64,000 nucleotides of DNA, from the NCBI GenBank assembly GCA_905178155.1, contig CAJINV010000017.1:124001-188000 (forward strand), read 5' to 3'. The stretch is from Amoebophrya sp. A120. Taxonomy: Eukaryota; Protista; Dinoflagellata. Positions within the stretch are counted from its first letter, which is position 1. Every line of letters begins with the position of its first letter. Positions 1 to 64,000 of this stretch are shown piece by piece. A model generated the notes under the pieces. The model was not told the DNA's origin, did no database searches, and worked only from the letters and a program-made list of their open reading frames with translations. The position numbers and the translations under genes were made by a program.

Positions 1-3000
1 ATGATGCAAAACGAACGCAGCACCGACGCCGACCGCTCTACCAACAGAAGCGAGTCCGCCGCGAGTAAGAAAAACACTGGGACAATCTGGGATGACGAAG
101 AAGACGAACACTCTGCTTCCTTGTCTTGCAGTAACGACCAAAGTAGTAGTAGCCACGAAGTTGACCAAGGACTGCATCAAGCTGCGGAAAACTACTCAAG
201 TCTGGGCTTTCGACCTGAAAATAATCGACAAGGAAGCGTTGTTTCGCTGGAAACACATCTGGCGCTATTCGTTGAGGCGTTCTGGGAAAGTTTGATGACA
301 TTCGCCTGTTCTAGTACTAGCAGTGGAGATGAAAATGCAGAAGTAGATCAGGCTACCGCGTTCGCCCGTTGCATGGAAGCTTGCGAGCTTTATTTCCAGC
401 ACATTCTAGAGCGAGAAGTGCTCGTGGTCCAGAAGGTGACTGGAAGTGGAACCGACAACATCAAGGACGGTGCATCCGCTGCTGACGCATGGACGGGTTT
501 TGTGAGTATAGTGATCATGACTTCGAGAGTTTTGGTAGGAAAGTTGCAACCTTTCGGAGCTGCAGTACCTGGCGAAACGGCAGGAGCTCCTTCATCCGGG
601 GCCGCTCAATTCCCAGCTGCAAAATCGAAGACGGTGAACTCTTCCTTCGCAAACATGGTAGCGAGTATACAATCGCAACTCTTTACCCGCACTCTAGTGG
701 TGCTGTCTCGCGTCGTGGATGCGAACCAAAGCGAAATATCCCAGGAGGGGAAGATGAAAGGCGGCACCAAAAGAACCGTAATTGGCCGGGCGGAGAAATG
801 TCTAGTTGTACCGACAGCAGTTGTATTATCCGCCCGTATAGCAGCAGGCCTGATGCGGTTCATGAGCGGCATCCTGCGGACCGGCGGCGCTTTCTCAACA
901 GGTGGAAGTTCGTCCTCTCCACAGCAGCCAGCTTTGCCCCTGACGGCGGTTTTGCGCGCCATTCACATCGAACAAACGGGAACAACAACTGGAGGCAACA
1001 CGTCCCTTCAGCCAGTGCGACCAGCTGTGACATCAGAGAGTGCACAGGAGCAAGCGCTGCCGGGGGTTGTGGCCGCCGAGGAGCAAGCGTCCACCTGCAC
1101 AAGAAGCATTTTCGCCGCCCCACCAGCGGTTATTTTCAGAAGCGGTCACATGATTTGTCTCCCCGCCTCTGCTGCCTCGCCAGCAGCATCAAGTGCAAGA
1201 CCATGCACGGCGCCAGCGCCAAATGGCATTTTGCTGAAGCAACAGTGGCAACTTTTATCCGCCATTGTCAGCTTCCTGTGGCACAGTAGCTCTTTTTTTT
1301 CCGAAGATCTTTCACGCGCAAAGGAGAGCGTCGCTCAGCATCGATCAGGAAGCAAGCAAAAGAACAATCGAGATGGACCAGTCCCCACTACAACCTTCCT
1401 GCACAGTCTTCTCAGCAGAGGGTTGCTTTGGGTGGAGCTGCTGCAAAGCCACAACTTTCTTCCCTTCTTGCTCAACTACAAGGACAGGAAAGGCTGGCTG
1501 CCGTTTTGCCGGCTGCTGGTGAAGTGGCTGCGGTTTCTGCACGCAGTTTCTGTTCAGTTGGAGAACTACGTGCACAATTCGAACAAGGGCAGCGGAAAGC
1601 GATTGAACCAAGCAGAAGTTCACACTAAGAGAAACGAAAAAGCCTCGAACTGTACGACCAAAACCGCCGAAGCTGCTGCTCTGGAGCCCAGCTTGAGGAA
1701 AACCACCGAGTTGCTTTTGCTCCTACTTCACGACTACCCGGACTTCCTGTCTGAGTACTACCAGCTGCTACTGAACGCCCTGCCATATGAAATCGACAAG
1801 CCGAAAAACTCCAGTACCCGTACCGCACAGGCACTGCAGCTAATGGTGCGTGGCGAGCAAAACCAAAACCTTCAACGTAGCACATACCGTCACGACTGTA
1901 CCACGAAAGGCCCTGCTACAGGCGATTGCTTCACGCAGATCAGAAACATCATCAGCTTTGCGCATCCAGCGAAGTTTTTCACAGAGCCGCCGAGTATCTG
2001 TTCTAGTCCCGGTCGCGCCAACACAACTTCTTTCCCCGATCCTAGTACGTCTAGTGCGGCTGAGATCGATCGCTTTCTGGGTGCCTGCATTAACTTGAAC
2101 ACGAACCGGGAGGACTGCAACAACGGTGGAAAAAGACCGCAGCAAGGATCTTCACCACTGCCAACTATTCGCGGACCCGCCGCGGTGGAGCAAGCTGTGC
2201 TTGCTAGCGAAGAGTTCGAGAAGTCTTTCATGTTTATCCAGGAAAAAACACCCATCCCCATCCATTTTGTGCATGGCAAATTGGATGGGGATGGGTGTTT
2301 TGTTCTCGATAATGTTGCTCAAGTCCACACAGAGTTTGAAGGGACAAAACCCATCTTCAAAGTCGTGCTCGTCCTATGTAGAGGCCTACGTCACCTGCGT
2401 AGATTGTCTGCAGCAGCGCGGCGGTGACAAATGGGATCTTGTGCTGCAACAGGAGGACTTAGAGGAGGGAGATGACAAGGATGATCTACAGAAACTTCCA
2501 GGTACCATTTCAGCTCCAGCATACTTGATTCGAATTCCTGTTCATCCTGGCATTTCAGAATTAGAAGGTCAAAGTAGTGCTATCGGGTGACATGAGGTAA
2601 CAGTATCTAGGAGCATTCTTCAGAAGCGTCGTGGTTGTTTTGCGAGCAGCAGGAGAAAGTCTCACTACATGTTCTTGGATGCAGTTGGTTTGCAATATCA
2701 TTTCCTACATCCATTTTCATCCGCTCGATAAGGTTCTAACTCAGGTATCCGCGTCCGGGCCGGCCCTTCTCTGAAAAGGGGATTTAAGCTCTCCGTATTT
2801 CGCGGATTAGATGAAGTTCCGACCGAGTTGCAAACCGCTGCGCGGGCGGAAATTAAGGCGAAAATCGGGAAAGACGCCAATCTTGGAAACGTGCACTCGT
2901 ATCTGTCAACCTTGGTTTTCTATTTGGGAAAAAACTTCGAGATGAGCCACAGCCATGTCACTGGAGGGCGAGCTGCTTCTCCTGATCTTGTCGAAACGGA

Positions 3001-3736
3001 TCTACAAAGTGGCACAGCAGCTCTATCTTCTTTTAAGTCGGACACGACAGTGGCGAGGATCTACCAGCGGACAAGGTCGCGCCGCGCGTTTTCTCTGTTC
3101 CTGTTTCTGCTTTTCGGAGAGCATGACCCCCGGTTTAGCAGCTCCATGACTTCTGCTCGGATGAGTCTCGAAGACAAGGAAGCAGTTTCGCCGTCCTCTG
3201 CTAGACACGACATGAAGATGCTTCACCCGGACCCAGCGGTCGTGCTGAACCTCGCTGTGACCCATCTCCGATATCCCAATGCCCACACAAAAAGCTTTCT
3301 CAATTTGTTTTTCAAGCTCTTTGAGTGGTGCGAGGATATATCTTCGTCTGTTCCGGTCAAAGGAGTGGAGGCGGGCGATGAAGCACAAATGGTTGACAAT
3401 GATGCCTGGAGGGCTGATGCCGAAGGTCCAGATCTACGTCGCCACGCAGGAGGTTCAGCTGCGGAATTAGTGCACCAGCCAAGTACTACAACTAGAAGCA
3501 CAGGTGCAAGAACCAGTGCGGCGCCGGCGGCGGAAAAGGTTCAGGCGGTGCTTATCGAGATTTTTCTGCAAAGGCTCCTCGCACACCGGCCGCATCCCTG
3601 GGGCCTTTTGGTCTGCTTTGTGAGACTGGTCCGGGAAACGAAAAAATACCGCTTTTGGAAAAATTGGAAATTTCTGGCCGAGAATAAAGACTACACGGAG
3701 CTGGAGCAGTTGTTTAAGATGCTGGCGGCTGAATGA
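1..3736 (+). CDS. CNOT1: CNOT1/Not1 C-terminal-domain protein (CCR4-NOT scaffold-like), possibly 5'-partial; exons about 1-2234, 2317-2501, 2745-3736
   Basis: Not1 C-terminal motifs LLLLHDYPDFL, QIRNII, LRYPNAHT and QRLLAHRPHPWGLLVCF. The frames join after removing the 2235 element plus TSD and a GT-AG intron at 2502-2744 (alternative in-frame acceptor at 2732). Confidence 0.8.
2235..2311. mobile_element. 77-nt TIR introner, family E (almost entirely a hairpin), TSD ATGTT
   Basis: TATCCAGGAAAAAACACCCATCCCCATCCA...TGGATGGGGATGGGTGTTTTGTTCTCGATA, with ATGTT at 2230-2234 and 2312-2316. Removal gives FM|LLKSTQS. Confidence 0.9.
2502..2744 (+). other. Canonical GT-AG intron
   Basis: CCAG|GTACC...CTAACTCAG|GT; joins into the frame of ORF 2828-3736. 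Confidence 0.6.
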
Positions 3737-4798
3737 TATTGATTCTGGCAGCATGGTTTGGCTTTCGTATTCTTTCCGCAAAAATCGCACTATTCGTATT
3801 CGACGACCAGCACTTCTTCTTCTTCATAACGGCCGCCTGCGATTGATGTCGTGTGCCTCTTGAAACGCGACGGTGATCGCTCCGCTTTTTTCCGGATGCG
3901 CAAATTTTATTTTGATAAAAAAGAAGTGAAGTATCTTACTTAGCACTCGAGTTGTAACAGGCTAACGGCGTAACGCAGTCGTATCGCCGTCGTTTATTTG
4001 GTTTTCCTTTTCGCTTTAGAGAAGTAAGTTTGTTTCCCTAGGTATTGGTAGTAGCTGGTGCTCTCAAACGCATTTCAAGACAGGATCTACTCCCGTTGCC
4101 GTTCTCCTGCTTCTTCGCTTTTGTTCTGACTTGAAGAAAAACAAAATTTAGAATAAAGCATTGATACAAAGGTGATGGCTGCTGGACAATATACAGAACC
4201 AAAGAGGCACAAGAAGAAAATACTCACTGCCCCCGCTCCGTTTCGTTATATTCGCAAAAAATCTGGTGCTATATCATTCAGATTTTTCCCAAATTTGGGG
4301 ACTTGTGTTCTCTCCGGCGCCTTTTTTTTTGGAAAAAAGAAGTTGTTCTGAACTGGAAAGTCTGAAAAAAGGAGATGCGATGTCACAGAAGTTGTGTAGC
4401 TGTTGCGCATAAGTTTAAGTTCCAGTCAGTTTCCGTCCATGTGTTGTCCGTCCGGATAGGCAGATGCCTCTCAAGATCTAACCAGTGGAGACCGCCTGTG
4501 TCCGTTTTTTTTTTTGCTGCAGCGCAGGAACCAGCACACCACGGGCGGACACGTGCTTCCAAAAGCGAGGTCGTCATGGCGGTATTCCATGTCAAGTGCA
4601 ATAATTATGCGAAAGACAACAAAATACAAAAGTTAATAAGAGATCATAGACAAAGAACTCAAACTCTAGTAGCGCCGCGTGCTGAGGCGAGGCAATTTGG
4701 CCAGAAACAAACAAAAACATCAGCAAGAAGATCCTGTTTGTGTAAAAATCAAATCAAGATCCCCCAGCCAGGCCTACCACTGCCAGCACTACAACAAG

Positions 4799-7635
4799 AT
4801 GTCCGAAGGAGCAGAACAAGAACCTCCCCCGAGTTGCTCTCCTGCTCCGTTCGATGAGCAACCAAGAGATGCACCAGTTCTTCCGGCTCATATCGACGAC
4901 TCCCCCGCGTTGCTCTCTTCTTCCCGGTCCTCGCTCGAACTCGACGCCGACCAGGAATCGTCTCCGGAAAATATAGGTGCAGCTGCAGAGCCAAGCAGAA
5001 CGAACACCACCACCAACGCCGGCAATCCTTTTCTAAATCCGGACCTCTCTCCAGAGGAACTGAACAAATACGATGGGGAGCCAGCGGCGGAACAAATAAT
5101 TGGTGGGCAGAGGAAGACATCTTCTTCAGCTGGCTGCCCTCGCCCTGCTGGATCGTTGAGCTTGGCCGCGGGCAAGGAGCAGGAGCTATCTTCTAGGTCG
5201 CATCAAACTTCTGATCGCATGTTCACAAAGCCGCCAAGCGTGCACAGCACGGACCACGGCAACGACGGCGAACAGCTGAGCAAGAGTCTCCTGAGCAGCA
5301 ACAGCAGTCCTGCGTGCTCCGTCGAGCTGACGCCAGCAGCTGCCGCAGGAATTATCGGGCCTTTACCTTATTGTAATCCGCCTGGTGCCGGCACGAAGAC
5401 CACTTTGCAAGAATCAGCAAAGTTGCGTCCTCCTCTTCCGAAGTCCGGTACTATCAAAACCAAAAGTGAGCTGATTCTGGAGAAGCAGTTGTTGCAAGAG
5501 CAGAAGGAAAAGGCTGCAGAGGAGGAACTGAAGCTACAAACTCTTCAAAAAATACGACTACCTGGGCCGGAGAATAAACCAGCGGATTTTGTTGTTGTCC
5601 CGAAAGCTGCAGCTGGGTCTGCTGCCGACAACATTCTTGTTCCTCCCATTGCCCCTCCAGCTGTGTCCAAAGCCTCGGCGCTCTCGTCGACTACGAGCTC
5701 GCGGCCCCGCATCATGCGAGAGGCACCGCCCCCGATTATGGCGGCACCAGCACCGCCTCGGGATAGTTCGGAAGAGGACCCGATTTTCGAGTCGCCCGAA
5801 CCCTGTTCTACTTATTCCGGGCAAATTGTGATTGAGCAGAATGAGCACGCTCCAGAACTACAAGTACAGAAAAAAGCGCAAAAGAAGAACGGCGGCGGAA
5901 ACAACCCCTTCAACAATTCGATAGTTCCGAACTTTGGAAAGATAAAAAGCTGCAATAAACTGAAGCCAGTCAACAACAGCGCGTTGCTTCTCATGGCCCA
6001 GCAGACGAATAACTTGTTGGTCCTCCCAAATAACGCGACGAATCAAGTTGTAAAGGACAAGAATCGACCTCGACCCGGATCTGAAGAAGAGGTGTTGACG
6101 GAGAAGGAGCGTAAGTACTTCAGAGCGAGATACGAACACGCCCTCCCGACCGCGTATCCAGAAATGCCGAAGAAGGAGCGACGCGTGCTGTTCTACTTCC
6201 ACAGCACTACGCGGATGCAGCTCCACCCGAGCTGTGACGATCCCGAAAAGAAGATTCCGATGGCCAATATGCCGGACATGACGCAGATGATTGAGTTGAT
6301 GGGCCACTTCTACGGACCCTGCCGCATGTATCCGAGCGAAATCCTGGGTCAAGTCAAATTTCTTGATTTTGTTCATCACTATAACTTTTTGCAGCAGTAC
6401 AACCATTACCGTACGAACCCGTGCGTCGCAAGAAACAAAGTTGCGGCTGCGAAGTGTTTGTAGCAGCTTCGGCTGCTGCAGTAGGTGGCGTTCCAAATGA
6501 TCCAAGCTGCACTCGTCATACGAGGATGGGCATCAGATGCATCACCCTGTGACGCCAACAAGACTTGCCTGACTGGATTCAAAAAGAGTTGGAACTTGAC
6601 TCAAAATTTGCACTGCAGACTGTGACTACTGAAGAAGAACTTGATGACTCTGACTCAAAATTTGGCCATGATAGGTTCTCAGACCGCAAGCCGTGGCACC
6701 GCACACTCGTCGTGACCTTCGCCAAGTACGAATCGGTCCTGAAGCTGAAGCAGGACTTTTCTAGTCGGAAGATGAAGAAGCAGTTCTTGAAACTACACCA
6801 GAAGTCTCTCGCCGGAACGACCGGCAAAAAATTCACAACCAAGAAGGCCTCCACCGACGAGAGCGCAGATAAAGATAAGTTCAAGATGAAGTGCCCACTG
6901 CAGCCCCTGCCGCAGAACTGGCAGAAAGTAGACAGCAGCAAGGACAGCGGGAAGAAGATGAAGAATGGCGGAGGCTGCCGTACTGTCGCGACGACTTCCG
7001 CCACCAAATCGAAATCAACATCCTGCACCGACTTACTGCCTCCCCTTTTGTGCAAGCTCCTCGACGCGGGCTACAAGAAGTTTGAAGTTGAGGTTCCCGT
7101 TGGCAACCTGATTTTCACGACGCACGACGAGGCGCGGGAAGAGAGTAGTGCGGACGAGCGCTTCCTGGAAGACGAGGTGGATGAAGCGGCGTCAGAAGAA
7201 GTGAAGCTGCGAGAAGGCTGCAAAAAATCTACTACGAGGACCTCCACTGCGGTTATACCTGCCTCTTTCGACGCAGGGCGAGGAACAATCAGTGGAGGTA
7301 GTACCAAAGCACCTCTAGTGGCAGGGAAGATAAACACCAAAAGCGGTATATCGGTACAGGCGTCCATCGCCCTCGAAGCAGCCGCATCGAAGGACAAAGC
7401 CGCTAATACTGCTGCTTCTTCGCTCGCTCCCCCTTGCCCCCCTGCGGTCCCGAAGGCGAAGGGAAAGTGGACCAGTTTCAAAAGTACGGGAATAAACACA
7501 GGCGATATTGGGCGAATTGACAACGGGTCGGATTCCAGCGAAGTCGATCTGAACGCGTTCTATAATCCGAAATTCAGTGCCACGCTTCCGTACTCGAGAA
7601 TCAAGAAAAAGTCGCCATTCGGTATGGGTTCATAA
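4799..7635 (+). CDS. Hypothetical low-complexity protein; two exons, with a putative GT-AG intron at 6411-6562
   Basis: Long ORFs 4679-6463 and 6565-7635. GTACG...CAAG joins them in frame (NHY|HLPDW). First ATG at 4799. Confidence 0.6.
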
Positions 7636-8166
7636 CAAGTGGTGCGATAGTTTTTGAGGCCATAAAGTTGCATGTGTACTACGGATCATTTATTGTGCAG
7701 CACGAGCTGCAAGAGCAAGCCACGAGAAGGCCAGAAAGAGTTGTGCGTACTACTTGGCATTGGTACTACTTGCTATCGGGATTATTTTCATTCCACCGAC
7801 CGCCTACACGTTAGTGATTCAGCAAAAGGAAACAAGGAATTTCCATTCTATTGATGCATTGCAAGCATGGCCTGAAAAAATACGGTATCTCCCCATCTCC
7901 ATAGCCCGCCACAAGAAGAAAGAGGAGCAAGAAGCGCTGACAGCGACGAAAAACACAGGAAAGGCTCCGGACACGTACTTCCAATCTGCTGATAAATTGT
8001 CATTTGATCCGCATGCTTCTACATAACATCTACAGCTTGCTACGGCTGTGCCCATGAACATGATTAATTTTTGTGACGAGGTGTCGTGTGAAGTACTGTC
8101 GTACTCATGTCCCATGATGACAAAAAATAGACATGCGAGCGAGAGAATAAATTAACACCTGTTCAG

Positions 8167-11100
8167 GTTTGTGCGGCGGTCCGTGTCGAAGCGGAGGAAA
8201 AAGAAGAAAAAAGCCGCGCGACGGCACAACAAATCTAACTCCCGCGACCGCTCGGGTGCACGATCTTCCCGATCGCCTTCGCGCCGGCGCCGCCGCAGCC
8301 GCGACGACAGCCGCAGTCGCGGGCGCAAGCGAGATCGCCGCAGCTTATCCGGCAGTCGCCGCGACAGGAACAACGGTCGCAGTATGTCGGGGCCTTTCGC
8401 TTCGAAATCGCGACGAAGGTCCTCCGCTCGCGGAACTACACCGCGGAGCGCTGGCGGTAAGAAGGACCGCAGGAGCCGCAGTCGTAGCCGTCGTGGGCGT
8501 GGTCGCGGCAGCAGACGCGATTCGAGTGCTCGCAGTGCGGGGCGCCGCGGCAACAGGAGTGGCGGATCAAGAAAGAGCCGCAGCCGGCGGCGCGCCTCAC
8601 GGTCCAGGAGCGGCAGCGGCCGACGGGGGAGGAAAACAAGTCGAGGCAGGGCACGAAGTAACTACCGCAAAAGGTCTACTTCTCGGTCCAGATCGCAGGA
8701 GGGTGGGTATTTTTCAACATCCCGTGGGAGGAAACGGAGTTGCGGGAGCGCAAGTCGCAGTCGCAATCGCAGCGCAGGCTCGAGGAATGGCGGATCTCGT
8801 CCGCGGCGCAACAAGAATCGCGACAGGTCCGCTTCATCCCGCTCCGGAGGAGGCTCTCGTCGTCGCCGTCGATCGTCTGTCCGGATCATATCCTCTGCAA
8901 AAGTACTGGTCGTACTCCTCGTAATTAAAAATTGCAATTATACGTACAAATACTACAAGGACTTCTAAAGTTGTACTAGACTGTGACTAGTACTAGACCA
9001 CAGCAATTACAACTTGCTAAGTGTAAGTTCAAAAAAATTCATCCCACTAGTGCGATCATGCTTTTGCAATCCATACCGAAGTCTTCGAAAGAACCAATCC
9101 CGGTCGGTCTCTCGCGGCGGCAGTCGGCGGAGCAGGTCGCCGCGAGACCGCGGTGTCAAGCGGGACCGGTCTTCTGGGACGACCCCCGGTGGTCAGGTGA
9201 AAATAAACAAGACGCAAGCTACCAAAACTACCACGAACGAAAACGAGGACAAGAACGATCTGAACTCTCCTGCTCCTCCTGCCGAGGACGGTGCAGAAGA
9301 GAATGCGGACGACCGACGCAACGACAACCGGTCCCGCTCTCGGTCCACCGCTCGGCGAAAGCGATCGCGACGCCGAAGGCGCAGAAACGAAGATAGAAAG
9401 GATAGCCCCACAGATGAAGTAGAGCAGGAGGACAATAGTCGGAGTCCGCAAGAGCCGCGGCGTCGGGCGCGGGACCGTCGCAAACGCCGGCGGCGGAACC
9501 GCCGCGAATCAGGGGTCGACGAGGGCGACGGAGTAGAGGGTGGTTCTGGTTCCAACAAGGACTCGCAATCCAGACACAAGTCCTTGAAAAGCTGCAAAAA
9601 TGAAAAGCCTCCTGGCGCTGATGATACCAATCAAGTACTAGATCCAGCACTACACGGTAAAGTAGAGCAGGAGTCTGCTGCAGTAGATCACGCCGAAATA
9701 GACAAAAATCAACTGCGGAATGAACAACATCCTGAGATGCGAAGCGACGACGTCGGCTCATGTCTCCGTGGTCTTCTCGCTCCGACTTTGCTAGCCGATG
9801 CGGCAGGTCATGTTGGACGAGGTCAAGAAGACATCAAGCGGGAAGGCGGTACAGAAGAAAAGACGCTCAGCCTCAGTCGAAAAAGCGAAAAGGCGAATAA
9901 ACAGGCTGCAAAAACATCCACGCCCGAGTCCGTCGGGGCGTTCGGGGAAGAAAGCCCGCCGGTGAGCGACGAGGCTGGTGCACCAGAATCCTTGCGTAGT
10001 TCGGAGCGCATACTGAGCCGTGGAGTCGGGACTACGGCGTCAAGCCCATCTGGTAAGCTGCCCGTGTCCGTGATTATTGTTTTAATTATTTCTGGCTATC
10101 TTGCTTTCTCATTCTCTGCCTGATGGCATCGAGTAGGGCGGCAACGAGCGCTAAAATTCTTCAATTGCGGTTGCTGATGCGATCAGTTCGTCCTAAACGG
10201 ATGGTCATGTCAAAAAACACAAACAACTCACCAGATTCGCACATTCATGGCACCGCGACGTGTCACTCTCGTCAAGGCATCGCGCACCACCAGCAAGAAC
10301 AGCATCAGGAACTGCATCAGTTCCAGCACCAGCCACAGCCAGCAACGCCAAGGGGCGAATTTCTCGAGCAGCAGAGTCACGTGCAGCAGCAATTTTTTTT
10401 CCAGCAGCCGCCCGTCGACCCGCAGTTGTCTGTGGAAGAGCAAGAGGAGCAGATACGGGCCCAAGCTATGCACCTGTTCCAGCAAGAGCCAAAAACGCTG
10501 GAGGAGCAGCAACAGATTACGGCCTACGTGGACAGGCTTTATCTTGCGGCCCAGCAAGTGCGAGAACGAAACCCGTTTTCAACGTCTTCTGCTACCCAGC
10601 CGCATGAAGTTTTAGAGCATGTTGCTGTTGATCCGCACAGCACTCCTGCAGCTGCGCAGCACGTAGTCGCGCAACACCAGCAGCACAATCCATACGCGGC
10701 TACTCCTGTCGGAGGCGCTGGTCGGGTGGCTCTGCAAGCGGGGAGCCACCAGCACATGCAGCAGGCCGTCCTCTCCCAGCAGCAACACAGCCAACAGCAA
10801 CAGATGCTCTACTCGTCTGAAAGACAGCTGCACACGACGCAGCAAGCCCAGCAGGATCAACAGGCTTTGCGGGTGCAGCAACATCAGCAAGAGCGACAGT
10901 ATTCTGATTGCGGTCAGACCGTTGTGTTGACGAGCGGTACAATGACCCCTGGTGCAGCCAAGAGCAGTGTACTGCACACTCCGATGAATGCTGCGGGGCA
11001 TAATTTTCAAGTTGCAGAAGCTCGCCCCACGACCGCGGCCCACCAGGAACTGCAAGCGTCGACTTCTACTACATTGTCGTCTTCATCATCATCTGCCGCC

Positions 11101-11171
11101 GCTGTGGGACACGCAAACGGTGGCGCTCCTCCTGGGGTGGCCACGCCAGCTCCCGGAGGCGCCGTTACGAC

Positions 11172-11203
<32 letters not shown>

Positions 11204-11998
11204 CCCAGCAGCAAGCCACGAGTAATAAAGTACAGCCTCCGATCCCGGCCGATGTGCCGAGTATCACGGCGCAGGGCTTGATTCACTTACACCTCATCAA
11301 ACTTGGAAAAAAACGGTCCGTCACCTTTTCGCTCGCGCACAAGGTGTCTGATCTGTGCCAGCGGTACCTGCCCGCGCAGGACTACCACACCTGCTTCGAG
11401 ATCGACCACAACCACCCGGACAATAAGGTTTCCCTGATGCACTACGGGATTCGGGTGCTGCAACTCACGAGGAAGGACACGCGGACGCTGGCACAGCTGC
11501 TGCTAATCGGGATGAACTTGAGTGGCGCGAACCCGAATCAGGTTGCGTTTCCGACGCAGCTGACCTTGGAAGTGCGGGAACTGGGAATCCCCGTGTGCTT
11601 GCACCACGCGGACGGCAGGGTGTCGAATACCATGTACTCCGCCTCCACCACGATAAAAGCCATTTTAGCCGGGTTGGCCGGAAAGTGCATCGCGAAAAAC
11701 CCGTCGACAGGTAGAGAACAGCTGTTTACATAGTTTTTCATGTTGAGGAAGATAGAAGTACCCTTCTGAACAAAATTCATCGCACTTATCTTTTCCTCTG
11801 GTACAACGTCAACATGGTCGTCCAAGTTTGGATTTAGAAAATCGGAGTTTTTGTACAAAATAAATACAAGAATGCGACTTGTTACAAACGGAAAAAACAG
11901 GCTTTGAATTCAGCGACACACTGACGGTGGGCGAGGCGGTTCGGGAACAGAAGTTGGATAAAGTATACATGAACATAGAGCAGGACGCGTGGGCTTGA
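8167..11998 (+). CDS. Arg/Ser-rich and polyQ-rich protein, start uncertain; exons about 8167-8888, 9081-10052, 10235-11710, 11871-11998
   Basis: ORFs 8171, 9014 and 10123 join in frame via the 8889 element and GT-AG introns at 10053-10234 and 11711-11870 (or 11900). An upstream exon is possible via GT-AG 7975-8166, but I found no in-frame ATG. Confidence 0.65.
8889..9075. mobile_element. Degenerate TIR introner, family B-like, TSD eroded
   Basis: TATCCTCTGCAAAAGTA...TGCTTTTGCAATCCATA. The flanks GATCA and CCGAA no longer match, but element plus 5 nt = 192 nt keeps the SR-rich frame. Confidence 0.7.
11173..11202 (+). repeat. CAA(CAG)9 microsatellite encoding polyQ
   Basis: Directly visible trinucleotide repeat inside the ORF. 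Confidence 0.9.
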
Positions 11999-14437
11999 CC
12001 ACATTTCAACCACGAGGACCTGAAGTAGCGACCGACAAACTTAACGACAACACACGCACATCGACATCATCTTCATTGCTGTGGTTCAAGTTCTTTCTTT
12101 CACACCGACCAAAAAAGCGCTTCGCTCTTCTTGATGTGCTTCGCTATAGGGCACTGCAGGCGGCTCTGACGCCGATTCGGCGGACGGTAAGGGTTCAAGT
12201 TGTAGTTTTTCAAAACAGAACAGCAGCGAGCGATTCTTTAGACGATCGACGCTAAAGACTACATGGCGACATCAAAGAAATACTTCTTACATTTGACTCG
12301 CAGGCTTTCACCGCTCTGGCGACCGACTGATAGTGCTTTTGATTGAAGAAACCTGGACGAGAAGGTAGTATATTGAAAGAAAAAACTGTGTTAGTGTAGG
12401 TATTTCAGAAAGTGCGACATTTTTTAATAGCGAAAGTTCAAGACTTTTTTAAAAGCAGGCAAGTCCGGTTTTCTTAATGCTGCCTGTGTTGTGGTGCTTG
12501 GAATACAAGTAGCTAGCGGCTGCTTCGGTAATAATTGTCTTTAGCTAGTTAAGGGGGCAGGGCTCATGTTTCTGCTTCGAAACCCGCTGGGCATCGTCGT
12601 AGTACTCCTCCATGTCGGTGCTTGTTGCGTTTTCATTTTGAGAAGAGAAAAGTCCGAAGAGCTGAAGGCGGAAAAGATAATTTTATGAGTGTAAGCGCAA
12701 AGCCAACTCTTCAGGTCGCGTTGAAATGGAGGCACTTTCTCGACCCCCCCCGACCACCCCCCCAGCGCGAGAATGAAAATGCTACACTCGCAATTTTCTC
12801 TTTCCTAATCCCCACCTATCAAAAGAAAAAAGAATCAGTGTAAATGGCCATCTTGGAAAAGAGATCCGAACGAGTGTAGTGCAATTTCTGGAGGTCCTTT
12901 TGACCCCCCCAAGGAGAAGAGTTTCTCTGCTACACTCGTCATTTTCCCTTTTCCGGGATGTTGCCTACACTTTCGCTTTTCTGTTTTCCCTGCCCGAATT
13001 GCAGTCAACGCCGTTCGCGCAAGAGTTCTGGAACTTTCGGCCTCCTTATACTTTCAGCGTTCGGACTTTTGGAGTCCTGCCTCCTTAACTATTCACATAT
13101 ACCGAAGCAGCCGTAGCTAGTTATGACTACATAAACTCACCTTGTAAACGTCAACACATACCAGGTCGCTAATTGCGCCGCAGCTCGAGAATTTTTTAGT
13201 TTTGCATATCAAAAAAAGTAGTGATTTTTCCAACACCTACACTAACACAGTTTTTTCTTTCAATATAAGTAGTCTACGAGAATACAATTCGCTCGTGTTG
13301 TTAACCAGTAAGTTGGTCAACAATGTGATGCGTGCAATATTGAAAAGTAGAAGTGTGAGTTCCAGTAAAAAGTGAATGAACCTCCCCGCCCAACCACGAC
13401 CAGGACAGACTGACATACGCAGACGACTACGACAAGAACAGTCTGCATTGGTAGAATTTCAATTTCTTATTTGTGCTTCCACTTGTACAAGGACGGATAA
13501 AGTCAATGCCAAGAAAAAGTCCAGACTTGCAAGAACACAGCCCGTCCTGCTGTCGTCTCTGGTTTATAAAGTCTGTATCTTGTTCTTGAGCAGAATGTGA
13601 GTGTTGACCTTTCTAATTTTAGTACGCGTTTTGCTTATTCTTTTCGTTTTCTTTGAAGATGATAAATACGGCGAGTTGTGTGGTTCATTTTCTTACAGCG
13701 CATGCTTCGTGCATGTCCATCGTGTATGGGGTGAACTCGACTCGTCGAAGATTGTTGAAAGGACGCTATCATAGAAATGGAGATAGTCCGGATGGATATT
13801 CTTTGATCTTTCAGCTACGAGGAAATATAAGCGCGCCGAAGTGCTCGTGCTGTAGCTCGTGAGGCATCGTGTCAGCGTCGTGCCTTGCACCTACTTCTTC
13901 GCTGGAGCAGGCATGTTGATGCCACTGCAGCTGAGCAGTCATATCAGAATTCCACTTCTTGTCAGCTACGTTTATAATTTGTTCAACAACAGCATCAACA
14001 CCCACCGGGCCTGTAGCAGCCAGCAGAAAGCAGGCAGTGTTTTAGACACTTGCAGGTCACAAGTTCACACATCATTAAGTTGCACCAGCACCCACTCGTC
14101 GAGTTGTGATTGATGTTGAATAAAGCACGCACGATAAAAATGGAGACGAGGCGGGACACGAGGAGTGACATCAGCAAGGTGCTGACGATTTTTCATTGTG
14201 TAGCGTATGTCGTATCTTCAGCGCAGCGCTGCCACCAGTAGAAATGTAAAAAGCTTCAGCTAGCCCTAGGACCCATAGCAACAATATTAAAGTCAACCTC
14301 AATTATCGCCATTGAAAGTCAGCTTCTTGACTTTTGAGGTTTTGTTTTCGTTTTCCAGGACCAGCACACACGACGACGACACCCATTCTTTCACCCGTTC
14401 AAGTACTGTAAATTTTTCCACCAGCAGCTCACCCAGA

Positions 14438-15360
14438 ATGGACATCCCGCTTCCCTCTGCCGCCGACCAGCACCCGACGCAGAATCCTAACAGCATGACA
14501 CCCGATTACATGTCTGCCTCGACTCGGAGCAACACCGGGCGGCCAGCGGATGAAATCGCCAGTGAGCACGGCGACGATCAAAACAACATGTCTAGTTCCT
14601 TCCGCGAGAACGCCATGACCGCATCGCAGTATCTGCGAAACGTCGCGAACAACCCCAACGTGCAGGCGGGGGTGGATCAGATTGCGGGGACCGCGAGGGA
14701 AATTAAGCTGTACGTGTCCACCAATCCGAGCAGCGAAAGGGCGATCTGCCTGATTGGCGGGTTTGCGCTCATGTTCACCTGCTTTCTGTACATTATCGAC
14801 GTGTTTCTCATTTTCTCCATGCTGCCGCACTACCTCACCTACTGGTTCCTGTGCGTCTTCGGCGCCGCCATAGCGACACTAAACGGCCACTGGGCACTAC
14901 CGACACAGGAGCTGTTGCTCAAATACTGCTATTTCCTACACGTCAAGGACGGAAGAGCGTTCACATTCTGCTTCCTAGGTAGCTATGAAGTTTTTGGCTC
15001 TATTCACTGATTTGGCTATATCTGGTGCCGCCCTCGCCCTTTTCTATCATGTCTACAGAACGTCAAGTAGATCTAGATGTTGATCAGGCGAATATAGTCC
15101 TTGTCATGCGCATGGACATGCAGCTCCTTCCACCAGACGATCATGATAACAGCAGTAGCAGAAAAGAATAAGTATGAGTTTGACTTGAAACCCACATTGA
15201 TACAGGTGTTCTCCTCATCGCGCTCAATGATTGGTTTGCGAACTACATAACGGGAATCTACCTGATATGCACGGGGATTATGATTGGTATGCTCGCAGTG
15301 CAGGAAAGGAGGTTAGCCGCGGAGGCCCCTGCAGAAAATCAAGTTTACGATCAGATGTGA
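14438..15360 (+). CDS. COPI-associated / TVP15-like Golgi membrane protein; exons 14438-14978 and 15206-15360
   Basis: Hydrophobic helices and the motif YFLHVKDGRAFTFCFLG. GT-AG intron 14979-15205 joins to GVLLIALNDWFANYITGIYLICTG...DQM*. Confidence 0.7.
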
Positions 15361-16482
15361 AAATGATAAATGAACGGACATCAAGAAGGACATGGATGAG
15401 AACCTGTGCTTGTACTGTGTTTTTTCACCAAGCACAGGCTGATAGAGCTTGCAGTCACACAGAGCGCCACGTTTCAGTATATCAATATGCAAAGGCTCTG
15501 GCTCACAACTTCAACTGTAGCACGCCAGAGCAGGAGCAACATTAGGGTCGAAAATGACCACGACCACCGGGAGATCATCCACCTATTGTTCTCCGACGCG
15601 CTACTGCTAGTTGATGTGCTAGAATGCGTCACCCACTGCACCACGACTGCCGTCTAAGTACTACTTTCCGGCTGCTAAAACCGTTTGCAATTCGTGCACG
15701 CACGTCTTCAACTCGTAAGTACCCATTTTCGAAGTCAAACCATCGGCTTCTTCGTGTTTCCGTGTCGTCGGTCTGCTCTGATCACACGACTGCTGCTCAA
15801 TTGTGTACGTAGTAATTCGGTTCCTATCAGAAGTCTGCTGGTAGCCTCAATATTCGGTACGACAGACGTTGCCGTGAAATTGAACTTGTAAAGTTTCGGT
15901 AAAGTAGGAGAAACAGGAGCCTGAACGCTACTGCTTAATTTTTTTCTCGGTCCTTGACGATTAGATGTGAAGATGCAGCTCCAGCTAGGAAAGAGAACGG
16001 CTTTGTTGTTTTTCGGTCGTTCGTTTTGACTTCTTCATTCACAAAGAAGACAAGTTGTCGGATTCTAGAGCTACCTGTGGAAAATGCTAGCCCAGCAGTT
16101 GCAGGCGCTGGGACTAAAATAGTTTTAGTTGCATGTTGCAAGAACATCTTGTTCAAAGTACGTGCTGAATTGTTTTTCCCTCGTTGCTGCTCGGTAGAGA
16201 ACAAGATTCCCAATAAATTTATTCTCACAGGATTTTCTACTGTGATTCACCTTCATCACACTACGACCCTGGCTGTATTCTTTTCCTACTCATCTCGGGT
16301 AGGAAAAAGAAAAAAGTACCGCACCATCGCAATCAGCAACAGCACCACATCAGCGAATTGGGCTGTTCATTGATTTTGTTTCCATAAATCGTCCTCCAGA
16401 AGCAAGAAGTCGAAGTTGCAGAGTTCTTGTAGTCACGTCTTGCTTTACCTACTAATACTATACCAACAGCAGTATCAACATC

Positions 16483-18224
16483 ATGCTCTCCTACATCTGC
16501 CGTTCCACCGCTGCCGTCGCGCTGATCGCCACGGCGACCCCGGGCGCAGTTCGCGGAGCTGACCCAGCGACGCGTCAGGAGCCGCCCGGCTTCCTGGCAA
16601 AACGTGTCCGTCAGGCGGAGCCGCTTTCTATCGAAATCGATGAGCAGGGCGGGAATGCGAATGCGAACGAACAACGCGACATGCCTTCTGCGCCGACAAC
16701 CGGTTTTCTCGCCGACGACGCGTCTTTTGCGGAACATCAAACCGTGATGGCCGGAAGCGAGCCGCCTTCGCCGGTGCCGGATTTGGTTGCCGAAGGGCAG
16801 GCTGTGATCGTGACCGACCGCGGCACCACTGCTGACGACGAGGAGCACTCTTTTGCTTATCTTCCGGAGCATCCGACTTCCGACGGCACGAGTGGCTCCG
16901 CAGTGTCCTCGTCGTACCTGTTTCTCGACCATCAGCAGGAGCAGGCGAAGCAGCACGCGATTCCCCCCTCCGCTCGCGAGGCTCGCAACTATCGTGGGTG
17001 GGCTTGGTGGGAGTACCTCCCGCAGATCGATGCTGGGCCAGATGGCCAGCCGCTGTACGGCCGCGAGGCGTTTTTCGATTACGATTCCTATCCCGAAGGC
17101 GTGTTTGTTCCGGCAATTGAGCAGTCTAAACCCGAATTCGGGTTCAAGTACGCGTACAAGTGCTACGGCGGAATTCCCGTGTTCGGTGGCAACGACGACG
17201 GTCGGTGGTTGGAAAACTGTGCAGTGTGTAACGCTGGTTACATTCTTGGGAATCGAGAACTCGAGCCCGCGAAGGGCTTTGATGCACAAGCCCGGTGCTT
17301 TCCTTTGCATCAGGAGCAGTGGGTTTCGTACTTTCCCAAGCCGGAACTTTTGCAAGGTCAGGGCTACACTCGGGGGAACAAAAAACTTCAGTGCCCGTTG
17401 GGGCTAACGCCCGGCAGGCTCGTTGGCGATCGTCCGACCGTCTACGAAAATGGTTTACGGGCGCAACCTCCTCAGAAGCAGGCGCCCGCCGCCCTGCTTA
17501 TTCCTATCCCGCCTCATGATGGGACCGTTCCGTCTATCCACGCTAAATTTATTCCCGTACACGAACACATGCAGTCTCTGCATGACAAAACTTGCCTCTC
17601 ATCCTGGTCAACATGAAAAGCGTTTAATTTGCCGAAATTGGTAATGCATTTCGTGTTACATGTACCTACGGGAAATTTCTAGTGCATAGCGTCGATCCTC
17701 AAGGATGTCGTTTGCTACGACAAAAACGTTCCGGAGTACAAGGAACTGTTCAAGCTTGCGGGGGAAGACCGGTCTCCGTCTCCGGGGAACGGGTATCCTG
17801 AGTAAAAACGTACCCACACCAGAGTCAGGATGGGGATTTTGCAACACAAACCTAGGAGTTTTGTGAGTCACGCATGACAAGTTGCACTCTGCAGCGTAGT
17901 GCAGGTTAGCAAGTGCAGCCGCATCACAGATTCATCGGCTCATCCTGTTCACAGCATCACAAATTCCAAAACACGACTGGAAATGGCTCTCATGGTGATG
18001 CGCATTACAAGTCTTCCTGTCTTTGCAAATCTGCGTTACAACTCTGGCGTGGGTACGTTTTTACTCAGGATAACGGGAACCAGATGAACATCCCTCCGGG
18101 GAACGGGAACCAGAACATCAACTTCGACACTCCTGCTCCGGCACAACACGCACCCAAAAAACAACCCCAAAAACAAGGCTCTGGCCCTGATGTGAAAGTC
18201 AAGGCCAAATCAGCGTGCTGCTAG
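16483..18224 (+). CDS. Hypothetical protein with a signal-peptide-like N-terminus and C-terminal KAKSACC; exons 16483-17534, 17694-17793, 18078-18224
   Basis: The frame is continuous after removing two TIR elements plus TSD (VPS|ILKDVVCYDK...PGNG|NQMNIPPGNGNQ). Confidence 0.75.
17535..17688. mobile_element. 154-nt TIR introner, imperfect TSD CCGTC/GCGTC
   Basis: TATCCACGCTAAATTTATTCCCGTA...TACGGGAAATTTCTAGTGCATA; contains GCATGACAAA; frame restored on removal. Confidence 0.8.
17794..18072. mobile_element. 279-nt TIR introner, family D, TSD ACGGG
   Basis: 32-nt TIR TATCCTGAGTAAAAACGTACCCACACCAGAGT with 1 mismatch; ACGGG at 17789-17793 and 18073-18077. Confidence 0.95.
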
Positions 18225-19634
18225 TAGCGCGAGCAACAGCTGCGGCGCAACAAGACGGAACTCATTTCCAGCTTGTATGTCGGAGTATCTTGTTTTCCCG
18301 GGGAGGATCCGAGTTGAACGGTAAAAAATGATGACGACGTGATGTGTCCTCAAATTTGATGCATTGTCGAGGCGGAGAAGTATAAGTGAGCAGTTTTGGC
18401 CTGTTTAACCATACAGGTATTACTTCTGTCGTCATAATCTTTGATGAAATGACATCGATGCTCGTTTAAGTTTTGTCTCTAACTATTCATCGTTGAAATG
18501 CTGAAAAAAATCGTTTTTGTATTTCTCAACTGAAAGTACGCTACGCCTACGTGAATATAATCTCTAAGCCTAACCTAAACCTTGTTCATCTGCCGTGGAT
18601 TACAAAGCATCAACTCCTCGTCACCGTCCAGCGATGAAGATGGCCGATGTGATGCTGCAAAATTTCGTTTAATTTCAACTTTCATTAGGTTCTGGTCTAG
18701 GTAGGTTTGTTTTAAGTATATAACTCACTGATGTATTATTGCAAGAAATAATCAATATGTTAAGCAGGAGTGACTCAACACAAAATTTCAAATGGCTCAC
18801 CAATTCTCATCTTCCAAGGCTCATTGTGACGAATTCCAAGTAAGTGAAGGGATGTCCATCGCTCCGACCTATGCGATGACGACGTTGTGGATCAAGAACA
18901 TGCGAAACCTTTATTTTCGTGAGTCAGAAGTCCCAGTCATTGAGTGTTTTTTTTACCCGTGCATTGAATCGCAGACATGTTTTTTCCATTGTTCACGACG
19001 TTATACAGCTTTTGAGCGGTCGGGTGTCGGAGTCGAACCGCACGAGCTGACGAAGCTTAGCTTCAGGGCATGGTCCTGAGAGAGGACGGTGAGGGATCGA
19101 CGAGCAAATTGCTTGTGCTTGCATCACTATTTCTATTTTTGTAGTTTTATGTCGTTGAGGACGAGGTATAAACGATCTTGATGAAGCAGATAGCAACGAC
19201 ACCGTGGATTTTAGTATCCGCTTCTACTCGACTGCCCCGATCATACAACCGACCCAGGTCCTCATACATAGACATACTGTTCTGAAAAATATTAACCGGT
19301 TTTTCTGCTATCAAACCGCGCCCTAATGGTTCTCGACAGAGACTCTGAGTATCGTGGTGGTCGCTCCTTTTCACATCAGCATGGCATCGACACCCCCCCC
19401 CTCCCTGATGGCTTGTTGTCGTACACATAGATTGATAAAGACATAGTGTTCGCATTTTTAGTGATGGCCGCAATATTGGTCCACCCCCTTCTACTCGTTC
19501 TCGTCCTGCTAGTCGGTGCAGCTGATAATGTACTCAGTTGTCAGTTGCTAAAGATAAACGATATCATCAGATGAATTGAAAATCAATCGCGGCCAGCGCG
19601 CACCACATGCGGCAGTAAGTAGTCGTCAACAACT

Positions 19635-21353
19635 ATGGTCCGTGTCCTCCGTCTTTCCTCGCTCGAGGAGCAGCAAGAAGACGTGATCCTGTTTTCGACG
19701 CCTCAGCAACAGGTAGCCTCTGCCGCTTCGCGTCAGGCGGCAAAGGACAATGCACCGACCATACGGAATCTGGCGAGAAAGTTACTGCAGAAATGGAAGG
19801 AGGATAGCACGGGAGCCGCAGTGACCGCTTCAGCCGATGAACAGGTGCAACGCGATAAAAACAACATCAATATTATGGAAGCGTCAGGTTTGAAATCGTC
19901 AAAGTTGAAATAATTTGCAATGCATAAAATGCATGACCCGAGGCACGTGCGTTGCAGAGCAGGCAAGTGAGGCCGATTGTGAGCCTGTTTGGGGTTTTTA
20001 CAGCTCGAGCTTCTTAATTAGCATGAGAAAATCGCTCTTCTTTGCCTAAACAGCATGACAAAGTGGATTTAAGGACCGCCAAAATTTGTCTTGCGCCACT
20101 TGGAAACTGGGTCCCAACTGGCATCCATTTTATGCATGACAAATTATTTCAACTTTGTCGATTTCAACTCTGACACATCCATAAATATCAAATTCAACGG
20201 AAACATCGACCCGGAGCGATTGCTGTTTTGTGTCGACGGGAAGCAGTATGACGCTTTTTCGGAACACAACTTGGTGACCGACGGAAGTCATACCTTGAAA
20301 GAGTTGGACAGTGTGAACAGCAAAGTCGTCGTGGTAGTGTTGATCCGGTATAAGTTAGATTTGCAGGTCCTGCGGTTCGAAAAAACGAAGTTCCCCGTCT
20401 GGCTCACCACAGGAAAGACGATAACCGGGGAAGAGATTTTGCAGAAGCACTACCTACCCAGGCTGAAGGTGTTATCCAGGCTGTTGCACAGTATCACCTA
20501 CCCGCATTTAGTGGTCGGGACGAAAGATGTCTGGGCTGGGGTCTGTCGTGCGCCGGAAGCACTTGCGGGAGCAGGTCCGGAAGAGGTGGACGTCGACGGC
20601 GACGCATTAGAGGATAAGGATGAAGCTCACGGGCCAAGAGAAGGACCACAAGAAGAGAACCCAGACTTTCGAACAGATCAGCAGTTGCGTTATCGGGGCC
20701 GCACTACAAAAACGAGTGATCACCTTGATGTTGGGAAAACGACCGCCGGTATAGGCAGAAATGTGAAGAGCCCCACCTCCGTGGTGTCCACTGCTTCATC
20801 GCCTTTGCCACAAATGCAATCCTCGTCGTCATCTTCCAGAGGAGCTACGAGTTCTGGTTCGGGCACTGCTGCGGTTCTTCAAAACCAAGCGAGGACCGCC
20901 TCCACCCAGCAAAGGGCGCTCATTGGGAAGAAAGACTTTTACAGACCAATTCACCACGACGTGCTGACGATCATTCCGAGATACCAACTCCTCTGGCAAG
21001 CCTTCTACTACACGATTCACATCGTTTGGTTCTTCCACAACCTCGTCACCTCCGCCTGGATCACGACTTTCCGCACGAGCCGGGGGAGGGGAATCGGGTA
21101 CTACGAGGACCACTTGCTAGACGTGAATCCCGATGGAACAGTGTCCGCGCGAGGGTCGAATTCTTCTGCGGATCGTGATGCTGGTAGTGGTGGTGGGGGG
21201 TCTTCTACCCAGCAACAAAATGCCCGAAGGGCGAGAAATTACTACCACATTGACGTAGGTCAAGACTTTCAGCACCACAGACATGCCCCGGGACAAAACC
21301 CAAGAGGAGAGGATTTGACGCTCATAGTGAGACAAGCGCTCTTCGGCTTGTAG
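19635..21353 (+). CDS. Hypothetical protein; exons 19635-19873 and 20189-21353
   Basis: ORFs 19635 and 20091 join in frame (NINI|KFNGNID) after removing the element plus TSD. Confidence 0.75.
19874..20183. mobile_element. 310-nt TIR introner, family C, TSD AATAT
   Basis: Roughly 55-nt imperfect TIR TATGGAAGCGTCAGGTTTGAAATCGTCAAAGTTGAAA...; AATAT at 19869-19873 and 20184-20188. Reverse-complement homologue of 34216-34522. Confidence 0.95.
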
Positions 21354-21900
21354 GTTTTTGGATCATGATCGTGGATATTTCATCCCGCTAAAGCGCAAAC
21401 GCAAAAGCGAAACACGAGGACAAAGCAACCTGTCCTCAGTATCCTGCAGCTCCCTGGCGGAGCTGCATTTCTTCGTGGTCGAAAATACGTTGTTCTTCAT
21501 CCACTTCTCTTCAGATTCTTATTGTCAGTGCAGCATGGCAAATGAGTGTTTGTTTTTGTTTCCGAGTGAGAAAGAGAGCGCGCAACATGTCGAGAATGTT
21601 GTTCGACGAGAGTGTGATTTCATTCTGAGTCGCTATGATTGCGCAAATGCAAGTGCTTATGCCAATATAAGGCCGTGTACATTACAGACACGTCCACATG
21701 CACATGCTGCGGGGTAGTTGTACCAGGTCAGAGGACTGACTGGCGGCTCGTTTCTGTCGTCCGCACGACTCGTCTGCGTTGTCAGTGGAGGTCTCGCGGA
21801 GGTACATGGACCACTTTGTTGCCCAAGAACAATCTCGACCAGTTTTTTAACCGCGTCAGCAAGCTGCCAACCACACAAGAACTCCAACAAGCCGCCCACC

Positions 21901-24900
21901 ATGAACGACTCCCGCAAGGAATATGTTATCCAGTGCGTGATTTCGGTGCTGAACATCCCCCGGAGCGAATTCCGCTCCAACTCCGCCTCCAACACGGCAC
22001 TGGAGGCGTTCCTGGATGACAGCAGTCAGCGCGTCCTGCAGGCGTTGGAGCTCGCGCCGGGTGGCGCGGGCGAGCAAGACCAAAAAGCGTCGTCCAAGCG
22101 CACGGTCACGCTGTCCTTGGGGTTCAACCCGGCTTACTACACGACGAAACAGCCGAACGGGGAGGCGCTCAACGAGATGCACTTCGTTAAAATCGCGGCG
22201 CAGGAGGAGCTCACGGCGAGCAACATCCAGGCAAAAGTCATGATCTCGACGCTGCGGAACGGCCTGCTCCGGAGCCTGTCCGGTTTGCTGAAAGAGGTCT
22301 ACGTGCCGTGTTTGAACAACTTGAACGCGGGAAGCGCCGCGGGGGAAGGAGGGGGAGCGAATGCAAACGTGGAGTCTCTAGACGGAAAATTATCCGACTA
22401 CCTGTTAGAGCTGGACGCCGGCCTGAAGACGCAACTCCGCCGGGGCCTGGGGAACATGAACAAGCAAGCGGGTGGTCAGCAACAGGCGGCTTCGGAAACG
22501 GATTTCTCGGGGATCTTGGCGCCCATCGACGAGCTGCGCTATTGGCAGGACCTCTCGTTCGACAACACCCTGACGGAAAAGCACAAGCAACGCGCAAAAC
22601 AGTTCGCGGAAATCTTGCAACCGTTGGCCTCGGATTTCGAGGACTTGAGCAAGAAAACTTTTCCGCAGCTGCTGGACTTGCAAGATTCTTTTCTTACGTG
22701 CTGCGACGAGCTTTGGAAGTCCATGGAGGAGAAATCAACCGTGTACAGACAGGACCGGATGCAACATTTGTTGCAGACTTTCGGAAAGGCAATGGGGCAG
22801 GTGGTGCAGAAAAAGTTGACCTCGCTGCAAGTGTGGCAAAGCGAGAAGCAGTTCAACCTGATCAGCAAGTACATTCGCGAGGGGCATAAGGTGTGCGAAA
22901 AATGGAACGAAAATCTACTAGATTGGACCGGCACGGACTGGAAAGCGCCGGGGTTGCTGCATCAGTGGAACGGGGAGCCGATGAGAGACACGTAGAGATG
23001 TTGGCAGTTGTCGAGGTTTTCACTGCAAGTGCAAGCTCATTACTAGTACCTTTTTTCGCACGACCAGCAGAGAAGATAGAAGCCTACTTTCGCGTCAGTG
23101 TGTACGGAGCTTCATTTGTTCATCAACCAATCTACCAGGTTTATGCAGAATCTCGCCGCCCGCGTGCACCAAGTCGCGGAGATTCGCACCCAGCACGATC
23201 AGATTTTGAAGCTCTGTCCCCCGGACCAGCAGGGCGGCCAGGTTTTTAGCGGAAACAACGTTTTCGACTCGTTTCAGAAGGTCTCCACGTTCATGTGCAA
23301 CGACTACACGCTCCCGCTTTGGAACGCGGCGGTGGAAGATTACGAGAAGAAAATGGCACCGCTGGAAGGAATCGTGGCGGAGAGGTTACGGAAAGAACTC
23401 TTCCCGGCGACAGGCTCCAGCTCTTTATCGTCCGGTTCAGCCGGTGGACAACTAAACTCGATGGACATAGAAGGAGCAGACAGCAATGCGCTGCACAACA
23501 CGACGAAGCAGTCGACCAACACCAACCCAACCCAGTCTGTCCGCGTGTTTCAGCGCTACGGGTCGATTCTGGAGCGGACCAACGTGCGGAACGCGCTGAC
23601 GAACGAGAGGGAGAAGGTTTTGGCGGAAATTTCAGATTTTTTGGAACGAATAAAGTCCGAATTCGACCTGGAGGACATGGCGCAGGACGTTCCCCTCGGC
23701 CGCAACTTTTCGCTGTACTTGCGGAAGGTGCTTTGGCTGGAGCAACTGCGGACGAAATCGGAGACCGTGTTGCGCCCGATGCTCTCCGGGTTCCTGAAGG
23801 ACTTGCCGCAAACAAGCCGCGTCGCCCAGAACTGCAAGAAATTACGGCAGGAATTGAAGGACGCGAAGCAGCGTTGTTTCAAGGACTGGGAGGAGGAAAT
23901 GGACCACGCTTTGAGCCAGCAGAACAACTATTCCCTTCAGCTCCAGGGCAAAGTGATGGAATTTGACACGAGTAAGCAAGGTGCCTTGAAGATCACCTAC
24001 CCGGAGCAGCTGGTGCATTTGATCAAGGAAGTGCGGTTGTTCGAGCAGATGGGCTTCAACGTGTCGAAGTCGGTGAAGAAGCAGGTCGATTTAGGGCTGA
24101 AATTCTACCGGTTCGCGGTGCAACTGAAACAAATCTGCAACTTCCACAACCACCTGGGCGCGGAGATTCTTGCCTGTCAAAAACTACTCGTGCTAAACGC
24201 GGCGGTGCGATTTGAAAAGCTGTTCTCCGACTCCTCCACTTCCTCCTCGGGGATTTCGAAGATGCAGTGGGACAGCGTGGACAAGCTCGAGGACTTCACG
24301 ATCCGCGTGAAGGACGGTGCCGGGAAATTGAGGTCGTTGAACCGGAAGCTGCGGCTTGCGCACAACAGCATCTGCGAACTGGTTTTGTCCCTGGCGAATG
24401 TGTCTTTATTGAAGCAACGGGAGCAGTGGAAGTTGAAGTTGCAGGAAATCTCGAAAGTGATCACCAACACGTCCGCGATTTGCGACATTTCCGACCCGAA
24501 CGAACTCGAACTGGCGACGAAGCCGTGGTATCAAATGTAAAAATGTCTGGGTCTGGAAGAATGCAACTTGTCATGCTGTTTTTGGACTCTAAAAAACTTT
24601 TGTATTGCATGACCAGCAAGAGCAGGGGTGCAATTTGTGCTACACGGACAGGGCATTTCTCATGCGGAAGGTGCATCAGGAAGCCCTCTAAAAGTCTGCG
24701 ATGCTAGGTCATGCATTACAGTCATCATGGGTCATGACAAATATGCATGACAAATCTTCATTCTCCCAGACCCAGACACTTTTGCACTTGATACGTGGCG
24801 GGCGTTCTGGGACTACCAGCTGTTCAAGATTCTCGAGTGCCAGTACCGACTCGGGTTGGAGTCCTTGAACGAATCGCTGCCCGAAATGAAGGCGGACTTG

Positions 24901-27900
24901 GTCTTTGGGGACAACAAGATCAAGCTGAAGCCGCCCCTTGAGGAGCTGAAAACGAATTACTACAAGGAAATCAAGCAATTCGTCCAGCTCCCGCAGATGT
25001 TCAAGGGCCTGGAGGGCGCCGGCCACATCTTCGCCTCGGTCACAACGAGAAACCCGGATTCCTTGCTGACGGTTTTTCAAAAAGGCGAGAATCTCTTTTC
25101 CAAAGTCAACGACAAAATCTCCGACGCAAGTGGTGATCCGAGTACTACTTCTGCTAAAGGTGGTAAAGACCCTTCAAAAGTTGTACAAGCAAGACAGTCG
25201 GACCTGAACCTGGGCGAATTCCTGAAGTTCGGGCAGCACTGGGAGCAGACGCAGCTGCTGGTTGAGAAGTTTGACGACACAAAGGAATTCGACTTGAATT
25301 TCAAGTTCATCAAGCAGAAGAAGAAGGAGGTGGAGAAAATCCCGGACGTGATAAAGATTGACTGCTTGAAACTGTCGACGGTCTTGCTGAAATCGACGAT
25401 CGAAGACCAACTGGACAAATTTTCCGACTTATTGATCATCACGTTAAAGAAGCAGGTGAACACGAAGATCAAGGAGAAAATGGACTTTTTCGAGCAAAGC
25501 TTGGAAAAGCTGAACGTCCGCCCCGACTCCGTTTCCGAGCTCGGGCAGGCGCAGGCGGAAGCGGCGAAACTGATCGAAAAACAGGAGGAGGTGAAGAGGG
25601 AGTTGAACGATCTGGAGGACAAAGCGCGGCTCTTGAAGTCCGTGTACTCCCAAGCTTTCAACCAATCGGGCGCGGAGGGGGAGAAGATGGTCTTACTGCA
25701 CGAGAAGTACGACGAATTCGAACTCCGGTTGCAGACATTCGAGACCTTAGCGGCGGAACTGCGGGAGGAGCTGCTGTCGAAAATGACGGACAGGGTCGCG
25801 AACATGAATTTAGAAATCGAGAAGTTCGAGTCTAAGTGGCAAGCCTTGAAACCGAAACTTTCCACGAGTACTGCGAAAACCATCACGTTGGTGGAAGCGC
25901 GGGAAAACGCGGAACAGATGGAGAAATCCTGGCTCATCGAATGGGAGGTGTTGAAGTATCCTGTGTAAAAACGTCCCCACCCCAGAGTTGTCATGCAAAT
26001 GTGCAATGACAGGAACATTTGTAGTGCGGATCTGCATGAGAGGCATTTCCAATCGTGTTTTGGACTTTGTAATGCTGTAAACAGGATGAGAGGCTGGCTT
26101 TCTTATGCGGCTGCCCTTGCTAAACAGCACGACGTTACAGATGGAAACTTGCCATGCAAAACTCCCAAAAAATGGAGATTTGTGTTGCAGATTTACTAAG
26201 TTGTCAATTGACCATGGGGTGGGGACGTTTTTACACAGGATATGAAGACGGAACTCGATCAGCTGTTATCCGATTGTCGGGACTTCGGATTACCAAAACC
26301 CGATTTGATCGACTACGAACCGCTGGAAAAGGATTTGACGAAGCAGCAGGCCTCCTGGAGTATGCACTGCAAAAGTATCGTACAAGTATAAATTGGAATT
26401 GCATTACAAATTTTCCCAAGAACAAAAATGCAATTTGTCATGCTATTTCACGTAGAAAGTTGGATTTGTCATGCATATCTGCAATCAGTACGAGTGGGAT
26501 ACTTTTGCACAGGATATGGAGTCTGTTCCAGCAATTCATCGAGGAAGTGGACGAGTTATCGAAGCAGTTGTGGTATCAAATGTACAAATGTCTGGGTCTG
26601 GAAAAATGCAACTTGTGATGCTGCATTTGGATTCCAAAGAAACCTGTACTGCATGAGCAGCAAAATGAGTGTATTTTTTGCTTCGGGGAGAGGGCATTTG
26701 TCATGCGGACTAGGCATCAAGAAGCCCAGGAAAAATCTGTGATGCCAGGGCATGCGTCGCAGACATTACGACTCATGAAAAACCGCATGACAAGTTTCAG
26801 AATCCTCCAGACCCAGACACTTTTGCAATCCATATGTGGATCGAATTTCGCCCGAGGTTGTTCAAATTCCCGGATTTGTGCATCGCCTGGGAAACGAAGC
26901 TGCGCGAGATCATGGCGGTGGGTGGCATAAAGGAACAAACAGTTTCTGATCATACTGCAACCGCGAAGGAGAAGGACAAAGACACCACAGCTGCGACCAC
27001 CGCCGCAGGAAGTGGTGCAAGCAATAAGCAGCCGAAACTGATTCCCATCGACAATGCGGTGATTGCGATTCTCGCCGAGCAGATTTCGAAACTGCGGCAA
27101 GCCCACTCCGTGCTGAAATCCATGACGGGCGAGGCCTTCGAGAAGGAGCACTGGCGGTTGCTGTTTCAAATGCTACACTTAGATAGCACGATTAGCATAA
27201 ACAACGTGCAGGTTTTTCACTTCATACAAAAACTCGAATTAATGCTCCAGAACGAGGCGAAGATCAAGGAACTCGCGGCGCGCGCACTGGGCGAGGTGAC
27301 CATTCGCGAGGCTTTGATGGAAATCACGTCCTGGTTAGAGCTGACCGTTTTCGAATTCACGTTTCACACCACGAATGACGGCTCGAATTTCCAAGTGCCC
27401 CTGGTGAAGGAGTGGAAAGACCTACTCTCCGCGGTGTCCGACAAACAGGCCCTGTGCAACAGCTTGAAGGACAGCCGGTACTTCGCGAGCTTCAAGGACC
27501 AGACGGAGTCGTACTCGGAAAAGCTGGCTTTGCTCGACCAGACGTTGCTTCTGATGAACAAGGTGCAGCGGAAATACGTGTATCTCGAGCCGATTTTCGC
27601 CCGGGGGGCTTTGCCGAAGGAACGGGAACGGTTCGAGCGGGTGAACCGCGATTACAAGCAGATGATGAAGAACTTCCACCAGGCGAAGAAAGTGCAGTAT
27701 ATCTGCCAAATCCGCGGGATAGCGGAACAATTCATCTCCTTACAGGATCAGTTGGACCGGTGTCAGAAGGCTTTGAACACGTACTTGGAGGAAAAGCGGC
27801 AGTTTTTCCCGCGCCTGTACTTCCTCGGGGACGAAGATTTACTGGAAATTCTCGGCCAGAGCTCCAACCCGGCCGTGATCCAAACGCATCTGAAAAAGCT

Positions 27901-30900
27901 GTTCATGGGGATCCACAGTGTCGAGTTCGAACCGAAGACGAAGCGGATTTTGTGCATGAAAAGCTCCCTGAATGAGGTTGTGGAGCTGGTCAACCCCATC
28001 GCGGTGCTGCAGGACGGGAATAACAGTTTCGACGATGACGGGAGGAAAAACGACCCGCGGCCGGTGGAGCAGTGGCTGTCGGAACTCGCCGCGCAGATGG
28101 TGAAAACTTTGTCGACGAACCTGAACAAGTGCCTGCAGAACGGAAACGACTTAAACCTCGGGAAGTTCCCGTCGCAAATCCTCAACCTCTCCGGGGAGAT
28201 TTTGTTCACGAACCAGTGCGAGAATGCGATCCAGACGAGGCAAATTCCGCAACTGCAGCAGAAACTGATGCAGGATTTGCAGCAGTTGACCAGTTTAAAA
28301 GCGCAGAAAGCGAAGGACGTTTTGCAACAAGCGAAGTTGAAGGCGTTAATTCTCGACGTGATTCATCAGAGAACGGTTTTGGACGACATTGTGAACTGCC
28401 ACAGTCTCCACGACTGGCCGTGGTACCGGCAGCTGAAGTACTACAATCTGAGCACGAAGACGGAAGCGCGGATGCTCGAAGCGAAGCAGAACTACACCTT
28501 TGAGTACCAAGGGAATTTTCCGAAACTCGTCCACACGCCTTTAATATCCACAGAAAAAAACCCATCCACATCCATTTTTTGCATGACAAGCAAAGGAATT
28601 TATGCGTGTTCTGCATGACAAATTGTATGTGGATGGGTTTTTTTCCGTGGATATTTAACGGACAAATGCTACTTGACCATGATGCACGGCATGCATCTCG
28701 GGTACGGGGGGAACCCCTATGGGCCGGCGGGCACCGGGAAAACAGAATCGGTCAAGGCTCTCGGGGCGCAACTGGGCCGGCAGGTTTTGGTTTTCAACTG
28801 CGACGAGGGAATCGACTACCAAGCGATGGCGAGAATCTTCATCGGATTAGTCCGCTGCGGCGCTTGGGGGTGCTTCGACGAGTTTAATCGATTGCTGGAG
28901 GAACAAATGTCGGCGATCTCGCAATTGATCCAAATCATTCAGCACGGGATCAAGTCGAGTCAGAAGGAGATCTGTTTCAACGAGAAAGAGCAGACGAAAA
29001 TCCCTTTGAATCTCAACGCCGGAGTTTTTATCACGTTGAACCCGGCGGTAAAGGGCTACGGGGGCAGGCAGAAACTACCCGACAACTTGAAGCAGCTTTT
29101 TCGGCCCGTCGCGATGTCCGCTCCGGATAACGAAATCATCGCGGAAGTTCTACTGTTTTCCGAAGGCTACACCTCCGCACACAAACTGGCGAAGAAAATT
29201 GTTTCGCTGTTTCTCCTCTCAAAGCAACTTTTGTCTCCCCAGCAACACTACGATTGGGGGTTGCGGGCGCTGAAGACGGTATTGACGCTCGCTGGGAGAA
29301 GTCTCTACGAGGAACGGAACAGCAACACTAGTGGAACAGCAGCGAATCTGGATGCGGATGGCTTCGAGGCACTGATTCTGTTGAAAGCGACGCGGATGAA
29401 CACGTTGTCAAAATTGACTTACGCGGATGCGAAGCGATTCGAGGATTTGTGTAAGGACGTCTTCCCGCAGATTTCGGTGAAAGACATGGAGTACAAGGAG
29501 CTGGAGGAATACATCCGGATTTCTTTGAAGGAGCTGAAACTCAACGTGATCGAGTCGCAGATCACCAAAATGCTGCAGTTCCACGAGGCCTGTCAGCAGC
29601 GGATGGGCGTCGGCATCGTCGGCCCGTCCGGGTGCGGGAAATCCACGATTTGGCAGGTTTTGGCCCACGCGTACAACACGATGGCGACTTCATCTTCTGG
29701 TGGGGGTAGTAAAACTTCCTCGTCCTCCACGAAGATGGAAATCCACATCATGAACCCGAAGTCCATGCCCAGAAAGCAGCTACTCGGATACATGAACTTG
29801 GACACTCGGGAGTGGTTCGACGGAGTTCTAACCGTTTCGGCGAGGAATGTCGTGAAGTCGGCCGACAACACGTCTGGCACTTCTAGCAGCTCTGGAAATA
29901 GTGGCTCTGGCGGTGACAGCGGCACCACATCTTCCGGGACAAGTTCTGGTGGAGCAGGAGACCAAACGTTGTTAAACACCCGCTCCTGGATCATTTGCGA
30001 TGGCGACATCGATCCGGAGTGGGTGGAATCTCTGAACTCCGTCTTGGATGACAACCGGTTGCTCACTTTGCCCAACGGGGAGCGAATCCAATTTGGCTCG
30101 AATGTGAATTTCATCTTTGAAACGCACTCTTTACTCTACGCATCCCCCGCGACAGTCACCCGGATGGGGATGATCTTCCTCAGTGAGGAAGATGTGGACG
30201 TGAAGCGGTTATTGAAATCTTGGATCATGTCGAAACCGGAGTTTCTGCAGTATCAAATGTAAAAAAAATGTCTGGGTCTGGAAGATTGCAACTTGTCATG
30301 CTGTTTTTGGACTCTAAAAAAATTTGCATTGCATGAACAGCAAGAGGGGTATAATTTGTGCTACACGGACAGGGCATTTCTCATCCGGAAGGTGCATCAG
30401 GAAGCCCTCTAAAAGTCTGCGATGCTAAGTCATGCATTACAGGCATCATGGGTCATGAGAAATATGCATGACAAATCTTGCATTCTTCCAGACCCAGACA
30501 CTTTTGCATTTGATATGCAGGCGAAGCTCGATTCCTGGTTCGAGAAAATCTTCTTCAAGGCCTTCAATTGGATCTTTGGAGCAGGAGGTGCTAGCACTGG
30601 ATCTGGTGTCACACCACCACCAGCGAAAAAACTGGCAATTGACACGACGATGTTCGGCATGGTCAGGAACGTGTTGGGGAATTTACCCTGCAAGCAGAAT
30701 CCGATCACAAACAAGTTCCCGGAAATCACCGAAGGGCAATTCGTTTTAGCCGTGATTCACGGATTTGGGTGCAACTTGAACTTTGAGGACAGACAAGAGT
30801 TCGCACGACAGGTCTTCGAGTGGAGCGGGAATCGGTTACCGGACCCGTCTGACCCGCTGAATGCAGCGGTGGAGGTGGCGGAAGACGGGAAAGCTGGCGG

Positions 30901-33900
30901 CGGGCATATCACGACGATCGCCGGAGCAAGTAGCAGCTTCGGAATAAACGCGGGGTTTGGTGGACAAGAAGCAGCACCAGCGTCCTCCGATGACGAACTG
31001 GTCCCGACCAAGACCGTGCAGAAGCAGCTGCAACTCTTCTACACGTGGCTCGAGGATGAGCAGCCGATCATTCTTCAAGGGCCGGAGGGCTGTGGGAAGA
31101 ACATGCTGCTGCGGTACTGCGTGTCCAAAGTGTCTGAGAAGCTGCAACAAGTCATCAACATCGCGGTGGTCCACTGCAACGGACAGACGTCCAGCATCCA
31201 CGTGCTGCAGAAGTTGCGGCAGTTTTGCGCGGTGGTCACGTCCGGGACCACCGGGAAGATTTACCGGCCGCGGTCGGGCAGGAGGCTGATTCTGTACTTG
31301 AAGGACATCAACTTACCCAAGCCGGACAAGTACAGCACCAGTCAAATCATCGCCTTTCTCCAGCAGGTCTGCATGCACAAGGGGTTTTACGACGAGGATC
31401 TGGAATTCGTCACTTTGGAAAACGTCCAGATCGTCTGCTCCATGGCACCGTGCTCCACGTCCGGCAGGCATCACGTGTCCACCCGGTTCACCGCGAACGT
31501 GCGGATTGCGCACTTATTCTACCCGGATAAGGAGGAATTGGTGGAGATTTGCGCGGAGCTGCTGAAGAGGAATTTCAACAACTTGTCCGATAATACTGCT
31601 TCTGCGACGATTATGGACAGCGCATTTTCGACGATTCTTGCAACCGCGATGGTGGAACTTTACACCCAAATCCGGGAGAAATTCACGGTGGATTTGTACG
31701 AGCACTACGTGTTTTCACCGAGGGATTTGACGCTGTGCGTCCAGCAGTTGGTCCGCTATTTGCCGGAAGATCAGGATTTGTCACAGGTTGATGGCAACGA
31801 GCTAAAGAAACACTTAGTCGAGGCATTTCAAAACGAAGCGAGACACATCTTCCGGGACCGGCTGGTTAAGGACGATCAGGTGAACTTCGACCACATGCTG
31901 AGTAACGTCTGTTTCCAGGCGTTCAGCCACGGGAATCTGCTGTCGAACCAGAAAAGCAGTTCAAATCCGAACCAAAAGCAGCTCTACACGTCGTTATTGA
32001 CTCGCGTCGGTGGCTCGAATTTCGCATCCTGCACGGGCGTGCTGAGCAAGATCGAGAATAGCAAGGATTACCTGTCGCTTTTGAAGGATGGGCTCACAGT
32101 GTATGAACGGGAGATCAAGCAACTGAACATCGAATTGTTCCCCGAGGTGATTGAAAATCTCTCGAAACTAGATCGCGTCTTGGCCAGTAAACAGAAAAAC
32201 GACCTGTTTCTCATCGGCCGCGCGGGGGTTGGGAGGAGATCGCTAATCTACTTAATGGGCCATCTCCAGTGCATGAACGTCTTTTCCCCGCAACTATCGA
32301 CGAGGTACGGGAAGAAGGAGTGGGCGCGGGACTTGAAGCAGGTCATGCAGTCCACGGGGATTGAGAAGCAGGAAACGATCTTTTTCATCGAGGACCACCA
32401 TTTGCAGGCGGGCGAAGATTTTATGGTGGAGACGCTGAACAGTTTATTGTCCGCGGGAGAGGTTCCCGGTTTGTACACCGCGGAAGAATTGGAACCGTTG
32501 CTCAATCCACTAAAGCAAGAATTCGCGGAAAAGCAGGACAGCAACAGCAATTCCGGTGCCGCTGGGAACGCGATGCCGAAAACGCTTTTCGAGTACTTCG
32601 TCCAGGAAGTTAGGCTTCATTTGCGGGTCGTGCTCTCTATGGACTTCACGCACCCGCACTTCCGCGCGAACTGCGCCAGCAATCCGGCGTTGTTTAAGGA
32701 CTGCGCCGTCATTTGGATGGACGAGTGGACGGAAGAAGGGAAGGAGTTTGTGTGCAACGCGCGGATGCAAGAATTTCTCGGCGACGTCTTGGTTTCGGGG
32801 AAAAAGATGAAGGAGCAAACTGCGAAAAAGGGAGAGATCGACTTCGGGAATTCGGGGAATAAGCAAGTGGCGCCGAGTGACCAGTCGATCGTCCCGGCGC
32901 TGGCGCAGTTCGCGCGGAAGGTGCACAACGCGCAGCTGAAGTTCGGCGCGACGCCGAAAGCGTTGGTGACTTTGCTCCAAAATTGCTACAGCATCTACCA
33001 GAAGAAAATCGCGAGTTCCAGTGGGAAGAAGGAGCATCTGGAGAAGGGTTTGAAGAAGCTCCAAGAGGTCTATCAAACGGTTGAAACGCTGCAGGAAGAC
33101 GCCGTGACGAAGCAAATCACCTTGCAAGAGAAGCAGTTACAAGCCCAGCAGGCGTTGGAGAAGATCCGACGGGCGATGGGGCGGGCGGCGGAGCGGAAAC
33201 AGGAAGTCACCGAGTTGGAGAAACTCACCTCGCAGGACGAGAGTGTGAACAAGGAGGAGAAGGCGAAAATCGAGGAGGAGCTGTCGCAGATTAAGCCAAT
33301 TTTAGACGCGGCGAAGAAAGCCGTGGGAAGTATCAAGCAAGACCACTTGAGCGAAATCCGGTCGCTGAAGATGCCCCCAGAGCCGATTCACGACGTGCTG
33401 CAGGGGGTTTTAAGGATCATGGGCAACTACGACGCCAGTTGGGGGAGCATGAAAAAGTATCAGTCTTTCTGCTTCTGCTTCTCTGATTCTACTTTTACGA
33501 TGAATACGAACTACGTGCATACTAGTTACACACATTATTTCGCACCCTGATTGCGCCGGCACCGCAATGCGAATGCTTATAGAAGTTTTTGAGACCACCT
33601 TGCAAGATGTTCACGATCACACACGACATCACCAGGTTCCTCACCGGCGCGGGCATGATCCAAAAAATCTTGAATTTCAATGTGCGCAACATCACCCCGG
33701 AGATCCGGCGCGACGTGGAGAAACTGGTGAACGAGAAAGCCAACAGCTACGACCCGCAGGTCATCTACCGCGTCTCCGTCGCCGCGGCGCCCCTCGCCAA
33801 GTGGGTGGTCGCGAGCCTGAAGTACGCGAGTGTGTTGGAAAGAATCGCCCCGATGGAAACGAAGTTACAGCAGGCCACCGACGCCCTGTCCTCCGTGCAG

Positions 33901-36900
33901 TCCCGGCTGTTCGAGTGCCGGGACCAGCTCGCGCAGATCGACCAGGAAGTCGCGGACTTGCAGAACGAGTTCGAGTATCCTGTGCAAAAGTATCGTACTC
34001 GTATAAGTCCAGTGCAGGTCTTGCATTACAAATCTTGTTCCCAAGGCAAATCTGCATTACAAATTTTATTTCTCATGCTGAGGAAATTTGTAATGCATTT
34101 ATATATACGACGAGCGCGATACTTGTTTTGCAGTTCATATCGAGCAACGCACCCAGGAAGCAACGGTGTTACAGATGGACCTGGACCAGGCGCAGAAAAC
34201 GCTGCAGAAGGCGAATATGGATGTGTCAGGATTGAAATCGCCAAAGTTGAAACGATTTGCCATGCATAAAATGGATCCCTGTTGGCGCCTAGTTTTCAAG
34301 TGGCGCATGACAAATTTGGGTAGAGCCGCAATCCAGTTTGTAATGCTGTTTGGGTAAGGAAGACGCCTTTTGTCATGCTACTCCAGCAGCTCTATTGCTA
34401 CCCCTCAACAGGCTTACAATCAGCCTCCCTTGCCTAGTCTGCAAGACAGGCATTTTGTGGGTTGCGTTTTATGCATCACAAACTATTTCAACTTTGACGA
34501 TTTCAATCCTGACGCTTCCATAGCGAAGTCTTTGATCGGAAAATTGTCCGGCGAGAAGGACCGGTGGTCGCAACAAGTGTCGGAGATCAAGAAAAACGCG
34601 AGACAGTTGCCGATCCACAGTCTGCTCGCCGCGGCCGCGATCACCTATTTGGGCAGCTTTTCGGAAGACGTGCGAGAGGCGTGTCAGCGCACGTGGCTGT
34701 CTGACAGCAACCAGGAATTTTCGTTTCTGAGGTTTATGGCGACGGAATCGGAGCTCTTAACTTGGAAGCAGTTGGGGCTCCCGGGGGACCAATTGTCGCA
34801 GGAAAACGGAGTGTTGATCCAGAACGCAGTACGGGTTCCGTTCATCGTGGATCCGAACACGCAGGCGGTGGTGTGGTTGGAGAATTATTTGAACTCAGAT
34901 AGCAGTTCTGGTGCGAACAAATCGTCGGCAACAACATCCTCACGTGGCTCGCAGTCCTCCGTAGAGGTCTGTTTGCAGCAGGACCCAAAGATTCTGACCA
35001 AGTTGGAACTGGGAGTCCGGTTCGGAAAAACGTTGATTCTGAAGGAGGTCGAAACCGTCCCCGCGGTGCTTTTCCCCGTGCTGCGGGAGGAGTTTACGAA
35101 GCAGGGGCCGAGGCTGGTCGTGCAGGTTGGGGAGAGGAGTTGCGACTACAACGAGTCGTTTAAACTGTTTCTCTGCACGCGGGCGTCTAATGCGTATTTA
35201 CCGCCGAACGCGAAGGACCTCGTGACGCAAATCAACTTTTCCGTGACCAGAGCGGGGTTGGAAGGGCAACTGTTGAACGTGACTCTGGCGCATGAGAAGC
35301 CAGAACTGGAATCCAGGAAATCAGAGCTACTTCAGAGGGAGGAGGCGTTGAAGGTTTCCTTGGAGGAGTTGGAAACGTTACTTCTCGAGCAGCTGGCCGA
35401 CAGCAGCGGGAATTTGCTGGAAAACGAGAATTTGATCCAGTCCTTGGAGCAGACGAAGCAATCCGCGAACGGGATTAAGGAATCTCTCGAGGAGTCGACG
35501 GTCTTACAGAAGGACTTGGACGACCAGCGGAACGCGTACCGACCGTTGGCGGTGCTAGGGTCGAAATTGTTCATTTTGTTGAAGGACTTCAACACGATTG
35601 GGCACATGTACCGGTTTTCGCTGGAATTCTTCATCGAGATCTTCAACCAAGTTTTGGGTTCCATCAGCAGCAACTACGGGGGCCAGAACCGAAATTTGAA
35701 CCCGCAGCAAGTTTCGAGCAAAATTCGGGAGTTGGAGCGAGCTCTGCAGGTTGAAGTTTTGCACAGATGCAGCAGGTCGGTCTTCAAAGCAGACAGGCTG
35801 ACGTTTGGAGTCCACTTGGTGAACGGCATTTACGCGACAACAGGCGCTGCGAGTAAAGGGGGGTCTGGTGCGGCTGGGGGTCAGGGCGGAACCAGCCCAC
35901 AGGAAATCATCTTCCAGGAAAACGAGTGGGAGTTCTTTCTCGGGTCGTTCATCCCGCAGCAGAAATCCAATCTTCCCCCGATCAACTGGTGCCCGGCGGA
36001 GCGGGAAGAGGCCCTGAGCAAACTGCGTTCCGCGTTTCCGAAATACGAGGACAACTGGGGCTTGCAGCAGAATTCGAACAGTTGGCTCCAGTGGTGCCAG
36101 TCGGACAAGGCGGAGGAGCAGTTTCCGTCCGAGTCCTTCCCGCGCATGTCCGCGTGGCAGCGGGTTTTGCTCCTCCAAGCCGTCCGGCCGGACCGATTAG
36201 AGTCCGGGCTGACGAAGTTCTGCGCGGATATGTTGATTGCGAACTACGGCGGGAAACTCGGGTCGGAGCACTCGTTATCGCCGCCGCCTTTATCGCTGCA
36301 GAAATTAGTCGCGGAGGAACTGACCACGCCGGAAAAGTACGTTTTGTTCTTGACCACGACGGGCGCGGACCCATCGGTCGAGCTGGAAGAGTTCGCGACC
36401 GCGCATCTGGAAAAAGTGAATCTGCAGGCCGGCAACACGACGAATTTTGCGTTCCGCGAAATGGCGATGGGCGGGGGACAAAACGAAGAGGCACTGGAGA
36501 TGTTGAGAAGTTGCGCGAAGCACGGGGATTGGTTGTTGTTGAAGAATTTGCACTTGGTGATTTCGTGGCTACCGCAATTGGAGAAAGAGCTGAAGCAAAT
36601 CGCGTCTTCTTCCAACAACAACACTTCTGATCAGGAACCTCTGTGTCACAGCAACTTCCGGTGTTTTCTGACAACGGAAGTCCACCAGAAATTCCCGACC
36701 ATTCTCCTCGAATCCAGTCTGAAAATTACCTACGAAGCGCCCCCGGGGGTGAAGAAAAATCTGCAGCGGACCTTCGAATCTTGGACCCCGGAGTACTTCG
36801 ACGGGCAAGCGGTATTGCGGGTGAACGACCAAGTTCTGCGAAGCCAAATTCTCTTCCTCTGCGCGCACTTCCACGCCATCGTCCAGGAAAGGAGAACGTA

Positions 36901-38458
36901 CATCCCGCAGGGCTGGACGAAATTTTACGAATTTGCGAGCAACGATCTGGCGTCGGCGTGTGAGACGGTGTCGCTACTGTTGAAAATGAACGGCCAGATG
37001 GACTGGCAAACGCTCCACGGGGTGCTGGAGAACGCGGTGTACGGATCCAGGGTGGACAACGACTTCGACAGCCGGTTAGTGAAGGAATATTTACAAATCG
37101 TGTTCCGCAACGACGCCTTGTCTGGGCAGCAGCAGGGGATGAAGATGCTCGAAATTCCCCCCTTTTCGATCCCGAGGTCGAACAATCTGGTCGACTACAA
37201 GCTGAACATTGAGAAACTCCCGGACACGGATAACCCAGCCAGTTTCGGGATGCCGGCCAACGTGGATCGGTCCCTGCAGCGGCTCAACAGCTCTCAGGTG
37301 ATAGCAAATTTGCGCCAGCTAAAGTTGGTCAGCAGCAGTAGTTCGTCCTCTTCGTCTAGCAGCAGCAGCAGTTCAGGGGCATCCACCTCCTCCGGTTCAT
37401 CTTCCCTGATCACCAACGTAAAGGTGTGGGAGGAGCACATCACACCCCTCTGGAAGTTCTGGGAAAGCACGAGACTCTCCGCCTCGGCCGGGTCTTTGAC
37501 TGTTGGCAGTACGAATAGCTCCTCGCCGGTGACAAACTTCATTCTTCTCGACGCCCAGGAAGCGTACAGATTGGTGAAATTAGTCGCGACGGACTTGTCG
37601 TTGATGAAGAAAGTGGTCAACGGCACCGGGTTGTCCACACCCGATATCTATGAACTGCAAAAGTATCGTACTCGTAGGTAGTAGGTGCATTTTCGCATTA
37701 CAAATCTCTTTCTCAAGGGAGATAAGCATTACAAATTGAATTTCTAGTGCTGGGCTAATTTGATGTCATGCGATTTGTACTAGTACGATGCTTTTGCATT
37801 TCATAATATCCAGTTCGTCGCCACGAAGCTGATTTTGAACGAAGTTCCCGACAAGTGGACCTGGCCGTCCGCCCCCGAAGATCCGATCGTGTATTTGCAG
37901 CAACTGTCGAAGCGGGCGATTGCGTTGAAGCAAGACTGGATGCCGTTGGTATCGCGCGGCGGGGAGTATTTACAAAGTCAGAAAATCAAACTCGCCGACT
38001 TTTTAAGACCGGACGTTTTCTTGAACGCTTTGAGACAGCAAACCGCGCGGAGACTCCAGAAGCCGATGGACTCTTTGATCTTGGTCTCTTCCTTCGCCGG
38101 CGCGGAGTCCATACGGAGGAACTACCAGCTGCACGACGAGCAAATCGGAATCCCGGTGCAATTAGATGGGTTGTTGCTCGAGGGCGCCAGCTTCGATCGG
38201 ACGGCCGGTTTGTTGCTAGAGGTCGGGAGGCAGTCGAATTTGATCTCGTCCCTGCCGGAACTGACGGTAAGCTGGATCTTTTCCGCTTCGGGCAGCGATG
38301 GGGCGGGGAGCCAGCAGATGCGGGGCGTGCAAGAGATCGAGATCCCGATTTACACCGGGCTGAACCGGGAGAAGTTTCTGTGCTCCATCCGCGTACCCAC
38401 GGACAACGCCAGGCAGCGGATTTTGAACGCCACGGCAATGTTCCTGACGGACGTGTAA
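21901..38458 (+). CDS. DYNC2H1: Cytoplasmic dynein-2 (retrograde IFT) heavy chain; exons 21901-22991, 23139-24528, 24799-25956, 26248-26360, 26522-26573, 26840-28544, 28659-30250, 30521-33456, 33636-33975, 34145-34215, 34528-37648, 37811-38458
   Basis: P-loops GPAGTGKT, GPSGCGKS, GPEGCGKN and GRAGVGRR. FNCDEGID and LSEIRSLKMPP are dynein-2-type motifs. The exons sum to 14217 nt (4738 aa plus stop), with conserved motifs restored across junctions such as LVHTPL|TDKC. Confidence 0.95.
22992..23138 (+). other. Canonical GT-AG intron with residual inverted ends
   Basis: AC|GTAGAGATGTTG...CAACCAATCTACCAG|G gives DT|FMQ in frame. Confidence 0.85.
24529..24793. mobile_element. 265-nt TIR introner, family A, TSD CGTGG
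   Basis: TATCAAATGTAAAAATGTCTGGGTCTGG...CCAGACCCAGACACTTTTGCACTTGATA; removal gives KPW|RAFWDYQLFK. Confidence 0.95.
25957..26242. mobile_element. 286-nt TIR introner, family D, TSD TGAAG
   Basis: Perfect 28-nt TIR TATCCTGTGTAAAAACGTCCCCACCCCA; removal gives EVLK|TELDQLL. Confidence 0.95.
26361..26516. mobile_element. 156-nt TIR introner, family B, TSD TGGAG
   Basis: TATGCACTGCAAAAGTATC...GATACTTTTGCACAGGATA; removal gives ASW|SLFQQFIEE. Confidence 0.92.
26574..26834. mobile_element. 261-nt TIR introner, family A, TSD TGTGG
   Basis: TATCAAATGTACAAATGTCTGGGTCTGG...CCAGACCCAGACACTTTTGCAATCCATA; removal gives QLW|IEFRPRLF. Confidence 0.95.
28545..28653. mobile_element. 109-nt TIR introner, family E, TSD TTTAA
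   Basis: 27-nt TIR TATCCACAGAAAAAAACCCATCCACAT with 1 mismatch; removal restores the conserved dynein motif LVHTPLTDKCY. Confidence 0.95.
30251..30515. mobile_element. 265-nt TIR introner, family A, TSD TGCAG
   Basis: Near-identical along its whole length to 24529-24793; removal gives EFLQ|AKLDSWF. Confidence 0.95.
33457..33635 (+). other. Canonical GT-AG intron
   Basis: AA|GTATCAG...CACCAG|G gives SMKK|FLTGAG; no TIR seen. Confidence 0.85.
33976..34139. mobile_element. 164-nt TIR introner, family B, TSD TCGAG
   Basis: TATCCTGTGCAAAAGTATCG...CGATACTTGTTTTGCAGTTCATA; removal gives NEFE|QRTQEA. Confidence 0.92.
34216..34522. mobile_element. 307-nt TIR introner, family C, TSD GCGAA
   Basis: TATGGATGTGTCAGGATTGAAATCGCCAAAGTTGAAA...TTTCAACTTTGACGATTTCAATCCTGACGCTTCCATA; removal gives QKA|KSLIGKLSGEKDRW. 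Confidence 0.95.
37649..37805. mobile_element. 157-nt TIR introner, family B, TSD ATATC
   Basis: 28-nt TIR TATGAACTGCAAAAGTATCGTACTCGTA with 3 mismatches; removal gives TPDI|QFVATKL. Confidence 0.93.
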
Positions 38459-39510
38459 AGTGGGGGTGTAATAAATGACTCTTTCGGTTTTACTTTGACA
38501 AGGTGTGTGATGTGCTCGCTCGTCGAGCTTCATGTTATGAGTAGATTTTTTTTGCTTCTTCGTTCTTCGTCTTACACAGATGGATACACCCTAGTACCAG
38601 AACCGGACAATATACTCGTATCGCACGAATGGATCGTGTTGCGTGATTGCAAGAAAGAGCCTGGTTTTTTTCGAAAGTTGCCTTCTCAATGAATGAAATT
38701 TCTCAAGCATCTTCGCGACGGCAACAGCCACACTCGGTTTGTCGCTAAGACTAAACGAAACGAATTTAATTTGTGTTGTCTTGATGCATGTGTCTGTGTG
38801 TTTCCCACAGCTCTAAGATCACCATGCTCACCCTCATGAGGAATCAGGCGCAGTCCAACTCTTTCTCGCAGCAAAAAGCTAACAAGCATTTCGCCTCGTG
38901 ACCGGCCTCCTCGGATCGGAATCGGTTCCTTGCAAAATAAAGACTTCTGCCTCTTCCCGTTTCATTTCTTCTTTGTCGGTGTTTTTAGCACTTTTTTTGT
39001 GAGCGTATGTGTCTGTGTATACCCACCCGTATTAATGAAAGAAGCTAGTATTAGTTCCAGCGATCAGCAGATCGTCCCCCAAAAATATTTTTGCGCAGGA
39101 ATTATCTAGTGATCTACATCTTTTCAAAATACAAAGTTACAATTAAGTACATCCAAACAGGTTCGCAACTTGACTTTACCTTCGAGTTTGTCCCGATCTG
39201 TAATGATGCGAGACCCGCGTTGCATTTGCTCTTGGGAAGATGCTTGCGATATATAGCGCTTTTCAACATGTTCACTTCATTCGCATTCTCACTCCAGCGA
39301 CACCAGCATAAATTTTATCTTTTTTCATCCGTTTTGTTGACTCAGCTGCTTGACTGAGCCTACACACTGTACTAAATGTTTCGCTGCATTGATATCAATC
39401 TACTCCTACACCAACCTAGGAAAATGCGCAGCAGTAGAGCCGAGTTTTTCATTCTTGTCGACTTTGACTAGTAGTGGAACTGGAACATCAACTCTTGCAA
39501 GAACGCAACG

Positions 39511-40698
39511 ATGAGACCGGCGCTGGGTGCTGCACGGATGAGAGAGAATCATCCCACATGCACGATGCCTGGCACTACAGCGAAATCATGCTTTCCTCTT
39601 CCAAAGATTGAAGATCTCCCGTACCTCCGCGCCTCGTCCCGCGAATGGACAGTCACTCCGTTGCGGAAGATGGGTGGTATCGAAAATGGGGTCATGACAG
39701 CGATGAATATCCTGGAGATCAGCAGACGGGCCGCTCTGATCAAGTCGACTACTACAACAACTCGATGTCTTCAAGATCGTCCACAATACAGCAGCGAGCC
39801 CGTTTCCTTTTCCTTCTTCGTTGTGGAACTTTTTAACCCGCTAAATGGGGAGCGCGAGCTGCGGTTAGTGGCTTCGCATTCGGCGCACCAGAGCGAACGC
39901 GCACAAGCTCTGAAAAAAGCAGAGTGCCTGGTCGCCGATATGAGGCGGGACATGGTAGAAAACGAGGGTAGGAGGTTTGCGATTCCAACAGGAGCGGAGG
40001 GCGGCTGGATGGTCGACAATCAGAAGAAATGCAAGTCCCAGGCGGCCTTGAACCTCATGCAGGAGTATTTTGCGGAAGCTTTAGCCAATGCGCGTGGCGT
40101 AGAACAAGATGGGAGAAGCGCAGTTGTGCCGATCCGAGAACAGACGAACGTAGAGCAGGAGGGGACGACAGCAAAAAACGACATGCCGCAGGGTTGTTAT
40201 GGGCACTACGTGCTCGAGGACTTAAGGGGTTTGTGTGTATGGTAGCAAAATCCTGGGTGGTGTGGGTTTCACGCTCGCGTCTAATCCGAAAAACTGCCCA
40301 AGAATTCTTGTCAGAGGGCGGGGAGAAGTAGCAGGAAGGAAGGGGCTTGCAAGTTTTGCATGGGTCGGTCCCCATTGGCATTCCAAGTCACTTTACATGA
40401 GATGTGATTGATGTGATTCTTTTCATTACATGTCGAGTATTGTTACAGTACTGCAACTACGCTTTTTATTGTTTACCTTGACGGTTCTTTGTCTTTCCCG
40501 AATTGATGCATGCCGTGACTCCAACCGGCCAGGCTTTTGCTACCATAGTGAAAGAAAAAAGACGTAGATTCTCGGGCGCAAACATATGATGCCGAAGAAG
40601 CGACGCTGTTGATCTACTGCCGGCGGGAGTGGGTGTTCGAGCTTTATTTGCGATCCATAGGCAAAGCGCACAGACTGCGAATTCATGCACGACTTTGA
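39511..40698 (+). CDS. Hypothetical protein; exons about 39511-40237 and 40553-40698 (3' end uncertain)
   Basis: 244-aa ORF that continues as KKDVDSRAQTYDAEEATLLIYCRREWVFELYL after the TIR element is removed. Confidence 0.55.
40238..40547. mobile_element. 310-nt TIR introner (distinct family), degenerate TSD GTGTG/GTGAA
   Basis: TATGGTAGCAAAATCCTGG...CCAGGCTTTTGCTACCATA, 18/19 complementary. Confidence 0.82.
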
Positions 40699-41045
40699 CC
40701 GAAGAAGCTTTTCTTTGCCATAACGACATATATTTTTGAACCACCATAGCCACCATATTCACACTTGTCACTTTATCCGAGCATCAGTAAATAATGACTC
40801 ACAACTTTTACGTCAAAAGTTAGGGAGGAACTTCTGTCGCGAACCGAGATCTTCAACACTGACAGACTTCCTTCGTACTCACGAATATAATCGCATGACA
40901 CAACCGAGTAGATCGCTACAGTTTTAGAGAACGGACGAACGACATCGAAAAAATCGACTGCCATCGACTTTCGAATTCGAACACGGTGATAGGACAATAG
41001 CAATAGGAAAAAAGGCACCAGCAGAGAGGTAGAGAGTATGAATAT

Positions 41046-44000
41046 TTGCAAGAACTCGTGTTTCGATATCGGCATTGGGACAAGAAGCCATTCATTTGCA
41101 ATGAAAATCGACAAGAATCGTTGCGCTTTGGCATTTTTCTAGATCTACGAGCTCGAACCAACTCCCACCCCGACCCGGTAGTAAATCTCGCGTGGTTTGT
41201 TTCTCTGCATACAAACAGTCGGCTGATCGTCTTTCACTCGCTACTAATCCAACTGGAACACGCTTGGCAGCGACACCTGGAGAAAGTAATTTCTGCACAA
41301 TCAACAGGACGAGGGCACGGCAGCAACAATACCCTGGAGGTTGTCGGGTTAAGGACCGGACATCCTGAGACAAGTGCGGGAAGGCAGGAAAACAACAGCA
41401 CGCTCTTAGGAAGCAAATCCCAGGGAGGTACAAGCGCCAGCGCAACGCCTGGATTTTCGACCACGCCAGGGTCGTTTTCGACCACGCCTGGATTTTCCAC
41501 TACGCCTGGGTTTACATCAAGTGTGTCTTCGGCCGCATCTGTATCGGGGTGCACTAGCTCCGTTTGCGCAGGAGGGCAACACACGCCGTTTGTTCCGGTA
41601 GATTCGAACAACAACAGGAGACCTTCAAGCAGTGGCGCAACGCCCACACTTGTTCTAAACGCAGTTTCTACTGGCACAATGAGCAGTTGCGCAACAACTT
41701 TGAAAAAGCCGGCGGACGTCGTCGCCGCAGCTCCTTCGCAAAAGTCACTAAAAAGCGCAGGAGGCAGTTCTGGAGGTGCCAAGCAAGGGAATGACAGTTC
41801 ATCTTCCGCATCGTCCTCCTCCTCCGATAGTAACTCGTCCAGCGATGATTCTTCGTCTGACAATGAGAACAAGAAAAAACAAAACGCAGCGGCGACGAAG
41901 CCAGAGACCAGCCTGGAGAAGGTCACTGCGACTAATTCTGTGTCCGCTCCCTCCGGTATTACTAGTAAGGAAGCCGGTCTAGTAGCAGCCGTACCTAGAG
42001 CAGAAGATTGCGTTGAGACCAGTAGCACGAGCACGACGAAGAAGAAAAAAGGAAAGGGAAAAGCCGCTGGAAAGCGCTCCGGTGCCGCCAAAATAGTTGC
42101 GGGCACAGGGGAAGATGAAAGTGCGAAGGGTACTACTCAACAACCTGGCACGACTACAGCAAGCGACGTAGACAAGAAACAAGTTTCTTCTGTACCGGCA
42201 GTTGAAGCCGCTGCTCAAGAACAAGACAAGCCGAAAAGAAAAGGAAGAGGAAAAGCGAAGAAAAACAAAGGTGACGTCGACAAAAAAGAGAGTGCTGAAG
42301 TAAAAGCCGGCGCCACGACGACACAGGCTCCTGGGGCAGTCGGAGTAGTTTCTACTTCATCTTCTTCTAGTACTAGCAACAAGCGGCCAGCAGCACCGAG
42401 TCCGGATCATGAGCGTAATGTGGATAAAAACGACCAGGAGAATGATGCGAGGAAGAAGGCCAACACGAACTCCGATCTATCCACTGTCGCAGCTGGTGCA
42501 ACCTCATCATTGAAACAGAATGCAGCCGCAGCACAGGCTCTGCCTTCGGAGCAGGCACAAGCGGATGCGAAGAAGATATTCAACCCCAGCACTACTAGCG
42601 CGGCCGTGGGTTCTTCTTCTAAACAAATAGACAAGAATCCAGCCAATCGGTCGGCTTCCGAAAAGTCGAGCAGCTCCTCTAAGTCCGGCTCATCTTCGTC
42701 TTCATCGAGTAGCAAAAGTAGCTCCTCCGGCTCCGACTCCGACAGCTCGACGTCCTCCCGGGACTCGCACGGCAAACCGAACGTCGACCCGGCACTGCAG
42801 GAGGACGACGACGTGTCCGATGTGGAATCAGAGAAGGAAGATGACGCGGGGGAGCAGGAGGCTAAGAAAAAGCTCCTGGAAGGCTTGCGGCAGACCCACC
42901 CGGTGTTCACACGCATACTAGACGACACGCCGGAGAAGCGAGCGTTGTTTGCGCAGCAGGAAATGAAGCGGCAATCCGCGGAGTTTAAGAAGGACCTGGA
43001 GCAGAAAAAGCTTTTGTACCGACGCTCTCTGGAACACCGGGCGAGGACCAACGTGCAGAATATACAAAAGAGCACAGCTTTGAAACACCCAATAACTTTC
43101 GACGACTTGAGCCTTATCTTGCAGCAGGTACTGATGTCGTGAAGTTTGCTTTTGTTGTTTGTTGTTGTAGCTGTGTGCTGAAAGAAGTAGAGGTGTTCGT
43201 TCCTGCAGCTAGTCCTAGTACCTGTGTCGTCATATGCTTAAGTACAAGTATGCAAATGCATGACTCAAATGTAAATGAGCAAAAATACAGCGACTATATA
43301 CTCAATCAGGTTTTCGACAACGAGGGCAACAAGGTGGCCAAAAGTATCCGGCAGTTTGAGGATCCGGCCAAGAAGGTCCAGAGCCTGACGATCGGGGTGA
43401 CAAATGGTCGCTCCAAGGGCGGCGTGCTGTGTAAGGACAACGAGCTCATCGTGGACATGGAGAAGGTGAGAAGGGCGGCGAAGAGTAGAAGTGGCGCTGG
43501 TGCTGGTAGTTCGAGTTACAACGGTAGTTCGACGCTGAACCGGTTTGGCGCCCCAGCGGCTCCGCAGCAGCTGAAGTTTGTGGGCGGCAAGCTGGTGATT
43601 CCGAAGGAGCCCTCGGGTTTGAAAAGGCAAAAGCGAGGGGAGAAGCAAGCTTTGAAAAAGGCGAACAACGCGCTGCCGAACAGTGGCGAGTTTGTGAATT
43701 TGAACGAAAACGAAGAAGTGTTGGCGAAAGTGCTCGCATTTTTCAAGTGCGACAAGTTCGTCACGAATGGCAGCACCTGCTTCCAAAAGATCTCCTTCAA
43801 GAACAAGCCTCGGGAGCGAAATCTGTGCAAAGCGATGTGGATGATAGAGGAGGAAAAAAAGTACGGAATCAAACACCCGAGGAACCGCGCGACGGTGGAA
43901 GCAGCAACGTCGGGAACGAAAGAGGAGAGTAGTGCAACCGCATCGACGAGCGCGCAGACAGCCACGCCTGGGTTCGATAGCAATGTCGCCTCTTCCTCCC

Positions 44001-45700
44001 CTCCCGGGGGCGCGGGAATGAATGTCGACGCACAGCAACAAGATGGTGCTCCAACGAACGGCGCGAGCTTATCTTCGGCAACTGCCTACCTGGGCAAGGA
44101 CTATGAGGCCGCGCAGAAGAATTTGCAGAGGCAGAAGATGCGGGAGAAGAAGTGCAATGACGTTTTCGACAAGTATCGGCCGCTGAGCAACACGATCACC
44201 GAACTCAACAAATTTGTCTGTCCAACACACATCCAAGAGGAGCTGGGCCCGCAGAAGCTGGCGGAGGAACGGTTTCTACTCGATTACAAGACCACGGGGT
44301 GCGTCATCCAGGATGAGGTCTTGCTTCAGGACGTCTACCAGGCGGAGCGGCCAAACCAGCTAAGTTACACCAGCATCGTGGTCCACAAAAACGCGAAGAC
44401 CGAGATCCACACGGATAAAGGGAATGTAGGGCTTAGCGAGATCTGCTGTTGTGGGGATTACGAGGGCGGCGGTTTTTTTGAGTACGATCCGAGTTTGACG
44501 TTGGAAGATTTGAAGAATCAGCCTGGAGAAAGGACGGATAAGCTGCCCCCCGTTCACAAGCCCGTGGACGGGCGGATTGTTCCGCTCGAGGTGAAAAAGG
44601 AGGTAGCCCTGGACCAGAACGAACGAAGAAGACTGCTAGGCCCCTGGAAGGACAAGGTGCACATTTTCAAAGTTCGGAGTAAAACGCAAAAGGTGGGCGG
44701 ACTGATAGAGCCGGTGCGGTATGTGGTGCTAGGCAGGGAGTACGACATCAAGCACAAAATGCGGCGGATCAACGGCAAGTTCCCCCACGCTACGATGCCG
44801 TTCTCCGGATGCCGGTTCTGCGTCGTGTTCTTCACGCACCAAACCTTCACGCAGTGCTACATGGGCGAGGGGAAAAAGGGGAGTGAGGAGATGCTGAAGA
44901 GGCAATTGGCCTGCATGAAGAACTCCTTCGGCTTCTCCCTGCCGGGGGAGGTTGACTGCTGGCGCGCGAGCGCGCAGGCGTCCTGGGACAAGCAGAATGC
45001 GCTAACAAAGAAAAGAGCTGCGTTCTGGGACAGCACGCTTGAAAGGAAGGAGAAGAAACTCCACAAGACCATCAGCGACAGAATGGACCACCTGAAGCGC
45101 CTCGGCGAGCGGAAAACGTGGGAAGAAGTAACAGACATCGTCGCGGAAGAGGAGGAACACAAAAGGATCAGGCTGCAAGCGTTCGGCAAAGTGCACGGTC
45201 ACCTCTACCGGAAGCGAAAGAGGGCAGAGGACGTCGCCTTACTGGATCGGGATGCCGCGAAGGCCCTGGAAGCCGGTGCGGACCTGAAGGAAATCAACAA
45301 AAAGAAAAAAACCAAGAAGAATTTTACGAAGTCGAAGGAGTTCCAGCGAAGGGTACAAAAGCTGATCGAAGAGGAGACGGCGAACTCCACAGTGCTCCGG
45401 GACTTGGCGGCGAAGAAGAAAGGTTTACTGGCTGGAGGGGGTGGAGCAGCATCTACTTCAGGCGGCGGCATCAACACATCAAGCAAAGCGGTAGTGCACC
45501 ACAAGCACGACACGACGAACGAATTGAGATCTTCGCAGCCTTCGCAGCAACAGGTAACTGCATCCGCGGATGCAGGGCGCGAACGAGGTCGCAGCGTTGC
45601 ACCAAAGAAGCGCGGTCGACCGTCGAAAGCTGACGCAGAGGGCAGGGGTGATGGCGATTATGCAAAAAGGGTTAAGGGAGAGGGTTCTTCGGGAAAGTAG
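41046..45700 (+). CDS. TET/JBP-like 2OG-Fe(II) dioxygenase with long Ser/Lys-rich N-terminus and C-terminal AT-hook; GT-AG intron 43128-43309; start uncertain (first ATG at 41679)
   Basis: HTDKGN (from 44408), GDYEGG, PHATMPFSGCRFCVVFF (H at 44786, R at 44813) and KKRGRPSK (45605-45628). The intron joins LQQ|VFDNEG in frame. Confidence 0.72.
41445..41513 (+). repeat. Four degenerate 18-21-nt tandem repeats encoding TPG(S)FST
   Basis: ACGCCTGGATTTTCGACC-like units in tandem. Confidence 0.85.
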
Positions 45701-46857
45701 GTTCAGTCTCTTCATCAGCTCTTCTAATTGAATATCGTCGATCGCGATGAAACTTTTCCACCAAAAGCCGAGGGCCACTTCTTGTTCTTTCGAAGAAAAC
45801 AGACAAATTCGTTGGAAAAATATGTTTAGATTTAAATACTTATCTAACAAGTTGACCAGTAAGAGCAGGCGTTCCACCCTTTTTACAATAAGATTTATGC
45901 CTCACGAATGCGCGGCACCAAGAAGGCGACGAATCAATAGAACTACTAAAGCGACAAAATAAAACCAGCGACAATGAGCTTCTTTTGAGCTAAGGGCCTG
46001 ATGTCCCTTTTTAATCTTGAACATTCGAGAACCTCGCTAGACAAGATGTGCATTCCAGAAGAGGTCCCTCATTTTGATGCGTCTTGCTTCCGATTTCGTT
46101 TTATCTTTATGCTTTTCAATGGACTAGGGAAACGGAAGACCAAAACGAAAATACGACTAAAAGTATATTGGAAACAGAGCTGCAAGAAACGAGACGCTTC
46201 GAAAGCAGGAGCCGGATGACCAACATCATCTTTTCAAGCGCAGGAGGCAGATGAAATCTGTAGAAGTTTGGTCCGCGGACCTTAGTCGAAGCTGATTAAA
46301 AGGTGCTTTGGATTTTTGGGCTTTGTTGGATCAGAGCAAGAACGAACACACTCCACATTCATCCTATTCAGTTGGGAGAAGAAAATAGAGCTCATGAAGA
46401 TCATGAGGGATCTTGATGTCTGAAGCTGAACAACCCGCACGATCAATACAAAACGAAAACGCTTTTTTTGATATTTCTTTTCGGAACAGCGATGCTGAAC
46501 GCGCCAAGAAAAACCTTGACACGTACCAGAATCAGAAAGCAAAATTAGTATACGTAGGCGAGTGAAGATCATGTACTAGATTCTCTTCATTCATCTCACA
46601 GACGACTTCTTTTCAAGTCGGTCCAAATTTTGTCTGGACTAGTACTTGAGCTTCTTCCGCTGTTTTTGATAAATCAACTTTTTTAATATTTTCTTGTTGA
46701 TGCCGCTCCCGCTTTCGCGAAACGTAACAAATTTTCTGTGGGCTTTTTGCTTTAACAAGAACGCTTACAACACGAACGAGGGAAAAAATGTCATCGTTGA
46801 GCCGGTTCTTCCTCCTTTTTCTTATGTGCAGCAGTGGGGGGGGAGAACGAGAACGGC

Positions 46858-49368
46858 ATGTGCCCCGCTGCTTACAGTGATCAAAGTACTCTCGTCTCCT
46901 CGTCCGTGTTGACAATAAACTGTGCTAGACTAGCAGCTTTTTCCGGCCGGACGAGCGTGCTGGTCGGTGCAGCGTTTGTGCAGTCAACCTATTTATCATC
47001 AACACCTCCACCTCGAGACGATTCGTCATCGCCCCCGCCGACAACCAGATCAACTATCACCACAAAGGCGGTCGATGAAGATAAAGAAGTTCTTGCCGAC
47101 GAGCGTCCGCAGGTAGCTTCGCTCGCACCTCCTGCCTCTCTGCTTCTGCAAGACTTTGATGTTGATAGCGGTAGAACTACAACCACCAACGAAACAGCTT
47201 TTCTAGATCTGCGCAGCCCCACGTCCGAAGATATTGCTCCAGGAGGAGGTGACTTCCAGATACAATGGATCAGTTCGTCAACAACCAGTGGGGACCAAGT
47301 CGTGGAAGGCGAAGGTCAGGACGCTGCTGCTGCATTCGGCGCGCAACTGGCAGCGGAAACAGAACCACAACCACAAGACGTGTCTTGTCTCTCGTTACCC
47401 AGCAACAGGACACGAACAAAAAGCAAGTCGTCCACTGGCGCCGCTTCGTCCACAACGACTCTGCGCTACAGCTCAAGCAGCAACAGTGGCGGAAGTGCGG
47501 CGAGCAGTGGCAGAAGCGGGAGGCCAAGTACCACAGTGCTGGTCCTCGCTGGAGAGGCTGACGCGGCTGGCGCAAGCGCATCAAGCACTCAAGCGAGCAC
47601 GGTTGTCTTTCCTTCGCGTCCGTTTCTGTCTGAAATGCTGGCGGCTGAAGGAAGTAGTTGTACGGGTAAATCATACGACGCTCCGCACTTGTTTGACCGG
47701 GCCACGACGCCTGGAGGTGATTCGGAGTCATCGCGTGTTTCGAAACTCCAACAGAATTCAAACCGATTTTGTTCTGACGGTGTGGCGTCAGAAGAATTTT
47801 CACCATCGCCGAGCCGACTCGACCCACAGACCTTCGGCAGTGCGGAAAGCGGAAGCAGTTCGACGGGCCGGCACGGAGGCGACGAGAGACAGTTTCTGTG
47901 GGACGCGATAGATCTAGATAATCCAGATGTCCGTACGTCCACTCCGTCTCCAGCGACGAAGAGCGATAACGATGTGCCTGAGCACAGAAATGACTGGCGA
48001 ATAAAAGCACTGCCATCGGGTGGAAGATGCAGCAGCACAGATTCGAAGAAACCGTCGAAATTTGCAAGAAGTAGAACCGGAACCACGAACTTACACGAGC
48101 GGATAAAGAGGACGAAAGCCGATCTTGTCGCCTTTGAACGCTCCATTCCATCGCTGAAGCACTCTCCCAAAGCGCAACCACTGCAATTCATGGCGCTTGA
48201 TAAGAAAGAGAAGACATCAAAAATGGAAGCTCCTTCTGCCAGCAAGCTTTCGAAACGTCGACTGAAGCTGCATCAGGGGGAAGCAAGTATCGAAGTTAAT
48301 GAGGAGGGACTACGCCGAGAAAAAGTGAAGGACTTTCTTCTTCGTGCAGAGGCTATAATGGCCTCCGACATCGCTCACGCCGATGATCATGGTTTTTCGG
48401 GAGCAGCTACTGATATGATTATTCGAGACGGAGACCGTCATGATCATACTCATACACTGCCTAGCCAGCGGGATCGAACTTCGCCCAGAAGCAGTTTTCT
48501 GGAAAATAACTCGGACGCGGCCTACCTACCTGTCTCGCTTTTTTCTGAAGATGAAGAGCCATTTCAAATAAAACAACAGACACCTTCCCACAAGGAAAAA
48601 GAGCGTTTGTCGTTTATTTTGCCAAAAACTTCTTGTTCTAAAGGAGCATCATCTTCAACATCTCCACCCCGTGCTGCGGACGATGAGAAAAGGACATCCG
48701 CCTGCCGGAAGCGCGACCACCAGCATCAAGCCGGCGTAGCAGTGGGCACGGAGAAGGGTAAGAACATGACGCGGCAATCCTCTGGGGGCTCTAGCGAAAC
48801 TTCTGCCGCGTCTGCTGCGAGTTTTTCATCTTCTTGCACAGACCGGAATGCTAGCCACCGCAAGAAGCTGTTTCACGAATTGAAGCGGGATTTTTTCAAA
48901 ATAAAGGAGTTGCGCGCCGAGCAGCGATATTACCGAAACAGCTGCCGGGAAGCAGAGGAACCAGTCGTGATGAGTGGATTCCACGAGCAGCTTCTGTCAA
49001 CACCGCTCCAGTGGCCGCTCTTCTTTCCGGCATCTAGTAGTTCGTCATACACCTCTACTTCTAATGATGAAGCGTTATTTGAGGACTGCAGCAGTGCTAC
49101 TGGTAGTGAAAAAGATTCCCCATCCGCGCCTGCGATCAGTAATATGGGTGCGGATAGCCCGTGGTCTGCATCTTCCGCAGAAGAAGCACCCTGGATCCCT
49201 CCTGCGGGGCCGGGGTTGGCTGACATGTTTCGCTGCGTCAAGCTTCCGGGGCGACGCCGTCCGGGTGCGCTGCCGTTTCGGGGAAGGCAAGGTAATGGGG
49301 ATGATGGAACATCTTCCGCAAGCGCTACACGACTTGCGCATAGTCTTTCGACCAAACTGTCATTGTAA
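46858..49368 (+). CDS. Hypothetical Ser-rich, probably disordered protein (start uncertain)
   Basis: Open frame of more than 830 codons on the same strand as all other genes; no recognisable domain. Confidence 0.55.
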   Translation: MCPAAYSDQSTLVSSSVLTINCARLAAFSGRTSVLVGAAFVQSTYLSSTPPPRDDSSSPPPTTRSTITTKAVDEDKEVLADERPQVASLAPPASLLLQDFDVDSGRTTTTNETAFLDLRSPTSEDIAPGGGDFQIQWISSSTTSGDQVVEGEGQDAAAAFGAQLAAETEPQPQDVSCLSLPSNRTRTKSKSSTGAASSTTTLRYSSSSNSGGSAASSGRSGRPSTTVLVLAGEADAAGASASSTQASTVVFPSRPFLSEMLAAEGSSCTGKSYDAPHLFDRATTPGGDSESSRVSKLQQNSNRFCSDGVASEEFSPSPSRLDPQTFGSAESGSSSTGRHGGDERQFLWDAIDLDNPDVRTSTPSPATKSDNDVPEHRNDWRIKALPSGGRCSSTDSKKPSKFARSRTGTTNLHERIKRTKADLVAFERSIPSLKHSPKAQPLQFMALDKKEKTSKMEAPSASKLSKRRLKLHQGEASIEVNEEGLRREKVKDFLLRAEAIMASDIAHADDHGFSGAATDMIIRDGDRHDHTHTLPSQRDRTSPRSSFLENNSDAAYLPVSLFSEDEEPFQIKQQTPSHKEKERLSFILPKTSCSKGASSSTSPPRAADDEKRTSACRKRDHQHQAGVAVGTEKGKNMTRQSSGGSSETSAASAASFSSSCTDRNASHRKKLFHELKRDFFKIKELRAEQRYYRNSCREAEEPVVMSGFHEQLLSTPLQWPLFFPASSSSSYTSTSNDEALFEDCSSATGSEKDSPSAPAISNMGADSPWSASSAEEAPWIPPAGPGLADMFRCVKLPGRRRPGALPFRGRQGNGDDGTSSASATRLAHSLSTKLSL

Positions 49369-50448
49369 AAAAAGACTTGAGGCCTGCTGCTAAGAATCCT
49401 GGCGTACCGTGTGCCTGAGCTTGCCCTCAGCTTTCGGCGTTTATACATCACGCATAGTATTGTATTAATTTCAGATGTTGCTGCTTACAACATAGCGCCT
49501 GTACTTACATAGAGCGCCTTCGTTCCTCTCGCACTTTTCGCATAATCGCACCCGATCTCATAGTCATAGAAGCATCTACTTGCGAAGGAGAACATAAACT
49601 CAAAGAAGCCTGCGAACAAGTATACACGACAAGGACCACGAAAGTAGTGCCTGCTGCTGCACTTTGTTCTGCCACACACATGTTGCTTGTGGACTATACA
49701 CGCGCACCCGCACGCTCCACCTTCTATATATGATAATTGTTCCTCTGAGCGATTGGATGCGAAATAAGATCCAGAAACCTGGATCCCAGATGAAGATCTC
49801 GATCGTAGAGCAGGATCTAAAGGAGATCATTTTCACCCTGATGATCCCATTAGTAGTGACCGATAGATATCAATTGATACGTGCAGAGGATCCCAGATTA
49901 TACCGAGCTTTCAAGTGATGGTGATCCACGGCAAACATTTACATTGCGCGACTGCGGTCGTGAAACTGTGTCCGATGAGAGAAAATGATAATGAATACAG
50001 GTCTCCATAGAAATTAAGTGGGCCTTCATCTATTTCTTCTTCCAGAAATATCGATCTCCTGTCGTGATCGACAACTCTAAGGAATGGTTTTCTTCTTGCC
50101 CTCCGACAACCGCCCAGGTGAGAGCATGCTAAGTCTAGATTAGTACACCCTGAAAGATTATCAACAACGACTTGTTTACAACTTTATTTCGAGTTTGCAG
50201 TCTTCAAACATAAAGATAAACATTTGAGCGAAGAAAAAAAATTCTTTACACTTTTATTACAGTACTACCAGCAACATATAGGGCGGGACCACATATTGAG
50301 TTGTTTGCGTTACCGAAAAGAGCTGTCAATTTTCTGAAACGCGGCAACCAAGTACTTCTACTTACTTTCCGATTGAGATATATCCAACTGCAACTGATTT
50401 GTGTCTATACAAGCTCTAGTTTTGAAACACATAAAGAAAAGAACGACG

Positions 50449-51950
50449 ATGCTCATGTTTCCGTCCCGTCAAAGCAGACACAACCGCTGTTCTAGCGGCC
50501 ACGGTTTCGTCTGCGGCACCGTCTTGGCGTTGGTAGCGATTAGCCAGCACTGGCTCTTCGCAAACTTGAAAAGTGGCGTAATTGTTACACCCACATCCGC
50601 GCTCACGTTGACGAAAAAAACCAACAAAGACATCAACCCGCATTTGGTGGAAACCATCGCGGGGCTGTCAGTCTGGGAGAGCTGGTCATTAATTCGTGAT
50701 GCGTCTGCGGAAAAAAACGATGGACGATCTGGATTCTCTTCCGCGGACCGCCAGCCACGAGAATAGAAAGGAAAAGCCTGTCATTCCGAGCGAAGGTGGA
50801 TGCTGCTATCAGCGAAAGCGAGGCCCTTATACCGCAGTTGCAAGATAAGGCCGTTCAGCTGCGGAACGCGCTCACAGAAGTTGAAGTGCAGCGGCAAAGT
50901 TTTTCTCAAGGGGTAGGTGCTGCAGAGGAGGCTGAGGCATCAACATCTTCCATGTCTTATCTTCCGACCATGCAAGATGAGTCGACTCGGACTCACGTGC
51001 AGTCCGCTTTTGTAAGACAGCAGCGTGCGCGTGCGCGTTCGCCGCAGGGCGACAGTAGCAAAAAGGACAAATATCAAAAACCACATCTGCGTTCGTGCTT
51101 GAAGAAAAACCCTGCCGCGAGCACGCCCCCAAGGACTCCGAGTCGTCAACAAAGCGGCGACGCCGTTCCGACCGACGAGAGTCTTCTTGCGCGGGCGGGG
51201 GACCAGCCGCACAGCGGGGAAGCACTTGGTGATTTTTCCGAGGCAGACGCTGATAGGGTTACCATTCCAGACACAAGTCCTGCGGCTAACACTGTCGAGA
51301 TTTCACCGGTGAGGCACGTGTGGTGGGCAGACGGAGGTGGCGCTGAGGACGCGCCCTCTACCAATAGCGACGAGAGCGAGACGGTATCGACCTACAGCTC
51401 GACGACCCCCGCTTATACTGCTAGCCCCTCCACCGCGCAGCCCTATCCAAGACCAGGTAGCTTTTCTAACCATGATCGTGACTGCCGATGCCACCCGGAT
51501 TTGGTTTTGCACGCCTGTGATTACGACCCGGCGCATCTCGCGCAATTGTGCAGAAGGAAACAGGAGATGGAGAAACGCAAGGCGGCAAAGGCAAAAAGAC
51601 GCTCGGTGGAAATCATAGTAAGCGAGGAGCTACCGAAGATGAAAGAAATTCAAAAACAGCTTACCAACTTTCGTGCCTGGATGGAGCTCTATCGGGCGGA
51701 CAAAAACTGTCCCGATAAACCGGACAGAGTCGGAAAGATCGATGAAAACGGAAACGGGCTGTACGCAGCGTTTCTACGGGGCGTCTTGCGAAAAGATTGG
51801 GAAGCGAGGCAGTGGATCCAAATGTTGGCGCGGACCAAACAAAGTGTGCAGAGACAATTGGCGGAGGTTGACAATTTCTTAACGTGCCATGGTCTTTCCG
51901 GAGAAAATTCGGCTTCGATGCGTGCTGGATCCGGTTCTTCATCTACTTAG
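50449..51950 (+). CDS. Hypothetical protein with N-terminal hydrophobic segment and coiled coils; putative GT-AG intron 50667-50776
   Basis: ORFs 50401 and 50796 join in frame via GTCAGT...AAAAG (IAGL|LSFRAKVD). Confidence 0.55.
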
Positions 51951-53319
51951 GCGGAACACATAAAGACGAAAGTAGATGAAATAAATTAAAATTTGCTATT
52001 TACAACAATCGCACGCGCTCACCCAGCGTCGCGCAACTAAACACCTTGTAGAAATGAAGAGCCCGACATGTATGATCTTTTGTAGTGCGTGCCTGCTGGC
52101 AGTGAGTGTACTTCTTTCTTCTCTAATCCTATCAAGACATATTGCAATCGCAACTACCACGATCTGCATTTTGTTGTGTCTGTTTTGAAGCTTGCCTGCT
52201 GTAAGATGAGTTTTCAAATGTTTGTGTCTGCTCGACGATAGAGTGCTCCTTCTGGTGCTTTTTTGTTCCAAATGGAATTTTTGGCCAGAAGTTGGGGCAC
52301 AGCTTTCACGTTGAGTACAAACCGGTTTACGTTTTGGCATGTCGAATGTAAGTGTTTGAAATCTTCATGATTTATTTGAGTGAGACATCAGGTAGGCCAC
52401 TTTCGCCGTATTTGGTTACTTTCTGTCACTTTTACACACGTCGTCGATGACGAAGAAGGAGCAAGAAGCGCACTAACGTGCGCTCGTCGCCACTAGCACA
52501 AGCTGGTAGACTACTTCTCGACTGTCTGAAGCACAAGGAAGTACTTACAGTGAACCAATGCCACATGGAACAAATTCTGAAGTACAGTGAAAGAATGCAA
52601 AAAATCTTAGCGACCCGTCGCCGGGCATGCGCATGCTTGTTTTTGAAAGGCAGAGGAGCTCCAGTGTGTGTAGTTATTCAGTTGGCACCAGTTGCTCCTA
52701 GTCCTACCTCCACTGCTTGGTTTTATTCGCGACTACGTCCAGCTCTGCCTCCGTGTCCAGCATGTTTTTTATCTTACCTTGATCTAGTGGTCTATGTCTA
52801 TCTTCTCCTTCGCCCCCTCTTCATCCTGTTTCCGTCCCTGTCCGCCGTCAGCGTGGAAAGGGTTTAAGTGGAGGGCTTTAGGGAATTAGGGTTCTTAGTT
52901 TGATCTTACTTTGATCTAGTTTATGTCTAGTCTCTCGAGATTTTCGCTACTTACCTGCTGATCAACAATGAAGTAAGAGCTAGAGGATCGAAGGAGATTT
53001 AGCAGAAGCAGAAGGATCCTCCATCTTGTTAAAGAGCTAGGTCACCGATCCGAGAACTTCTCCTGTTGAGAAACGACCAGCTCTCGCTCTTTTTGTCAGG
53101 ACGAATTGCACTTGATGCATATCGGAATAGCAACTTGTTTTCCTCGCAGTGGTCTTCTCGTGCTTTGTTTTCTTTTGGTCAACCTCGCGTACTATATTTA
53201 TCTGGTCAGTCCTGATTTGAAGATAATCATAGTTTTCGTTTCTCTGCCTTCTACTGCGATTACGTAGATCATAGGTACGACGGAGCTGCAACGACAGAAG
53301 CTGATTACTACGAGCAGCC

Positions 53320-55405
53320 ATGTTCTTTGAAATGAATTCCCGACACAGAAACAGAATGGCCTTTCTTCATAAGGTTTTGGTTTTCGCTCTGACTTCTGGT
53401 CTGAGTGATTTCCTCACCTTTGATGGAACGCAGGATCATGCACCGGCGCAGTTCTCCCGACATGCAGGTGGAACAAGGCAGCCTTACAGAAGCCCGGCAC
53501 CAGGTGGTACTCTCTATGTTGCAGCAATGAGTCCCCTTCAAGTCCCGGGTTGTAGTCTGCGCCCTCGCGGCGCCGGCACGAGCGCGTGTCTGCGCCGACG
53601 CGCGGGCAGCGTCGGGCCCGCGCCGAGACAGACCGTCGTGCAAAATATGAACGGGGAAGCTGCTGGTGCGCCAGCAGCGTCTGCGTCGTCATCCCCCAGC
53701 ACGACGGGACGAGTTGCTGAAGGTTCAGTAGACCGTCCGCCCGGTAGCAGTAACACTTCTTCGTCGAGTATCGAAGAAAAAAACACCATCACAATCACAT
53801 TTAGGAGGTTTTGCATCAGAAATTTCTCTCGCATGACAAATTTTTCTTGTATTGCAAAAACCCAAAGGGAAATCGCCAATAGCTCGTGACTGTCATGCAT
53901 TTTTGCGCATGACAAAAATTTTTGTATTGCAAAAATATGCAAATGTGATTGTGATGGTGTTTTTTTCTTGAATATCGAGGACGTCCTCGTCGTGGTTCGG
54001 ATTACTACTTGGGACGACTGCGACGACCGAAGAAGATGATGCAGACCATAGACATAGTCATCGTCATACAGTTAATACAGATCCTGCAGCTCATAACATA
54101 GAAGGTGTTGAAGACTTGAGTACCCCTGCAGCAGCGGGTCCGAGTGCTGTTGACTCGTCCTCAGCAGGTTTTCTTTCATCTGCTTCCGGCGCATCTACCG
54201 CTTCTCACCGTTCCTGCAGCCCGTCTTTACTGGAACACGGACGAGAACAAACAGGCAGTTTTTCCCATCATGCGGGTGATGAACAACGCGAACAAACTCC
54301 AATCGCCCGCAATCCGCTCGATGTATTCGGCGCTCGACAGGACCTTTGTTGCTTCTGCATGTACCCACTGATAAGTAGCGCAGCTGCTCCTCCGGACGAG
54401 GAGCAAGCGGGACAAGGCGGAGGACGAAGACCTTGTTCGCCGGCAAGAACGCAAGGGACCGCGGCAAACGAATCTCAGCAGGAGGAGGTGGTAAGTGGAA
54501 CACAATCTTCATGTGGTACTACAAGTTGTCCTTCTACTTGTTCGAGGACGACAGAGGAGCCCCAGCTGCAGGAGCCGGCAGATAAAGTGGTCCAGAACAG
54601 CGTTTGTGGGCACTTTTTTCACAAAGCTTGCGTCGATGTTTACCTGCAGAAGCAAACGAAACACTACCGCGTGCGGTACGCTACCTGCCCACACTGCCGC
54701 GAACCCTGGATCAAAAAAGAAAAAGTGAAGTGGATAGAGACTTTCAAAGACCGAGCCGAGTCCGTCTGCCTCCATCTCGCGGACCAGTTCGGCCATTGTT
54801 GCTCCGCTTGGAAACAACTGCTGAGACTGCAACCGCTTTCGGATTGGCTCCCGGAGGAACGGCGCTACTTTCCAACGCGTAATGAGTTTATCGGCCTTAC
54901 CAGCGGAAACTGCATTTGCATACACGCAATTTTGCAAGCAGTGAACTTCCAGCCGGAGAAGGCATGCTTTAATTTCCTCACCACCCCGGGCTTACCGAGT
55001 GTGGAGGAACTTGTGGCGCAGGCAACTGGTGTGCTCTCCAGTCTTACGGAATTACCGACACACCAGATCCAAGCGTTAAAACACGCTGTGGTGATGTGTT
55101 GCATTTGCAACGGCTGCTTTGTTCTCCGCAGACCGCTGGTGGAAGGGGTGCGGAGAGGCTTCCACTGGCCCTGTCTGCCACCGAAACGCGCGGAACAGGA
55201 GCAGATGTGGGAGGTATGTTACGATCCTGCAGATGACCAGGAAAGAGAGAAGTTTAAAAATAGCGGCCCTTGTATTCACGACGACCTTAGGCGCCCGAAT
55301 GATGTGAACCGTCATCACGGACATGGAGTCGCAGTGCGCCAGTCAGGAGCCGCAGGAGCATGTTCACAGGCAGCAGTGCCAAGCCAGCTGAGGATGTGCG
55401 AGTAA
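53320..55405 (+). CDS. RING-H2 finger protein (putative E3 ligase); exons 53320-53768 and 53980-55405
   Basis: CCFC ... CGHFFHKAC ... CPHC. Removing the element plus TSD links ORF 53320 to ORF 54116 with no stop. Confidence 0.7.
53769..53974. mobile_element. 206-nt TIR introner, family E-like, TSD TCGAG
   Basis: 34-nt TIR TATCGAAGAAAAAAACACCATCACAATCACATTT with 2 mismatches; TCGAG at 53764-53768 and 53975-53979. Confidence 0.95.
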
Positions 55406-56834
55406 ATAAAGGCACCCTGAGGCTGCACACGAGATGCAGGCTCTCCACATTTTTTACTGAAGTTGTCCTGATGCTGATGAAGATGTAGTGAAGCCGTGGT
55501 GCGCGTTGATGAAGATGTAGTGTGGTCCGCGTCCATGCATCGACTGCTGCTCCGCGTTTATTTGATCTTCATTTAATGGCCCTCATCACAAAGAACCGAT
55601 GGATCAGGATCTTGATTCGATGTGGGCGGTTTGGAAAGACAAAGGGTAGAAAGCGCCTCGAACAGCGACGATGGATTGCTCGCGTTTGGTGTTGAGGAGG
55701 ACCTCGACCTCGTTGTATGTAACTATAAAAGTTTCAGTTAGTCCGAACCCACTCACTCCAGCATGTCGGAAGAGAAACGAGCACTGGTGACGCTTTTAAC
55801 GGTTGTAGGGAACAACAAGTTCTTTCAACAGAACGACAACGAGCGTGGACGTGGAGGACTCACTGTCCCCGTAGTAAGTAAGTACTTGGACGACCGCTTT
55901 CTTCCGTACTTGTTCTTTCTGTGTATCATGTCAGGCAGAACAAGTCCCGAAGTACTTAATCCATAATCGGGAGTGTAAAGAAATATCAAGATCATCCACT
56001 TCTTGAGGAAGATACTCAATGGTTCCCCAGATCTTGAGTTCGTCCCTAGATCATGAACATGATCAGCGACTGTGGTATTTTCATTGATCCTCATCCTCTG
56101 AATCGAATCCGATCCTATTTTTAGGTCAAGGTTCATCTTGCATCGTTTATTTTCCGACGTATCTAATTCTAGATGATGTACTAGCTCAAGCTCCGAAATC
56201 ACAATCAGCAACGAACGAAAAGGATCTGAAAAGAGCTGAATGATCATCCATTGCAACTCGAAAGCCATGCATTGAAAGTCAAGTAATCGTGATCCCAATT
56301 CATCCAAAAATCGGTCAAGATCAAATACAACCAAATGGTGTTGTACGCATGGTGATGATCCTTTGCTGCCTTGAAGAATTGACTAAAATGCCTCACGAGA
56401 AGATATGGATCTTCATGACACGCTGTGAAAAATATGAAGGAGAGCCACATGATCAAGTTACGACCGCACATTTTCATTTTCTCTCCCAAAAGCCCTTGTC
56501 AGCCTTCCAAATCACTTTTGCTTTTCGTTTTGTTAGAAAAATATCCCACATTTTGGCAAAGGCTTTATCCATTTACGCTGTCTACTTACGCTTTTTGAAT
56601 GATGAAGATTTGACCCTCTTGTATAATTTCTAAAGTATGTAATGATGTTTTCGCTTCGGCAGTACTAACAAACACGCTTTATCATGTTCTCCTGCATTCA
56701 TAATTTGTCGTATCGAAACGAAGCAAGAAGAATTTAAACGGTCGCGCAACAACATTGTCTCCCTTCATCTTATATGTTCTAGCTTTTCATCTTTCTTCAC
56801 GGCGACAAACACAAAATAAAAACACTCGACTATC

Positions 56835-59430
56835 ATGGTGTCGCATGATCGTACAACAAGTTCTGCAGCGCCTGCCGCAGCAGGAGCAGGCGTCAAAAGA
56901 GCCTCCACGGATTCCCGAGTATACGACACTAGTGCCGGCACAAGAACTCGTTTGGTCTACTACCAGACCGGGGACGGGCAGTGGGTGACGATGGCCGAAC
57001 CGGAAGATGACACCTTTGAGGAGGACCGTTCCTCGAACACCAGCAGCATTTGCGGTTGCGCCGTGTGGGTGTTTGTCTTGATCATCGTGCTGATTTCCGT
57101 CCTCGTGTTGGGGGGTATCATCGTCGCGATTGTCCTCTTAGCGGCGAACAACGCCTCGGACACCGGAAACAACCATACTCCGGCGCAGCCCCGCCCGCCC
57201 CCGACCGGCGACGACATTTTGGATTCTCTGGTGAACATGAACAAGGACGTGCCGGAGGAAAACCTCCCGGGTTATCACCAACGCCACGTGTCCGCCTATA
57301 CCCGGCTGGCGAGCCCGAGCGGGAATCTGCTCGCGGAGATCACGAACAACGTGATCACGGGGGAGGACCGCTATTCGTACACGGCTACCGACCGCCTGTT
57401 CGACGACGGGCAAACGATTGTCGCGTTTCTGAGCCGGATCGGAGTGCGCAGTCGCTCGACGCAGACGGTGCTGCCCCAGAACTTCACCCAGCTGGCGCAA
57501 CGGGACGTCGAGTACCGCACGTCCTTCGGACTGCGCGTGGACATTGGGGACAGCCCGGACTGGCAGAACCATTTGGTCCTCCTGGATACGGGCGGCGGCG
57601 CCATGAGCTACTTCCTGGCGACGCAAAAGCAGCTGCAAGATTCTGGGTTCCGGAACCGCAACACGGGCCGCGGCCGGACGCACAACAGCACGACGAAGAA
57701 GGACATTCACATTGTATGACAATGCACAACCCCCCCTCGTCCCCCTCATTTGTATTTCTATTTTTGCATGAGCAGCATAAATACAGACACCCTCACGACC
57801 TGTGGAGCCAATGCTTGCATGATAAATTTTTGTTGTTAGTAGTGTAGTACTCTTTAGGCCGCTTCCGGAGTTTGTCCTGCGAACAGTGCCGAAGGGAAGC
57901 ACTTTGACTTTGGTTTGGGGTTTTGCATGACAAATGAGGTCGTGGTGGAGGGGGAGTTGTGGACTTTCATACATTGTGACCAAGTTTCAGAAGGACCGGG
58001 ACTACGTCGAGTGCCGCTACGTCGGGGGCTGCCACAAGGGGCGATTGGTGGGGGACCGTTGGAAGATTGCCGGAAGCAACGCGCAATTGCAGTTGAAAGA
58101 CAACAATTTCGTCCCATCGGACCAAAAAACCCTGCCGCTCGTCTACGTGCAGGAGCCCGGCAGGCGGGACAATCCGGACGGCGGCAACTTTGGGCTCGGT
58201 TTCCGCACGGAAACGTGGAAAAGCAACATGTTCACGAGCGAGATCAGCACCATTCTGGACCAGTTTCGCCTCCACAGCGTCTACAGAGGGGCAGCTGCGG
58301 GTCTTGCAAACGACCCCTTTCGCCCGATGGTGTACAGCTTCCAGCTGGCCCGGCCGACGGGGGAGAAGACCACCGAGTGGCATGTGTACCCGCAGCTGGT
58401 TATCAACAGCCTGCCTCCGGACAGCGGCGACCGGCTCCGCGCGTTCGACCTGGCTCAGCAAAATTTCGCCGTCCGGGCGGGCGACGTGCTACTGCAAAAG
58501 CTGGAGTCCGAGTGGGGCCAGGAGGGTGCGTATCCGAGGGAGATCTTCAATAAGATCAAATCCGCACGTATTGACAAGGATGAGCACACCTTGAATTACC
58601 TGCGGTCGAAGGTGCTGCGGAAAATCTACAACGGCGACTTTGGAACGCCGCAAAAACGGGAGCAGACCACCACCAGCCCGTTCTACAAACAGATTGTCAA
58701 GCCAGCGACGGATTTTCGCCCGACCTTCTGGCAGCTCCACATCACGCGGGTGCGGATCGGAAAGACAGTCGTGGAGGCGGAAAAGGACATGTTCAAGTAC
58801 AAGTTCAACGACGCGCGGGCCCGCATGCCCGAGCCGGACCCGAACAAACGGCTCGACGCAACCTTCAAGCCGACCACCGACTGGGAGTACGGGTGGGACG
58901 CGTTCGACCAAAATTTGGCCGACCGGAGCGCGAGCGTGTTTGACCAGACCGATTTGAAGCGGAAAGTCCACCCCATCAACGGCCCGCTGCACACCACGAA
59001 GATACGCATGGTAGCGGTGGATGGGACGTTGGCGGACAACTTTGACAAGGACCAAGACGAACATGTCCACCCGGACAAGCGGTACCTCGCCGTGGTGGAC
59101 TCCGGGTGGTCCATGCTGTCCCTCGCGAAGCCGCTGTACCGGATCTTTCACCGGAAGCTGGAGCTGGTCAACTTTGTGTGCGAAGACGGGCCGGAGCTGG
59201 GCTTCGAGTTCGAGACCGGCACGGAGCGGCACTGGTACTTTTTGACGCCGAAGGACTACTGCTTCTGCCAAGGGGTGTATCTCGGCAACAAAAAAGTGAA
59301 CAGTTGCGTGGACGACGGCGGCATGGATGGCCGCGACGGCACGGCGGTGATGCTGGGCATGCCCTTCCACCGGGCTTTCTACGTAGGCTACGACTACAAC
59401 AACCGCAAGCTCTGGCTGCCGAAAATGTAA
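56835..59430 (+). CDS. Membrane-anchored pepsin-family (A1) aspartic protease; exons 56835-57714 and 57977-59430
   Basis: N-terminal transmembrane helix, LLDTG (D at 57585), VVDSG (D at 59098) and C-terminal LGMPFHRAFYVGYD. Confidence 0.85.
57715..57971. mobile_element. 257-nt TIR introner, TSD CATTG
   Basis: TATGACAATGCACAACCCCCCCTC...GAGGGGGAGTTGTGGACTTTCATA; removal gives DIHI|VTKFQK. Confidence 0.9.
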
Positions 59431-61372
59431 ACAAATGTGTCTAAGTTGTAATACTACGTAGAAGATGAACAACAACTTGCTTTTCTGCGTCTACTGCCAC
59501 GATTTTTTTGTGCTGTGGTACCGCAAGAACATAGATTGTGTTACCATGTAGGATTATTTCAAATTTTGAAGAAGCGCATCACCTTGTCGTGGCCTTGCTA
59601 TCAGCACATGCGCGACACTGCAGTTGAGCAAGCTATCAACAGAAATCCTTACGCTAAAACGGAAACGAAAAGTGATCGGCCAGTGCTGGTCAAGCAAGAA
59701 ACAAAAAAGTACTTATCACTAGGCCAAGCACACTTTTACGACAAAAATCATGACTATGACCACCGACGCTGCTGCTTTCTTTCAATTTGGCCACTTTTTT
59801 CGCTTTTGATTGGTCCAAAAACTTTGCTTTACGTGTATGATGTAAGTACTATGAGTTGAAACAAACTACGCACGCACGCGTGCTGTCGCTACACACAATT
59901 ATCCTTTTTCTGTACAAACAGTGAGAAAACTGTTTATCTCTCACTTTGAATATCGTCACTCTCAGAAAAACGCAGCAAAGCAAAAGCTTGTTAAGTAGCA
60001 AGCTAAGTTGTACGTATGCTTCCCAAATCTGTTTGACAGCGACACTGTGAATTGAACGAACTCAGAGCATTTTGAAAGAGGAGTAGACCGAACACTTTGA
60101 AAATTAACTGGAAGTCCTATATGTATTCTTTGGGCCTTCGCCTTTGGCTGCACAGAAGTACTAGATGTTGTGGACAATAGTCATTATATACAGAATTGGT
60201 CATAGCGCAAATAATTCCAGTCGGCACAAGGACGCTATACCATAGGATAGCGCCGTCCTATGTATAGGTATTTCGCATCTGCACAGGCCAGCTCTAAGTA
60301 ATCGGATCCGATACAATCAGCATCGCATGATGGCACCACTGGCGGCACGTGCAGCCTTGATGCTAAACATAGGGGACGCAGGAGCAAAGCACTCTCCTGC
60401 TATATTTTGGTTGGAACAGTTGAAGCTACAAATAGTCAACTTTTTTTATTCTCGCACGTATACTACAGAAGAAAGGTAAAGGATAAGGAAGGACCACAGG
60501 TGTCGAGTGATGCTCGAGCCACAGTGGAGCTAGTCCTTACGCATTTCATTTTGCATAGCGATAGTTTACCACGAGAAAAAAAAATAAAGGAAGACGAAGT
60601 CGAAGTTGTCTCTACTCATAGTTATAGATTTATCATATGTGATCATGGTCCTGTTTTGTTTTCTTAAAAGTGCTTTTGAGTTAGTTCATGTAGCTAGTTA
60701 CGTTTTCGCGTTCGCCTTTATTTGATGTGTATGACTGCTTGAGCGATCGAAGAGTACTAGTCCCTCCCTCGTAGTTCCTCTTTTACAATTGTTCCGTTTC
60801 CGAGAACATACGTCTCTTTCCCCTCTACAACACCAGCTGCGTCATGGTAGTGCTCTCATCAAATGCCTTTATTTTTCCGTCAGGCTTTATTCCTGAGGTC
60901 AATTGCTACAAGGAAATAAAGGAGTCAACAACATAGAACGCTACACGACGAAGAAGTAATAGATACTGTGGCACATCACCCAGTATTTTTCGTAGGGGAT
61001 CAACACACCAAAGGAACCCATCATGTCGTGGTCGTCGAGTTATTTACAGACTTAACACACATGAATTTCGCCCCCTTCTGGAGCTGGACGTCGGAAAGCA
61101 AAACCTCATTTAGAAACTTGTGTGCCCACAGCTTCGGGTCGAAGGTTGCGGAGGTTGCGGCGCTGCACTGAGAGGCGCTGTCCAACCGATTTGATCGCAG
61201 CGTACGTTGTTTGTTCTCCCATAAAAATCCGGCGAAAAACAGTCAGACCGAATGGCGCACGCGAACTATGCAGACTGCGAAGGCAGCCTCCGAGCTGCAG
61301 CATTCTCTTGTTCTAATCTAAGTGTGTCAATTATGTAATCTCCGCAAGCAGGTGTAGGGGCACGACCACCCC

Positions 61373-63835
61373 ATGATGATAATGTCGCCTCTAGTACAAA
61401 AATCGTCCTTCGACATGTGTTTCTTCTTTGTTGCGATCCCGCTAGCCATGGTTTGTCCGCCCGTTCCTGTTGCGATCGTACCTGTCTGGTCCCCTCTCGA
61501 TGTCTTTGTCGGAGTGGTTGCTGAGGAACAGGCAGCCCACCGGAACACTGTTGAAAATGATTCTACATCTACTACAGATTTTGTCAACATAACACAGACG
61601 CATTCCGATTCCGAGGATCGTCTTGAACAAGTGCCTGCTTCTGCTGCACTGGAAACAAGTCGTGAAGCTGCTACTGACACTGCAAGTAATCGTCCTGTTG
61701 CTTCTCATACAAGAAATGTGGAGGCACGAAGAGACAGAGACTTACAGCACGACAAGATCCTCGTGAAAATGGATGACATACACATAGATGAAAAACCACC
61801 AGAACAACACATCAAACAGGACAACGCCACACACAACAAACCCGGTGGAAGTTCTGCAGCTTCTGGTGCGCCGCATGGAGATCTTTCCACCACCTCCAAC
61901 ATCCATGCTCAACCCAAAGAGGAAAATAAGCAACGGAAATCATCAGACGATTTGCAACATCCCCTGCTGCTAAACTTTTTTCGGCGTAGCAGCCGTTTTA
62001 GTTACACGGTTGGCGCAGCGGTGTTTTTTCTGGATTTTCTGTTCGATAGCTACGAGTTTTTTGCGTCGTCCTTGCGGTGGATTTGGATAAACTGGCTGAT
62101 GCCAGGTAAGGACCAGCGTCCAAAGTCAAACACAACTTTCAAGGATGCAAGTAGTACGGCGACGAGCTCCTCAACGGCCCGAACGAAGCTTTTCACCCAA
62201 TACACGCAACAGCATTCGCTCTACTCAAGGCGCAGACTGCCGAGCGGTGGGACGCTAGAGGAAAATGGAAAAGATGAGAAGAAGAAGCACCAAAACGAAC
62301 GAAAGGATCTGGATCAGGAGCAACAGCAGGAACCCGCAAGAGGAAGAGGAAGAGCTGCGAAGCATCTTCTCACGGAAAGCGATCAACAGCTGGAAGCGGC
62401 TCATCGAGATCAAGTCCGAGAGAACGAAACAGCTAAAATGGCTAGCGGTAGCGCCACCAGCTCCAGCAACGACACCGAGCGTGACTTGAACAGTACGGTG
62501 GCTACGGCCGAGGTAGAAGATGAAAAAACGCCGGAAGAAGGACAAACTCAGCCGACGCCTGCAGCCAAGGAAGCGGATGTTGACCAACAAGCGCTGCAAG
62601 AAGAAGAACACTCTCCCACCGCTACGCACGAAAAAATTGATACCAAGTCCTCCGCCGCGGCAAACAGGAGCCCCAGCAAGGTTTCTTCCTCCGAGATGAA
62701 TTTGAATGATCCCCACGAACAAGAACAGCTGAAGAAAAGAAACAAATCTTCCTCGCACAATCTGAACCACTCTCTTCTGCACTGGATCCTGCGCATCATG
62801 GAGCTCTGTTTTTTCACCGCGCCAAATTTTGGTCTGTACGGACTGGGGGCAAAGGTGTTCTATGAACTGAAAATATGTTGTCTGGGTGCAGGAAAGACGC
62901 CACGAATTTGTGTTATTGAGTGATGCATGATGACACAACGATCTTTTGTATGGCATCCACGAGTCACAAGCTTTTCCTGTGGTATTGCGAGACCCATCGT
63001 GATCATTTGCATGACAAACTGAGTTTCACAGCATGACAAAAAAACTGCCCAATTGTATTCATTTTTATGCATCACAAAGAAATCATCGCTGTCCTTGAAG
63101 TTTCGCATCACAAATCCAGACCCAGACATATTTGCAATGCATATGCTCGAACTGTTGACCATTTCCGCGGAGGAGTTTGACCGGTTGGGCGAGAGCATTG
63201 ACATCGACCCGGACCAAGAGCCGCTTTTCCTGGTGGACAAGGTGATGCGCGGGGTCAGTGACTCGGGGGAACTGGAAATCGTGCAGCAACTGCGCGAGGT
63301 GGCTGAGGATTTAGAGAAGATGAAAAACTTCTTCCAGTACCACCTTGGTTATTCTACCGACCCGGACCACGCCCATTGGCCAACCGCGAGCTCAAACCAG
63401 GCGAGGAAAAGAGCAAAGGATCTTAAAGACCGGCGCAGTACTCTATCTTCACGGACCGCGACTGCAAATCAGACTGATGGTGCAGACGGTGTAATACTTT
63501 CGTCCGATGAGAACAGCTTCGGCGGGGGCACATCAAGTAGCAGTCACAACTTCAAAAATCCGCCGGTATTTACTCTCGAGGACCTGGTCCACCACACACA
63601 GAAGGGGGTCGAGAAAGTCTTTTCCTGGCTGCTTTTCTTCGCACACTACCTTTTCGTTTCTTTCGGGCTTTTGGTCTTTTTCAACGTGTTTTTCGTGTGG
63701 CTGGTGATGTGGCTTATCGTGTGGGGAAACGTGCGACTTACCGTGGACGGGCAGTCAGTGCTGGGCGAGCGGTGGATGGAGAGACGCCAGAACGACTTGA
63801 AATTTTTCCAAGGCTTTTTCCAACTGGCAATGTGA
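61373..63835 (+). CDS. Hypothetical membrane protein; exons 61373-62860 and 63149-63835 (may splice onward at the GTGAGT overlapping the stop)
   Basis: ORFs 61373 and 63053 join in frame (AKVF|ELLTIS); several hydrophobic segments. Confidence 0.7.
62861..63143. mobile_element. 283-nt TIR introner with family A-like ends, TSD TGTTC/TGCTC
   Basis: TATGAACTGAAAATATGTTGTCTGGGT...CCAGACCCAGACATATTTGCAATGCATA; four GCAT(G/C)ACAAA motifs. Confidence 0.88.
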
Positions 63836-64000
63836 GTGGAACGATGATGAGACAAAAAAAGTAAGTACTTACTAGTACGGGAGACGCGATTCTGATTTTA
63901 AAAGAATGATCTCTCGACCGAAAGGCTGCATCTTATTTCGCCTGAGCTCTATCGAATTGACGGCTTTTCAGTTCGTCGGACTGTCGGTAGCGCAAAGTGA

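What the first reader, a model, noticed from the sequence alone, without database searches (positions are those of the whole stretch)
2235..63143. A transposon-intron system: 18 TAT...ATA hairpin elements with 5-nt TSDs that must be removed without GT-AG
Seen in sequence: 18 insertions in 9 genes, all starting TAT and ending ATA, with TIRs of roughly 15-55 nt. Fourteen have a perfect 5-nt TSD. Removing element plus 5 nt restores the frame every time, and nine of them sit in dynein-2, where conserved motifs reappear. No register within the TSD gives GT-AG. Established knowledge: non-canonical introns with inverted and direct repeats are reported from Amoebophrya, so the class is not new. Inference: these are non-autonomous DNA transposons excised from pre-mRNA by a structure-guided mechanism. 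I cannot assign TAT ends with a 5-nt TSD to a transposon superfamily, and no transposase is present in the window.
Basis: partly seen in the sequence, partly recalled or inferred. Interest (0 to 1): 0.92.

Follow-up and report, generated by a model that had tools for sequence, protein, structure and literature searches.

The report
Hairpin transposons acting as non-canonical introns
Eighteen short hairpin-shaped inserts, 17 of them breaking genes, match a class of transposon-derived introns already described in the marine parasite Amoebophrya; they are likely cut out of the RNA without the usual splice signals, by an enzyme that is still unidentified.

Summary
The window holds 18 TAT...ATA inverted-repeat elements; 14 have perfect 5-nt direct repeats and none offers GT-AG within the repeat. 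Seventeen break 8 genes; one is intergenic. Removing nine elements+5 nt and two GT-AG introns gives a stop-free 4,738-aa dynein-2, gapless against 113 of 113 homologs at the best site.

The class is in print. Farhat 2021 describes Amoebophrya A120 introners (TAT start, A-run, 3-5-nt repeats, RNA-seq support). Gozashti 2025 lists one family as '5-bp TSD, TA/TA termini', Ginger-like.

About 500 copies from one metagenome assembly add detail:
- The repeat is 5 nt (332 of 431 exact; none 6 nt).
- 144 of 146 coding sites need element+5 removed.
- Both orientations occur (48:40).
- Target sites show almost no base bias.
- A motif GCAT[G/C/T]ACA[A/G] is shared across families.
- G·U versus A·C pairs (222:219) show no selection on the sense-strand hairpin, so 'structure-guided' is not shown.

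No transposase was found and no RNA reads were examined. Best reading: non-autonomous integrase-type transposons, likely removed from RNA by a factor measuring from the paired ends. A relaxed spliceosome is the close rival.

The parts
2235..2311 (.). E1, 77 nt, exact 5-nt repeat, in a Not1-domain gene; related to E10
12369..13267 (.). E2, 899 nt, intergenic, repeat with 1 mismatch; carries a nested element; no exact internal motif
12518..13112 (.). different element nested in E2: GG...CC ends, 13-nt inverted repeat, 9-nt flanking repeat with 1 mismatch (Mutator-like by ends only)
17535..17688 (.). E3, 154 nt, repeat with 1 mismatch, in an unnamed + strand gene
17794..18072 (.). E4, 279 nt, exact repeat; same family as E7 in the opposite orientation (77%)
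19874..20183 (.). E5, 310 nt, exact repeat; same family as E13 in the opposite orientation (78%)
21901..38458 (+). cytoplasmic dynein-2 heavy chain gene, 4,738 aa after removing E6-E14 (+5 nt each) and two GT-AG introns; start codon assumed
22992..23138 (+). canonical GT-AG intron in dynein-2
24529..24793 (.). E6, 265 nt; family with E9 (78%) and E11 (93%), same orientation; homologs gapless 7 of 33 (variable region)
25957..26242 (.). E7, 286 nt; homologs gapless 37 of 59
26361..26516 (.). E8, 156 nt; opposite orientation to E12 and E14 (about 70%); gapless 65 of 65
26574..26834 (.). E9, 261 nt; gapless 63 of 66
28545..28653 (.). E10, 109 nt, inside the conserved HTPLTDKCY stretch; gapless 113 of 113; no frame-keeping GT-AG or GC-AG within 36 nt
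30251..30515 (.). E11, 265 nt; gapless 91 of 108; no frame-keeping GT-AG or GC-AG within 36 nt
33457..33635 (+). canonical GT-AG intron in dynein-2 (begins GTATCA)
33976..34139 (.). E12, 164 nt; gapless 32 of 33
34216..34522 (.). E13, 307 nt; gapless 33 of 33
37649..37805 (.). E14, 157 nt; only 2 homologs span it, both gapless
40238..40547 (.). E15, 310 nt, repeat with 2 mismatches, no exact motif; a GT-AG pair lies at -1/+2
53769..53974 (.). E16, 206 nt, exact repeat, in a gene with a weak RING-finger hit (below Pfam cut-off)
57715..57971 (.). E17, 257 nt, exact repeat
62861..63143 (.). E18, 283 nt, repeat with 1 mismatch; an 84%-identical ortholog (P0121) reads into a like element at the same site

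Best explanation
These TAT...ATA inverted-repeat inserts with 5-nt duplications break coding frames; they are likely non-autonomous DNA transposons that are likely removed from pre-mRNA by a non-spliceosomal cut-and-join activity predicted to measure from the paired ends.

Shown: anatomy; strict 5-nt duplication; near-random targets; both orientations; element+5 restores conserved proteins exactly; no GT-AG register at about 91% of sites.

Inferred: an integrase-type (DDE) transposase encoded elsewhere made the 5-bp staggered cut, using the ends and probably the internal GCAT[G/C/T]ACA[A/G] repeats.

Inferred, with published RNA-seq support for the class: removal happens in RNA.

Inferred, weakest step: the long stem brings the two ends together, and a factor reads UAU...AUA plus the A/U-run at positions 11-15. 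It cuts both strands at fixed distances that sum to 5 nt, whatever the bases there, and ligates the exons, so one copy's worth of the duplication remains.

Odds: about 0.9 for everything except the enzyme; about 0.55 for the whole.
For: Duplication: exact 5 nt in 332 of 431 elements with strong inverted repeats, 4 nt in 1, 6 nt in 0 (one search agrees without asking for a repeat).

Frame: 144 of 146 sites with both flanks confidently coding (of 440 testable) need element+5 mod 3. An element in RNA polymerase II RPB1 (L027:8978-9239) splits codon 831 of the yeast numbering with no gain or loss.

No sequence rule at the cut sites: 153 sense-oriented perfect repeats show background base composition, and 176 of 193 sites have no GT-AG register.

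The repeat need not match: 40 of 193 carry 1-2 mismatches, spread over all five positions. Mismatches are twice as common at third codon positions (26 of 331 vs 24 of 634, p=0.009), as expected if one copy stays coding and the other is free.

Orientation is free: 48 vs 40 among the 88 of 193 that could be assigned to a family. No k-mer of 5-6 nt is strand-biased after correction; one 4-mer (CTTC) just passes. The internal motif is not a sense-strand branch site (sense better 41, antisense better 67, tie 82).

Print: strain A25 uses other ends (TTA) for the same kind of intron. Euglena nonconventional introns use a paired motif at fixed spacers from free cut sites (abstract) and leave as circles (review passage).
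Against: No RNA reads were examined, so splicing, register and excised product are untested here.

No sign of selection on the sense-strand hairpin (G·U 222 vs A·C 219; family E6 arm changes 16 vs 18), and positions 4-8 pair in only 102-152 of 193 elements. This fits a ruler on a rigid stem poorly.

GT-AG-capable sites are enriched on the sense strand: 17 of 193, against 3.6% by chance and 4 of 193 antisense (p=0.0007 and 0.006). Eight of the 17 are AG|GTAT, a hint of spliceosome use.

Signals inside the inverted repeat are symmetric by construction, so free orientation does not exclude a spliceosome.

No transposase or integrase family in 106 of 150 long ORFs of the loci or in 39 window and long-element ORFs. 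Farhat 2021 found no transposase in A120 and argued against general transposase mobilisation.
Confidence: 0.55

Rival explanations
1. Same transposon origin, but a relaxed U2-type spliceosome removes them. The stem replaces U1-based definition; the intron would start one base before TAT (N-UAU[C/G], like GUAU[C/G]) and end four bases into the right repeat.
For: U2, U4, U5, U6 and nearly all spliceosomal proteins are present in A120, and U1 snRNA was not detected. The commonest annotated A120 donors are N-T (GT, CT, AT, TT; Table S4). GT-AG-capable sites are enriched about 2.4-fold, mostly in that register. In that register the phase split in the loci, 95:55:43, equals the usual 5:3:2 of spliceosomal introns (ratio recalled). 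At E15 any cut two or more bases before TAT makes a stop (read from the sequence). A canonical intron in the same gene begins GTATCA.
Against: Both terminal dinucleotides would be arbitrary at about 91% of sites. No sense-biased branch or pyrimidine signal was found. The annotated N-T donors may reflect aligner preference inside a direct repeat (inference). The window's own phases (6:8:3) disagree with the loci (p=0.023). A25 introns start TT.
Confidence: 0.35
2. The elements are excised from DNA in expressing nuclei, like the TA-bounded internal eliminated sequences of ciliates.
For: Every signal found is strand-symmetric, as expected for recognition on double-stranded DNA.
Against: The elements stand in the DNA of the window, of the metagenome assembly and apparently of a genome behind P0121. 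Amoebophrya has no known germline/soma split (own knowledge). Symmetry is already explained by transposon origin.
Confidence: 0.04
3. The mRNA keeps the elements and ribosomes hop between the two repeat copies (each 5-nt repeat holds one whole in-frame codon); cDNA junctions would be reverse-transcriptase jumps over the hairpin.
For: Hairpin plus direct repeat is the known recipe for template-switch artefacts and for translational bypassing (own knowledge).
Against: In 15 of 40 elements with mismatched repeats the whole codon encodes different residues in the two copies. Nine hops of 114-312 nt would be needed in dynein, and one element is 2,940 nt long.
Confidence: 0.02
4. The genes are dead and the elements are ordinary disabling insertions.
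For: None beyond the lack of expression data here.
Against: Dynein-2 has 0 other stops or frameshifts in 14,217 nt. RPB1 carries several elements yet is collinear at the tested site. 144 of 146 frames restore.
Confidence: 0.01

Closest known systems
Amoebophrya A120 introner elements (Farhat et al. 2021, PMC7789003)
   Same: TAT start, about seven variable bases, then an A-run; inverted and direct repeats; non-GT-AG ends; mean length near 240 nt; coexistence with canonical introns; repeated families.
   Different: Published as 3-5-nt repeats overlapping variable boundaries. Here, with ends fixed at TAT/ATA, the repeat is a strict 5-nt duplication outside the element. Free orientation, the lack of strand asymmetry and the internal motif were not in the text I read; its figures S19-S25 were not visible to me.
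Amoebophrya A120 TIR introners, family 38 (Gozashti et al. 2025, PMC12130899)
   Same: [quoted passage not shown]
   Different: Family 38 is about 808 nt with ORFs resembling Copia/Gypsy elements, and the main text says it lacks true Ginger ends. No such ORF was found here, and I could not compare sequences.
IS3EU/GingerRoot DNA transposons (Kojima and Bao 2023, PMC10045372)
   Same: TA..TA termini; DDD/E transposase related to IS3 and integrases.
   Different: Duplication usually 6 bp, against 5 here (0 of 431 with 6 nt); no transposase in hand; not reported as introns in the passages seen.
Euglenid nonconventional introns (PMC12501133; review PMC11282704)
   Same: Non-GT-AG ends, paired motif near both ends, repeats at junctions, presumed MITE origin, unknown machinery, coexistence with spliceosomal introns.
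   Different: Motif CAG/CTG at spacers N3 and N5-6 with a purine starting the next exon; here TAT/ATA with no detectable exon-side bias. Unrelated lineage.

Membership tests
Amoebophrya A120-type introner elements | Inverted repeat starts with TAT, then about 7 variable bases and at least 3 A | tested here: met
   18 of 18 start TAT; in 193 locus elements A is 85, 89 and 94% at positions 11-13. TAT was required by the detector; one search shows other starts lack the 5-nt repeat.
Amoebophrya A120-type introner elements | Direct repeat of 3-5 nt at the exon/intron boundary | tested here: met
   5 nt exact in 14 of 18 and 332 of 431
Amoebophrya A120-type introner elements | Repeated families dispersed through genes | tested here: met
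   families within the window; 457 locus elements have a full-length relative
Amoebophrya A120-type introner elements | Non-canonical boundaries | tested here: met
   0 of 18 and 17 of 193 have a GT-AG register
Amoebophrya A120-type introner elements | Junctions supported by RNA-seq | not testable with these tools
Amoebophrya A120-type introner elements | Host is Amoebophrya | tested here: inconclusive
   the named dynein-2 hit with high identity is a dinoflagellate (Effrenium, 65%) and the end motif matches the published A120 one; the window's source was not established
IS3EU/GingerRoot transposons | TA..TA termini | tested here: met
   definition
IS3EU/GingerRoot transposons | 6-bp target duplication | tested here: not met
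   0 of 431 with an exact 6-nt repeat
IS3EU/GingerRoot transposons | Cognate DDD/E transposase | tested here: inconclusive
   none in the ORFs scanned; no whole genome held
Ginger1/Ginger2 transposons | TGT...ACA-type termini (recalled) | tested here: not met
   ends are TAT...ATA; Gozashti 2025 also says family 38 lacks Ginger termini and TSDs
MITEs (non-autonomous TIR transposons) | Short, non-coding, inverted ends, fixed-length duplication, many copies, either orientation | tested here: met
MITEs (non-autonomous TIR transposons) | Autonomous partner sharing the ends | tested here: inconclusive
   longest copy with a perfect repeat, L063:11262-14201 (2,940 nt), has no Pfam hit in its five longest ORFs
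U2 spliceosomal introns | GT/GC...AG ends | tested here: not met
U2 spliceosomal introns | Lariat intermediate | not testable with these tools
   needs RNA

The most novel reading that the evidence does not exclude
The lineage has a dedicated, spliceosome-independent RNA excision system that undoes one kind of transposition. A single factor, perhaps a domesticated partner of the integrase-type transposase, recognises the TAT...ATA ends and the GCAT[G/C/T]ACA[A/G] motif shared by otherwise unrelated families, on double-stranded RNA and in either orientation. It restores the pre-insertion sequence exactly. The transposon then inserts almost freely into essential genes, and one motif is the key to both its spread and its removal.
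Probability: 0.2. Interest if true: 0.85.

Novelty: already known. Interest (0 to 1): 0.4.

Why it matters
The class is published, but how these introns are removed and what moves them are open questions. The counts here narrow both. The mover leaves a strict 5-bp duplication between TA..TA ends, which points to an integrase-type transposase. The remover ignores the bases at both cut sites, does not need the repeats to match, and works on either strand of the element. Elements with mismatched repeats (E3, E15, E18 and 40 in the loci) give a ready way to read the true splice register from existing RNA-seq. If the remover is not the spliceosome, it would be a second nuclear pre-mRNA splicing route, paralleling the unsolved euglenid case.

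Tried and rejected
- No whole genome was held and the loci's records could not be searched further, so there was no genome-wide transposase search.
- No RNA or DNA reads were examined.
- The window's excess of G before TAT (11 of 18) looked like selection for a GT donor. It was not repeated in the loci (47 of 153; the two differ at p=0.016), so I treat it as a fluctuation.
- Extra pairing of the flanking repeats onto the stem: no clear bias in 114 sites.
- Internal motif as a branch site: rejected, no sense preference.
- Selection on the sense RNA hairpin: null result.
- Register from coding likelihood of mismatched repeats: 30 single-mismatch sites, no power, none stop-informative.
- First frame test was underpowered (6 of 216) and was redone. 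First catalogue mis-picked inner TATs and was redone.
- Protein searches for a transcript-derived junction: one read-through ortholog for the E18 gene, nothing for the E15 gene. The dynein search covered only 929-2,650-residue records, so a full-length protein of this organism could not appear.
- Viral contigs: 0 matches to an element end.
- Earlier scan notes: nothing in three look-ups.
- Literature: searches returned no paper whose listing points to the motif, the orientation result or an identified Amoebophrya splicing enzyme. Roy et al. 2023 (Curr Biol), all figures and bioRxiv supplements were not seen and may hold such results.
Full report
OBSERVATION. Scans for inverted ends with flanking repeats recover 18 TAT...ATA elements of 77-899 nt. 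Fourteen have an exact 5-nt repeat and none has a GT-AG register. A detector that finds 16 of them finds none in three shuffles of the window. Seventeen break + strand frames of eight genes; E2 is intergenic. For all 17 the retained element brings an in-frame stop or a frameshift.

DYNEIN TEST. The host of nine elements is cytoplasmic dynein-2 heavy chain. With E6-E14 (+5 nt each) and two GT-AG introns removed, 14,217 nt translate to 4,738 aa without an internal stop. Among 120 homologs, those spanning each junction align without a gap within 8 residues in: E10 113 of 113, E8 65 of 65, E13 33 of 33, E12 32 of 33, E9 63 of 66, E11 91 of 108, E7 37 of 59, E6 7 of 33, E14 2 of 2. Frame-keeping GT-AG pairs within 36 nt are absent for E4, E6, E10 and E11. 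They lie close for E7, E12, E13, E15 and E16, where they would add or drop 1-2 codons; the gapless homolog counts argue against them at E12 and E13.

MORE COPIES. The 130 loci (about 630 kb unique) hold the window's families at up to 95% identity but no matching gene region, so they are a close relative or the same species, chosen through one family. They yield 498 elements, against 1 hit in 160 kb of shuffled sequence where the real loci gave 112. Of 431 with strong inverted repeats, 332 have an exact 5-nt repeat, 1 a 4-nt and 0 a 6-nt repeat. Of 440 testable sites, 146 had both flanks confidently coding on one strand, and 144 of these need element+5 mod 3. One element splits codon 831 (yeast numbering) of RPB1: the upstream exon ends at 830 and the downstream one resumes at 832.

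WHAT THE STATISTICS SAY. For 193 elements with an assigned sense strand (assignment assumed the 5-nt link):
- Target bases look like background.
- 17 offer a GT-AG register, against 3.6% by chance and 4 on the antisense strand: a modest sense-strand enrichment, with 176 offering none.
- 40 have mismatched repeats, spread over all positions and twice as often at third codon positions.
- Orientation is 48:40 in the 88 assigned to families; E4/E7, E5/E13 and E8/E12 show the same in the window.
- Arm mismatches are G·U 222 and A·C 219, and positions 4-8 are the least paired near the ends while TAT and the A-run are kept.
- The motif GCAT[G/C/T]ACA[A/G] occurs 41 times inside the window's elements and once outside, and in 359 of 371 perfect-repeat locus elements. 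It has no sense preference; if anything the antisense copy is the better match (67 vs 41). E1, E2, E15 and the 2,940-nt copy lack an exact match.
- Insertion phase is uneven in the loci (55:43:95, p=1e-5). A target-site profile predicts 41% against 48% seen in the top class, and the window does not follow the pattern. This is unexplained.

MECHANISM. Insertion: fixed 5-nt duplication, inverted ends and free orientation are the marks of a TIR DNA transposon (established knowledge). No transposase family was found in 106 of 150 ORFs of 250 aa or more in the loci or in 39 window and long-element ORFs. Removal: it must return exactly one copy's worth of the duplication, and it cannot depend on the bases at the cut sites, on identity of the repeats or on directional signals in the element body. 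What remains is the symmetric ends. I favour a non-spliceosomal cut-and-join activity measuring from the paired ends (0.55). A relaxed spliceosome is close (0.35): the GT-AG enrichment, the annotated N-T donors and the phase split all point to a cut one base before TAT. DNA excision (0.04), ribosome bypass (0.02; 15 of 40 codon pairs disagree) and dead genes (0.01) are unlikely. No reads were examined, so RNA removal rests on frames and on the published RNA-seq.

COMPARISON WITH PRINT. Farhat 2021 (PMC7789003; abstract, passages, sections 10-12, 16 and 32, supplement part 3 and legends; no figures) reports RNA-seq-supported non-canonical introns in Amoebophrya A120. Their inverted repeats start TAT, then seven variable bases and three or more A, with 3-5-nt direct repeats, a hairpin model, a MITE comparison, no A120 transposase and no U1 snRNA. 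Gozashti 2025 (PMC12130899; passages and 56 of 58 A120 rows of supplement file 8) classes most A120 families as TIR DNA and notes family 38 as 'Ginger; 5-bp TSD, TA/TA Termini' with Copia/Gypsy-like ORFs. Kojima and Bao 2023 (PMC10045372; passages) give TA..TA ends and 6-bp duplications for IS3EU/GingerRoot. Euglena parallels come from PMC12501133 (abstract and introduction) and PMC11282704 (passages). PMC9860276 and PMC11453091 (passages) added nothing on orientation or motif. Roy et al. 2023 was seen only as a reference.

VERDICT. A real and striking system, already described. It works like the A120 introners and meets every feature of them that could be tested here; it is not an IS3EU or Ginger member on duplication length and ends. 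Interest 0.4: the class is known, and the added regularities make the open question of the enzyme easier to test.

Noticed in passing
window 12518-13112: A second kind of element nested in E2, with GG...CC ends and a 9-nt flanking repeat (1 mismatch). A120 family 65 is tabulated as Mutator with GG/CC ends and 8-9-bp duplication; no sequence comparison was possible, and it has no match in the loci.
   Followed up: partly
window 40238-40547: E15 has a decayed repeat, no exact motif and a GT-AG pair at -1/+2 that costs one codon; it may have become a canonical intron.
   Followed up: partly
L063:11262-14201: A 2,940-nt element with E1/E10-type ends and a perfect 5-nt repeat inside a minus-strand ORF. 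Its interior is non-coding, with internal copies of the end motif, a nested inverted repeat and short tandem repeats.
   Followed up: partly
L027:7256-15867: RNA polymerase II RPB1 region carries several elements, one at codon 831 (bridge helix, recalled); the topoisomerase II region of L062 also carries several.
   Followed up: partly
193 sense-assigned elements in L001-L130: Insertion phase 55:43:95 (p=1e-5), only partly explained by target bases and not seen in the window.
   Followed up: partly
window 62861-63143 and P0121: An 84%-identical ortholog from another genome reads into a like element at the same site, so E18 predates the split of the two.
   Followed up: partly
window 1-64000: The long coding frames all lie on the + strand, in line with the unidirectional gene clusters reported for Amoebophrya (abstract). 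Most of the 21 window ORFs scanned have no Pfam match.
   Followed up: no
window 18079-18113: The exon after E4 repeats the sequence around the insertion site (NGNQMNIPPGNGNQNINF), a short tandem duplication in the protein.
   Followed up: no
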